NCBI RefSeq assembly: GCF_004010195.1
Contig: NC_057752.1
Coordinates: forward strand, 11,255,160 to 11,319,159
Length of the DNA: 64,000 nucleotides
Source: Chiloscyllium plagiosum
Lineage: Eukaryota
Reading direction: 5' to 3'
Below are positions 1-64,000 of the stretch, piece after piece (within the stretch, counting starts at the first letter, position 1; each line of letters starts with the position of its first letter). Made by a program: the position numbers and the translations under genes. The notes under the pieces are model-generated. The model was given only the letters and a program-made list of their open reading frames with translations. It did not search any database and had not been told where the DNA came from.

Positions 1-905
1 AATTCAATATGACTTGTAAGGCAAGACCTACCCTTCACAAATCTGTGCTGGCTGTCCCTAATCAAGCAGTGTCTTTCCAGATACTCATAAGTCCTATCCC
101 TCAGTACCCTTTCCATTACTTTGCCTACCACAGAAGTAAGACTAACAGGCCTGTAATTCCCGGGGTTATCCCTATTCCCTTTTTTGAACAGGGGCACAAC
201 ATTCGCTACTCTCCAGTCCCCTGGTACCACCCCCGTTGCCAGTGAAGACGAGAAGATCATTGCCAACGGTACTGCAATTTCTTCTCTTGCTTCCCACATA
301 ATCCTAGGATATATCCCGTCAGGCCCGGGGGACTTGTCTATCCTCAAGTTGTTCAAAATGTCCAACACATCTTCCTTCCTAACAGGTATCTCTTCTAGCT
401 TGCCAGTCCATTTCACACTCTCCTCTTCTACAATACGGTCCCTCTCGTTCGTAAGTACTGAAGAGAAGTACTTGTTCAAGACCTCTCCTATCTCTTCCGA
501 CTCAATACACAGTCTCCCACTACTGTCCTTGTTCGGACCTACCCTCGTTCTCGTCATTCTCAGGTTTCTCACATACGCATAAAATGCCTTGGGGTTATCC
601 TTGATCCTATCTGCCAACGATTTTTCATGCCCTCTCTTAGCTCTCCTTATCCCTTTCTTCAGGTCCCTTCTGGCTATCCTGTATCCTTCCACTGCTCTGT
701 CTGAATCCTGTTTCTTCATCCTTATGTAAGCCTCCTTCTTCCTCTTTACCAGACATTCAACCTCTCTCGTCAACCAAGGCTCCCTCACACGACCATTTCT
801 TTCCTGCCTGATAGGTACATACATATCATGGACACGTCGTATCTGCTCTTTGAAAAAGTTCCACATTTCCACCACATCCTTCCCTGACAGCCTAAGCTCC
901 CAACG
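1..905 (-). mobile_element. CR1-clade LINE ORF2 fragment (region between endonuclease and RT)
   Basis: Minus-strand translation gives CR1-type motifs (IKDNPKAFYAYVRNLRMTRTRVGP; DKSPGPDGIYPRI). The listed + strand ORFs are antisense shadows. Confidence 0.85.
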
Positions 906-914
906 TATGCCAGT

Positions 915-1180
915 GACAAACACTGCCCTTCACATAAAACGGCAAAGCTGTGTGATCGAAACAGTGAGGGGGAGGGTAGGGACTAAATCAAAATAGAGTT
1001 GGAGGGAGAAATGATGCACTCCACTCCCTGCGGCGCCCACCTCTCCCTGAACAACTCCAGGGTGTTGGTCGACACCGCGTGCTCCTTCTCCAAGGACACC
1101 CGGGCTCTAACGTAACCGCGGAAGAGGGGCAGGCAGTCGGCCCTAACGACCACCTCCACGGCCCGCTGCCTCAACCTGTT
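915..1180 (-). mobile_element. Tx1/L1-like LINE 3' end
   Basis: ORF 983-1174 (LFRGYVRARVSLEKEHAVSTNTLELFRERWAPQG) resembles the ORF2 C-terminus of Tx1-like elements (recalled). Confidence 0.55.
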
Positions 1181-1299
1181 AAAACACTTCTGTTTATATC
1201 TGTTAGCCAGGCCTCCCTGATTGGACCAGACGAACAGCCCTAATCAGGGAACTCATATTCTAAGACATACACCTGGCTGACCCCATTACAATCACTACA

Positions 1300-3240
1300 G
1301 GCTCTACCCTGAGGACCTCCTGCAGAGATGTCATGGACCTGAGATGACTGACCTCCAACAACCACAACCATTTTGCTTTGAGCTAAGTATGAATAAAACC
1401 AACAGAAAGATTTTCCATTTATTCCCATTGACTCCAGTTTTGCCAGGGCTCCTTGATGCCACACTCGGTCGAATGCAGCCTTGATGTCAAGGGCTGTCCC
1501 TCTCCCCTCCCCTCTGGAGTTCAGCTCTTTTGTCCATGTTTGACCCAAGGCTGTAATGAGGTCAGGAGCTGAGTGACCCTGGTGCAACCCAAACTGGGTG
1601 TCACTGAGCAGGTTATTGCTGAGCAGGTGCTGCTTGATAGCACTGTTGGTGACACCTTCCATCACTTTCCTGATGATCGAGAGGAGAACGATGGGGCGGT
1701 AATTGGCCGGGTTGGATTTGTCCTGCTTTTTATGTACAGGACATACCTGGGCAATTTTCCACATTGTCGGGTAGATGCCAGTGTTGTAACTGTACTGGAA
1801 CAGCTTGGCTAGGGGAGCGGCAAGTTCTGGAGCACAAGTCTTTAGTATTATTGCTGGAATGTTGTCAGGGCCCATAGCCTTTGCAGTATCCAGTGTGTCC
1901 AACCATTTTTTGGTATCGTGGAGTGAATCAAATTGACTGAAGTTTGGTATCTGTGATGTTGAAGTCCACTGGATAAGACCGAGATGGATCATCCACTCGG
2001 CATGTCTTGCTAAGCCTTGTCTGTTGTGCTGATGTGCTGGGCTTCGACATCATTGAGGACTCTCCTCTAGTGAGTTGTTCAATCGTCCAGCACTAATCAC
2101 AACTGGATGTGGCAAGACTGCAGAGCTGAGATCTGATCCGTTGGTTGTGGGATCACTTAGCTCTGTCTATCACTTGCTGCTTCTGCTGTTTGTCATGCAA
2201 GTCATCCTGTTTGGTAGCTTCACCAGGTTGACACTTCATGCCTGGTGCTGCTCCTCGCATGACCCCCTTGCAGTCTCCATTGAACCAGGGTTGATCCCAG
2301 GCATTGATGGTAATGGTTGAGTGGGGGTTATGCCAAGCTGTAAGGTTAAAGATTGTGGTTGAATACAATTCTGCTGCTGTTGATGGCCCACAGCACCTCG
2401 TGGATGCCCAGTTTTGAGTTGCTCGATCTATTCTGAGCCTGTTCCATTGAACACGGCAATAGTGTCTCACAACACAATGGAGGGTGTCCTCAATGTGAGG
2501 GTGGGACCTCTTCACAAGGACTGTGCAATGGTCACTCCAACCGATACTGTCACAGACAGATGGATCTGTGACAGTTAGATTGGTGGGTTTCACCCCGCTG
2601 TCAGTTCACCTACCCCTCTGCAGGATGAGTCTGCCTGAAATGTCCTTCAGCTCAGTCAATAGTAATGTTTCCAAGCCATCAAAGTTCCTCATTCAGAGTA
2701 GAATCTTGTTACCCTCTTCTTCAAGTGCTGTTCAACCTAAAAGAGTACTGATTCATCAGTTCAGTCTGTTGCTTGACTAGTCTGTGGACAGCTTTCCTAT
2801 TCTCGGCACAACTCCCTGGCCGTTAGTGAGAAGGTGGTTGTGGAGTCAACTGGGCTGGTTATGCCTTTGTCCTTTCCGATGCTTTGGACAATGCTGATTG
2901 ATCAAGCATTTATTCTTCTTCGACTTTGTGTTAACAACACAGGTAAGTGGCTTGCTGGATGGAGCATTTCAGAGGACTGTTAAAAGTCATCCACGCTGCT
3001 GTGGGTCTTGAGTCACATGTAAGCCAGACAGGGTAAGGATGGCGGATTTCTTTCCCTGAAGGACATTAGTGAGGCAGATGGGTTTTTACAGCAACAAATA
3101 TCTGTTTGTTTCACTGTCACCAATACTGAAACAAGCTTTTTTACTCCAGATTGATTTCCAACAGTGAATATAAATCCCCCTAGCTGCCATAGTGGGATTT
3201 GAACTCACGCCTTTAGATCTTTGTCAGGGTCTCTGGATTA
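1300..3240 (-). mobile_element. Degenerate CR1/L2-group LINE with RT and endonuclease fragments
   Basis: ORF 1240-1992 has KAMGPDNIP, PVHKKQDKSNPANYRPI, ALDIKAAFDRVWH and GGPQG. ORF 2153-2593 has the SDH endonuclease motif. Confidence 0.85.
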
Positions 3241-4039
3241 TGAGTTCAATCACAACCACAATACTACTCTACAGTCTGGCTGATATCATAATCTGCCTCC
3301 TCTGCAATACTTCAGACGCACTCCCAGCGCTTGCGCTAATGACATCACCAAGATGGTGTCCAATGTGGTCAATACCAGGTGAATGCGCCATAGTGCAGGC
3401 TTTATCTGGGACCTAAAACTGTACTCATTGCACCAAAAATACAGCTGTTGCACCACTCAGTTTTGCGTTTTGAAACTTTTAGTGGTATGATTACACATAA
3501 GCCTTGATGTGAAGGAGTGCTTCCAGCTGAGAGGTAATGGAAAATACTGTTACCCTTGTGTATGTGATGAGCAATTCACTCACTTTAACACGGAGAGGGG
3601 ACTACATAACCTGCCTTTTATTTCAGCCCAAAGAATTTTCTTTCTCCTTGCCTGTCCTAGTTATGATATCAAACGTTGTGCAGTACTGAGTTACTATACC
3701 CCGAACACCATCCGTTGCTCCATTGTTCTCCTGTGTGACTCGTATCAATTTCACAGGAACACCACAGTCCTGCTTACTTTGCAGACAATCATACCCACCA
3801 TTTGCTTGCTGAACCAGAGACCTCACGTCTCCACTGCACATATCACAGATATTCCCAAGTGCCATTGTTTGTAGTGAATCTACAAAAAGGAATTCCTTGT
3901 ATCCCATTCCCTTTACGTTGTTGCATTTTTTAAATTGCGGCTTCAAAGTGCAGATTTCCACTGCCTAAAAGGCAAGCTAGCTCCCAATCAGTACCGTTGG
4001 GGGGAAAGGGGATTGATCACATCCTCTCTTAGCACAGTG

Positions 4040-4370
4040 GCTCCAGTGAGAGATAAAAAGATGAGGGCATGGACAGGGTGAGTAGGAAGCAGCTTAAGTG
4101 AAGGGTCAATAATAAAGGGGCATCATTTTAATGTGAAGGGCAGGGAGTTTAAAGAGGATTTGAGGGAAAATATTATCACCCAGAGGGTGGTAGGGCTCTG
4201 GTATGCACTGCCTAGAGGGTTGTAGAGGTAGGAAACTTCACAACCTTCCCAAAGTACTTGGATGAGCATTTGAAATGTCAATAACATTCAAGGCTCTGGG
4301 CCTATTGCAGGAAAGTGGGACTAGTGCAGACTTAGAGAAGTTTTCTTTTGTCAGTGCAGGCTCAAGGAGC
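4040..4370 (+). mobile_element. CR1 3' fragment (old)
   Basis: Matches the RGH..KVKG..F..DLR/TQRVV..W..LP-coding 3' end shared by other CR1 copies in the window. Confidence 0.65.
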
Positions 4371-4594
4371 CTTTCTGTTTGATTGCCTCTGAGCTGGGGC
4401 TGCTGCTGCAAGACGTGCTTCAGATCAGCACAGGAGATGGCTATATTCAGCCCAGTGTGTTTGTTTTGACTCCCTGCAAGAGCAACTAATCCAGTCATTC
4501 TCTTCCGCTTCACTCTGCAAATGTATCCTCTTCAGCTGCTTCTCGAATTCCGTATTGAAACCCATGATTGAATCTGCATCCAGCACCTTCTCAG

Positions 4595-4845
4595 GAGTAG
4601 ACCCATCGGCCCCTCGAGCCTGTTCTGCAATTCAATAAGATCATGGTTGGTCGGATTCTGAGCTTCTCCCCTGATAATTTTTCACCCCTTTCATATCAAA
4701 ACTCTGTCCTTCTACACTTGAAAAATATTCAAGGGTTCTGCTTTGACCACCTTTTGAAGAAAAGAGTTCCAAAGAGCTACGACCTCTGAGAGAGGAATAG
4801 GCTTGCCTCATCTCTGTTTTAAATGGGCGACCCCTGTTCCTACAC
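4595..4845 (-). mobile_element. CR1 3' fragment (old)
   Basis: Reverse complement resembles the CR1 tail (RPFKTEMR, tail near GGCCGA). Confidence 0.55.
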
Positions 4846-5299
4846 AGATATCTTTTCTCCAATCTATTAACTTGTTTTCTATTTGTCTTACTTATGTCCT
4901 TCTCTGGTGCTGCTCCTGGCATGTCCTCACTACTCTCCATTGAACCAGGGTTAATCCCAGTCTTGATGGTGATGGTAGATTTAGGGGATATGCCGGAACA
5001 TGAGGCTACAGATTGTGGTTGAATACAATACTGCTATTGATGACCCACAGCACCTGTAGCTTAACTGTGTAAGCTATAACTTCAGTGTGCTACATATACT
5101 TGCCTGATCCTAATTTAAACTATTGCCCTAGCTGAAAGAAGAAAGAAACCTGAAAACTCAGCAAACAATCGCCTTACCTGCTTACCTAAAGAACGCCTCT
5201 GAATTCCACTCTTCAGTCAAATTGTCTCCATGCCCTCTCTCAGATCATTCCCTATTCACTAAAAGGTCAGATTAATAAAGCAGCCTGTGCCCATATGTA

Positions 5300-6890
5300 T
5301 CAGGACCTGGATGTAACCCAGGATTGTGCTGATAAGTGGTAAGTACCATTTGCGCCACACAAATACCAGACAATACCTTTCTCCAACAAGGGAGAATCTA
5401 ACCATCACCCCTTGTCATTCAATGGCATTGCCATCATTGAACATCCTAGGAGTTACCATTGACTAGAAACTGAACGGAACTAGCCATATAAATACAGTGT
5501 CTACAAGAGCAGATCAGAAGCTAGGACTCTTGCAGCAAGTACCTTCCTACAAAGCACAAGTCAGGAGTGTGAGGGAATACTCCCCAATTGCCTGGATGAG
5601 TGCAGTTCCAACAACACTCAAGAAACTCAACACCATCCAGGACAAACCAGCCCTCTTGATTGGCACCACTTCCACTAGCATCCACTCCCTCCACCACCGA
5701 CACTCAGCAGAAGCAGTGTGTACCATCTACAAGGCTCACTGCAGAAACTCACCCAAGATCCAGTGACAAGTGGCATTCCACAAGGCTCAGTGTTGGGACC
5801 ATAACTTTGCACTCTATACATTAGTGATCTAGATGAAGGAACTGGGGGCATTCTGGCTAAGTTTGCAGATGATACAAAGATAGGTAGAGGGACAGGTAGC
5901 ATTGAGGAGGCGGGGAAGCTGCAGAAGGATTTGGACAGGGTAGGAGAGTGGGCAAAGAAGTGGCAGGTGGAGTACAATGTGGGAAAGGGTGAGGAATAAT
6001 AGAGGCATGGACTATTTTCTAAAATTCAGAAGTCTGAAGTGCAAAGAGACTTAGGAATTCTAGACCCGGTTGAGTCAGTAGTTGGGAATGTAAATGCAAT
6101 GATGGCATTTATTTTGAGTGGACTTGAATATAAAAGCAGGGATGTATTTCTGAAGCTCTATAAGGCTCTGGTCAGACCACATTTGGAGTATTGAGTGCAG
6201 TTTTGGGCCCCATATCTCCGGAAGGATGTAGTGGCCCTGGAGCAGAGGAGGTTCACTCGAATGGTCCCAGGAATGAAAAGCTTAACATATGAGGAACGTT
6301 TGAGGACTCTGGGTTTATATTCGATGGAGTTTAGAAGGATGAGGGGAGAATCCAATTGAAACATACAGAGTGGCCTGGACAGAGTGGATATTGGGGAGAT
6401 GTTTCCATTGGGAGGAGAGACTAGGACCCAAGGGCACAGCCTTAGGCCTTTTAGAATGGAGATAAGGAGAAACATCTTCAGCCAGTGAGTGGGGAATCTA
6501 TGGAATTCATTGCCACAGAAGGCTGTGGAGGCCAGGTCATTGAGTATATTTAAGACTGAGATAGATAGGTTCTTGAGTATCAAGGGGATCAAGGGTTACG
6601 GGGAGAAAGCGGGAGAATAGGATTGAGAAACCTATTGGCCATGATTGAATGGGGGAGCAGACTTGATAGGCTGAATGGCTTAATTTCTGCTCCTATGTCT
6701 CTTAACCTTCGATAGGACCTTCCAAATGCATGGTCATTTAGAAGGACAAGAGCAGCAGATACATGGGGACACCATCCCCTTCAAAATCCCCTCGAAGCTA
6801 TTCACCATCCTGATCTGGAAATATATCATTGTTCCTTCGCTGGGTCACATTTCAGGATTTCCCTCCCTAAGAGCACTGTTGGTGTGCCAA
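5300..6890 (+). mobile_element. LINE RT 3' fragment interrupted by a CR1 insertion (5762-6700)
   Basis: Host fragment reads YKAQVRSVREYS. The insert encodes [15 protein letters not shown] and [11 protein letters not shown] and ends in a CR1 tail. Confidence 0.8.
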
Positions 6891-6944
6891 ATCCCATTTG
6901 GAAAGAATGTCTTCTGTTGTAGGAGAATCTAGCACTGGGGATCT

Positions 6945-7148
6945 CAGATATCCCAATCCAATCTAGTCCCACCTGCCAGCACCTGGCCCATATCTCTCCA
7001 AACCCTTCCTATTCATACAGCCATCCAGATGCCTTTTAAATGTTGCAATCATACTAGCCTCCACCACTTCCTCTGGCAGCTCATTCCATACATGTACCAC
7101 CCTCTGTGTGAATGCCGTGCTGTACATCTCTATGACTATGACTCTATG
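6945..7148 (-). mobile_element. Young CR1 3' end pieces with (CTATGA)-type tail
   Basis: ORF 6963-7157 FTQRVVHVWNELPEEVVEA...GRWD is near-identical to other copies in the window. Confidence 0.8.
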
Positions 7149-7345
7149 AAGTGTCACCCTTTAAGACAAAGATGAGGAGAAATGGGTTCTGTCAGAAGGT
7201 GGCGAGTCTTTTGAACTCTCGCCCTCAAAAAGTGGTGAAAGCACTGTCTTTGAAGGCAGATTTAGATAGCTTCTTGGTGAGCAAGATGATAAAAGCTTAT
7301 TGGCAGTAGGCAGAGAAATGTGGAGTAATCAGATCAGTCATAATC

Positions 7346-7480
7346 CTGATGAAGGGTCACTGAACCTGAAACGTTAACTCTGTTTCTGTCTCCACAGATG
7401 CTACCAGACCCGCTGAGTTTCTTCAGCAATTTGTGTTTTTGTTTCAGATCTCCAATATCGGCAGTTCTTTGTTTTATTTC
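7346..7480 (+). mobile_element. Penelope-like terminal repeat fragment with hammerhead-like core, inside a CR1 tail
   Basis: CTGATGA (7346-7352), stem, GAAAC (7368-7372), then acagatgct...gctgagtttc as in related cassettes at 31498 and 36409. Confidence 0.65.
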
Positions 7481-9631
7481 AGCTGCAGTCCTATTGAATG
7501 GAGGAGCAAGATTGAGGGCCCGACTGGCTTCCTCCTGCTACTAATTTGCATCTGTGTACAGACTATATCGGTTCAAGAAGGCAACTCACCATTGTCTTCT
7601 CAAGGGCAATTATTCTTCTGTTCATAACATATGGTCACCTCTAACTCAGCCAGTATTTATTACCCTGGAGAAGGTGGTCATGAGCTACCTTCTTGAACAC
7701 TGCATTCCTTGGGGTGTAGGGACACCCATGGTGCTGTTAGTTTAAGTATTTTGATTAAGGACGTGCAACAAATCCTGGCTTTGCCAGCAACTCACATATC
7801 CCATGAACAAATAAATCCACAAGCAAATAAATAAAGGAACCTTCCCTATCTATGTTGAATTTATGTACTCACCAAATTCCCTGAGTTAAGTAAGTGCTCT
7901 GTAGTTGGAGTGCTCCTTTGAACTGCACTTGACAGTCCTCACAGGTAGGTATGATCCTGCCTGAAGATACAATTGACAACACTTTGGCTGTTGTGACCAA
8001 TCAGGTCAGGATCGCCATTTTATGCAGCATCAGTGAACATATGACAGACATAATGTGAGTGAAGAAACTATTGAGGAATAAAGACTTAGTCAAGCCTTTG
8101 CTGATACTGAGATTGCTGTCTCAGATTGTTGGAGCCTCTTGCCTATGCAACTCATCTGCTGAAATGTAGTATGTACATCCCTGTCTGTAGTTGTGGGTGG
8201 GAGAGGACTACCTGCAGAGTTGGATTTTTGGGGAGCCAAGAAGACTTAGTTGACCTTGAAATTTGGTGGATAGAACCCAATCACTAATGCCTTCAGTTTT
8301 CCTCGTGGCAGGATTAAGGTGCAGGGTAGTTCGAGTGACGATCCCTCACACCAGAACTCCCGACCTATCCATCTTCATAATGGAGACAGGTATCTCCGAA
8401 TCACCCACAACTTAAATGGAGTCAGGCCAAATTTTCAAGGAGTCATGGCCAACCTAAAGCACTTCCGTGCCTATTCACCCAGTGTACACTCTGCGCAGAA
8501 CCAATGAACTCTGTAGAATGTATGCAAAAGCTTTAAACACCAATATTCAGTCATTCATTACTCTTAAAAGGAAACTGTTATTACAACTTCCTTACAAACA
8601 TTTCAACCATCCAGACTTTTAAAGTATCAATCCCGAAAACTATGATCGCTTAATGCCTCTTTAGCTGATGTACGTAAACTTCTGCAAGTGCCACAATAGA
8701 TATAAGAGAAAGAGCAGTCTATCAAACAGTGTTTTGTCATGCATGCAGCTAGTTCAACAGACTAATGGATGTCTGGCTTCTCAGCTGAGAATGCATAATG
8801 TGGCTTGCTGAGAACTGTAGATCTGGAGTCATGGGTCAGTAACAAATTCCTATCACAGCATGACCATACTAAATGAGGATCTTGTAATAATCGAATAGTT
8901 TCAGATAAGTTTCTTATTCAGTTAACTGAATTTAAATGTCCCAGCTTCCATGGTGAGGTTTGAACTTCTGTCCCTAGATGATTGTTTCAGGTTGCTCTGG
9001 ATTTCTCATTCAGTGACACAAGCACTACACTGTTCTCCTGAAGTGTTTCCACCCAAATGTTGTTCTCAAACCTATGGAATGGAACATAACTTTCTGATTT
9101 AAGTGTAGCAAAAGTGCTACCTACTAAACCACAATTCGTAAGGGAGAAAAAAATAAATATTTGATAAGAATTAAAACATGTTTGGGCCGAGGCAAATCTC
9201 AAATAACAAGTTTGTAAACTAAATTTATTCGCCTTAACTTTTATTTGCTGTAGTCCAATCTTTAGAAACGATCACCAAAGCAGACCAGCAGCAATAATAC
9301 CTGGGATTCCGGACTGGAAAACAAATTAAAATCCTAGTCAAGGCGACATAAGCTTGTTTGGTGGAGGGGAGGAGTTTGTAAATTTGGCTGGATTAGGGGG
9401 CAGAGATAAATCTTGTGACTCACACACACATATCTTTTACCAAACTGAAGTAACAGAAGGCAAGTAAGAAATCTAAACCCCACCATTTTATGATACCAAT
9501 CCAGGCATTCAACAGTACCAAGCATTAGGTGATCAGAACAGAAAAAGAACATTATATTGACGTTTCTTTGGAGATGTAAAAATTAGTTGTCTGGAGGCCG
9601 ACAATTATAGCACAGTTTTGTGTCCTGTTAG

Positions 9632-10037
9632 GTTTGAGAAATTGGACATCACTCCTAAAAGTGCACAGAAGATCAAGCCAGTTCTAGAAAGATGGCTGAC
9701 AGAAGCAGAAATACGACACCGTGCGGGCATACAGAACCTCACTGAGTTCGTGGGTAGTGAACCTTCAAAGAAACGCAAACGACGCACATCTTTCACACCA
9801 CAGGCCCTGGAAATCCTTAACGCCCACTTTGAGAAAAACACACACCCCACAGGTCAGGAAATGACAGAGATAGCCGAGCAGCTGAACTACGACCGAGAGG
9901 TGGTTAGGGTGTGGTTCTGCAACAAGAGGCAGACTTTAAAAAACACCATCAAGAGACTGCAGCAGAATGACACGGCGGGAAGAGGTTCAGTTGAACAATT
10001 ATCGGACTCCGCAGTAAACGCTGCTGGAACAGGCTGA
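9632..10037 (+). CDS. POU6F2: Last coding exon of a class VI POU homeobox transcription factor (end of POU-specific domain, linker, homeodomain, C-terminus); POU6F2-like sequence, but in the POU6F1 syntenic position
   Basis: Acceptor ttAG at 9630-9631 (phase 2). Translation FEKLDITPKSAQKIKPVLERW...KKRKRRTSFTPQALEILNAHFEKNTHP...VVRVWFCNKRQ, TGA at 10035-10037. WFCN is the POU homeodomain signature. The upstream exon was not found in the window. Confidence 0.93.
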
Positions 10038-12195
10038 CCTACAGAAGACTCTTTCAGTGAGTTGTTCCAATGTTTTTATAAATAACACTATGAGGATCGT
10101 TTAGAAGGTAATGGCCCAGCAGCAAAAGTAGACATCCCCAGATCACTGCATCTCTTCGGTCTACTAAGGCATATTGTGGTATACAGCCACATGGATGGAG
10201 CCATTAGAGTGAATTACAGTAACATTTAGGAGTAGTACATAAGCTGCTGCATAATTCATTTTGTAGCACCCACAGTCCTTCAGGTCAAATGTCACAGTCA
10301 GTTATAGTCTCCCTTCTCCTGTATCATGTTACTTCGACCTTCTGAACAACTAAGCATCTCTGATACCTATCCAACTGTGCAAGGTTTGCCTTGAGGGGTC
10401 CACACCCTGTAAAATGATACATTGGAGGATGTTACAAGTTGCAATCTAGCTTTCCGAGGACTGAACACATTTATCCTGTGAGTTCTGAGATTTGTATCAG
10501 CCAGTTTTGATCTTTAGTCTATACCTGGTTACCTGACCTCAAGCAGACAGCTGTAGCAGGTGCTACAATAGACCTGGGAATCCCGGAGTTGAACAAGAGG
10601 TGGGGAGAACAAAACGCAATATGTCTCATTGCTGCACAATGATCATACCAGAAATGTGCATATGTGGAAGTCAGGTGAGAAACTAGGCTCAACTGTGGCC
10701 TTAATTAAACACACTTCCCAACTGGACTGGCACGAAAGGGTACGGTGAGGGGATGAAGTGCTAGAAATGGCAAAATGCACCAGCTACCATGATGTTAATG
10801 ACTGCAGGTACTGGAGTGGGTGAGTGTCCTGCTATGGAGAGATGGGAGACTTGTGTTGATCTGTAAATTGGGGACCTATGATGTTGATTGGATCCTGGAT
10901 TTTAATTGATGTACAGGTCAATAAGATTGTTTGAGCAACCTTTGGGCATTGGCTGATGATGTGCTGAAAATAGAGGGGTCTTAATCTGAAAAAAGCTGCA
11001 ACACTCAGTTCATTGTGGACTGTGATTCAATGACCACTGTTTGCTTTGAACTGTTTTTTGAAGAGTGTTCACCAGCTCATTGAAGAAGCTGTTTATGGAT
11101 CTTGCTCCAGCTTCATTCTATTGGAGTGAAGAGGATGAGCAGCTGCACCAAAGGCTCGATGAGGGAACTGCAGGTGCACCAGCAATAGAAAGGGAATGTA
11201 TATTAACTACAGGCCACCCCCACTCTAATGAGCCTTCATACTAAGGCTCAGTCTCCTTGGCCTTTTATTAGGAGCAGTGTTTCTAGACACACAAAAACCT
11301 TCTCACTTGGGTTGTGAGAATTATCAGGTTCTGGCCGTTCTATCTCACTAAGGTGCTAACTCGGAATGCTAGCCTCTGCGCTGGTACCTGAAACACATGT
11401 ATTATGTGGTGGTGCATCTTCAGGACAGGTGATTTCCTCCAAGCAATCTTCATCCTCTAAGGTTATGTTCTGTCATGGTGATATGCAGCACCTGGAAGAT
11501 GGAAGAAAGGGTAAACATTTAGTCAGTGAGAAAATGTAAATGTCCATGTGTAGCATCTTACTGGTTGATAAGTCAAAGTGGCTGAACGTGCAGTTGGTTA
11601 TATAAATTGAAATCAATCACACAGCTCGATGGAACCGCCAACCTTGTCATCAGCAATGCTGAGAATTTAGCTGGGTTCTGTTCTGTCAGGTATGTCCTCA
11701 TCTGTCAGGCTCACTTCAATTAAAGCTGGGGTTCCCTATATTGGTCTTGGCACTGTCCGGATTACCTTCATTACCTTCACTCTCCCCTTGTAGCAAGGAT
11801 GTTTGCTTCCTCTGAGTGTAGTGTGGAAAGTGATAGGTAGAATCAAACAACAACAGAAGAGTGGATGTCAGGCAGTTATGGATAGTGGCCTCAAAATGCA
11901 AACCAGCCATCACATTTCCCTACATTGAAATAGAGGCTCCACTAAAGAAGGCAGTAAAGCTCTTCAGAGCGACCTGAGGATGGGAAAGTCACCGTGGAAA
12001 TACAAGTTCCTTCTTCCAGTGCAAATTGAGAAGGTGTGCTGTGTGTGCCTCAGACTTAATGAGATTGGGTCATTGGCAGCAGTGAGGGGAAGGAGAGAGG
12101 GGGACAGTCACCCTTGATGCAGGGTCAAGACTTAGTGTGAATGCAGTAGGCCAGAAAATAGAATGAAAGCAAGTGATGGGTAGACAAGGACATGT

Positions 12196-12475
12196 GCTGA
12201 CCTTTCCTGACCTTATCAGGTGATTAAACAAGTTCCTATAGTGGATTCATAAGCTTGAGTTGGACTAAGCATGTAAATGCAGCAGCCAAACATTTTCACC
12301 ATGCAGGTTGAAGTCACATTTGCACCTGTATCATGACAACAAGCTGTATTTAAATTACGTCCAGCTGATGTGCTTCTATGTCGTGCAGTGCTGCATTCTC
12401 GTAGCCCTGTGCCACCATTGCACACCATGTTCCCCGGTTTCAGGTAAAAACTGGGGCCACAGTGTTGTCATGGCT
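12196..12475 (-). pseudogene. Possible fossil of a Harbinger Myb/SANT-like gene
   Basis: Minus strand gives PAW*K..AAA and, in another frame, HYRNLFNHLIRSGK|GTCAGC, resembling the W..VA...QCRKKFNDL.RS.K motif followed by a splice donor. Confidence 0.35.
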
Positions 12476-14670
12476 CACTTGAAGAATGGCTATTTGGGTC
12501 TGGGAATGTAAGGGAAACTGTACCCAACAAGGAGTTCAGGTTTCCAGGCCAGGGTGGGAGAAAATTACATCAGCCACTTTTATTCCTTGTGTGGGTTTCA
12601 CTTTGTAATCCTCTCATTTCTCTGCTTTACTGCAGTGAGCAGCGTCCATGAGCAAGCATGACTGAGAAGGATGAAAGTTTACAGGAGGTTCATTTTTGGT
12701 TACATTGTAATTAATGCAATCAGTCGGAGAAAAGCATCACCTGCGATATTTTGAGATTAGGTTCATAATGTAAAATTAACAACCCTTCAAAAAGTTATAA
12801 ATATTCTTTCAAAACCATGACACTGATATCCAAAACTTTAGAAGACCATCACAGCTCTGACAGCGCAAATCACCTTCTTAAAACAATACTAATGTCCGAC
12901 TTTGTTCTCTATCAGGATAGGATAGCATATGTTCATCTTTCCAAATCTGATTTCCTATCCAAATTCATCCTTTGAATGAGCTTTCCTGAGCTGGGAAGGT
13001 AGGTAAGGCATTAACTTCTCCAAATCAACAGGAAATCCATTTATTGTAAGGTGAAACAGTGCCATGTATTAGCTTATGTCCTCTCTGTTGTGAGATGCTC
13101 CACTTAATGGAGAAAAATCACTCTTATTTGGTCAGTCCAAAATAGAAACTCATTTATTAGTAGACAACATGAGAGTTTATGGGATTAAAGTTACAAAGAC
13201 TGTATGAAATGGCTCGAAGACCCAACGAGAGGTATTATCTGGAGCTACATTTGGAAGACACTGAACAGTGGTTTCCTGGGTCAGCCAGCTGTTCAGGCTC
13301 GTGGAATGTTTCACATGCAGTGGAACAGATCTTGATTTTGTGCAATGGCAGCTCTCCTAATGTATTATTTCCAATGACGTTAAGTTGCCAATTGGTTATC
13401 ACCATTTTACACAAAAGCACAAAGCCACAATTACCTACTGTCCTTTTTTATACCATTTCCAGAAAAATTACAAATTGGAATTTTTGAGAAGACATTTACC
13501 ATATGGACTTCCTATGGCATAATATGTACAGGGTGATGCCATCACACCAACCCTGTATTGCAGGATTGCCTTTTCTCATTTATAATAAACCAAAATACTA
13601 AATATGTGACAAAGATGTGACGTGATTGCATTTGAGGAGCAAGTAACTGCATTGGGAAGCCTCCTGGTAGCACCTGAACATCTATTGCAGTAGTAATCTG
13701 ATATTTATATACTTTTTTTTAACGGAAAAAAGTTACTATTTACTCTAAATGTAAAGTATTCAACATTAAAATGCTATGGTTCGGATACTCTGATTAGAAT
13801 ATCTTGCCCCAGGGCCAGGTCAGTATGTAGCCACTATCCTTCCTACCATCGCAGAAGAGACACGAGTTGCAGATTTTTATGGATGTATGGGTTTAATGAG
13901 GCAACATGGTTCATGTTTATGTGCATCGTTGGTTAAATTTGTTTCTGAATTTTGTGAACAACTATCCCTCCATCCTCAGCGTATGTGAGTCTTTTACAAA
14001 TTGAATCTTGGGGTTTGACCTGATTCCAACAAGTCCACATTCATTGACCATCTTTAGTTGTCCCGAGGGCATGAAGAATTAACCATACCGTCTGAGACTG
14101 GAGTCCCAGAATTGTTGTTCTGGCAAGAAACTGAGGTACAGTTTACAGAGTTATTTGGAGACATGGCAATAACAGATAGAAAAGGCTTGCCTGTCTGTCT
14201 AGCCTGCCCCATATAACTGCAAAGTGCTACATGTCTCTATACAGTCACTCCCTACCCACCTGAAGCTGTATTATTTCCTGGGAGAAACCAATTAAAAACC
14301 CCAAACAATTGGGAGAAGGAAGGAAAATTTGTGCTTGACCCCTCTAGACAATCAGACATAGACTAAGAGGTTTCATCAACTCCAATTTATATGACTGACT
14401 ACCTACCTTGTGCACAAGGTGATCATCATTGCAGCCCAAAATCAATCCAACTTTCTTGGAAAAAATTAAGTGAGTCAGCATTCATTGCACCAACTTGTTC
14501 CATGGTTTCATTGTTCTCTGGGGCAGAGAGGAACTGCCCAAAGTTCTCCCCAGTTCTGGTCCCACAGAGTTTGGAAGCATTGACCCTGGGCCTCCCTAAC
14601 CTGTCATGTTGAAATAATTGACCCAAATAAACACCAACCAGTTCCTTCATGAATCTATATTCAGCAAACT

Positions 14671-14760
14671 GCCAGCAAGCAAGCAGCAAGCTAAGCAAGC
14701 AGGCAACAGCAAGCAAACAGCAAGCCAAGCAAGCAGCAAAAGCCAGCAGCAGCAACGGCA
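14671..14760 (+). repeat. Degenerate (GCAA/GCA)n low-complexity repeat
   Basis: gcaagc aagcagcaag ctaagcaagc... This produces spurious Leu/Ala-rich and Gln-rich ORFs. Confidence 0.85.
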
Positions 14761-16683
14761 GTATCCAGTGATAACAACCAAGCAGCGGGCTGAGAGCATA
14801 CAGGCGTAGTAGGGACAGCAGGAGGAGCACAAGACTTCTGAATTGATTTGGAAACTTAAAGCTCGACTGTATTGCCAACTCCCACAGCCCCATTGTGTTG
14901 CCACCTTTGCTTATGCCCCCAATAATGCCAGCTTAATGGAAAAGCTCACTATATTGTTGCCACCATATTGCTCTCACAAGGCAATCAGTATTACTGGAAC
15001 AGGCTGTTGGAGTCTGCTACAGTCACAGTGGTGCTTTTTGATGTGGTGCTCCAGACACACTTGGTCCATTTTCATCACCTCCTCTCTGAAAGTACTGTCT
15101 TTTATTCTGATACACTATATCAAGAGCCCTTCTCCAAGTATGAGCCTAATCAAGGAGTGTTGCCAGCTTATTTCATCACAAGGGCATCAGAGATCAACTG
15201 ACTTAAATGTCCACAAATATGCATTTACCATAGGATTGTCATCAGGAACAGCAGTTCTATTTATTTTTCTAACACAGGAATTCTCAGACTCATTACCATG
15301 CATGGGCTGTTGAAAGATTGGCACAGACCAGGCATCAAGCTTAGGACTGTCTCATTTTGTATTACTGAGCAGATGCTTAGGCAACAACAAACATATTCTG
15401 ATGCAGTGGCATTGTTGTGCATAAAATAGTTATAAATAAAACACACAATCATGGGATACTTTATCCAATAAACCACACAGTATACCTTTAAGTGATATCC
15501 TAAAATCAAGATCTAAATAAGGAAAATAATGAGTTCCAATCTAATTAATGAGTACAACATTTTTTTTGCACAGTTATTTGCTCCTGCGATATTTTGGACA
15601 AATTATATATTTTTTCATGTGATGTTCAATGAAGGTTTCTGAATGCAGTTTAATTTTATTCCCTCCTTTCATGAAATAGCAATAAATGGTCAGCTTTAAA
15701 TGGGCTGTGAACTGACACACAGGGCCCCTGATGGTCATCTGGGTAAAAGCACTGCACAACATTGATCGAAGCCATTTGGACACAAAGGTTCTCGGTTGAA
15801 TCAGCAGTCTGTGTTGAATTAGCTGATCTCAACCAGGCAACAGGAGGACCAAGGAACAGCTGGGTGAAGGACAAGACCAAGACAAAGTAATCTCCTGGTC
15901 AATCTGGAAATGCACAGATTCAGGTGTTGGACAAGAACAGGATCAGTGTGGACTATGATGTTGCTGTATTGAATAGTCTCCTACAGTTGTGGCTAGGATT
16001 TCCTGATTCTGTCCTTGCCAACCCACAATTTTCTGCCATTCACTTGAAGAGGTGGGAAACTGCAATTTGGCAAACTCAGAAACTGAAAGCCTGATACATC
16101 TGTGCATGTGTATTTGGGCAAATTCCCATCCCACCAAGAAGTGAGAAATTTTAGGCAAACAAAAACTTCTTGAGGAAGACAAATGCCTAGGAGTGATTGT
16201 AACGTCACTTCTTGCTCAATGTAGGAATATCAAGGTGTAACTATAGGTTTGAAACTGTTTCCTCCTATCTGAAATTTGCCTAACCTATGGTGTGAAATTC
16301 CTGAGGTAATTCTACACTGCTTATTTTAGGATATTAATATTGGAGATATTTTATAATTTTAATAAATGCAGTAGTTAAAATAATGTTAAGATTAGACCAA
16401 GCCTCTGTTACTATGGTGGCAGGAAGGAGGCACAAGATTTTAATACAAAATTGCTGAAGGACATTCAACTTAATGTTATGGCAGAGCTACAGAATCTTTT
16501 CTTGGATGCAAGTAGTTTTCAGATATATTTATAGATATATTTGATGAGTTATAAGTCATTTTAGGCTTTTTCAGGGTTTATTGCTGTAAGTATTTCCAAA
16601 GTAAATCAACTGAAGGATTTGGGGTAAAAAAGACAGTTGTATTGATATAGCACTTTTCAAAACCATCAGACATTTTCAAGTCT

Positions 16684-16951
16684 GGGTGCCACAGTGGTTA
16701 GCACTGCTGCCTCACATCACCTGAGACCCAGGTTGGATCCCAGCCTTGGGTGACTTTGTGTGGGTTTTGGCTGTATGGGTTTCCTCCCACAGTCCAAAGA
16801 TGTGCAAGTAATGGATTGGCCATGCTAAATTTTCCATAATGTCCAGGGATGTGCAGGCTAGGTGGTTCAGCCATGGGACATACAGGGATGGGAGGGTTTG
16901 TGTGGACCTGATGGGCCAAATGGCCTGCTTCTACACTGTAGGGATTCTATG
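16684..16951 (+). mobile_element. tRNA-derived SINE (HE1-like)
   Basis: Head gggtgccacagtggttagcactgctgcctcac, degenerate B-box, cccacagtccaaagatgtgca core and CR1-like tail. Confidence 0.8.
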
Positions 16952-19509
16952 GATAAGCTCTTTGCAGCTAATGATGCCGTGAAGGTTTTAACTAGTGCAG
17001 ATTCTAATTATTCTGTCATGTGAATGAATGATCGCAGTCTGTCGACAAAAGTGTGGGAGGGCTGGAGATTGTACTCAGCCCACCATGAAGGGGATTGTAG
17101 ATGCTGTACCAATCTACTTGTTACAAAGGCACCAGGGGTAGCAGTCAGCATGTCATCAGAGGGGAAGTAGAGGTTAGAAAGTAGGTTGTGTCCCTGCACA
17201 ACCTATGATGAGAGTGTCGTGGAAGGAATGTAATCAGTATGTCAGAAGGTTGGCTTTGGCTGTTATGAGGTAAGATTACCTGAGATGTAGAACCAACTGC
17301 TGACTTCCAATCATCTGTTTTACACAATCGGACAAAGTCAGGATTGACAGATCAGTTCCGCTATGATGTCTTCCAGTTCATTGTATAGGCCCACACACTT
17401 TGGACAAGCCACCAGAGGGAGTGGCTATAGTTCAGGCCTCAAGATGGACTACTGCGAGTCCACTTTGATTTGAAATGCCCAGAGAAAAACATCACTGGGG
17501 ATATAAGAGGTGTGGTGGGTGTGATGTGAAACAAAAACTGTGCATGCAGTTGTCTTTTCCCACTAAGCAATTCATGCATATATTAGCTAATTGGGAAAAT
17601 GTGGTCAGCAACTTAATAAAGGGAGCATAACGTTCTGAGTTGTGTATAATAGGAAAAGACTGAGAAAGATAACATGAGGAAATGAGAACTGTCACATAAA
17701 GCCGATTAAGAATATAATTTCCTTAAATAATAGGATGGAGAAGACAGTAAAAGTTTCTTATTGTTGGTTTCAAATGGGCACCCATTCATGCTCATGAGAT
17801 GTCATTGCTAGAGGTGGCATAAGCTATCAGTAGCAAAGCTATGAGTGAACATATGCATTCATTACTAATGAACTATATTTGTTAGTTACATTTCATATGC
17901 CTATTCTATTTATATTGCAAGTGCAAAAGAATTTTTATTGAAATAGAAATTTGTTTTCGTATTCTTTCATTTGTGTTTTGGAATGATTTGACAAAATCTG
18001 GTAGACTTCTGTTCTGATTTTAAAGAAAGCAGAAATGTTGCTGTAAATCCTCACTCATAGCCTCCACCTTTGAAGGGGAGTGAAACAACAATTCAGATTG
18101 ACTTACTTTGGGCAGAGTCCTGAATTTATGAGGTGAACTACTGTAACAAGTATTGGGAGCTAACAAACTATAAGTTGTGGATATAGTGATTGTGGTGGGA
18201 TGTGATCATTTCTAGATACAGGAACAACCTGATTGGCTTTTTCTAATCCTATACAAAAAATATGGAACGAAATATTGATTCTGTCAATTACCTGGATGAA
18301 TGATATATATCATAATCTTCGTCTGTTTATTCCAAAAATCCCTGAAAAAGCAGATAAAGAAATCTGTGCATCTATGTCCATATGCATGTACAAAGACATG
18401 TAACATGGCGAACACAGTGGAGTTTCTTCACATGTTGTAAACTCCATGATTTTAATATTTTTTTTCTTGTTGTTGAAGCTAATTAGTTCCTTAAAAACAT
18501 TTTGATTTCCTTTCATCGGTTGTGGAAGATTGCTGAAATAATTAAAATACATGATATGCAGTGAAACCTGTCTTTATTAGTGGAAAGAATGCCACAGCTT
18601 TCTCAGATATGCTGCAGAAGAACTACATTTATATTTTAAGTAATATCGAACTGAACCTTTATAAAGTATTGATTTTGCTAAGGGAAACCTCTTTCGAACA
18701 GGAAGCTGGCAGCCACGGAGCGTCAGTTTTCACAGAGGCCAACACTCCAGAGATAAACAATGTAACTCTAACTTGCTGCAAATCCCATCCTGTAAACTAC
18801 AGGGTGTTTTTTTTTTTTAAGAGCTGTGAAACTGCCTGCATCCAAGCCCGACTGGCATGAACCTCTGACGGTAATTTCCTTCCAAACTCCAGATAATCAT
18901 ATTTCACTCTGGCCATATTAACCTGACTGAATGCAATCTCTAATGTGTTGAAATCACAGAGCAATGAAATTTGTAAAATGAGATTTTTTAAAAAAAAACC
19001 TGCTGCTCAGTACTCTGAACAACTCAAATAAAGCAATGCAGTCATCAGCGTTCAGTTCATCAGTATTGAAAGTGGCATATTTGATTTGCTACAACATCAC
19101 ACTCCATTTTTGTATTTACTAAAAATTGTAAGTAGTTTAAAATATACTCAAAATAAGATGAAATGGATGATTATTTTTTAAAAATGACTCCCTGACATGA
19201 AAGGGTGCAATAAGTACATGATCTCTTTATGACTAATTGTACTGTCTTTTTTCTTTGTTGCTGAGTTTAAATTCTAAAGATTGTAATTAATAGTCAAAGA
19301 AATCAGTAACAGAAAAATTCCCCGGGTCTGCAAGCAATATATAATTGTGAATAATGGTCTGCTACTAATAATTTGTGGATAGAAGCTGAAAGAAGAATAA
19401 TAAAGCATTATTTTAACAGTACAGAACTAAACATTTGTGTTGTGTTAACTTATTGCATTGAACTAGATTGCTCATTTGATAAACTCCCATTTACCTTGGT
19501 AATTTGTGG

Positions 19510-21860
19510 GTTAGAACATAGAATATTACAGCGCAGTACAGACCCTTCGGCCCTCGATGTTGCGCCGACCTGTGAAACCAACCTAAAGCCCATCTAAACT
19601 ACACTATTCCATTTTCATCCATATGTTTATCCAATGACTATTTAAATGCCCTTAATGTTGGCGAGTCCACTACTGATGCAGGCAGGGCATTCCACACCCT
19701 TACTACTCCCTGAGTAGAGAACCTACCTCTGACATCTGTCCTATATCTATCACCCCTCAATTTAAAACTATGTTCCCTCGTGCTAACCACCACCATCCAA
19801 GGAACAAGGCTCTCACTGTCCACCCTATCTAATCCTCTGATCATCTTCTATGCCTCTATTAAGTCTCCTTAAGTCACCTAACGAAAACAGCCTCACGTCC
19901 CTCAGCCTTTCCTCGTAAGACCTTCCCTCCACACCAGGCAACATCCTGATAAATCTCCTCTGAACCCTTTCCAATGTTTACACATCCTTCCTATAATGCG
20001 GTGACCAAAACTGTATGCAATACTCCAAGTGCGGCCGCACCAGAGTTTTGTACAGCTGCAACATGGCTCTGAAACTCAATCCCTCTCCCAATAAAAGCTA
20101 ACATACCTTACAACCCTATCAATCTGGGTGGGCAACTTTCAGGGATCTATGCACATGGACACAGAGATCTCTCTGCTCATCCACACGACCAAGAATCTTA
20201 CCATTAGCCCAGTACTCCGCATTCCTGTTACTCCTTCCAAAGTGAATCACCTCACACTTTTCCACATTAAACTTCATTTGCCACCTCTCACCCCAGCTCT
20301 GCAGCTTAGCTATGTCCCTCTGTAACCTGCAACATCCTTCAGAACTGTCCACAACTCCACCGACCTTAGTGTCATCCGCAAATTTACTAACCCATCCTTC
20401 TACGCCCTCATCCAGGTAATTTATAAAAATGACAAACAGGAGTGGCCCAAAACAGATCCTTGCAGTTCACCACTATTAACTGAACTCCAAGATGAACATT
20501 TTGCATCAACCACCACCCTCTGTCTTCTTTCAGCTAGCCAATTTCTGATCTAAACCACTAAATCACCCTCAATCCCATGCCTCCATATTTCCTGCAATAG
20601 CCTACCATGGGAAACACTATCAAACGTTTACTGAAATCCATATACACCACATCAACTGCTTTGCCATCATCCACCTGTTGGTCACCATCTCAAAGAATTC
20701 AATAAGGTTTGTGAGGCACCACCTACCCTTCACAAAACAGTGTTGACTATCCCTAATCAAATTATTCCTTTCTAGATGATTATAAATCCTATCTCTTATA
20801 ATCCTTTCAAAACTTGCCCACAACTGAAGTAAGGCTCACCGGTCTATAATTACCAGGATAGTGTCTACTCCCCTTCTTGAATAAGAGGACATTTGCAGTC
20901 TTCTGGCACCAGTCCTATAGACAATAATGACATGAAGATCAAAGTCAAAGGCTCTGCAATCTCCTCCCCAGCTTCCCAGAGAGTCCTAGGATAAATCCCA
21001 TCTGGCCCAAGAGACTTATCTATTTCCACACTTTCCAGAATTACTAACAACTCCTCCTTGTGAACCTCAATCCCGTCTAGTCAAATAGCCTGTATCTCAG
21101 TATTCTCCTCAACAACATTGTCTTTTCCCTGTGTGAATACTGATGAAAAATATTCATTTAGCGCCTCCTATCTCTTTGGACTCCACACACAACTTCCACT
21201 ACTGCCCTTGACTGGTCCTAATCTTATCCTAGTCATTCTTTTATTCCTGACATACCTATAAAAAGCTTTAGGGTTTTCCTTGATTCTACCTGCCAAAGAC
21301 TTCTCATGTCCCCTCCTGGCTCTTAGCTCTCTCTTTAGGTCCTTCTTGGCTGACTTGTAACTCTCAAGCGCCCTAACAGCCTTCGCGTCTCCTCTTGACA
21401 TAAGCCTCCTTCTTCCTCTTGACAAGAGATTCAACTTCTTTAGTAAACCACGGTTCCCTCACTCGACCACTTCCTCCCTGCCTGACAGGTACATACTTAT
21501 CAAAAACACGCAGTAGCTGTTCCTTGAACAAGCTCCACATTTCAATTGTGCCCATCCCCTGCAGCTTCCTTCCCCATCCAATCCATCCTAAGTCTTGCCT
21601 AATAGCATCATGATTTCCTACCCCCACAGCTATAACTCTTGCCCTGTGCAATATACCTATCCCTTTCCATCGCTAAAGTAAACGTAACTGAGTTGTGGTC
21701 GCTACCACCAACGTGCTCACCTACCTCAATTCTAACACCTGACCAGGTTCATTACCAATACCAAATCCAGTGTGGCCTCACCTCTTGTTGGCCTATCTAC
21801 TACTGTGTCAGGAAACCCTCCTGCACAATTGGACAAAAACTGACCCATCTAAAGCATTTG
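19510..21860 (-). mobile_element. CR1 LINE, 5'-truncated, about 2.3 kb, frameshifted
   Basis: Minus-strand ORFs carry [59 protein letters not shown] and TQGVVRVWNALP. A (TTCTA)-like tail sits at the left end. Confidence 0.92.
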
Positions 21861-23314
21861 AACTATGTCTTTCTAATAGAGGGAGGACAATCGGTTAAAT
21901 ATAGTTTGAAAGTTACCACTCTGCTAGTTCTTTCTACAACAAATACAAACTGACAGAAGTTACATTAATGCCATGAACAAGCATTCAAAGATATTCCACA
22001 TAACTACAATGCGTGCAAATCACTTTCAACTAAGTACGAACACAATGTTATCAGTGAACTTAAAATATTCAATTCTTCCATATTGCTCACTCTTGCTCTC
22101 ATTTTCTGTTGTTCACTAAATTACTACCGGGCCAAGGCAAACTTGATTACATAACTGTCCGAATGTTTGAAATGAGAAAAGTTATCGGGGACATCTAAGC
22201 TACATTACTTTGTCAATAACATAGCGTGGTTCTCTTAAATTCTCATTCCAACCTGCACAACTTGCTTTCAAAACTTTTTTTTCTGAGGGAGCGTAAGATA
22301 TGTTTATCTGATAAACAGGTATCTTTCCCTTGAAGGTGACAGCATTGTCACACTCTGTGGTAAATTACCTTGTTTTTATAACGATAGGACTCCCCCAGTT
22401 TTGAATAATATTCTCCATTCTCTTTCTGTCTGTGGCTGGAGCAACAGGATGAAATGAACTACTTAGAAATCCACAAGAGCAGCTTGGAATAGTTGTATGT
22501 CTGGTTTTCACTTTCTCTAGAAAAGCAGCTGGATTATGCTTGATTTCTCTCCATGTATTCCCCTCTGTTTCTTCTTGCTGAAGATTGAATAGAATACTGA
22601 AATCACTATTTCCTTTGCAAAGCACTGTACCCAAAATACAAGTTTAACAGCTCTGTACAAGCACCAAATTCAAAAGTAAATCCAATTATTAATGTGGCAA
22701 ATCCCAGTATATATTCCCTTTTTGATTCCTCTTTCAGGTCATAAAGCATTTACTGGCTGAACTGCCAGTCAATCTTCTGTTCCCCTATCACTCCAATACT
22801 GCTCTGCAACCAGCTATCTCTGGGTAAACCCCTTACCATTCAGCCGTCCTACACAGAATTTAAATCTGGAATAAATGCAGTGAATCTCCTGTATTGATAC
22901 CAGATGGTCACCAGGTTCATTTGACTGTAGAATGTTTATCTGAAAATGTACAGAAATAATTTCCAACTATCCAGTTAAAACAGGGTCTCAGTGAATAATC
23001 GCACTAAGGAGTCCTGCGCTGAATTAATCTAGTGCAAGGTTGTACTCAGTAGCAGAGTGGAGCCAGTTACCACTGATGCTGAGGCTAGGGATACCATCAT
23101 TTTAAAAGCTTGTCCCAAGAAGCTCAAAAAACTCTCCAGTATTACCTTTCAACACTTCACATGCTCTGCATAAAATAAAATGTGTTGCAATCTAATGTTA
23201 AATTGTCATTGTCGAATACTTGTAAATGCAAAGTATATGTTACCATAGTCAGAGCTGATAGCAGCACACACCACCATTCCCTTTGAGAACTCCAGACTCC
23301 AAAGATTCAAATTC

Positions 23315-23950
23315 AAATAGAGTCATACAGCATGGGAACAGACCCTTTGACCCAACTCATCCATGCCGACCATGTTCCCAAACTAAACTAGTTCCATTTG
23401 CCTGCATTTGGCCCATACCCCTCCAAACCTTTCCTATCCATGTACCTGGCCAAATGTCTTTTAAATATTGTACCTGCACCTGCATCTACAATTTCCTGTA
23501 GCAGTTCATTCCACATATGCACTACCTTCTGTATGAAAATGTTTCTCCAAGATCCCTTTCAAATTTTTCCCCTCTCACCTTAAAATTATGCCTTCTAGTT
23601 TTGAAGTCCCCCACCCTAGGGAAAAGACCTTTGCTGTTCACCTTATCTATGTCCCTCATGATTTTATAAACCTCAGTAAGGTCACCCCATAACCTCCGAC
23701 ACTCCAATGAAAAAAGTCCCAGCCTATCCAGCCTCTCCTTATGACTCAAACCCTCCAGTTCTGGTAACATTCTTGTAAATCTTTTTCACATCCTCTCCAT
23801 TTTAATAACATCCTTCCAACAGCAGGGTGACCCGAACTGTACACAGCACTCCAAAATATCTGCCATTTCTTGGCCCAGTTGATCAATATCCCATTTCACT
23901 CTTCGATAGCTGTCTTCATTGTCCACTATACCACCAATTTTGGTCATTGA
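23315..23950 (-). mobile_element. CR1 3' fragment
   Basis: ORF 23522-23770 (ERLDRLGLFSLECRRLWGDL) plus CR1 tail. Confidence 0.85.
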
Positions 23951-24094
23951 AAGCAACCATAAAAATGTGCTAGATTTGAATAACACATTTGAAAATAACT
24001 TTGTTGTATGTTCGACAGAAAAATAGTGCTACCAACAATTTATTTGTTTGAAAGGTGCTTGGCTCCTTCCTCCAACTTTTCAGGTCCCAATGGT

Positions 24095-24215
24095 AGCCAC
24101 GATGTGGAGTTGCCAATGTTGGACTGGGGTGGACAAAGTCAGAAGTCACATGACAGCAAGTTGTAGTCCAACAGGTTTATTTGAAATCACATGCTTTCGG
24201 AGCACTGCAGCAAAT
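24095..24215 (-). mobile_element. Penelope-like terminal repeat fragment
   Basis: Similar to the 42845/43218/62405 repeat family (gtgttggactggggt..., tagtccaacaggtttatttg, gctttcggagc). Confidence 0.6.
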
Positions 24216-24589
24216 CAGGAACTCCCATTGTCGGTTCAGCATCCCATTAAGAATTGGATTTGCCGCTGATCGCAATTCTAAGCTCCAAATGGGGGATACC
24301 ATTGTCTTCTTCAAATGCACGCTCAAAACCAGAACACAAGGCTGCCACTCTAATTTTCTGCCATGTATTTGGGGCAGAAACCTCTGCTGCTCCTTTCCAG
24401 GTGTGGGTTACCTACCCCAATGTTTCAAACAAGCTCACCCCATAATTAGAAAAGGGACAGATGGCGTTGTCAGCTGATACTAGTAGTCACTCTGCTATAA
24501 TTCCAAAGCCAGACTGGAGCTCCAATAATGTTTTTCACCTACTTTGAGGGAGACATGAAGGCAGGAACACATTAAGCATGCCTCTGTGA

Positions 24590-25065
24590 ATTTGAACAGC
24601 ACTAAAGCTCTGGTGCCTGTTTCCTAACTTGCATCAAGTCCCATTCTCTCATTATCACTACCCATGCTCACTCACATTGGCTCCTAGTCCAGGTGATGCC
24701 TAGATGTTATCATTCCCATCCTTGCCCTCAAAACCCACCATCTCTCCTCCCTATTCTTGGAACCTCCTCCAGCTCCATAACCCTCCAGGACCACTTAAAC
24801 GCCTTGAATTCTAGCCTCTTGTGTATTAACAATGTCCATCACTTCACCATTGGGGGCTATGCCTTCAGCTGCTCAGAGCCTAACCTCTGGAACTCCCTAT
24901 ACCCCACCACCATCACCTCCTTCTTTAAGATACTCTTAAGACCTATCCTCTTGAATAATTTTTGGTCATCTCAAGTGACTTGGCATCAAATTTTATTTGA
25001 CAAGACTGCTTGTGAGACACCGTTGACCACATGAACTGCTTTATAACTATAAGTTGTTATTGTAG
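24590..25065 (+). mobile_element. L2-like LINE 3' end
   Basis: Translation includes HWL..., IGGYAFSCSEPNLWNSL and SFFKILLR, typical of the L2 C-terminus. Confidence 0.6.
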
Positions 25066-25189
25066 GAGATCTCCATAGGCATTGCTCATTTGCTGTCCAA
25101 GATCGATACTGGGTGGGATTTTACACAGGTTTGAGCAGCAGATGCTATGGCATGATGTGTGCCATAATCCAATGAGAAGTCTCACAGAG

Positions 25190-25512
25190 GTTTATAAACT
25201 CATGAGAAGGTGAATAGCAAAGGTCTTTTCGCGAAAGTAGGGGAGGTCAAAACTAGGGGACATATTTTTATGGCGAAAGGAAAAAGATTTCAAAAAGAAA
25301 GTGGTTTGTGTGTTAAATGAATTTCCAGAGGAAGTGGCGCATGCAGGTACAGTCACAACATTTGAAATACATTTGGATAAGTACATGAATGTGAAATGTT
25401 TGGAAGGATATGGGCCAAATGCAGGCGGGGGGACTAGTTTAGTTTGGATACATGGTTGGCGTTGACTAGGCGTACGGAAGGGTCTATTTCCATGTGTATG
25501 CTATGACTCTAT
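25190..25512 (+). mobile_element. CR1 3' fragment
   Basis: CR1 3' end with ctatgactctat tail. Confidence 0.8.
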
Positions 25513-25527
25513 AAGTCCAGTGAGGCC

Positions 25528-26060
25528 TATAGAGTCATAGAGATGTCCAGCACGGAAACAGACCCTTCGGTCCAACCCGTCCATGCCGACCAGATATCCC
25601 AACCTAATCTAGTCCCACCTGCCAGCACCCGGCCCATATCCCTCAAAACCCTTCCTATTTATATACCCATCCAGATGCCTTTTAAATGTTGCAATTGTAC
25701 CAGCCTCCACCACATCCTCTGGCAGCTCATTCCATACACGTACCACCCTCTGCATGAAAAAGTTGCCCCTTAGGTCTCTTTTATATTTTTCTCCTCTCAC
25801 CCTAAACCTCTGCCCTCTAGTTCTGGACTCCCCCATCCCTGGGAAAAGACTTTGCCTATTTACCCTATCCTTGCCCCTCATGATTTTATAAACCTCTATA
25901 AGGTCACCCCTCAGCCTCCGACGCTTCAGGGAAAACAGCCCCAAACCTGTTCAGCCACTCCCTATTGCTCAAATCCTCCAACCCTGGCAACATCCTTGTA
26001 AATCTTTTCTGAACCCTTTCATGTTTCACAACATCCTTCTGATAGGAAGGAGACCAGAAT
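25528..26060 (-). mobile_element. Young CR1 3' fragment
   Basis: ORF 25609-25944 (GLFSLKRRRLRGDLIEVYKIMRG...GRWD) with tail. Confidence 0.9.
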
Positions 26061-26929
26061 TTCTCAACATTAAAAACATTTCGCTCCATCTTTAATGCTT
26101 TTGCCAAGATTCTCACTAGGCAGCAGTGAGTTGATAATAGATGGGGATTAAAGCTTGTTAAATGCGATATTAATGCCACAACTCACCTCATTAATAATCA
26201 CCTGGGACACTTTGCACTCAGGCACAGGCACCCAGCTCATGGATTGGACCAGGCTGCATCTCTGTAATTTTCACTCACTCTCTAAGATCTTGCTCACCTA
26301 GTGCCTACCTGCATGTTTGCACAATCCTTGTCAAGCCTTGCCTTGCCATGCAGTACCAATTACACGGTTAAGAGGGCAAAACATCCTGCTGTATGATAGG
26401 GTGCTATATCAATTTCACATGTACACAGCTTATACAGTAAACACACTCAATGTGCATCAAGCAAGTAACAATGACTCAAACTCGAAGGGGAGCAGTCCTC
26501 TGCAAAATCCATGCATCAATCAGGGGGTCCTGGTGAAGAAGGGCAAAGGCAGCCTCCAATACCAATGCAAGCATTTGGCAGCAGCGAGCTCAGTCATGGA
26601 ATCCGTGCATCGAGAGAGTCGGTCACAGTCAGTCTGATTGCTTAAGAGCAATATCCAGGAGTGGGTGGATGTGTGTGTGTGTGGTGGGAGGGGTACTAAT
26701 GTGGTCAGGGAAACTTACAGCCATCGGTGATACTTCTCATCCTGAGCTGTCATAGACAGACAAACAACCAAAAGGAAGGTCAAGACAGTGCAATCTCTAG
26801 AAATATATCACAAACATACAGCGCACCATCACCTGTGCCACAAAGTGCCCTCAATATGTTTTCTTCATCCTCTGCCTGCCACAATGCTTGTGTACTCCTT
26901 GGTTCTGTGAGAGTAGAGAGGTTACTAAG

Positions 26930-27787
26930 TGACAGGAACAGCCTGAACAACAGGGAGCAGTAGGAGGGTCAGGCAGAGGGGGTACCAAGGGACAGGAACA
27001 GCCTGAACAACAGGGGGCAGTAGGAGGGTCAGGCAGAGGGAGTACCCAGGGACAGGAACAGCCTGAACAACAGGGGGCAGTAGGAGGGTCAGGCAGAGGG
27101 GGTATCCAGGAACAGTCTGAACAATAGAGAGCAGTAGGAGGGTCAGGCAAAGGGGGTACCCAGGAACAGCCTGAACAACAGAGAGCATTAGGAGAGTCAG
27201 GCAGAGGGGGTACCCAGGAATAGGAACAGCCTGAACAACAGGGGGCAGTAGGAGGGTCAGGCCGAGGGGGTACCCAGGGACAGGAACAGCCTGAACAACA
27301 GGGAGCAGTAGGTGTGTCAGGGCAGAGGGGGTATCCAGGAACAGGAACAGTCTGAACAATAGAGAGCAGTAGGAGGGTCAGGCAAAGGGGGTACCCAGGA
27401 ACAGCCTGAACAACAGAGAGCATTAGGAGAGTCAGGCAGAGGGGGTACCCAGGGACAGGAACAGCCTGAACAACAGGGAGCAGTAGGAGGGTCAGGCAGA
27501 GGGGATACCGAGGGACAGGAACAGCTGAACAACAGGGGGCAGTAGGAGAGTCAAGCAAAGGGGGTACCCAGGGACAGAAACAGCCTGAACAACAGGGGGC
27601 AGTAGGAGGGTCAGGCAGAGGGGCTACCCAGGGACAGGAACAGCTGAACAACAGGGAGCAGTAGGAGGGTCAGGCAGAGGGAGTACCCCGGGACAGGAAC
27701 AGCCTGAACAGAGAGCAGTAGGAGGGTCAGGCAGAGGGGGTGTCCAGGAACATCCTGAACAACAGAGTGCAGTAGGAGGGTCAGGAA
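26930..27787 (+). repeat. GC-rich minisatellite, 60-bp unit with shorter variants, about 14-15 copies
   Basis: Unit gggacaggaacagcctgaacaacagggggcagtaggagggtcaggcagagggggtaccca, visible in register across the 60-nt lines. Confidence 0.97.
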
Positions 27788-27860
27788 GCTCCGGATTTGG
27801 GCACTAAATCTCAGTGCGATTACTAAGAATGATGCACAATTGAATGGTGCAAAGACAGTC

Positions 27861-28190
27861 CAGCTGTGTGAGAGGCACCGTCAGAGAAATTTGAGGATGT
27901 GATGGACTGCTGTCACTTTCTGTTCCCACTTTCTCCAGAAGGACGTGCATCCAGATGGACTGGAAGCTAATTCAATGCCTGCATCTGTGAAAAGCACCAG
28001 GGCAGTGAATTTCTGCACTGGGTTCTTTCCAGGGCGCCTATGGAGACGTGTATAGAATATTGGCCTTTGTCACTCACAGATCGATCAGGGAGAGTACTAA
28101 TGTCCAGGTCAGAGGAGGCAGTGAATTTGTTGGAGTCACAACGACCCCAAGAGATACGCTGCCATCATGAGGTTTTGACAATTCACAGTT
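27861..28190 (+). pseudogene. PIF/Harbinger (HARBI1-like) transposase fossil, N-terminal part
   Basis: Frame from 27861 reads QLCERHRQRNLRM*WTAVTFCSHFLQKDVHPDGLEANSMPASVKSTRAVNFCTG. After a +1 shift at 28023 it reads SFQGAYGDVYRILAFVTHRSIRESTNV...EFV, matching the recalled P.AVKV..ALNF.A.GSFQ...GD..GISQ...HR.I..VT pattern. Confidence 0.65.
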
Positions 28191-28626
28191 CATAGGGGCA
28201 CTTGCTTAACGTGAACTAAACCTTTGATGTGTGTGTATTACCCGAGGAGCTCTCACACACTCTCACCCACTCTCAGGGACCACGTGTTTGTTCCCACTCA
28301 GCATTTGCAGGATTGGTTCCTTGGTGACACACTGATGACCCCAGGACAGAGGTAGAGGGTTCTGGTGAATCACAAAGCTACACAGCATAATATATCTTTT
28401 ATTTAAACTTGATATCATCTTTAACTTCATTGGAGAGCCAGGAAATGTGCATCCTTCTCATAGACTCTTTCATTTGCAATGGAATTTATCTTTTTCAACA
28501 GCTCTGAAATATCTCCTTTAATGTCAGTCAAATGCTAATTTACTCTTAACCTTTAAGCTATTTTCCCAGTCCAATGTAATTAACTCTGTCTTAATAACTG
28601 TCATCACCATTGTTTAAGTTCAAGAA

Positions 28627-28803
28627 TAGAGTCATAGAGCTGTACAGCACAGAAACAGACCCTTCAGTTCAACTCATCCACACTGACCGGACATTCCTAT
28701 TTGACCGAGTCCCACTTGTCAGCACTTGGCCCATATCCCTGTAAACCCTTCCTATTCATGTACCCATCCAGATGCCTTTTTGATGTTGTAATTGTACCAG
28801 CCT
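28627..28803 (-). mobile_element. CR1 3' tail fragment
   Basis: tagagtcatagagctgtacagcacagaaacagaccc... is the reverse complement of the CR1 tail. Confidence 0.8.
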
Positions 28804-28807
28804 AAAC

Positions 28808-29370
28808 CTGTACAGGACATTGGTTAGGCCACTGTTGGAATATTGCATGCAATTCTGGTCTCCTTCCTATCGGAAAGATGTTGTGAAACTTAAAAGGGTA
28901 CAGAAAAGATTTACAAGGATGTTGCCAGGATTGGAGGATTTGAGCTGTAGGGACAGGCTGAACAGGCTGGGACTGTTTTCCCTGAAGCGTCAGAGGCTGA
29001 GGGGTGACTTTAGAGGTTTACAAAACCATGACGGCAAGGATAGGACAAAGTCTTTTCCCAGGGGTGGGGGAGTCCTGAACTAGAGGGCATAGGTTTAGGG
29101 TGAAAGGGGAAAGATATAAAAGAGACCTAAGGGGCAACTTTTTCACACAGAGGGTGGTACGTGTATGGAATGAGCTGCCAGAGGAAGTGGTGGAGGCAAG
29201 TACAATTGCAACATTTAAAAGGTATTTGGACGGGTATATGAATAGGAAGGGTTTGGAGGGATATGGGTCGGGTGCTGGCAGGTGGGACTAGATTGGGTTG
29301 GGATATCTCGTCGGCATGGACGGGTTGGACCGAAGGGTCTGCTTCCGTGCTGTACATCTCTATGACTCTA
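28808..29370 (+). mobile_element. Young CR1 3' fragment
   Basis: ORFs 28820-29083 (VRPLLEYCMQFWSP) and 29100-29291, with tail ctatgactcta. Confidence 0.9.
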
Positions 29371-30439
29371 AGTCTTCAGTCTAACTCATTTGTCCACATT
29401 TGGGTCTCAGCTTTCTAATGATAGGTCAGGAGACAAGTGGTCCGAGTAGAACCCAGATCGAACGTTGGCAATCTGATTGTTCCTAATCAGTGCCGCCTGA
29501 TAGTACTGTCAACAACTCCTTCCATAATTTTGCTAAAGAATGAGAGCAGACTTCTAGGCCAGGTTGGATTTGCCTTACATTTTGTGGGTAGGATGTACTG
29601 AGGCCATTTTCGGTATTGTTGGGTGCATGCCAGCGAAAAGGTTTGTAGGCTAAATGGTTTCCTTTTGGGCTGTATTGACTGTATGATTATAAAATGTACT
29701 TTGAAATTTGACATTTAGCTCTGCCCATGTAAATGTTTACTGTGAGAGATCTGGAAAAAATACGTTAGCAGTTCCACATCACTGCCCAGAATACGTACAC
29801 TGTTTTCCAGCGTTTTTTTTTAAGTCTCAGCTTAATTCCAGAAAGACTGCTTTTACGTAAGCACTATTCAATTTTATGGAACATCTTGAAATGTTTCACA
29901 ACCACCTTTTAAATGTAATCACTGATTCTTTTTTGGGAAACGTGGCAGCCAACCTCATAATAAAGTGGATTTCTTCTCATTCAAATAGTGCTCTTTTATG
30001 ACCCCTCTAAACAGTCCGACAAGATACTGGGTTCAATGCTTCGTCTGCAAGACAGCATCACTATCAACCTCAATAACCCTCTTTTCCAGCTGTGGTGAAT
30101 TCCATACTTTGCCAGTCATGTTAAAATGCCTACACAACTATGCTGCAATTTGAAAATTTCTTGCAGACTCCGTATTGATTTTACTGCTAAAAAGAAAGCT
30201 ACTCAAAATATCGTTTAGTCGGTGCTTCACTGTTTACATCGAGATCAAGTACATTTTTGAACAGAATGTTCCATCAGTCACTAGGGATATTTTTCAACTT
30301 CATCTGTCAGCAGTGTGGGTCTTCCTCCATGAGGAGAGTATGTCCTCCCTGATGTTGGGTCGGAAAAAGCAGCAGTTGTGGCGATGTCGTGGTTGTTTAG
30401 CCACTGAACACTGACTGAATTGACAGGTGAAACAGTGTA

Positions 30440-30971
30440 ATTAGCGAGGAAAGCATCTTGGGGACAAAAATGGCGCAGACAAGAATCTGAGAGTCTCTTG
30501 GGGTTTTTTTTACGTAGTGTGGGTACTCCTCATCATTGAGCCAAATTGTGGAATTTGTAGAAAAAAACAAAATCCTTTTCTTGCTCGTCACGTTACTCAG
30601 TTAGGAAGGAGCAAATCCATCCCTCCGGCGGCTTGTGATAGGAAGATTCATTATGACGTCAAGGAGAGCAAACACGCCTGATTCAGATTGGCAGATGCCA
30701 TTTGATTGACTCGTGCAGCAGCCAATCAGAGTGACGTGCGTCCCGACCGGCTCCCAGCGGCGCCATCTTTGATGGGTCGGACATGGCGCGAGGCGATTGA
30801 GTAGAGTGAGTGCGTTCTTCTTTCTGGGTTCGGAAGTTTCGGATTCCCGGGCTTTCACTCAGCCTCTTCCGCACACTGGGGGAAAAAGGGCCGCTGTTCT
30901 GAGCGGTTTTACTTCCTCCGGAGCGCAACTTGTTTCCGACTCGCATTACTGGCCTTGATTTGTGTGTCGCC
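30440..30971 (+). promoter_or_regulatory. CpG-rich promoter / 5'UTR of the TFCP2-family gene
   Basis: Raised CpG density; CRE TGACGTCA 30654-30661; ATTGG 30687-30691; AGCCAATCAG with CCAAT at 30722; TGACGTG 30732-30738; YY1-like GCGCCATCTTT 30760-30770 and AAAATGGCG 30467-30475; ETS CGGAAGT 30831-30837. No TATA box noticed. Confidence 0.8.
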
Positions 30972-31093
30972 ATGGCCTGGGCGCTGAAGATGCCGATGCC
31001 GGATGAGGTGATTGAATCTGGGTTGGTGCAAGATTTCGATGCCAGTTTGTCCGGAATCGGTCAAGAATTGGGCGCAGGAGCCTATAGCATGAG
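30972..31093 (+). CDS. TFCP2: First coding exon of transcription factor CP2 (LSF/LBP-1c; TFCP2/UBP1 family)
   Basis: Strong Kozak gtcgccATGG. Encodes [40 protein letters not shown] plus AG, then donor GTATAT at 31094 (122 nt, phase 2). Matches the recalled TFCP2 N-terminus [41 protein letters not shown]. Confidence 0.92.
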
Positions 31094-31497
31094 GTATATG
31101 TTTTATATGTGCATGTAGTTAGTAAGCGGTGTTTAATACAAATGTAGAACCTACTCTCTGGGTATTGTGAGCTGAATTCCATTGATGCAAACCTCGATTT
31201 CCACAGGTAGAAGGGTATGCTCGTGTTTACAAGCTCGAAACCCATTGAAGCTTCAAACCCACATTACCAACATACAAGGTATGTCTACTTCAGACGGACC
31301 GTACATGTTGGTAATGAACTTTACTTTTAAACATTGACTCCTGTATTGCCTCAGGGTTCAGCTTCCATTTCCTCCCCACCCTCAGCCCCGCATCTATTGT
31401 GAAATGATTTGTGCTATTCAGCGTTGAAGTACGACACGATTACCAGCCACCTGGCATCCGATCTCATGTGGGAATGGGTCATACAACCAGGTTCTAT

Positions 31498-31717
31498 AAA
31501 AGCAAAATACTGCAGATGCTGGAAATCTAAAACAAATACAAAGTGGTGGAGAAACTCAGATCTGTGCAGAGGGAAGCATACTTAACGTGTCGAGAAGCAT
31601 ACTTAACGTGTCGAGAAGCATACTTAACGTGTCGAGACCAATGTGAGAACTCAACTCTGTCTCTCTACAGATGCTGTTAGATCTGCTGAGTTTCTCCAGT
31701 ACTTTGCTTTTATTTTA
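31498..31717. mobile_element. Fold-back PLE terminal-repeat element with an internal 21-bp triplication
   Basis: Arms tggagaaactcag and ctgagtttctcca are reverse complements; gaagcatacttaacgtgtcga occurs three times at 31573-31635. Confidence 0.7.
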
Positions 31718-31739
31718 AACCAAGTTAAGTTCCTGGTCT

Positions 31740-32810
31740 ATAACAAGGACAGAACCCCAGGTCCTCGCCTTCCACTCCACCAGCCTCTGCATAAATTGTA
31801 TCATCCGATGACATTTCTGCCACCTACAAATGGACCCCACCACCAGAGATATATTTTCCTCCCACCCCATCCACTTTCTGCAAAGACCATTCCCCCATGA
31901 CCACCTGGTCAGGTCCATGCCCCCACCCTCCCAACAAGCCACCCTCCCCTCCTGGCACCTTCCCCTGCCACTGCAGGAATTGTAAAACCTGCGCCTATAC
32001 CTCTCCCACCTCCATCCAAGGCCTCAAAGGAGCCTTCCACGTCCATCAAAGTTTCACCTGCACTTCCACCAATGTCATTTATTGTATCTGTTGCTCTCGA
32101 TGCAGCCTCCTGTACATTGGGGACACTGGAGACCTTCTCGCAGAGTGCTTTAGAGAACATCTCTGGGACACCTGCATCAACCAACCATACCACCCTGTGA
32201 CTGAATGTTTCAACTCCCCCTCCCACTCTGCCGAGGACATGCAGGTCCCCTGGACCGCCTCCATCGCCACTCCCTTGCCACCCGATGCCTGGAGGAAGAG
32301 CACCTTATCTTCTGCCTCTGAACCCTTCAACCCCAGGGCATCAATATGGACTTCACCAGTTTCCTCATTTCCCCTCTCCCCCACCTTACCCCATTTCCAA
32401 CCTTCCAGCTCAGCACTACCCTCATGACCTGTCCTGTCTGTCAATCTTCCTTCCCGGAGAAAGTGAGGTCTGCAGATGCTGGAGATCAAAGTTGAAACTC
32501 ATTCCTGAAGAAGGGTCTGTGCCCGAAACGTCGAATCTCCTGTTCCCTGGATGCTGCCTGACCTGCTGTGCTGTTCCAGCAATAAAGTTTCAACAACAAT
32601 CTTCCTTCCCACCTATCTGCTCCACCCTCCTCTCTGACTTATCACCTTTACCCCCACCTCCAACTACCTTCTCCCCAGCCCCACCCCCTCCCATTTATCA
32701 CTCCACCCCCGAGGCTCCCTGATGAAGGGTTCCTGCCCGAAACGTCGATTTTCCTGCTCCACGGATGCTGCCTGACTTGCTGTGCTTTTCCAGCAACGCA
32801 CTCTCAACAC
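31740..32810 (+). mobile_element. Penelope-like retroelement 3' part (GIY-YIG endonuclease) with terminal repeat
   Basis: ORF 31897-32427 reads GTFPCHCRNCKTC...FTCTSTNVIYCICCSRCSLLYIGDTG...FREH. Hammerhead-like core CTGATGA...GAAAC at 32719-32743. Confidence 0.9.
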
Positions 32811-33099
32811 TGAATTTGTTGATCTTGGCGAGAGTTACGCTAGAGTGTAGTATTCTAATTGGTTTCAGCATACCCTGGGCTTGGGAGGGGTATGATACTC
32901 CAGGTCATTATCCATTGACTTTTGCTAAAGAAAACAGATGTTTATGGATTAATTGGTTGCAATTGCAATCTGAAAACATGTGCCTAAAATCATGCTAGCT
33001 GTTCCCTCCATTAAGAATTGTTACATGAGGAGATTGTTGGAAATTTAATTTGGTTTGTACTACGCAAACTGTATTTCCTAGTTACTAGGTCCATTCCTC

Positions 33100-34420
33100 T
33101 CCTTGGCAACTTATCTGAAACTAAACCAGTCTATTTGCAACCTTGGTGTTATACTTGACAGATTACAACCACGTAGTCAAGCTGTCACTCGATGCTTACT
33201 TTGACCTCTATACTATAAGAATGCACCCCTGCATCAACTCATCTGCTGAAACCATCATCCATGCCTTCATTACCTCCAGATTTGACTATTTCAGTGCACT
33301 TCTGGCTGGTCTCACACATTGCCCTTTGTAACTTTTATTGCCACCCAAACCTCTGCTCGTGTCTTAATTTGCAGTGAGTTGTGTTGCATTAACACTCCTG
33401 GCAGTCATAGACCCACATTATGTTTCTGGGAAGCAATGTCTTAAGAGTCATAGAGACCCTTCAGTCCAACTCGTCCATGCCAACCAGATATCCCAACCCA
33501 ATCTAGTCCAACCTGCCAGCACCTGGCCCATATCCCTCCAAACCCTTCCTCTTCATATACCCATCCAAATGCCTTTTAAATGTTGCAATTGTACCAGCCT
33601 CCACCACTTCCTCTGGCAGTTCATTCCATACACGTACCACCCTCTGAGTGAAAAGGTTGCCCCTTAGGTCCCTTTTAGATCTTTCCCCTCTCACCCTAAA
33701 TCTATGCCTTCAAGTTCTGGACTCCCCACTCCAGAGAAAAGACTTTTGTCTGTTTACCCTATCCATGCCCCTCATGATTTTGTAAACCTCTATAAGGTCA
33801 CCCCTCAGCCTCTGACACTCCAGGGAAAACAGCCCCAAACCTGTTCAGCCTCTCCCAATAGCTCAAATCCTCCAACCCTGGCAACATCCTTGTAAATCAT
33901 TTCTGAACCCTTTCAAGCTTCACAACATCTTTCCGATAGGAAGGAGACCAGAATTGCGCACACTATTCCAACAGTGGCCTAACCAATGTCCTGTACAACC
34001 GCAATGTGACCTCCCAACTCCTGTACTCAATACTCTGACCAATAAAGGAAAGCATACCAAACACCGCCTTCACTATCCTATCTACCTGCAACTCCACTTT
34101 CAAGGAGCTATGAACCTGCACTTCAAGGTCTCTTTGTTCAGCAACTCTCCCTAGGACCAAATTCTCTTTGATTTCAAAGCATGACCTTGTTCCTATCTCT
34201 GTGATTGCCTCCAGCCCCACACCTTTGTTAGATATCTGCCCTCTATCAAATCTGGCATCTGGAGTACCTTTGATTTTCATTGACCATGATTTCAGTTCCC
34301 TAATCTCCAATTTCTAGAATTCTTCCCAAAAGCTTCAACTACGTGCTCCTTTTAAAAGCTATTTTTTCTGCCCTAATATCTCGTTTGTGGCTTGATGTCA
34401 AATTTTGTTTGACCCTCCAG
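33100..34420. mobile_element. L2-like fragment (+) interrupted by a young CR1 3' fragment (-, 33445-34155)
   Basis: ETIIHAFITSRFDY (L2) flanks the CR1 ORFs 33503-33694 and 33963-34150. Confidence 0.8.
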
Positions 34421-34559
34421 TTGTGTGAATGTTGCAGAATTTTACTTGCAACTGATTATGTTGCACAGCCAGTAGAATGAATTTGTCTCCTGGATTTAAG
34501 TTAACTGCTTCTCCAATGACAATAGTCTTGATATTTTTTTAAAAACCTGTTTGGATGAG

Positions 34560-34770
34560 TTGTGACACACCTCTGGAGCAAGTGAGACTTGAACCTTGGC
34601 TCTCTGGTTCGGAGATAGGGACACAATTACTGGCTGCAAGAGCCTTGATATGTAGTTATTTTAATAAACATGTTGGACATGTTATGACACTCCCCTGGAG
34701 CAGGCAGATCTTGAATCTAGATTGTCTCGTTCACAGGTAGGAACACTTGCAACTGTGCTGCAAGAGCCCA
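34560..34770 (-). mobile_element. Two tandem degenerate tRNA-like SINE heads
   Basis: Two similar units of about 85 bp, each ending gctgcaagagcc. The reverse complement of the first has B-box-like GGTTCAAGTC. Confidence 0.5.
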
Positions 34771-35991
34771 TATGACAATATTCTTAGCATATGAATTCAT
34801 CCAGTCACTTCATTTACTTCCTCATTTCCATTTTTCGAAGTCTGACCTGTCGGCTTACTTTGAATCTAATGCTTTCGTTTACACAGCGCTGGTCTCTGAA
34901 GTGTGTTACTTGAATATTAGAGACATTATTCTTAGATCTAGTGAAGTACCACTGAGTCTTTACAAGTACATCAACTAACTTTTACTGTTGGTTGCTGCAT
35001 GATTTATCTTAGATGTAATTAAATAGAATTCTGGGTGTAATCTTCTATTCACCATCTTTAAACTGAGGCATTGTTAATGGCCTTTCTTACCTTAATTTCT
35101 TTTCATCACTACAAATGCTTTCTGTAGTTTTTTCCTTGTTTTCTTTTACTGTTCTGTGTTGCAGGTCCTTGAAACATGCTCATTATGTTAAAATTTAATT
35201 TGTGTGGAGATTAATTCATGTACTGCAGTTTTAAAATGCCTTATAGTTTGTGTCTGGAGAGCTAATAAGGACAGTGGGTCAAGTGGCCTCCTGTGCTGTA
35301 GCAGTTCTATCATTGGTTTATGTACACTCAAATGTCTATTAAATTGAGTTATCTGAATGGGCCTCTGTCTCATTTTCTTATCCTTTTGATGTCACATTGT
35401 GTATTTTGGTATGTAAGCAACAGTTGCTTAAGTCTGAGTGGTACTGATGCCGATAATGAATAAATCCATTTTATTTTGAGTTGGCATCTTTTGCATATGT
35501 TCCATTACTGTTCCAGTAGTACCTTCCCAACAGGAGTGATTGGGATATTTTGATGGTTGTATTGCTGGAGGGGGTATAATATCATATCCAAGATTAGTTC
35601 TTTGCAACAGTGCATGTTTTTTGATTATTGAGAGAACAAGACTAATGTAAAAACCCATTGCAACACTTTTAAGGTATTTAAGTGAGTTGTATAGGATAAT
35701 TTCTGTTTGAATGGCAAATAGGATGGAGCAAATGCATCTGTTCCGAAATGCATGAACACCCGATTTATTTCATATTGTCAGCAATTCCACAACAAAGAAG
35801 GAGCAACTTGCTTTTTCATGATGATATAAAGACCCATTTCAGTAGTTTACATCATTTTAAAATCATTTCACCTATGTGCTTCTATCTGTAATTAGTTTTG
35901 TTAATTCCTTTCCCTGTCCAAGATTTACTGCTAAGATCGAATAAATCACATTGATTTATTCATTGCAATCTATATTCATTGCAATCTATGT

Positions 35992-36287
35992 GGGCGGCAC
36001 GGTGCTGCCTTTCAGCGCCAGAGACACGGGTTCAATTTCCACCTCGGGCAACTGTCTGTGCGGAGTTTGCACATTCTCTCCGTGTCTGTGTGGGTTTCCT
36101 CCAGGTGCTCCGGTTTCCTCCCACAGTCCAAAAATGTGCAGGTTAGGTGAATTGGCCACGCTAAATTGCCCATAGTGTTAGGTGAAGGGGTAAATGTAAG
36201 GGGATGGGTCTGGGTGGGTTGCTCTTCGAGGGTCGGTGTGGACCTTTTGGGTCAAAGGGCCTGTTTCTACACTGCAAGTAATCTAAT
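35992..36287 (+). mobile_element. tRNA-derived SINE (HE1-like)
   Basis: gggcggcacggtg...gggttcaatt B-box; gagtttgcacattctctccgtgtctg; cccacagtccaaaaatgtgcaggttagg; CR1-like tail. Confidence 0.9.
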
Positions 36288-36408
36288 ATACTGTAGAATA
36301 CATGCTTCCTGTCTGCAAGCTTTAGTGTCAAAGTTTTGAATTGCTTGTTTGCATATGAATTCACAAGAATAAATGGTGACAATCATGGCTGAACACCTTC
36401 CCACCATA

Positions 36409-36623
36409 AAAGCAAATTACTGCGGACGCTGGAATCTGAAGCCAAAAGAGAGAATGCTGGAAAATCTCAGCAGGTCTGGCAACATCTGTAGGGAGAGAAA
36501 AGAGCTGACATTTTGAGTCTAACTGACCCTTTATCAAAGCTGGACTCGAAACGTCAGCTCTTTTCTCTTCTTACAGATGCTGCCAGACCTGCTGAGATTT
36601 TCCAGCATTTTCTCTTTTGGTTT
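36409..36623. mobile_element. Fold-back PLE-derived cassette with 15-bp target-site duplication
   Basis: Direct repeat caccttcccaccata at 36394-36408 and 36624-36638; internal inverted arms of about 80 bp. Confidence 0.85.
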
Positions 36624-36639
36624 CACCTTCCCACCATAG

Positions 36640-37535
36640 CTAGATCATATGAAATAGGAAGAGGAGTAGGCCGTTTCGACCTTTCGAATGGCAAAGCATA
36701 TTCATAGGGTAGTGGGTGATCCAACATTACTCATGCCTACTTTATTGTCCCCCATAACCTTGACTTTCTGACTGATCAAGAATGTATTTATCTTGCCCTT
36801 AAATAAACTCAAGGACTCTGCCCTCACAGCTCTCTGGCAAGGAGTGTCAAAGACTGACAATCTTCTGAGAGAAGAAATTCCTCCTCATCTCAGTCTTAAA
36901 TTGGTGCCCCTTTATTCTGAGGCTATGCCTTCTGATCCTAGACTCTACCATGAGGGGGCAATCCTCTCAGCATTTACCCTGTCAAGCCACATAAGATTTC
37001 TGTATGCTTCAATGAGATCACCTCTCATTTTACTAAACTCCAGTGAGTAGAGTCGCAACTAGTTGCCTTTGCACATTAGACAATTCCTCCATACCAGGGA
37101 TCATCGTAATAAACCTTCTCTGAACTGTCTCCAATGAAATGATAACTCCCCTTAAATAAAGGGACCAAAACTGCTCAGTGTTCTAGATGTGGTTTCACCA
37201 GCACCTTGTACAGTTGCAGTAAAACTTCCGTACTCTTCTACTCCAAACCCCTTGAAATAAGGGCTGACATTCCATTAGCACTGTGAATTATCTACAGCCT
37301 TTGTGTGCTAGCTTTGTTTTTTATGTACAAGTCCTTTTCAGCTTTCTACAGTATTTCTCCATTTAAATCATGTTCTGTTCTTTTGTTCTCCCTTCCAAAA
37401 TAAACTTTGCATTTCATGTATTATACTCTATTTGCTAACTTTTGTCCACTTAGCTTGTCATTGGGTCTCTAAAACTATTTGTGATCCAGTCACAACCTGC
37501 CTTTCCACACACAGTTTTGTGTCATCTGCAAATTT
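36640..37535 (-). mobile_element. Old CR1 3' fragment
   Basis: Reverse complement encodes LYKVLVKPHLE and F.TEMRRNFFSQ; CR1 tail at the left. Confidence 0.75.
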
Positions 37536-38834
37536 AGCTGCTGACTTCCTCCTAGTTTGTTGCTAAACTAATTTAATCATTCCAAATACATTTTGAAAGA
37601 AATGCATGCCTACCGTCTACACTTTAATATTCAAAATGAAATCGGAGATTCAAAGTTCCACAATTAATTATCTTTGCATTAACTTTTAAATTAAAAAAAG
37701 CCTTCAAGGTCCGAGAGGATCTTGGAAGCTTTTGCTTCCATTGTGTAATATTTTCCCCTCTTATTGAGAGGAAATGGCTAACTGGATCTGCCGAAATTCA
37801 TCAAAGCTCCTTAGCCAGTCCTCTCCAAAAAATGTGACCACTGTCATCTAAAAGGACACAGACAGAAGGTACATGGGAACACCACCACAACTTCCCCTCC
37901 AAGTCACACTCCATCCTGATTTGGAAATTTATTGCTGTTCCTTCAGTGTTCCAAAGTGAAAATCTGGGACCTCTCTTGCTTTATCGCTCTCTGGCTCTGT
38001 GGTCCATTTGTTGTACAGACAGGTTTTTTGCAGCAGTTCTAGAAGGCAGCTCAGTTCAGAGCCAGTCTACAATCTGGTCAGTTGTATGATTTAAAGTCAA
38101 AAGGTGCATATCCCTCACTCCATAAGCTTTTGGTTATTCTGCAAGAGTTTGAAAGATTTTTTTAAAAAATAAAAACCTCTACCACTTTGAAGCTTCAGGG
38201 TATTTTAATAGGTACTTATGAAAAGCTAAAAAATACACAAGTTAACATTTGAGCTAACTCTTTTCCTGGGTTATGTTTTATTAAAAACTAAGTTGCTACG
38301 GTTGTACAATACAAAATGATTTTCATCAACTACTTTTTTAAGAACCTTGTGTGTCTTAAGATGGAAACCATTTGACAATTTAGAGGGATAAAGTAGGGCT
38401 GATTAGTACCTTGGGGCACAGAAGAAGTTATGGGAGGAATCTGACAAACGAAACCGGGTGTGTGTATTTGAAAGCAGTCAAAGACTGACTGTTTTGGGTT
38501 CTCCTCTCCTGCTGGGTCCTAGTTGCGCCAAACATTGCTAGCTTCTGTCCTTCCTTGGCTTTAGGACACTTTGGTCCCTGTGGGAATGGAAAGCAAATAA
38601 ATGGTCATGGTTGCTGAACTCATTTTCATTTGCAAATGGATCGAGTCATTGAATGCAGTTCTGAAAACGCACAAATTCTCTTAACTTCTTGAAGTAAAAA
38701 TAGTCAACTACTGAATAATAGCAGCTCTGCAAATGATGTCTTGGTATATGCAGTGCTACTTAGAGTTGTACCAACTATCTTTGATTCACTACTCCTGGTT
38801 GAATATATGCTAATAATGTTTCTGTTTATGTTGC

Positions 38835-41358
38835 GGCTTTACAGGACATTGGTTAGGCTAGTGTTGGAGTATTGTGTGCTATTCTGGTCTCCTTTCTATC
38901 AGGAAAAATACAAAACTTGAAGGGGTTCAGAAAATATTTACAAGGGTGTTGCCAGGGTTGGAGGATTTGAGCTACAGGGAGAGGCTGAACAGGCTGGGGC
39001 TGTTTTCCCTGGAGCGTTGGAGGCTGAGAGGTGGCCTCTCAAGTTGGACCGAAGGGTCTCTTTCCGTGCTGTACATCTCTGACTCTAAGTGTAGCTATGA
39101 ATGCAACACACATGAAGACTTCCTCATATTGAATTACCTGGTGAATAAAAAATGAGTCATTTGATAATAGTCTCAAACTATCTAAAAATATTTGACCTTG
39201 CACACATTATCATTTCCCTAAGTTGCACTTACGTGAAGAATTACGTCTAACCAATGCAGTTGAAATCTTGCAAATTTATCCAAGGAGCAGTTGTATGCCA
39301 TTCATTCCTTTTGAGCCTGCTTTGCCATTCTAGATCATGGCTGTTCATCTACCTCCATGCCATATTGCCTTATCTCCTCCCATTTGACCTGGGCTGGAGC
39401 TACCTCCCTAATCGCATTGTGGGTCTACCTACTGCATGCCTACAGTTCAATAAGGCAGCTCACCCACCACCACCACCTTGCGTAACTATAGACAGCCAGT
39501 AAATGTTGACCCACCTAGGGCCACCCAAATCACATGAGTGAATTGAATAAAAATTACATCCCTTTGGCTTTGTGCATGGGAAATCATGCCTCACAAACTT
39601 GATTGAGTTTTTTGAGGAAGTAACAAAGAGGATTGATGAGGGCAGAGCGGTAGACGTGATCTATATGGACTTCAGTAAGGCGTTCAACAAGGTTCCCTAT
39701 GGGAGACTGGTTAGCAAGGTTAGGTTTCATGGAATACAGGGAGAAGTAGCCATTTGGATACAGAACTGGCTCAAAGGTAGAACACAGGGTGGTGGTGAGG
39801 GTTGTTTTTCAGACTGGAAGCCTGTGACCAGTGGAGTGCCACAAGGATCAGTGCTGGGTCCTCTACTTTTTCTCATTTACATAAATGATTTGGCTGCGAG
39901 CATAAGAGGTACAGTTGGTAAGTTTGCAGATGACACCAAAAGTAAGAGGTGTAGTTGACAACGAAGAGGGTTACCTCAGATTACAACAGTGGAGTCGCAG
40001 GTAGATAGGATAGTGAAGGCGGCGTTTGGTATGCTTTCCTTTATTGGTCAGAGTATTGAGTATTGGAGTTGGGAGGTCATGTTGCAGCTGTACAGGACAT
40101 TGGTTAGGCCACTGTTGGAATATTGCGTGCAATTCTGGTTTCCTTCCTATCGGAAAGATNNNNNNNNNNNNNNNNNNNNNNNNNNNNNNNNNNNNNNNNN
40201 NNNNNNNNNNNNNNNNNNNNNNNNNNNNNNNNNNNNNNNNNNNNNNNNNNNNNNNNNNNNNNNNNNNNNNNNNNNNGCAACATTTAAGAGACATTTGGAT
40301 GGGTATATGAATAGGAAGGGTTTGGAGGGGTATGGGCCAGGTGCTGGCAGATGGGACTAGATTGGGTTGGGATATCTGGTCGGCATGGGCAGGTTGGACC
40401 AAAGGGTCTGTTTCCATGCTATACATCTCTATGACTCTATGCCGTTACCAGCTAGAAATCTATAAAGCTCTCTCTTGAACTTCCTTAATAACAGAGCTTC
40501 CATAGGCCTGTAAGGTAGAGGATTCCAAAGATTTTCCATCCTCTGAGTTCCTCCTCATCTCGGACCTCAAAGTGCTCAGCCTTTTATTCTGAGTGTGTTT
40601 CCCCTGGGTGTAGACCCCAGAACCAGGGGGAGCGTCCTTTCTGCATCTACTCTGTCAATTCCATTTAAGAATTTGGTGCATTTCTATGATACCATCCTCA
40701 TTCTTCTAAACTCCAGAGAATACAGGACCACTTTTCTCAATTGCATCTTATAGAATAGTCCCACCGTTGTCGGAATCAGTCTGGTGAGTCTTCTCTACAC
40801 TCCCTCCTATGTACTTCTTCAGTTTTGTTTATAAACCTTGTGTGTGGGACCTTTGTCAAAAGCCTTTTGAAAACCCAAAAATGCTGCAACCACTGGTTCC
40901 CTCTTATTGAATCTGCCAATAATATCAAACATGATTTCCTCTTCACAAATCCATGTTGACTGCCCAATCAGACAGTGTGGTGAAGAGTGCATTTGGCACG
41001 CTTGCCTTCAATAGTCAGAACATTGAGTTCAGGAGTTGAGATGTCATATTGTGGCTGTACAGGACATCAGTTAGGCCATTTCTAGAATACTGCATACAAT
41101 TCTGGTTGTTATTAAACTTGAAAGGCTGCAGAAAAGATTCACAAGGACCTTGCCGGAATTGGACGGTTTGAGTTATAGGGAGAAGTTTAGTAGGCTGGGG
41201 TATTTTTTCTCTGGAGTGTCAGAGGCTGAGGGGTGACCTTAGAGTTTTATAAAATCATGATAGGCATGGATAAGGTGAATAGCTAAGGTCCGTTGCCCAG
41301 GGTGGGGGAGTCCAAAACTAGAGGGCGTTGGCTTAAGCTGAGAGGAAAGAGATTTTTA
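38835..41358. mobile_element. Cluster of CR1 fragments (+ 38835-39088, + 39565-40440, - 40450-40970, + 40985-41358)
   Basis: ORF 39572-39958 reads [16 protein letters not shown]...YMDFSKAF...[13 protein letters not shown]...KFADDTK; further 3' end pieces nearby. Confidence 0.88.
40160..40276. other. Assembly gap (117 N)
   Basis: Run of n inside a CR1 copy. Confidence 1.
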
Positions 41359-41858
41359 NNNNNNNNNNNNNNNNNNNNNNNNNNNNNNNNNNNNNNNNNN
41401 NNNNNNNNNNNNNNNNNNNNNNNNNNNNNNNNNNNNNNNNNNNNNNNNNNNNNNNNNNNNNNNNNNNNNNNNNNNNNNNNNNNNNNNNNNNNNNNNNNNN
41501 NNNNNNNNNNNNNNNNNNNNNNNNNNNNNNNNNNNNNNNNNNNNNNNNNNNNNNNNNNNNNNNNNNNNNNNNNNNNNNNNNNNNNNNNNNNNNNNNNNNN
41601 NNNNNNNNNNNNNNNNNNNNNNNNNNNNNNNNNNNNNNNNNNNNNNNNNNNNNNNNNNNNNNNNNNNNNNNNNNNNNNNNNNNNNNNNNNNNNNNNNNNN
41701 NNNNNNNNNNNNNNNNNNNNNNNNNNNNNNNNNNNNNNNNNNNNNNNNNNNNNNNNNNNNNNNNNNNNNNNNNNNNNNNNNNNNNNNNNNNNNNNNNNNN
41801 NNNNNNNNNNNNNNNNNNNNNNNNNNNNNNNNNNNNNNNNNNNNNNNNNNNNNNNNNN
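41359..41858. other. Assembly gap (500 N)
   Basis: Run of n. Confidence 1.
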
Positions 41859-42844
41859 TGTTTTCCTCTGGATTGTAAAAACTCAAATTAGTAAACACCT
41901 CAGTAATTATCTCACCAGGTAGCTTGTCTACTCATTTAGTTGAAGTCTTGGAAATTCTGTTTTGACTTTTTTTTTTGAGATTCAAAACAAAATCAAGCCT
42001 GCTTCATGGAAGTAAAAACAAATTGCCCCACATTAGAACCCAAGTTCCCAAATAATAAATTATAAATTTTCATACTATCTTGAATGTATTCTAGGAATTC
42101 TTCCTCTGCAACACTAGTTTTCATTAGATTTACGATTCTATATGTAGATTGAACTTACCCAGAAGTCTTGCATTTCCCTTGCGACATACAGTTTTTTTAT
42201 GATTGAAACTGTGCCCTACATTGCCAGTACTGTTTAGTCTATAAACCATTCCTACCAATGTTTGCTGGTCCTTGCTGTTTCTTATCCAAACAGATTCTAC
42301 ATTCTGTTCTTTCGATATGAGATCTTTTCTCAATAACACGCGGATCCTGTCCCTCCTCAGAGCACTACCCCCACCTCCTTTTCCTTCGTCAACCTGCAGA
42401 AACATCTCTGTGATGGCAATAAAAGCGTACCTTTTCCTTCTACTGCCCTATCAGTTCAGTTATTTTGTTGAGTGCTGTCCATTCAGTACTTTTAACTCTG
42501 CCCCTTTTTAACACCATTGTTTAATTAAATCTTAGTCGAGTTTAGGATTTTTTTCTGCTGCCTTTCACTTCCATTTACAGCTTTTGTACTCCTCCACCTT
42601 TTGTTTTTATTCTACCTGAAGTTCCCGTTCCTCTGACAACTGAGTTTAAACATTCCCTACCAGCATTAGTAAATCTCCCTGCAAAGATATTAGTCCTGGA
42701 CCTGCAAAATTGTAACTTGTCCTCCTTGATCCAAAATATAAATGGGGGCATGCAAATGCTGTGCCTAAATTGTCATCTAACAAGATATTGTACATCTTTG
42801 CATTATAAGAGAGCCTCCATAATGAACATGTTATTTACATGACT

Positions 42845-44780
42845 TAGAGGTGCCAGTGTGGACTGGGATGAACCAATTTAAAAATCATACAACACCAGGT
42901 TATAGTCCATCAGGTTTATTTGGAAACACTAGCTTTCGGAGTGCTGCTTCTTCCTCAGCTGCTTGTGGAGAATAAGATCATAAGATACAGAATTTATAGC
43001 CAAATGTGCAGTGTCATTGCAGTGTGATGACTAGGATCTAAAAGTGTTTATCACGTCTTTCATCTTTTAAAATGGGATGTGTTGGCTTCTGTTCTTTGAT
43101 ATGTAAATCCCAGAACTACTTTTAAATTACATTCTCAGGGTATCTAGCTTTTCTAACAATGTCTGAGCTGAGATAGCACCTAATGCATTAAGGTGTGAGG
43201 TCTGTCTGTGTCCCGATTTGGAGATGCCAGTGTTGGACTGGGGTGTACAAAGTTAAAAATCACACAACACCAGGTTATAGTCAACAGGTTTAATTGGAAG
43301 CACTAGCTTTCGAGCGCCGCTCCTTCATCAGGTGGTTGTGAAGGACACAATTGTAAGGCAGAATTTAAGACACTGTAAACTTTTGCTATAAATTGTGTCT
43401 TACAATTGTGTCCTCTGCAATCACCTGATGAAGGAGGCGCTCCGAAAGCTAGTGCTTCCAATTCGACCTTTTGGACTACAAACTGGTGTTGTGATTTTTA
43501 ACTTTGTGTCCCGATGTTGAGTTAGGCTGGTTCTATTTCTACAGTGGGGTTTAGAGTTTTACGTAGATTCATGCAGTTTTTGAGCAAAATAAAATTTAAT
43601 TCTGCAAAAATAAATTTGCCACAAACTTGTGTGCGCGCATGTAGGAGAGACTGTGTGAGTGCATGTGTAGGCTTGATTGTGTGATGCGGTATATGCCTGT
43701 AAAAGGGTGCGTGCGGGGTGTGTGTGTGTTGCAGTGGGGTCACCTGTAGTGTGACGTGACCCCAAGGTCCCAGTTGAGACCATTCCCATGGGTACTGAAC
43801 GTGGCTATCAGCTTCTGCTCGGCCACTCTACATTGTTGCTTGTTCCGAAGTCTGCCTTGAAGGACATAACCCGATGGTCCGGGCCATTCGACCTCGGAGT
43901 GCTGAAGTGTTCCCCTTACCTGGTGATTGTTGCGCAGTGTCCATTCATCCATTGTTGTATCATCTGCGTGGATTTGCCAATGTACCATACCTCAGGGCTT
44001 TCTTGCCTGCAGCATCTGAGATAGACAACGTAGGCCCAGTCACATGGGCGCTCGCAGTGTACCTGGAGGAAGGTGTCCCCACATGTAATGGTGGTATCCG
44101 TGTCATCACACTGACACGTCTTGCAGTGGCTGCTGTGACAGGGTTTTAGTGTTGTTGTTCTGAAGGCTGGGCAGTTTTCTGCGAACAGCTATCTGTTTAA
44201 GGTTTGGTGGTTGTGTGGAGAAGGTCTTGGCGAGGTGCTTATCCTCATTGATAATGTATTGCAGGCTGCCAAGAATGTGGCGTAGTCAGTCGGCTCCTGG
44301 GAAGTACTGGACAGCAAAGCGTACCCTGTCTGTTGCAGTTCGTGTCTGTCTCCTGAAGAGTCATTATGGATATTTTGCGGCGGCACAACGGAACTGGCGA
44401 TCAATGAATTGGGCATCATACTGTTCTTATGAGGGCATCTTATGAGCACTTCAAGTGTCATATCAAGTTGTCCTCATCCGAATCAATTCTGTGTATGCGT
44501 AGGGGATGGCTGTTTTTAATGTGTTTCGGGTGGAAGCTAGAGCAGTGTAGCATTGTGAGGTTATCTGTGGGTTTGTGGTAGGGTGAGGTGCTGAGGTCTC
44601 CATTCTTGATGGAGATGAGTTTGTCCAAGAATGTGAGAGATTCTCAAGTGGTCCATGGTAAGTCTGACAGTGGGATGAAACTCGATTGATATTGTTATTT
44701 ATAGATAGCAACTGTTACTCTGAAAGTGTTCTGTTCTCTCCACTATAATGGCGAGTCCAGTTGACAGGATTTGGATGGGT
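42845..44780 (-). mobile_element. Penelope-like retroelement (RT C-terminus, GIY-YIG, terminal repeat), degenerate
   Basis: Minus strand gives KTAIPYA, WYIGKS..QWMNGH and VAEQKLIATFSTHGNGLNWD; terminal repeat at 42845-43000. Confidence 0.8.
43218..43504. mobile_element. Fold-back PLE terminal-repeat cassette with hammerhead-like cores on both strands and an 11-bp TSD
   Basis: tgtgtcccgat at 43207-43217 and 43505-43515. CTGATGA 43425-43431 with GAAAGCT 43444-43450, mirrored at about 43305-43332. Confidence 0.85.
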
Positions 44781-46324
44781 TTGGTTGATAACTAAACTTG
44801 TGTGAAAGTGTGCTCTCAACATGAATAACCTGTCTAAAACTGGAAAAAGTGAGGACTGCAGATGCTGGAGATCAGAGCTGAAAATGTGTTGCTGGAAAAG
44901 CGCAGCAGGTCAGGCAGGAAGTCTAAACTGGAAGTATGGAATGTCTTATCTATGCAAGTTAGCTGTTGCTGAATAAGCACTCTGTTATAAACTGGTTTTT
45001 TGCACTACTTGTTGAATTAACTCTGAAAGAAGCTGTAATATTTTAACAAAAATGACACGAGGCATATGGTTTTGACTGCTCTTGGTTTACTGTGGAAGGG
45101 ATAGTGGATGTTTGGAGTGTGGAAAAGTACTTCTGTCAGATAATGTTGATTGAGGAAATTGTAGGACAGTTGTGAATTCCAAAATATTAGTGTAAAACTT
45201 GCAAGACAGTTGATTAAAGCCTGATGTTTTGACGTCATTTGCAAGCTTAAGCCTGATGATATTGCTTAGTCAGATTTGGGTTGAGTGGATTAGTTGCCTT
45301 AGCCTTAGCTATTTTCCAACCTACTGATCAAGTTACAAATTCTCTAACTGCTTACCATTGGAAGTTTCTTTTTGCTCATTGTGGGGCAAATGAATACAAA
45401 TTGAGATTGCTATCATTCCGATCTGTCAATCCAGATCCTTGCTGAAAATCCAAGCACAGAAAAGGATATCCAAGCCGTCGCTGTCTAGCAAATATTGTTA
45501 AAAACCCAGTCCGACACTGGCATCTCCAAATCGTAGTAAATATTGGTTAGATACATTCAAATTTGTGCACATTTTGCTTTGGCTAGCTCTCTTGGCAGCC
45601 TTGTTGACCAACACATCTCCCACTGTGGAGAATGATCCTTTTATACTGAAGATGCCAAATTTAAAACCATTTTTATATGCTGAGTTTTGATTTCACATGA
45701 TGTAGTTAGTAAAGGTGCCTTACAGTTGGTCTCCATACTCCTGAACAGGAAATAAACAGCCAGAGTTTGTTCTAACTGTACTGAAACTTCTGTATGTGAA
45801 TGACTTGAGCACATCTCTAATGTCCTGTGTGGTTGCTTAGCTTGCTGGCCTCAGCTGGTTAGGTTCGTGCATGAATTCCAACTTGATTGGGTACCGTTTT
45901 TTCTGATGCCTCAAAACTGTTCAGTGCTGCAGTGTGTCTTGAGAATGAAGGAATTAGAAACCTGTCTCATTGTCTATGTATAGTGGATTCATTTGTCCTC
46001 TATTTTAGAGTGTAAACATGGTTAGATTTTCTTAACCTGCTTTTGTCTTCCACTAACAAAGTTTTACAGGCAAATGCCAATATTTTATGACCTTGTAGTA
46101 ATTTATCTTAATTCATTGTTTTGACTGGGGAAGCAAATAGAGGTCTTAGTTTGACGAACTGATTAGAGAACAGGAAAGCATAGTTAAGGGAAGATGGGTA
46201 AAAAGCCAGACATATGAACACGCTTTATTTTTGTCAGTTTCCTCAGTGCTCGGAGGATCTGTTTGCAGTGTTGCAAAGATTTGGGAAAAGTCACATGGCA
46301 GTGTTAAATGGCTGGAAGTTACTT

Positions 46325-46800
46325 GGAGTCATGATGTACAGCGTGAAAACAGACACTTAGGTCAGCATGGATGAGTTGGACCAAAGGGGCAACCTTTTCA
46401 CGCAGAGGGTGGTACGTGTATGGAATGAGCTGCCAGAGGCTGTGGTGGAGGCTGGTACAATTGCAACATTTAAGAGGCATTTGATGGGTATATGAATAGG
46501 AAGGGTTTGGAGGGATATGGGCTGGGTGCTGGCAGGTGGGACTAGATTGGGTTGGGATATCTGGTCGGCATGGACGGGTTGGACCGAAGGGTCTGTATCC
46601 ATGCTGTACATCCCTATGACTGTATAATAATTGAGGTTTGTTAAATATATCATTTTACTTGTATGACACTAATCTTTTGCTATAGATTCTGTGTCTTATG
46701 GTCCTAGTCTTCAACCACCTGAAGAAGGAGCAGTTCCCAAAGCTAGTGCTTCCAAATAAACCTGTTGGAATATAACCTGCTGTTGTGATTTTTAATTAGT
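46325..46800 (+). mobile_element. CR1 3' end (46385-46620) followed by a PLE terminal-repeat fragment
   Basis: TQRVVRVWNELPEAVV tail; then cctgaagaaggagcag...aaagctagtgcttccaaataaacctgttgg. Confidence 0.75.
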
Positions 46801-47769
46801 TGTGGTCCTGCCTTTCAACCTTGACCTTGCCTGAGGCATGGCGACCCTCCGGTTAAACCACCACCATTCATATCTATCTATCTAGCCTTACGGTCCTCCT
46901 GGGATTATGGTGACTTTACCTACGTTGTGACCGCTGGAAGGGGACGTGGTGTCTACCATCTGTCTCCAGTAAAACTACCTAAAATCTAAAGACAGCCAGC
47001 TGTTTTCTCCTACTTGTTGCTGTAATCTCGTTGGCATTCAATAAGCAACTAAGAGCCTTTACAGTTCGTGTACAAATTGCCTGTGCCTCCTGTGAGGAAG
47101 TAAAAAGGACCGAGAGATATCCTGGTAACATCGCAGTAACTGCTGGGGACTAGTCTATTGTGCTGTAGTTCCAGGTATGTGTTTTTTTACAAATGGTGGA
47201 GCAAAGAAAAGTAATGGCTTTCTTTGTCTGAATGTGTGAGAGATGGGTTTTAGAGGTTTAGAGTTTCATCTAGAAGAGTTACATGTCAGTTGACGGTTTA
47301 GTTGTGTACTTATGGTTAGAATCGTTTAGTTACTGTTAAGTAAAGAAACCTGGTCTTTTTTTTTTGTTAACCTGGCCTATCCAATAGATAAATTGGGATC
47401 CTTGAGGATTTTGAGTACTCTTTGATAAAATGTATTGCTTTTATATTGTCTCTGGGAATACCATGCTTTGATTTCCCTTGTGATGCCTCATGGAACACCA
47501 TCCTGTGTTAGAAATCCTTTTGGTAGAATGAAACAGCAATGGAGGGGATTTCTGAGAGATGACTCAAATTGTGGGGCTGGAGCTCCCAAGGGAGGTTTCA
47601 CGATTCTACAGCCAATGTGAAATTCAGTTCGACTGGTTGTAGAATACATATTTGAGCTGCCTTCACATTGCAAGCACCACAGTTTGAAACTTTGTCCATC
47701 AACGGACGCATGATGGTGAGTTCTAGTGACATCACCCAGCATGCCCTGGGTCTGGTCACTCCAGTGGCC

Positions 47770-49706
47770 AAGCTGTACCTGCATCTAACATTTTGTGATT
47801 CATGTACAAGAACACCCAGATTCCTCTGTAGTAGAGCATTTTGCAGTCCATGTCCATTTCAAGAATCTCTTTTTCTGTTCTTCCTGTCAAAGTGGGCAAC
47901 CTTACATTTTACTCCATCTGCTAAATTTTGCCTGCTCCTTTTAACTTTTCTATGACCCTTTGCAGACTCTTTATATCAAGGTCATAAGATGTGGGAGGAG
48001 AAGTAGGCCACTCAGCCCATCAAATCTGCTGCACCAGTCAATGAGATCATAGCTAATCTGATAATTTTCAACTCTACATCCCTGCCTTTACCCCATAAAC
48101 CTTAATTGCCTTCATGACCTATAAAGGTCTATCTCAGCCTTGAATATACTTAATGACCCAGCCTCAACAGTAAAGAATTCCACGGATTAGCTGCTATGTG
48201 AGAGAAGGAATTCCTCTTCATCTCTGAATTAAATGGCTGACCCCTTATTCTGAGATTATAACCTTCTGGTCCTAGACACTCCAGAGGGAATCAGCTCTAT
48301 ATCTGCCAGGTCAAGTTTCCTAAGAATCTTGTATGTTTCAATAAGGTTGCCTCTTACTCTCCGAAAATCCAATCCGTACAGGCCCAACCTGCTGAACCTG
48401 TCCTCCTAAGCCAGTACCTCAATACCTAGTATCAGCCTGGTGAACATTCACCAGTGCCAGTGCATCCTTCTCTTCGATAAGGGGCCAAAAGTGTTTTCTG
48501 TATTCCAGCTGTGGTGTTGACTAGTGACTTGTATAGTTTTAGCAAGACCTTCCTATTTTTATATTTCATTCCTTTGAAATAAAAGACATTTCATTTGTTT
48601 TCTCTATTACCTCCTGAACTTGGGTGCTAGCTTTTTGTGGTTTAGGAATAAGGACTCGCACATTGCATTGTGCTTTCTGCACCCTTTCTCTATTTAAATA
48701 ATATTTACTCTTCTTCCTGCCAAAATGCATAACTTCACATTCTGTCTGCCAAGTTCTTTTGCCCACTTACTTAGCTGATCTATAACCCTCTACAGACTCC
48801 TTGTCATTCTCATCACTTGCCTTTCAACCTATGTTTGTATCATCTGCAAATTTGGCTACAGTGAATTTACCTCCCTCATACAAATGATTTATATGTTGTA
48901 AATAATTATGGCACTCATTACTCTCCCTTATTTCTATCCCTCCTTTCACCCCCCTGTTCATGTGTCTATCAGGATGCTCCTTAAACATTGCTAACGTGTC
49001 TGCTTCCACTGGCAGTGTGATCCAGGCACTCACAATCCTCTGAAATATTTTCCCTGCACTTCTCCCCTAAATTTCCCCCCCTCACTTTGAACCTGTGCCC
49101 TCTTGTAGTTGACCTTTCCACCCTGGGGAAAAAGCTTCTGACTATCCACCTTATCTGTTCCCCATATAATTGTATACAGGGTAGACCTCTTATTAGGTTG
49201 GTTCTCAGCCTTCGTCTTTCCAGTGAAAACAATCAGTTTATCTGACCTCTCATAACTAAAACCCTCAAGACCAGGCAATATCCTGGTAAACCTTCTCTGC
49301 ACCCTCTCCCAAGCATCCACGTTCTTCTGGTAGTGTGGCTATCAGAACTGCACGCGATATTCCAAATGTGTTTGAGCTAAAGTTTTATTCAGCTGTAACA
49401 TAACTTGCCGACATTTATATTTGATGCCCCAGCAAATGCAAGGTGATCCATTTTGGAAGATCAAATTCAACAGCGAATTATAGAATGAATGGCAGAACCC
49501 TTTGGGGCACTGACAGAGATCTGAGTGTACAGGTCCACAGATCCCTGGAAGTGGGGACACAGGTAGATAAGCTATTCAAAAAGGCACACAGCACGCCTGC
49601 CTTCATTGGCTGGGGCATCAAATATAAATGTCGGCAAGTTATGTTACAGCTGAATAAAACTTTAGCTCAAACACATTTGGAATATCGTGTGCAGTTCTGA
49701 TAGCCA
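47770..49706 (-). mobile_element. Nested CR1 fragments; the youngest (48945-49440) has an inverted segment (49441-49706, +)
   Basis: ORFs 48566-48766, 48824-49033 (KFADDTNIG), 49030-49320 (ERVQRRFTRILPGL) and 49443-49700 (+). Confidence 0.85.
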
Positions 49707-49938
49707 TTTTGGGATGAAACTTTGATCACCTGGCTGAGCTCATTTCTCAATACCAGGTCTAGTATGGCCCCCACCCTTGTGCACTATTCACATACTGTTT
49801 TTTTAAAAAAAAAAACCCTCTTGGAAGCACCTAACAAATTCTTTCCCATCCAAACCCCTAGCACTAAGGGAGTCCCAGTCAATATGGAAAAGTTAAAATC
49901 ACCCACTACATTATTCTCATATTTCCAGAGTCTGACTA

Positions 49939-50083
49939 CAGAGGAACCTCTATTATCCGAAGGACACAGGCAGGGAGTATTTTGTTTGAATAATCAAATG
50001 TTGGATAACGCAGTTTAGCCAAGCATTGGGACCTTGCGATCTTGTTCGGATAATCTGAAATTTGGATAATCAAGGTTCCTCTG
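49939..50083. mobile_element. pogo/Tigger-type MITE, 145 bp
   Basis: TIRs CAGAGGAACCTCTATTATCCGAA and TTTGGATAATCAAGGTTCCTCTG, flanked by TA at 49937-38 and 50084-85. Confidence 0.85.
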
Positions 50084-50537
50084 TACATATCTCCTCTTCT
50101 ATCTCCCGCTGGCAGCTGGGAGATAGTACGATGCTAGATTGTGATTGCACCCTTCCTATTCCTAAGCTGTACCCATACCCTTTGCTGCAAGATCCCTCCA
50201 GGGTGTCCTCCCTCAACACAGCTGTGATCTGCTCCCTAACCTGTAATTCAACTTCCCCACCTTTTACTTCCTCCTCCTCGGTCTTGTCTAAAACATCGCT
50301 ATCCCAGAACATTAAGCTGCCAATGCTGTCACTCTTTCAACCATGGCTCTATGATAGCAGCAACAATATAATTGCATGCTTTAATCCAGGCTCTGGGTTC
50401 ATACACCTTGCTTTGAAGCAAATACAGTCCAGGCTTCCAGTTGTGCTCTTCCCCTGTGATGTCAGCAGGATGCTTCCCTGGAATGGGTCACAGTCATCAG
50501 TGTTGATGTCAACCATCTTCAAACTCACTTGCAGGTG

Positions 50538-50692
50538 GGAGAAAGTGAGGACTGCAGATGCTGGAGATCAAAGTCGAGAGTGTGGTGCTGGAAAAGCACA
50601 GCAGGTCAGGAATCCTGATGAAGGGCTTGTGCCTGAAACGTCGATTCTCCTGCTGCTTGGATGCTGCCTGGCCTGTGCATTTTCAATACAAC
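50538..50692. mobile_element. PLE-derived cassette with hammerhead-like core and 15-bp TSD, inserted in an old RTE fragment (about 50450-51050, -)
   Basis: actcacttgcaggtg at 50523-50537 and 50693-50707; CTGATGA 50615-50621 with GAAAC 50635-50639. Confidence 0.85.
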
Positions 50693-51249
50693 ACTCACTT
50701 GCAGGTGTCCTTGTATTGGAGGTATGAAAGCCAGGAGGCTGTGACCCAATGGTCATTTCACTGTACAGAAGGTTGTTGAGAATACAGCTGTTCTTTAATA
50801 TATGTGACAAAGCTAGTGCAGATGTTATTGCCTCAGCAAGAGTGAATGTTAATGGAATTAGAATGCTGTATGACCTCTGAGTTGATGATCATCTTCTGCG
50901 AAGAGATGCTGAGGACACATCTAAGACAAAGATGAAAGCTGTTCAGCCTTTCCTGCTGTCTAGCATATGTGGTCCAGATCTCACCACTGTAGAAAATGCA
51001 CTGCAGACCTGAAAGTGTCTTTGAGTTATCCAAACTCTGTTCTGATTGACTTGGTGTTAAAACACATTCGTACTCGTGTTGAATAGTGAGTCATAAGGTG
51101 CCCTGTGTGCACTTTCTCACTTTCTCTGGAAGCTGGATGATTGTTCATCTGACTTGCATGTTGAAATTATCCTATGAAGTATTGGTTACTTTACATGTTC
51201 GTATGAAACTTCATATCAAACTTCGTATGAGCTGTTTTTTAAAGTAATA

Positions 51250-51873
51250 CAGGGGAATCTCGATTATCCGAACGAGATGGGTGGGTAATATTTCGTTTGG
51301 ATAATTGATTATTCGTTTAATTGATTCAGTGCCTTTCCTCTGGGGCTCAGAGTTTTCTATTAAGTCATGCTCCCCGTTCAGGAGACTAGCAGCAGCACAG
51401 TGCACGCGAGTCCTTGCCTGCCCCAGCCCCCACCCCCTCTCCCCAGGTCAGCCGGACTGGACACCAACAACAAGGCTGCTGCTGCTGCCTTTTGACGGGG
51501 TGAGTCTCCAAATAAGTGTGTGTGTATGCATTAAGTTTTTACTGTAACTTTTTGACAGGTTCCACCTCTGCCCTGTACAGGGCAATGTTAGAGAGATTAT
51601 CTGGAGGAGGGGGATTTAGGGTACACGCCTGAGTAGAACTCCAGGGAAAGTGTGGGAAGAGAGAGCGGGTGGGAGGTCAGTCATTTGGAGACTGTACCTG
51701 CACACCCCTCAGTCCAGGACTGTTCTCAGCAACACTTTTAATCACTGTATACAAAAAATGCAATCAGTGTTGAAGACACATTTTTGATGTAATAATTCTG
51801 TCGGGACCTTGAGATCGCCTTCGGATAATCCGATTTTTGGATAATTGGTATTCAGATAATCGAGGTTCCCATG
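51250..51873. mobile_element. pogo/Tigger-type non-autonomous DNA transposon, 624 bp
   Basis: TIRs CAGGGGAATCTCGATTATCCGAA and TTCAGATAATCGAGGTTCCCATG, TA on both sides; same TIR family as 49939-50083. Confidence 0.8.
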
Positions 51874-52484
51874 TAAATGGGGGAGTTTTAACATTTTGTA
51901 CTTTGATAAATGTAGGCAGGAAAAGGGCATCAGGCTCCAATCTTCACCCTATCTTTTGAATAATTGTTCATCCCATACACTGACCATCCCATTCTGTCTT
52001 ATCATTTTAAAACCAAAAGCAAAAAAACCACTAGAGAACTGCAGCTGTTTCAGAAGGTTTCACTCTGGCAAAACAAAATTTGTTGTGATGGCTTATCGAT
52101 GCTGCAAAGGTCCTGTTTGATGACTTAGTTACAAATAATTTACTTCCATCATTTGTACGCAATGATTACCTAATTTTTCAGGAATTCACTTGGTGTCTTT
52201 CTGAAAACATGTTTCCAGGCAAGCCTCCGAATCCTGTTACGCAGGTTTTTCCACTATCCAGAGTCACTCCTCCAGCTTACTAATTTTTACTGGTGACTCT
52301 TTCTTCTGCTTGATTCCATCAGCTTCAGTTTTGTGATGTTTGGGCTTTGTGATTTTGAAATAAAAACTCCATTGTTGAGTTCTTATGGGGGAAGCTGTGG
52401 GGTCCTAGATTTGCACCTTCCCATGATGAGCTCCGCTCCAGGTAGTGGTGACATTAAATACTATTCAAGATTAGGGGAGTAATT

Positions 52485-55430
52485 GTTGTCATTCACTCAT
52501 TGGCAGTCCCTTGCAGACAAAGATGACTTGCTTCCATTCTCTGGGGGAGTCCATGGATGGTTGTACAGACTGATGTGGCTTCTGCAGGTGCTGTTGCACC
52601 TGGGGCAGAAGTGGGAAGGAGTAGGTGGGGTGTTGGTGTGGCAGCAGGCTGTTCTTGCCTGACTTCTGTTTTTTCCTGATGGCAAGTGCTCAGCGCCTTG
52701 CCAGGTACTCCTCCTTTACTTTGGGCAGTCTTGGACCAGTGATCCCCAAATGTCTCTGGGAATTTTGCACTTCATCAGTGCAGCCTCGAGGGTATCACTG
52801 AAGTGTTTCCTCTGTCCACCTGGGGCATATCTACTGTTTCAAAGGTGGCAATAGAGCACCTACTTGGAGTCTTGTGTCAGTTGTGCAGATGACGTGCCAA
52901 GCCTATCATAACCGATCAATGGTGGTCAGTGCCTCTGATGGTGTTGGTCAAGAATGCTGGTGTTGGTGCATCTTTGTTCCCAGCCGAATCTTATGCAGGC
53001 AGCATTGGTGGTACTGCTCCAGACATTTGAGGTGTCGGCTGCAGACAGTCCATGTCTCAGCCATATAGGAGGGTGGGAACCATGAGCTATATACCATGAA
53101 CTTGGTGTCAATTCCGATGATATTCCCAAACACCTTTTCCCTCAAGTACCTGAAGGCTTCACTAGCACAATAGAGGCAGTGCTGGATCTCTTCATCAATA
53201 ATTGCTTTGGCTGACGGGACATTGCTGAGGTATTGGAGGTGGCCAGTATTCATCAAGGCCTCTCGTGGACTTTGATTATCAGGGGGTTCGCTCTGCAATG
53301 CCGTTGGTGGAGAGCCTTCATCAGGGTGAGACCCATGTTCTCATGTCTTTGTAAAGATGCTGACTATGTTCTGGAGTTTGTTCTCAGATTGCACGTACAC
53401 AAACATCACCTGCATACTGCCGCTTGATAACACTGGTTGGGGCGACTTTGGTTTTGGCTTGAATGTGGCAGATGTTGAATAATTTCGCACAGATTCTGTA
53501 GGTTAGCTCTACTCCAGTGGGGAGCTTGTTAACATTAAGGTGAAGCATTGTAGTAAGGTAGATAGAGAACAGTGTTGGGGCGATGACATAGCCTAGCTTG
53601 ACACCAGTCCAAATGGGGAATGGGTCAGTGGTGGAGCCATTTGTCATTTCCACAACTTCCATTTTGTCATGGAACAGGTGAAGGATGGGGACAAACTTTC
53701 TGGTGTAGCCAAAACTGAGAAGGGCGCTCCATAATACTTCGTGATCAACAGTGTCAAAGGCCTTTGTGAGGTTGAAGGCAGCCATGTATAGAGGTAGGTT
53801 CTTTTCTCTGCATTTCTCCTGCACCTGTCACGTGGTGAAAAGCATGTTGTGCCCCTCCATGGCCAAAAACCATACTGCGATTCCAGAAGGGGTTCTTCAG
53901 CTATAGGGAGGAGACTGTTGAGGAGTCCTTGGCGATGACTTTTCCAACGGTTGACAGCAGGGAGATTCCCCTGGAGTTACCACAGGTGGACTTGTTCCCT
54001 TTTTTTGAAAATATTCGTGACAGTGGCATCTTGGAGCTCTCCTGGGATGCTCTCCTCCTTTCAGATAAGGCAGACAAAGGCATGTAGCTGCACTGGGAGC
54101 TCAGTGCCTCCACACTTCGATGCCTCAGCAGGGACACTGTCTGCTCCAGCAGCCTTGTTGTTCTTGAACTGGCAGACGGCCTTCTCTACTACTTGTGGGG
54201 CTGGGGCATTGCTGAGCTCGTGGTGTGTAGTGTGTAGTATGCTGTGGGATACGGTCAAGGACACTCTGATCAACAATACAGTCCTGGTTATTGAAGTGCC
54301 CCCGCACATATCTTGTTTGTGGGCCATTCGTTGGACCTCCAGTGCTTTCTCCACCCATCACTTGTTCTTGCTCGTTTCTGGACCTCTGCCTTCGGCCGTC
54401 TGTAGGTCTGCCTTTACTCTTCCGCGTGTACTTGTTGTTTTACACTCTGAAATGCCATGGAGGTTTAACTGTTCATGGATCCCCCGATTTATTCTCATCA
54501 AACAGTCTTAATGTTTCCTTGTTGAATGACTGACTGGGTTTTTGCAGGTGTTGATGATGGCAGTCTGAAGAGTGGACCAGAGTCTGTTGAAATCCAGAGT
54601 CTGTGTCACCGAGGGTCACTAGGTTTGTGGAGAAGAGTTAGTTGTATGAGGCTATTTATCCTGACTCTTTACCTCTGCGGAGCTTTTTGCAGCGCTGCTT
54701 CCGTTTTCTCTGCTGTGGCGAGGCTATATTTATGTTTATCCTGGACCTGATCAGGCAGTGGTCTGTCCACCTGTCGTCAGGTCCTGTCATGGCTCTGACG
54801 ATGTAACCAAGGAGATGCCAGTGTTTTGGAGTTGTCTTGTATTTGTCTCTTTGGTGGAAGTCTGTTGGTGATGAGGTTGTGTTCAAGGTATTTGGTCAGA
54901 AGAAGGGTGCTGTTGGAGTTTTGCTTCCTTACTCCCTCTTTCCTGATTTACATTGCCTCAAAGGTCTGCACTTTTGCCAACTATGGCTTTGAAATCACTG
55001 AGGAGGCTTAGTTTGTTCACTGCAGGGACCTGAGAGAGATTGGTCAAGGCTGGAGTAGATTTTCTCCTTGTCCTCCACTGCTGCATTGAGCATTAGTGCA
55101 TATGCACGGAATACCGTGACATACTGGTTCTGAACAAGACCCCAATTTCCCCTCAGACGTGGTTGACGATGCTCTCCACCGCATCTCCTCCACTTCCCGC
55201 TCCTCTGCCCTTGAACCCCGCCCCTCCAATCGCCACCAGGACAGAACCCCACTGGTCCTACAGGGGGAGTCTTTGAGTTGGTTGGTTTGTTTTTGATGGC
55301 AAAGCAGAGTTCATGAATGTGGCACTTTTCTTTGGCCTTGCCTTTCCAGAGAAAGGTATAGACACCTTGCTCTTTGCACTGTCCTTTCCCTTACCTGCTG
55401 GCTTGTACTCAGTTCGGTGATGTCCGTATA
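52485..55430 (-). mobile_element. RTE-clade LINE, about 2.9 kb, degenerate, with a PLE fragment inserted at about 55133-55258
   Basis: ORFs read QEKCREKNLPLYMAAFNLTKAFDTV, GVKLGYVIAPTLFSIY, NNKAAGADSVPAE, GNSRGISLLSTVGKV and WTDHCLI. The insert reads FPSDVVDDALHRISSTSRSSAL...QDRTPLVL. Confidence 0.88.
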
Positions 55431-56484
55431 GTATTAACTGTTGTACAAGTCATGCGTAAACCATTTTGTTTTATAATAGGCTAAATATGACATGCACCTT
55501 GAATAAGAGTTTGTTATTTTTTCCTTTTTAAATGAGGGGTGAATATTCCTTTAGAAGAGTTTACTTTCATATAGGATGTTTTAATTTAGAAAATGTCTCG
55601 GGGGTTTTTTTTTTGTTACAAAATAGAATACGAGTAGTTCAATTTTGAGTTAAAAGTGACAAAATGTTTTTAAGTCTTCAAAAGTGGAAAAGCATGGTGG
55701 TTTTGGCAGCAAATATCAGAGACTCTGGGCCCATTCTTGTTTTTTTTAATCCCATGTTTGCCTTAATTGGTTTTGCACAGGGTCAAGCAGAAAAGACAAA
55801 GCAAATTGAACTTGCAGTTAAAAACCGAAATATAGATGTAAAATATTGCTATTCCAGTACTCTCACTCAGCCTCTTAAAATGAGTCTCTCATCCTGGAGC
55901 ATATTAATTTTGCTTACAAAGTAATTCTGAAACTATAAAATATAACCTCGCCAAAACAAAAAGCTTATTAAAACTACAGCATAATTGCAGGTAAGTAGAA
56001 CTATTCTCCAAAGAATGTACTGCTTTATTGAGATTTCTGTAAACTCCACATTAAAAGCAGCCAGTTGGAAAATATTTGTGTACAGTCCATTGAGTTGCTA
56101 AATTATTAAGCCTATTTAAATTACCTGAGTGATTCTTGTTGGCTGCAGCCTGCTGTAGCAGGGTGCTGAGTGTTTGAAATCAAAACATCAGAGACATTTC
56201 TTCACTGCAACAGGTTATTCTATGCAATGGTAAGTGACCAACATGGGTGCTATTTACAATCAGTTGAATTTTTAGATCTGAACAATGCTATAGCCTAGAG
56301 AAACATTTGATGGTAGTCATTGGAATTTAGAAGGAAGCTATTTTGTCATTATGCCCGTGGCTGCTGCTTGTTTGAAGCTGCCCATTCTTGTTTGTAATCA
56401 ATTGGATATTCGGAGCAATGTGCAAATTCTCAATTTTGCCACTGAGTACTGTATACTGTACTACATAACTGATGACTAGAAGAC

Positions 56485-57720
56485 CGTAAGACATAGGAAC
56501 AGAGATTAGGCCATTCAGCTCATCGTCTGCTCTGCCATTCAATCATGGCTGATAAGTTTCTCAACTCCATCAATCAAGATAATCAAGAACCTATCTATCT
56601 CCATCTTAAATATACTCAATGACCTGCCCTCCACAGCCTTCTGTGGCAATGAATTCACCACTCTGGCTAAAGACATGTCTCCTTCTCTCTGTTCTAAAAT
56701 GTCTGTAGTGATGTAGACTCAATCCATCAGAATGTTTATGAAATTGGGCATGTTGTTTGGAATTTGAGGTGCCTTGGGTGGGAATGTCATCGAATGACTA
56801 AATTGTTATGCCATGTGGTTGAAGGGTTCTCTCTCTCCCTTCTCTTCTCTCTTTCCCCCCCCCCCCCCCCCATTCCAGATGCAGCTCTCCATCTCAGTAC
56901 TGTCCTCATGACCTGTCCTACCTGTTCATCTTCCTCCCCACCTATCTGCTCCACCCTCCCCACTGACCTATCACAATTATCCTTGACCTGCATCCACTTA
57001 TCACCTTCCCAGCTACCTGCTGCGTCCCCACCCCATATTTATCTTAACCCCCTTTTCCCACCACCTTCCTGATGAAGGGCTTATGCCCGAAACATTGACA
57101 CTCCTCCTTGATCCTTGAATACCTGTGTTTTTCCAGTGTCACACTTTTGACTCTGACTCTCCAGCATCTGCAGTCCTCACTTTCTCCTGGGTGGGAGGTG
57201 TGCTGATAGAAGGATGCTTCAGTGTGATTTGGACAAGTTGAGTAAATGGGCAAATGTATGGCAGATGCAGTATAATGTGGATCAATGAGGTTATCTACTT
57301 TAGTAGGTAGGTGGGTGGGGGGGGGGGGCGAGGGAGGGATGCGGGTGGAATCTTGTAGAAATGTTTAAAATCTTGACAGGACTGGACAGGGTAAACACAG
57401 GAAGGATGTTCCTAGTGACCACGGAGTCCAACACCAAGGATCACTGTCTTAAGGATATGGGGTCATTTAAACTGAGATGAGGAGAAATGTCTTTACCCAG
57501 AGTTTGGTCAGCTTGTGGAATTCTCTGCTACAGAAAGCAGTTGAAGCTAAAATACTGAATATTTTCAAGAAGGATTTAGATAGAGTCCTTAGGGCTAAAG
57601 GGATCAAAGGATATGTGTGAGAAAGTGGGAACGGAGTTCTTATTTTAATGATCACGTGTAATCATTTGAATGGTGGAACAAGCTAGAAGAGCCAAATGGT
57701 CAACTCTTATTTTCCGCATT
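56485..57720. mobile_element. CR1 fragments (- 56485-56700, + 57220-57720) around a PLE terminal repeat (+, about 56870-57188)
   Basis: CR1 tails; PLE repeat with CTGATGA 57069-57075 and GAAAC 57089-57093. Confidence 0.75.
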
Positions 57721-59840
57721 TCTATGGAGAATAATGAGTTCTTATTTACAATGAGAGAATTTTTAGCAAACAATTGTGCATTAGACTCCAGTTCACATGG
57801 TCAGGGGCATTTTTTTCCTTTTGATAAGGGAAGATTTTTTGGTTTCAGTTTGAGCAGTTCTACGGTTTTTTTGGCTGAAGCAGAATATGTTGAGAGAGAG
57901 ATGACAGTTTAAACCTTTTTAAAATAGATTATTTCAATGTAAGGAGTTTGGTGAAAGTTCCAGAGCAGAAGGGTTTGGTTAAAACCTGAAAGGGTTACTT
58001 GAAGCTGAGAAAACTTAATGTCAAGTTTATGAAGGCACTAGAAAGAAACTGAGATTCTCAACACTGGGAGTTGAAGCCATAATTAAATTAAGCTGTATAG
58101 GAATAATAGAAAAGGGATTTTTGTCCCAGTAAGCATATTGTCAAGAGTGCTTTTGGGATTAATGGGATTGCATTTTTGCTGTCGTTTTGAAGTCTTTAAA
58201 AACTGTTATATGTAAATACTTTGAGTTGTTCTATTTTAATTTTAATTTCTTTTACGTGGACGTCTGTTTTATTATTAAAATTAAATCTGCAACTTTGTGA
58301 GAGACCAAATCATCAAGAGCAAATCCACAATATGATCTGTCAAGCCAAGTTTCAGTCTGGGATCTGATTTGTCCAATAATCACATTTGCTGGATCATAAC
58401 AGCAGAGACTATAATTGAATTTGATTGGATGTATTTATAGAGGAGGAGAAAGAATTGAGGAATGTGGTCAGTAGGTAGCATTGATCTCTCTTCCCATTAA
58501 TAAAATCTGTTAGCTGTTTTTGACATTTTTTCTTTATGAAATGTGGCATTGCTAGTTAAGTTAGCAATTATTGTCCATTCAGAATTGCTGTGATGAATGT
58601 GGTGGTGTGCTGCCGCTTTCAGCCCCTGCAGTCGCAGGTGTTGGTACACATTGCTGCAGAGGCCTGTGAAGGTCAAGTCATTGAGTCTCTTCAAGATTAG
58701 TAAGGGGATCAAGGGTTATGGAGGGAAGGCAGAGGAATGGAGTTGAGAAAGATGTCAGCCAGACTCGAAGGGTTGAACAACCTAATTCTGCTCCGATATT
58801 TTAGGGTCTCGGGGAACATCCACAGTAACGTTTGGGATTTCCAGAACTTTGACCCAGAGATACTGAAGGAGCTACAATCTATTTTCAAATCAGGATGTTA
58901 TATGGCTTGGAGGGAGATTTGCAACTGCTTTCTTGCATTTTTATCCCTTGTCCTTCAAGTTTATAGAGGTCACTGGTTTGGAAGGTGGCGGATTGGAAAG
59001 TTCCTCTGGTGCATTTTTGTAGATGATACACACTTCTCCAATCTTTCATCGGGCATTTGGGTGTCCCTCAAGCAAGCTGTTTTGTCTTGGATTGTGTTAA
59101 GTTTCCCAAGTGGTGTTGGAGCCACACTCAGTTAGTCACAAAGAGAATACGCATTCATGACTTGTGCCTTGTAGATGTTGGATAGGCCTTGGTGGGGGGC
59201 ACAGATGAATTATTTACCATAGAATGTTATTGTAGCCACAGTATTTATGCAAGTTAATGTAAATGGGCAATGGTTGGCTATTCTCTTATTGGAGATAATC
59301 ATTGCTCGGCACTTGTGTGGTGCAACCACACTTGTGCCATGCATCAGTCAGAGACTGGATGCTATCTATGTGGTGTTGCATTTTGGATGCAGGTCTGATC
59401 TGCTGGAAGAACTTAGCTTTCAGCTGACTTCCAGTGCTTTAGAGCTGGATAAGGGAGCAATCTGCCAGTAATTCTGACTTGCTAAGTATATGATGCTTAC
59501 TAGAAGTAGATATGGAAGGACGAGGTTAGCCTTCGTTCCTGAATTCCCAAGTGGAATAGCTTGCTGGTGTTCACTTATGAAGAATGGCGACTTGTGCTGG
59601 AGTCATCTGTGTAATTATAATCTAGAAAATGTTGAAGACCTTCCTTTCGTGAAAGGCAAAGAAATGGGGAGTTGGGGGGAGAAAAAAGACCAGGATGCCA
59701 TAACCCCCTCAAATTGCATTAAATACTGTAGGAATGATTTTAACAAATGAGATGGGTCGGGGGAAAACAACTCTAGTGGAAGTTGGGATCGCATTTTTAG
59801 CCCTTGTGTGAATGCTTTATCTTTGTGCATGAAATTGATA

Positions 59841-60166
59841 GAATCGTAGAATCCCCAGATTGTCTGAAGAGGCCATTCGGCTCATCAGGTTAACATTGAG
59901 CCGACAAAGGGTATCTCTTCCAAGACCCAGCCCCCAACCTATCCCCACTTAACCTGTATATTCCTGCACATTATGGGCAATATAGCATAGCCCCATCCAC
60001 CTATCCTGCATATCTTTGGACTGTGGGATGAAACCGGAGCACCTGGAGGAAACCCGCGCAGACATGGGGAGAATGTGGAGTTTGTATGCAGAAAGTCACC
60101 CGAGGCTGGAATCGAACCCAGCTCACCTAGAGCTGTGAGGCATCAGTGCTAACCATTCTGCCACCT
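59841..60166 (-). mobile_element. tRNA-derived SINE (HE1-like)
   Basis: Reverse complement reads ggtggcagaatggttagcactgatgcctcacagc...gggttcgattcc (B-box)...cccacagtccaaagatatgcagg. Confidence 0.88.
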
Positions 60167-62404
60167 GCAAAATAATAGTTTAATTGAGTTTCAATGAGCA
60201 CTCCTGGGTCAGGTCGGTGCAAGAGTTCCTACTGTTTTATCTTGCCATATGCCTTATTCCCATCCTCCCAAAAAGCATTCACTACCTGCACCAGTGTAAC
60301 ATTTTGTACACTCGCTATCCTATACACTGAGTAAATCTGCTAATTCAATACTTTGGAAAACGTTTGTCCTGCTATTCCTGGATTCATCCCCAGAATGAAA
60401 GACGATAAGTGCACAAAATTCCCCAATTTCTGATTTTCAGACCCAGGTTGGTTGATAGTACGGACTAGGTTTCTGTGTTTAGTAGGAGTTGCTATTTGTT
60501 ATAAGTAATTAGTCTCTAGCTGCAGGTCAACAGGTATTAAATATTGTCATAACTCTATTTAAAACACACACGTATGCACACGCACTCTTGAGTGGTGCCC
60601 GCTGATCGAAATGTTTCTTTGACTCCCCTTTTCTGAATGCTTTCACTGATTTGCAAGAGGTGTCGGGTGGCTAGCTCACTTGTAAAAAGTCTCTGATTTA
60701 TTATTAAAGATCAGTGTATAGTAACTGCTGAAGGTCAGATTAACTAAATTCTTTCAGGTTTAAAGTGAGTTTCCTTGCAGAGAAGGAGAAGCTGCCTGCG
60801 TTGGTGGAACTCAACCCTTCTCTGTGACTTGTTCCCTGCTCCAAACTGTCCAGTCACACGGGAAACAGTCGTCTCTCAATTGTTGGCAAGCAAAAGACCC
60901 TTGTCATCAGTAGCTGTCACCAGACCATAGACCAATCAGCAACTTGATGCCAGCCAGTGCTTTATCTGAATGCAGAAACCCTTAGCACCTGTTTGTCTGT
61001 AACCACTTCGATTGTTGTTTATTCAAACTGCTAGTTATGCTTACCATGGGTGTCTAGTAACTTGCTTTCAAACCATGCAGCCATCCTTCTAAAACTAAGG
61101 TTTTAAAACAATCATTCATGGATTCATGGTCATCAGTAGACTCTTAATTCCAGATCTTTGTTGAATTCAAATTCCAACATCTGCCGTGGCAGGATTTGCA
61201 CCCACGTCCCCAGAACATTACCTGGGTCTCTGGATTAACAGTCCAGCGATAATACCACCAGGCCATCTCCTCCCCTAAAATGTTACACCAAATCATTCAG
61301 TTGGGTTCCAGTGTACACTGGAATTGTACACTGTGCATTGAATTTAGCACAATATTTATAAATATGTTTCTAACATTAATTTTTTAAAAATGCTAATCTA
61401 GCTTGCTGCATTTATCGAGTCAGGTTAATACTCAACTAATGTACATCATTGCATAAACATCTCATTTCATTTTGAGAAGGGTGTTATGGGGAGAGGTTCA
61501 GGAGTGGGGAAGGGAATATAAACCTTTAATCAATCTATATTAAAATATGCCAGCAAGAAGGTGTCCACACCAGGCCAGTGTCATGTCCCAATATATGAAG
61601 TAATGAAAAGGGAGGCCAGCAATTGTTGTTAAGAGCGAGCCTGGGCATCCATAAGAGAACCTGGCTTCACTTTTCTCTCCACAGATGCTGCCGGATCTGC
61701 TGAGCTTTTCTAGAAATTTTTGTTTTTGACTTCACTTGTTTGTTGGCAGACACAATGTACAAGATGGGTGTAAGAAAGTTCCCCATTAAATTGAAACCAC
61801 CAACTGTAGTTAATGAGAAACTAAGGCGGGGTTTTCTTTAGAGAAGAAAATGTTGGAGAGGAAATTATTTTTAGAGGTCAAGGCAAAATAGATACTTTTT
61901 GAAACCAGACCTAGGACACCTTGAAAAGTGCAAAAGACAGAAAAGTTTACTGAGGAGCCACAACCTTTAATTACACTTGACGGTATGCACACAAACACAA
62001 AAAGTGGACAACTGTTAATGTTATGTGCTTTGCAATTTGCGTAACCTGATGGATATAGGTGGGATTTCTATTAAAATCCTGAGGGGATTTGACCAGGTGA
62101 ATGCTGAAAGATGTTTCTCCTTCTGGGAGAGACTAGAACAGAAGGATATGGTTCAAAATCTGAATTCAATTTTAATACCCAGATCAGGGATTGTATCGTC
62201 ATACATTTGGAATTCTCTCCCCAGTGTCTGATGGAGGCAGGCTCATTGAATATTTTTAAGGCAGAGGTAGACTGGCTCTCCGGTCAGCCAATTTTGGGGG
62301 TAGGCCAGGATATAGAATTGAGGTAAAGGTCAAATCAACCATGATCTTATTGAACAGTGGAGCAGGTTTGAGCATCTAAATGACCTATTCCTGCTGCTTA
62401 TTTG

Positions 62405-62757
62405 GACGATGTGGAGGTGCAGGTGTTGGACTGGTGTGGACAAGTTTAAAAATTTCACAACACCAGGTTATAGTCCAACGGGTATATTTGGAAACACTAG
62501 CTTTGAGCGCTGCTTCTTCATCAGGTAACTGTGGAGCCGGATCATAAGACACAGAATTTATAGCGAAAGATCACTGTGTCATGCAACTGATATGATATAT
62601 CGAACAAACCATTTCTGTTGCATGACACAGATTTTTTGCTATAAATTGTCTTGTGATCTGGCTCCACAGCTACCTGACAGTGGAGTAGCACTCCGAAAGC
62701 TAGTGCTTCCAAATAAACCAGTTGGACTATAACCTGGTGTTGTGTGATTGTTAACTT
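62405..62757. mobile_element. Fold-back PLE terminal-repeat cassette (same family as 43218)
   Basis: Inverted arms at about 62445-62588 and 62615-62757; short direct repeat cttatttg at 62397-62404 and 62755-62762. Confidence 0.8.
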
Positions 62758-62796
62758 ATTTGTATTCAAAGCTTGTGAGATTTGTAGCTCGGGTGC

Positions 62797-63895
62797 TCGT
62801 TGTGGTTCTGTTCGCCAAGCTGGGAATTTGTGTTGCAAACGTTTCGTCCCCTGTCAAGGTGACATCCTCAGTGCTTGGGAGCCTCCTGTGAAGCGCTTCT
62901 GTGATGTTTCCTCCAGCATTTATAGTTGTTTGTACCTGCCGCTTCCGGTTGTCAATTCCAGCTGTCCGCCTCAGTGGCCGGTATATTGGGTCCAGGTCGA
63001 TGTGCTTATTGATTGAATCTGTGGATGAGTGCCATGCCTCTAGGAATTCCCTGGCTGTTCTCNNNNNNNNNNNNNNNNNNNNNNNNNNNNNNNNNNNNNN
63101 NNNNNNNNNNNNGTTCTGGTGAGTTGTTGTCTGGGAGTGGCTGTTGGTTTGTGTGCTGTTATGAGTCCTAGTGGTCATAGTAGTCTGGCTGTCAGTTCAG
63201 AAATGTTTTTGATGTATGGTAGTGTGGCTAGTCCTTTGGGTTGCGGCATGTCCTCGTTCTGTTGTCTTTCCCTTCGGCATCTGTTGATGAAATTTGGGGG
63301 GTGTCCGTTTTTGGCGAATACATTGTATAGGTGTTCTTCTTCCTCTTTTTGCAGTTCTGGTGTACTGCAGTGTGTTGTGGCCCTTTTGAACAGTGTCTTG
63401 ATGCAACTTTTGTGTGTGTTGGGGTGGTTACTTTCGTAGTTTAGGACTTGGTCTTTGTGTGTGGCTTTCCTGTATACCTTTGTGACGAAATCTCCGTTCG
63501 GTGTTTTCTCTCTACCATCATGCCTAGGAATGGGAGTTGGTTGTCCTTTTCTTCCTCAGTAGCCACACACTCATGACAAGCAACATGAGTTTGACTGGGA
63601 CAACACTACTATTATAGGACAAGCCAAACAGAGAACAGCCAGGGAATTCCTAGAGGCATGGCACTCATCCACAGATTCAATCAATAAGCACATCGACCTG
63701 GACCCAATATACCGACCACTGCAACGGACAGCTGGAACTGACAACCAGAAGCGGCAGGTACAAATCACTATAAATGCTGGAGGAAACATCACAGAAGCGC
63801 TTCACAGGAGGCTCCCAAGCACTGAGGATGTCACCTAGACAGGGGACGAAACGTCTGCAACACAAATTCCCAGCTCGGCGAACAGAACCACAACA
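62797..63895 (-). mobile_element. Penelope-like element (Poseidon-type) with an inverted copy of its 3' end at 63560-63895 (+); 50-N gap at 63063-63112
   Basis: Minus strand reads SCIKTLFKRATTHCS, LATLPYIKNISE and RTAREFLEAWHS. 62797-63062 and about 63630-63895 are inverted copies. Hammerhead-like CTGAGGA 63822-63828 with GAAAC 63848-63852. Confidence 0.88.
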
Positions 63896-64000
63896 ACACT
63901 TATTTATATGTTCTCCTTCTCCTCCCGCCCCAATAAAAAGACTTCTTTTTACAGCACACATTCTAATGATCTTTAAATGAAGCAATTGTTTAATTGGACA

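Follow-up and report, generated by a model that had tools for sequence, protein, structure and literature searches.

The window analysed here, a stretch of 64,000 nucleotides from the bamboo shark Chiloscyllium plagiosum, holds exons of two neighboring genes on the same strand. The last exon of a POU class 6 gene lies at 9632..10037 (+), is read in phase 2 and encodes 134 residues between an acceptor AG (9630-9631) and the stop codon TGA (10035-10037), comprising the end of the POU-specific domain, the linker, the homeodomain and a C-terminal tail. Its peptide is 100% identical to the NCBI entry for POU6F1 of C. plagiosum (P0002), Pfam recognizes the end of a Pou domain (PF00157) and a Homeodomain (PF00046), and human POU6F1 scores best among PDB structures (3d1n, E = 1.6e-52; next POU class at 5.2e-20), so that a POU-specific domain and a class VI-type POU homeodomain place the gene in class VI. 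Bamboo shark POU6F1 is an ordinary gene, already annotated by NCBI under that name; no POU6 coding exons were found upstream in 1-9631, the alternative terminal exon described below aside. The exon encodes the DNA-binding end of a POU transcription factor of class VI, ca. 600 residues long. In such factors, the POU-specific domain and homeodomain clamp an AT-rich, octamer-like site, and it is through the long N-terminal part that they act on transcription; by analogy, the shark protein may do the same and would probably bind DNA like human POU6F1 and POU6F2.

Two further ends of the gene are predicted by NCBI isoform models. An alternative terminal exon at 7483..7627 (+), bounded by AG at 7481-7482 and TAA at 7625-7627, matches models X6 and X8 at 100% identity in tblastn (P0529 and P0530), and the products of these database models are predicted to be devoid of the homeodomain. 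A short one at 15680..15710 (+), preceded by AG at 15678-15679, matches model X10 over 10/10 residues (P0528). The stretch 10038..15707 (+) is a probable 3' UTR of POU6F1, to judge from the contigs of sequencing run X2, which has a different organism code and whose nature as RNA is a guess: they run near-continuously from 9630 to 15707 with zero depth at 8376-9551 and 15726-16000, and an AATAAA motif at 15681 lies near the end of their cover, a picture that is suggestive only. Run X1 is uninformative on splicing because it covers the intron too, and in the raw RNA runs X20 and X21, 1 read and 0 reads, respectively, fell on 7200-16000, too few to test expression. No splice joints were seen, and none of the listed datasets containing the region is on record as RNA, so that the alternative exons and a POU6F1-TFCP2 read-through are candidates only.

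The second gene begins with a coding exon of 40 codons plus 2 bases at 30972..31093 (+; ATG at 30972, donor GT at 31094). Its residues agree fully (100%) with the TFCP2 rows of C. punctatum/C. plagiosum (P0374) and Callorhinchus (P0373) and to 93% with most of those of bony vertebrates, and neither UBP1 nor TFCP2L1 is named among the 120 matches listed. Judging from this exon and the database names, the downstream gene is TFCP2; motif and tblastn searches found no later TFCP2 exons in 31094-64000. A CpG-rich stretch over its start (30501..31250, strand not applicable) has a GC content of 0.51-0.52 and an observed/expected CpG ratio of 0.93-0.95 vs. 0.28 for the whole window, a base composition that suggests a probable promoter and 5' UTR. 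From the stop codon of POU6F1 to the ATG of TFCP2, we count 20,934 bases, in agreement with the distance of about 21 kb, on the same strand, given by an earlier sequence-only reading of this DNA.

Identity, tree position and synteny of shark POU6F1

In maximum likelihood trees (38/57 aligned rows), bony-vertebrate POU6F1 and the gene of sharks and chimaeras unite in one clade at a support of 100/96, a check that the sequence-only reading had proposed, and POU6F2 forms a separate clade (100/99) that does not include the shark gene. The POU6F1 clade persists at 100/99 when long branches are removed (24 rows) and at 95/96 for the last exon alone; a tree of just the N-terminal part recovers it at an SH-aLRT of 99 and places one lamprey row inside it. 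An AU test rejects placing the shark gene with POU6F2 or outside both paralogs (p = 0.0025); the two tests share an identical likelihood drop of 23.49 and therefore count as one result, for which the cyclostome rows were picked after the tree had been seen. The tree alone cannot separate an ortholog from a sister copy that arose in the second genome duplication and was reciprocally lost, a distinction that synteny alone makes.

The linkage to TFCP2 is widespread. In 11/11 chondrichthyan species with both values, chimaera included, the sequence that carries POU6F1 is exactly as long as the one that carries TFCP2, and the two genes are fused in the same order in five turtle gene models. Human gene lists for 12q13.13 give TFCP2 and then POU6F1 (PMC2359992, PMC2527324), which bears out the earlier statement that the two are direct neighbors at 12q13. 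Mis-scaffolding, which that reading had named as a way in which its own proposal could fail, is unlikely because the linkage recurs in 11/11 independent assemblies.

Counts of POU6 genes per species point the same way. Amphioxus has one Pou6 and vertebrates have two (PMC9953854). C. plagiosum carries a POU6F2 (P0168) that falls inside the POU6F2 clade of the maximum likelihood tree and lies on a sequence of 138,123,871 bases, separate from POU6F1 on a sequence of 16,392,401 bases. Among the matches listed for 19 chondrichthyan species, both types were seen in 13 and one type in 6, and none of the 19 (best 120 or 150 matches listed) showed a third. No extra vertebrate type appeared among 144 new representatives at 50% identity; lampreys show three POU6 types. 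One entry named POU6F1 (P0045) is a POU6F2-type sequence with an insert and was left out. We are highly confident that the exon at 9632..10037 is the last exon of a one-to-one ortholog of POU6F1 (Brn-5/mPOU) that precedes TFCP2 head-to-tail, an arrangement shared with other jawed vertebrates. The sequence-only reading had headed the locus as a "POU6F2-like gene", a title that fits neither its grouping nor its NCBI name, and had left the choice between a third POU6 paralog and a POU6F1 ortholog of ancestral sequence; trees, synteny and the residue states of outgroups favor the latter.

Ancestral states and rate asymmetry

The mixture of POU6F2-type and POU6F1-type residues noticed in that reading is real. 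In three comparisons with each paralog, the last exon matches POU6F2 at 92-93% identity and bony POU6F1 at 79-81%, and its best 120 matches comprise 107 POU6F2-type sequences, 13 of the chondrichthyan gene itself and none of the bony POU6F1 type. N-terminal identity (37-41% to POU6F2 vs. 36-42% to bony POU6F1) does not separate the paralogs and was not counted as support. Across the POU region, 19 sites are shared by the shark gene and POU6F2 and not by bony POU6F1, and at 15 of these 19 the residue is also that of most of the 10 outgroups. Five derived sites are common to the shark gene and bony POU6F1, with one more, the sixth, being ambiguous. Measured against amphioxus, bony POU6F1 carries 11-14 unique changes in this region and the shark gene 1-3. 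The POU6F2-like residues of shark POU6F1 recur in amphioxus and lampreys and are mostly ancestral: the likeness of the shark protein to POU6F2 reflects residues and a tail that sharks, rays and chimaeras retained from the ancestral vertebrate, and a burst of substitutions in linker, homeodomain and tail followed afterwards on the bony-vertebrate stem. POU6F2 is known to have a 36-residue insert in its POU-specific domain (PMC10436210), which is absent from all 12 chondrichthyan POU6F1 rows and found in 18 of 19 POU6F2 rows. Upstream of the acceptor at 9630-9631, there is no AG at 108 bases, and the frame closes after 24 codons (in-frame stop 25 codons upstream).

A rival scenario is hidden paralogy: shark and bony POU6F1 would be sister genes split by the second genome duplication, with the shark gene a third POU6 ohnolog and the POU6-TFCP2 block lost reciprocally in the two lineages. 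The bony POU6F1 stem is long and measures 0.44 vs. 0.15 for the chondrichthyan stem in the full tree and 0.34 vs. approximately zero in the last-exon tree, the tails of shark and bony POU6F1 differ entirely, and the three types of lampreys imply that extra copies existed in early vertebrates. Yet the shark gene's neighbor is TFCP2 itself by its first exon and its matches, POU6F1 and TFCP2 are adjacent in human and turtle alike, and no third type was found among the matches listed for chondrichthyans and no extra one among the 144 new representatives, all of which makes this scenario very improbable and leaves the one-to-one ortholog as our reading.

The abundance of POU6F2-type sequences among the best matches would similarly fit an exon of POU6F2, or of a copy that POU6F2 gave rise to by duplication or gene conversion, that was put beside TFCP2 by rearrangement or mis-scaffolding, as would the "POU6F2-like" label of a whale shark entry (see below). 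We consider this extremely improbable, since a true POU6F2 is present separately in 13 species among the matches listed, the exon on its own groups with POU6F1, the shared residues are mostly ancestral and come without the POU6F2 insert, and the linkage to TFCP2 holds across independent assemblies.

Probable X-linkage and comparison with known POU6 genes

Of 12 species compared with Lee et al., 8 have a POU6F1-bearing sequence whose size fits the published X chromosome, suggesting that POU6F1 of sharks and rays probably lies on their ancient X chromosome. For a possible place of the locus in the HoxC/human 12q13 paralogon, this size fit is an indirect pointer. We found no report of a POU6F1 stem burst or of X-linkage in sharks, and no paper joining POU6F1/POU6F2 with shark, TFCP2 with the elasmobranch X or describing POU6F1-TFCP2 synteny; the X-gene tables of bioRxiv 10.1101/2025.02.26.637739 may list these genes, and the part of the supplementary files that was searched held no POU6F1, TFCP2 or POU6F2 row.

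Stem burst and probable X-linkage are modest points. The useful result is the dating: most of the differences between human POU6F1 and POU6F2 do not stem from the duplication and arose in a burst that came after it, in early bony vertebrates, so that the shark protein is a natural control for the effect of this burst on DNA binding. More tentatively, and as less likely than not, one might propose that POU6F1 function itself shifted on the bony-vertebrate stem through 10 fixed substitutions in linker and homeodomain and a new tail, affecting dimer formation or DNA-site preference, while sharks, rays and chimaeras keep a pre-shift copy that still behaves like POU6F2. In sharks and rays, where this copy is probably X-linked and the X lacks full dosage compensation, its expression would then be stronger in females. 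An ancestral shark POU6F1 beside a diverged bony copy also fits the odd POU6 topology of an earlier study, in which the genes of invertebrates clustered with one vertebrate paralog and not the other (PMC4245813). In the whale shark, the gene is split and NCBI labels its C-terminal half "POU6F2-like" (P0550), a case of best-hit annotation mislabeling POU6 genes because shark POU6F1 kept its ancestral sequence.

Compared with the NCBI models of C. plagiosum POU6F1 (XP_043537963-977), the locus agrees in its last exon (100% identity), its species-specific alternative exons (mapped at 100%) and its TFCP2 neighbor, and POU6F1 of other chondrichthyans is the same gene with nothing different. Amphioxus and other invertebrates have a single Pou6 that shares most "POU6F2-type" residues with the shark gene, but it is a pre-duplication outgroup whose N-terminal part is only 25% identical. 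POU6F2 (RPF-1) resembles the shark gene in its POU region (93% identity) and in having a long tail of similar kind, a likeness owed mostly to ancestral states that were kept, but differs by glutamine runs in the N-terminal part, the 36-residue insert and its location on a large chromosome. Bony POU6F1 (Brn-5/mPOU; PDB 3d1n) is the ortholog by tree and synteny, likewise without the insert and with the five shared derived sites, and the group consensuses are the same at homeodomain positions 5, 47, 50, 51 and 54, which have a role in base contact. It differs by 10 substitutions (homeodomain positions 25, 31, 36, 52 and 60 among them) that are fixed in 14/14 rows at sites where the shark gene still has the residue of the outgroups, and by a shorter, unrelated tail; as expected for a chondrichthyan, the shark gene has neither these derived linker and homeodomain residues nor the short tail.

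The POU6F1 and TFCP2 exons

The POU6 gene in the window is the bamboo shark's POU6F1, an ordinary gene that is already annotated, and not an extra POU6 copy. Its last coding exon starts at 9632, preceded by AG, and runs to a stop codon at 10035-10037, encoding 134 residues that are 100% identical to the end of the NCBI POU6F1 of Chiloscyllium plagiosum. Pfam detects the end of the POU-specific domain and the homeodomain in this peptide, and the closest solved structure is human POU6F1 (PDB 3d1n). Coding exon 1 of TFCP2 follows on the same strand at 30972-31093, 20,934 bases beyond the POU6F1 stop, which confirms the arrangement described in the sequence-only reading, and is surrounded by a CpG-rich stretch (CpG observed/expected of 0.93-0.95 vs. 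0.28 window-wide). We found no further main-isoform coding exons of either gene within the window and, because no TFCP2 exon 2 was found in 31094-64000, TFCP2 intron 1 should exceed 32.9 kb unless exons lie in its N gaps (40160-40276, 41359-41858, and 63063-63112).

NCBI models of both Chiloscyllium species include alternative POU6F1 terminal exons at 7483-7627, adjoined by repeat sequence, and at 15680-15710; those of C. plagiosum match the window at 100%, even at letters where C. punctatum differs, which makes C. plagiosum the most likely source of the window. Models ending in these exons drop the homeodomain and could be genuine truncated isoforms or splicing noise. Elsewhere, four of six long ORFs tested are broken reverse-transcriptase fragments (Pfam RVT_1; 1240-2049, 20119-20466, and 53384-53827 on the minus strand, 39551-39958 on the plus strand), as expected for LINE-rich shark DNA, and a tandem array (60-base unit, ca. 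14.7 copies, 86% matches) occupies 26931-27785, 3 kb upstream of TFCP2.

Phylogeny and the likeness to POU6F2

We aligned 57 proteins and built maximum-likelihood trees on subsets. With 38 rows and 596 columns, eight chondrichthyan and nine bony POU6F1 rows (bony fishes and land vertebrates) form a clade (branch supports 100/96) apart from POU6F2 (100/99), and the support of the former rises to 100/99 once 14 further rows, the longest branches among them, are dropped. The same grouping is recovered from the last exon alone (95/96) and from the N-terminal part alone (SH-aLRT 99, one long lamprey row included). Constraining the shark gene to group with POU6F2 or to fall outside the two paralogs lowers the log-likelihood by 23.49 units (AU p = 0.0025), with identical values that make the two constraints one result and with cyclostome rows picked post hoc from the tree. 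Lampreys have three POU6 types (cyclostome rows P0227, P0230, P0241, and P0366); two of them and a hagfish gene are sister to POU6F2 (98/93), while one Lampetra planeri gene joins the POU6F1 clade weakly and on a long branch (88/77). These placements hint that the POU6F1/POU6F2 split dates to the first genome duplication.

Raw identity of the last exon runs against the POU6F1 reading, with 92-93% to POU6F2 vs. 79-81% to bony POU6F1, and that of the N-terminal part is neutral (37-41% vs. 36-42%). The shark gene looks POU6F2-like because bony POU6F1, the yardstick of the sequence-only reading, is the lineage that changed. At 19 POU-region sites the shark consensus has the POU6F2 residue and not the bony POU6F1 one, and 15 of these states are ancestral, as they are shared by the majority of ten outgroups (four cyclostome, six invertebrate); at six sites it agrees with bony POU6F1 instead (five derived, one ambiguous). 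Bony POU6F1 has ten substitutions fixed in 14/14 rows and a replaced tail. Across 155 columns, relative-rate tests count 1-3 unique changes in the shark vs. 11-20 in bony POU6F1 (p of 0.00008 to 0.022 in 20/20 non-independent tests), with p<0.05 for the N-terminal part in only six of nine tests and in none of the three with bowfin. In the last-exon tree the bony stem measures 0.34 vs. about 0 for the shark, and bony rows diverge little thereafter, which points to one burst of substitution after bony vertebrates parted from sharks and before ray-fins parted from lobe-fins. Unlike POU6F2, the shark gene lacks the 36-residue insert in the POU-specific domain that is described as POU6F2-only in PMC10436210. 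One Lampetra type carries a 56-residue insert of similar ending at this place.

As a class VI POU factor, the protein would be predicted from its family to clamp AT-rich octamer-like sites between two DNA-binding domains that a linker connects. Shark POU6F1, bony POU6F1, and POU6F2 show no difference in the POU recognition helix or at homeodomain positions 5, 47, 50, 51, and 54, which we take to be base-reading, and the three probably have a common core DNA specificity. Bony POU6F1 changed in the linker, homeodomain positions 13-36, 52, and 60, and the tail; an adjoining region has been tied to dimer type (PMC4245813), and PMC10436210 cites a crystal structure in which human POU6F1 is bound as a dimer. 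Given a common core, any shift in bony POU6F1 would be expected in dimer formation or partners.

Linkage to TFCP2 and probable X-linkage

The synteny comparison covers TFCP2 as sole neighbor, identified from its exon 1, which matches shark and chimaera TFCP2 at 100% and most bony TFCP2 rows at 93%; among the matches listed, none of at least 120 rows bears the name UBP1 or TFCP2L1. POU6F1 and TFCP2 lie on sequences of identical length in 11/11 species for which both values exist, a sample that reaches from Callorhinchus to skates. The accessions of the two genes are consecutive in C. plagiosum, C. punctatum, Hemiscyllium, and the older set for Callorhinchus; in Stegostoma and Heterodontus they are not. 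They are neighbors at human 12q13.13 in tables of PMC2359992 and PMC2527324. In the turtle Caretta caretta, five NCBI models (P0160 and P0513-P0516) splice the penultimate POU6F1 exon onto TFCP2 exon 2 with the reading frame preserved. Their products combine an incomplete POU domain, lacking the homeodomain, with almost all of TFCP2, and the fusion implies the same order and strand in this turtle. Because the window junctions 9631|9632 and 31093|31094 are likewise both phase 2, such read-through would be possible in the shark.

Shark POU6F1 is probably X-linked. Lee et al. (bioRxiv 10.1101/2025.02.26.637739) give X sizes of 16.4-28.8 Mb, with 45.0-73.0 Mb for stingray and devil ray X1 and X2, and report that each of the 13 X chromosomes carries an slc11a2-like gene; human gene tables place SLC11A2 three genes away from TFCP2. 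The sequences carrying POU6F1 fit these published ranges in eight species (16.39, 16.41, 19.6, 23.6, 28.3, 28.8, 69.7, and 73.08 Mb) and fall outside them in four (Heterodontus 37.8, Rhincodon 12.2, Amblyraja 8.7, and Leucoraja 8.1 Mb). Incomplete dosage compensation has been reported (PMC12318234, PMC11406177).

Alternative explanations and the number of POU6 genes

Mis-scaffolding of POU6F1 beside TFCP2 is argued against by the recurrent linkage across species, the human tables, and the turtle models. Having TFCP2 as neighbor in sharks, chimaera, human, and turtle also makes it unlikely that the shark gene is a hidden sister copy of bony POU6F1. Of the two origins that had been proposed, a POU6F1 ortholog with ancestral sequence is supported by the trees, the TFCP2 neighbor, and the outgroup residue states, whereas a third POU6 copy is not supported: beyond the complete match to POU6F1, C. 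plagiosum has a separate POU6F2 on a sequence of 138,123,871 bases (vs. 16,392,401 for POU6F1). Among the protein matches listed, no third type appears in 19 chondrichthyan species (both types in 13, one in six). In a library search of at least 150 rows, all vertebrate-like rows among 144 new 50%-identity representatives are POU6F1, POU6F2, or cyclostome types, though a third paralog inside one of these clusters would stay invisible. NCBI represents whale shark (Rhincodon typus) POU6F1 by two separate models on sequence of one length (P0123 and P0550); the first is called POU6F1-like and the second, which covers the C-terminus, POU6F2-like, a naming trap that the window gene also sets.

Shark POU6F1 stands in databases under its correct name and is thus a known gene; our search of literature and supplements, with subscription papers mostly outside it and closed supplements that may list the gene, returned nothing on shark POU6F1, the stem burst, or X-linkage. 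According to PMC9953854, class VI POU genes number two in vertebrates and one in amphioxus, and the window locus agrees with this two-gene vertebrate count.

Follow-up and report, generated by a model that had tools for sequence, protein, structure and literature searches.

A window of 64,000 nucleotides from the shark Chiloscyllium plagiosum, which is the whole stretch of DNA analysed here, carries short non-coding inserts that consist of terminal-repeat sequence from Penelope-like elements (PLEs) and lie between direct repeats, and the question is whether they are mini-elements in their own right or the remains of ordinary PLE insertions. All six inserts named in a preliminary description were confirmed with their target-site duplications (TSDs), which are exact in A, B, C, E and F and differ by one indel in D:

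32442..32610: insert A, family N1; exact 14-bp TSD (32442-32455/32597-32610), 141 bp between the repeats; tail arm 32456-32499 (minus strand), second arm 32500-32594 (plus strand), the first 5 nt of which precede an intact minimal hammerhead core at 32505.
36394..36638: insert B, family N2; exact 15-bp TSD (36394/36624), 215 bp between the repeats; tail arm 36409-36541 (minus strand), which stops 4-5 nt ahead of a decayed core; second arm 36543-36623 (plus strand), falling 30 nt short of where the tail ends.
43207..43515: insert C, family N3; exact 11-bp TSD (43207/43505), its last 4 nt overlapping the family N3 3' end, 287 bp between the repeats; tail arm to approximately 43385 (minus strand), second arm approximately 43381-43504 (plus strand); hammerhead core kept in both.
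44832..44933, minus strand: insert D, family N1; TSD of 14 vs 13 bp with one indel (44832/44921), 75 bp between the repeats; single tail arm, approximately 44845-44917; no hammerhead.
50523..50707: insert E, family N1; exact 15-bp TSD (50523/50693), 155 bp between the repeats; tail arm 50538-50610 (minus strand), second arm 50611-50692 (plus strand), which opens with the helix I strand, an intact core following after 4 nt at 50615.
62397..62762: insert F, family N3, of a subfamily other than that of C; exact 8-bp TSD (62397/62755), 350 bp between the repeats; tail arm 62405 to approximately 62611 (minus strand), second arm approximately 62612-62754 (plus strand); both cores decayed.

Among 20,000 random boundary pairs drawn from the window (±4 nt), direct repeats of at least 8, 11 and 14 bp occur with P = 0.003, 0.0008 and 0.0005, respectively. 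The TSDs of the six inserts vary in length from 8 to 15 bp. TSD AT content is 45-83%, against 57% for the window, and an AT-rich preference of the kind seen in vitro is not evident.

Every named insert opens with the reverse complement of a fixed PLE 3' end, and in five of the six an inverted second arm follows that stops 30-44 nt short of the same 3' end. From the second-arm stop to the tail-side TSD edge we measured 30, 30, 30, 32, 33, 41 and 44 nt in the seven two-armed inserts tested, and three of these seven second-arm junctions carry 2-4 nt of microhomology. The description of the inserts as mostly fold-backs holds for B, C and F, the arms of which align over 81-139 nt with 86-91% identity (74/81, 103/114 and 120/139, respectively), but not for A and E, where the arms overlap by approximately 9 and 27 nt, or for the single-armed D. 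An inverted arm with a one-sided tail is the published "inverted pLTR plus tail" signature of PLEs: one report describes a neighbouring copy that is inverted and 5'-truncated, with a tail of 30-40 bp at one of the two ends (PMC8557442), and another reports inverted pLTRs shorter by 37 bp, together with a 31-bp tail and TSDs measuring 8-10 bp (PMC3846280). Short inverted repeats with TSDs would also suit MITEs of a DNA transposon, an identity to which we give practically no credence, as it is contradicted by the asymmetric ends (the inverted repeat misses one terminus, the second arm falling 30-44 nt short) and by a TSD that is not of fixed length (8-15 bp); moreover, the arms are PLE 3' ends that are joined to GIY-YIG ORFs elsewhere in the window. 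The tail lies on the left in 7 of 8 two-armed inserts (P=0.07) and in 10 of 16 overall (P=0.45), which is not a significant bias.

Further copies with a related layout occur in the window, including an insert of a fourth family, P:

62754..63909: family P insert, with this layout at 1.1 kb; TSD 11/12 at 62754/63898, reusing the right TSD of F; tail arm 62765 to approximately 63570 (minus strand; RT-thumb remnant, 50-N gap), second arm approximately 63575-63897 (plus strand); arms 253/264 identical.
45486..45545, plus strand: smallest member, family N3; TSD 11/12; the 36-bp insert (45498-45533) consists of the bare tail and 7 nt taken from the second start zone in inverted orientation.
61662..61737, plus strand: N2 single arm (61673) that ends at the second start zone and lacks both tail and hammerhead; TSD 10/11.
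31497..31717: G, an older N2 fold-back; 21-bp triplication at the centre; possible, weak TSD 8/9.
31795..32812, plus strand: longer 5'-truncated N1 PLE, host of insert A; Cys linker, GIY-YIG, 3' UTR, hammerhead at 32719.
42838..44720, minus strand: longer 5'-truncated N3 PLE, host of insert C; RT thumb, Cys linker, GIY-YIG, 3' UTR, hammerhead at 42958.
7345..7475, plus strand: N2 single tail arm that begins at the hammerhead core; no clean TSD; the surrounding host sequence is presumably a LINE-type 3' end.
24099..24220, minus strand: old single tail arm of N3 that stops 1-4 nt ahead of a core that has decayed; doubtful TSD (7/8).
46634..46797, plus strand: N3 single arm that ends at the second start zone.
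56852..57187, plus strand: N1 single tail arm of 335 nt that spans the target site of A, with no insert there.

An adjacent inverted 5'-truncated copy is thus found in five of the six named inserts and in G, P and 45498, and one layout runs through a size series of 36, 141, 155, 215, approximately 220, 287, 350 and approximately 1130 bp. Tail ends coincide within each family (four copies in N1, three in N2, five in N3). A head-to-tail copy (partial tandem, direct pLTRs), which single copies can do without but active ones need, was not found in these inserts.

That at least three sequence families are involved was borne out: A, D and E belong to N1, B to N2, and C and F to N3. Their proposed PLE origin is also supported: in the window, GIY-YIG/RT-thumb remnants are immediately followed on their 3' side by N1 and N3 sequence. 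N2 lacks an attached ORF there, and its tie to the PLEs comes through homology with N1 (nhmmer, E values as low as 3e-13). The N1 PLE at 31795..32812 shares 67% identity over 135 aa with the RT/GIY-YIG protein P0001, to which N3 (E 4e-6) and family P (E 0.002) also match, and P0001 itself matches GIY-YIG (E 2.5e-4) and RVT_1 (E 0.008), both below the Pfam cut-offs. Searched directly against Pfam, none of the five N3/P stretches gave a match, and the PLE stretches of the window together gave one weak GIY-YIG match (E 0.087). A motif scan for exons of a neighbouring host gene gave nothing convincing. Scanning metagenomes for a 19-nt tail motif returned 98 loci, and the best 25 of the 98 were never similar beyond 24 nt, which we take as chance.

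Retroposition with TSDs, as initially suggested, is supported by the flanking repeats of 8-15 bp and by the target of insert A, which occurs once in the paralogous N1 copy 56852-56982 (131 nt gap-free against one TSD copy, 14 gap positions against two). The target of A is also single in P0001. Paralog scores for F and P were mixed, one reference favoring a single copy (43 vs 33.5) and the other not (57.5 vs 60), and the score for the 7345 copy was marginal (52 vs 50); no spanning match was found for B, C, D, E, 45498 or 61673. Clean paralogous empty-site evidence comes from insert A only. A search of sequencing runs listed 24, from three organisms, 20 of which contain part of 42300-51200; among those listed none was an RNA run, and two close relatives contain about 0.2-0.3 of the sampled words.

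Whether boundaries are fixed or variable was checked within the window, and they proved largely variable: inner junctions differ in every insert, over sizes from 36 bp to 1.1 kb. A trace of a fixed boundary is left in N1 and N2, where arms frequently terminate at the 5' hammerhead edge. Self-propagating elements with fixed boundaries, whether palindromic mini-elements or retrozymes, would likewise be short, non-coding and TSD-flanked, and the hammerhead is kept in three of the six inserts. However, no pair of inserts in the window has both breakpoints, and no two have a junction, in common. Quartet sites place the arms by insert, 21 against 0 same-side (C/F: 15 within-insert, 0 same-side, 1 crossed; B/G: 6 within-insert, 0 same-side, 0 crossed), a test that compares different subfamilies and with which subfamily-specific master palindromes or arm-to-arm conversion may also be compatible. 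Arms within inserts differ by 4-14% although four TSDs are exact, which may be due to ascertainment.

A minimal type I hammerhead motif is present in all four families. The statement that several inserts keep hammerhead-like cores is accurate for A, C and E, where the minimal core is intact, but D has none and those of B and F are decayed. Helix I covaries (ATTC/GAAT in A, AATC/GATT in E). With the minimal hammerheads of metazoan PLE pLTRs, as far as PMC4209133 describes them, the motifs share the CUGANGA core, an extra nucleotide after A9, G10.1, palindromic ACGU/AGCU in place of helix III and a short helix I, and by sequence they appear not to differ substantively. Rfam returned no hammerhead family; its 11 matches were all below gathering scores and were mostly to miRNA-like hairpins. 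Insert B drew sub-threshold miRNA matches. Ribozyme cleavage was considered as the origin of the inner ends and rejected, since only the second arm of G begins near a cleavage site.

The label of retrozyme-like mini-elements is not supported. Non-LTR retrozymes, in the accounts drawn on here (PMC7229834; bioRxiv 10.64898/2026.07.22.740005), are also non-coding, PLE-related, equipped with a type I hammerhead and flanked by TSDs of >4 bp; they consist, however, of head-to-tail tandem arrays with a mostly canonical hammerhead per unit, and release circular RNA. In the inserts the hammerheads stand head-to-head, with at most one sense motif, of the minimal type, per strand of each insert, and tandem hammerheads are absent. 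Furthermore, the transcripts of B, C and F are each predicted to fold into one long hairpin, which should sequester the ribozyme. In the fold predicted for E, the junction leaves helices I and II free to form. Together with the zero same-side sites, the arrangement of the hammerheads makes self-propagating elements very improbable on the evidence of this window; a self-propagating subfamily could occur elsewhere in the genome.

We consider it probable that four endonuclease-positive PLE families produced the inserts by ordinary insertion with heavy 5' truncation, each insert being formed anew at its own site. The early alternative of minimal insertion products is supported by the fixed 3' end, the one-sided tail, the TSDs and the varying junctions: this is the known PLE insertion pattern at stump size and not a new class of mini-element. 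The GIY-YIG nuclease would make staggered nicks 8-15 nt apart, the distance given by the observed TSDs, and the first nick would prime cDNA at the fixed family 3' end seen in the tails. By analogy with a lizard PLE in vitro, the opposite nick would prime another cDNA, starting deeper in the RNA by the observed offset of 30-44 nt. Each cDNA would end prematurely and its 3' end would be joined to that of the other; the product would be an inverted repeat, head-to-head, that has a tail on one side only. Survival of a single cDNA would leave a single arm, from the tail site only in D and from the inner site only in 61673 and 46634, and the amount of arm overlap would decide the appearance, from a near-pure inversion (A) to a full hairpin (B, C, F). 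In L1 twin priming, priming from both nicks yields a 5' inversion with short microhomology, one half starting at the poly(A) and the halves barely overlapping. Here, by contrast, both arms begin near the 3' end and their overlap can exceed 130 nt.

Support for such double priming comes from the Anolis Poseidon element PAc in vitro, for which the parts of PMC11167929 used here report a purified protein that nicks and extends both strands, and an RT that starts at two adjacent sites, one on each side of the tail; a dimer is predicted. Nicking within its own pLTR and independence from hammerhead cleavage are counted as further likenesses, as is an AC-rich second start zone, found here in family P. 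These parts of the PAc account do not derive head-to-head palindromes from double priming, which is proposed here, and they report an AT-rich target preference that our TSDs do not consistently show and starts at non-homologous sites, in contrast to the microhomology at three of seven second-arm junctions. Complex insertions of endonuclease-positive PLEs (PMC8557442, PMC3846280, PMC8969392) resemble ours, in the sections drawn on, in the head-to-head inverted pLTR, the tail at one end (30-44 nt here), variable TSDs, heavy 5' truncation and GIY-YIG sources; they are described there around ORF-bearing copies, whereas the inserts here are mostly without an ORF and measure 36-350 bp.

One cDNA might instead fold on itself and be copied back toward the tail, its end then being joined to the target. 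Such a snap-back fits the subfamily variants common to both arms, and self-priming has been proposed for PLE inverted junctions in the relevant part of PMC3846280, yet we judge it unlikely. It leaves unexplained the single arm at the inner start zone with its own TSD (61673), the nearly non-overlapping arms of A and the offset, constant at 30-44 nt and in agreement with a second RT start site; in A and E, moreover, the second arm extends further 5' than the tail arm, unless the latter was partly deleted later. Snap-back is a mechanistic variant of truncated PLE insertion and not a separate element class. The data do not separate it from double priming.

The inner ends are also not entirely random. 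Four of the six N1/N2 arms that reach the hammerhead stop 0-5 nt from its core (A -5, E -4, B -4/-5, 7345 copy 0/-1), a clustering with P between 2e-5 and 3e-4 under a flat stop rate and for a 0-5 nt range picked post hoc; in N3 and P only one of nine arms does so. Under truncated PLE insertion this favored stop would mark the 5' end that an ordinary PLE transcript has when primed at the promoter-proximal pLTR, or else a stall of the RT at the ribozyme fold. Alternatively, the N1/N2 template could be a dedicated short non-coding RNA (approximately 120-135 nt, from the hammerhead 5' edge to the tail) made by non-autonomous sources and served by PLE protein in trans, with the palindrome rebuilt at each insertion. 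These inner ends, the core-to-tail distance held to 119-129 nt in N1/N2, the helix I covariation between A and E and the lack of an ORF-linked N2 copy in the window agree with such a template, and pLTR sequences suffice for trans-mobilization in rotifers, according to the part of PMC3846280 concerned. Against it, long ORF-linked N1 and N3 copies exist, N3 and P mostly read through the hammerhead motif, and ordinary transcripts that start in the pLTR, with internal initiation by the RT, would produce this fixed 5' end with no need for a separate element. We regard a dedicated template of this kind as rather improbable. Somewhat less doubtful, if still a minority view, is that the N1/N2 stop is the true 5' end of a hammerhead-to-tail RNA of approximately 120-135 nt, non-tandem, SINE-like and Penelope-mobilized, from which double priming writes a new palindrome per insertion. 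If so, the shark genome would contain an extensive natural archive in which PLE RT start sites and the template 5' end can be read at base resolution.

Repeat annotation pipelines can label inserts of this kind as MITEs or miRNA hairpins. As elements the inserts are ordinary, and their value is that of fossils of the PLE insertion mechanism. More mechanistic work on the origin of the head-to-head inverted ends of PLEs has been called for in PMC11167929 and PMC8557442. In this window tail-site-only, inner-site-only and double-primed products occur side by side, down to 36 bp; because minimal products of all three kinds are available together, a genome-wide table of junctions could test double priming against snap-back.

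We compared the six short inserts A to F, derived from Penelope-like elements (PLEs), with one another and with further arms, all counts and comparisons covering the 64,000-nt window only. The six direct repeats reported around them in the preliminary description are all present at their positions and well beyond chance (P=0.003 at 8 bp; P<=0.0008 at 11 bp or more), and the inserts sort into families N1, N2 and N3, in keeping with its claim of at least three. Its label "fold-back" holds in the strict sense for B, C and F only. The last four inserts below had been missed.

32442, A: N1, near-pure inversion
36394, B: N2, fold-back
43207, C: N3, fold-back
44832, D: N1, one arm
50523, E: N1, intermediate
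62397, F: N3, fold-back
31497-31717, G: old N2 fold-back
45498: 36-bp insert, 7 inverted nt plus tail, target-site duplication (TSD) 11/12
61673: arm from the second site only, TSD 10/11
62765-63897, P: fourth PLE family, 1.1 kb, arms 96% identical, TSD 11/12

When the flanks of A are joined with one repeat copy they align ungapped over 131 nt to the N1 copy at 56852; with two copies, 14 gap positions are required. The RT/GIY-YIG protein P0001 likewise reads through A's target with a single repeat copy, and by this comparison of sequences A's direct repeat is a TSD. Translation of the E flanks gives one motif with one repeat copy and a duplicated motif with two (judged by eye); a search of the window found no paralog for E, and for the other inserts it gave no usable paralog or a mixed result.

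The window contains GIY-YIG and RT-thumb remnants of the PLEs whose 3' ends make up N1 and N3, and N2 is connected to PLEs through its homology with N1. We take family P to resemble Poseidon. In N1 and N3 a cysteine linker precedes the nuclease, a feature that PMC8557442 gives for the Neptune and Nematis clades; the likeness lies in the linker. The inserts are real, PLE-derived and retroposed, in agreement with the origin first proposed for them.

Aligning the arms of every insert in element sense revealed two 3' ends per family. The full end is common to 4 N1, 3 N2 and 5 N3 copies; the inner end is set back from it by 30-44 nt and marks the stop of the second (inverted) arm in all seven two-armed inserts tested, and the single arms at 46634 and 61673 likewise terminate there. 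The inner junction differs from insert to insert. Since the added members run from 36 bp to 1.1 kb, one layout extends over a thirty-fold size range; profile searches of the window with the four families gave no further clear members. The tail is on the left in 7/8 two-armed inserts (31497-63897), which is not significant (P=0.07). At 62397-63909 one site was struck twice, F being older (arms 86% alike) than P, and their common CTTATTT target is now in three copies.

An inverted truncated copy and a one-sided tail have been described for PLEs (PMC8557442, PMC3846280), and a PLE protein nicks and extends both strands, with RT starting at two sites that bound the tail and ribozyme cleavage dispensable (PMC11167929). 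Combining them, each nick would prime one cDNA, one per start site, and both cDNAs would abort before their ends were joined. Inverted arms could also arise by snap-back; in A and E the second arm extends further 5' than the tail arm, which fits double priming better unless the tail arm was later partly deleted. In 3/7 inserts (B, C and E; P=0.007) the second arm's own continuation shares 2-4 nt of microhomology with the TSD, and F makes a fourth case only if a one-base slip is allowed. Both A (32442) and C (43207) are seated in the 3' UTR of a same-family copy older than themselves, the host of A being the longer N1 PLE at 31795. Nicks made in an element's own terminal repeat (pLTR), as in PMC11167929, may underlie this placement (2/8, rough P=0.013).

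Sites separating C from F group the arms within inserts at 15 sites, by same side at 0 and crossed at 1; for B and G the counts are 6, 0 and 0. C and F therefore did not come from a single master palindrome, nor did B and G. Master palindromes confined to one subfamily could possibly have given the inserts, and arm-to-arm conversion could possibly account for the within-insert grouping.

The CUGANGA hammerhead core is at its assigned coordinate in 10/15 positions examined; downstream GAAA was not found in the F tail arm and 46719 (2/15), and in the F second arm, B and 24216 the core is decayed or the coordinate offset (3/15). The motif matches the minimal, dimer-type hammerhead of PMC4209133, and a comparison of A with E shows covariation in helix I. 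The suggestion of retrozyme-like mini-elements fails under the definition in PMC7229834 and a 2026 preprint, because no strand has two sense motifs, the arms being head-to-head, and because B, C and F each fold as a single hairpin (predicted, -137 to -198 kcal/mol). In E (50538-50692, plus strand) the junction permits helices I and II in the minimum-energy fold, and the inverted arm extends helix I. The centre of G (31573-31637) carries a 21-bp unit three times, spanning the letters of the palindromic helix III.

N1/N2 arms that reach the hammerhead stop 0-5 nt before its core in 4/6 cases (A, E, B, 7345), with 57187 and the 31795 host running through it; 1/9 N3 and P arms end there. A flat stop rate gives P = 2e-5 to 3e-4 for the N1/N2 ends, uncorrected and with a chosen window. 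These ends differ from the hammerhead cleavage site. PLE start sites fall within the pLTR. In D. virilis the intron end maps to the helix I 5' end (PMC4209133). Most simply, an ordinary transcript would be primed internally at its promoter-proximal pLTR; the alternatives are stalling of the RT and the existence of a separate short RNA.

Retroelement remnants are abundant in the window, which also holds the last exon (9561-10037; Pfam Pou and Homeodomain) of a POU-homeodomain gene, presumably POU6-like. The sole protein match of the 31795 ORF bears the name of a Chiloscyllium punctatum protein. A non-PLE repeat family (D9/D11), which we assume to be a LINE, forms an inverted repeat at 49336-49706 (103-nt arms, 98% complementary, 165 nt apart). 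Another abundant repeat end forms inverted pairs at 25288-25759 and 28627-29370, including a short hairpin (25482-25563) whose miRNA matches fall below threshold, and a GC-rich minisatellite of 54/60-nt units covers about 900 bp (26879-27788).

In a literature search that did not reach most of the subscription literature, among it the PLE reviews of 2005-2006, neither mini-palindromes of PLEs in sharks nor twin priming in PLEs came up. The inserts are new members of an insertion type already described.
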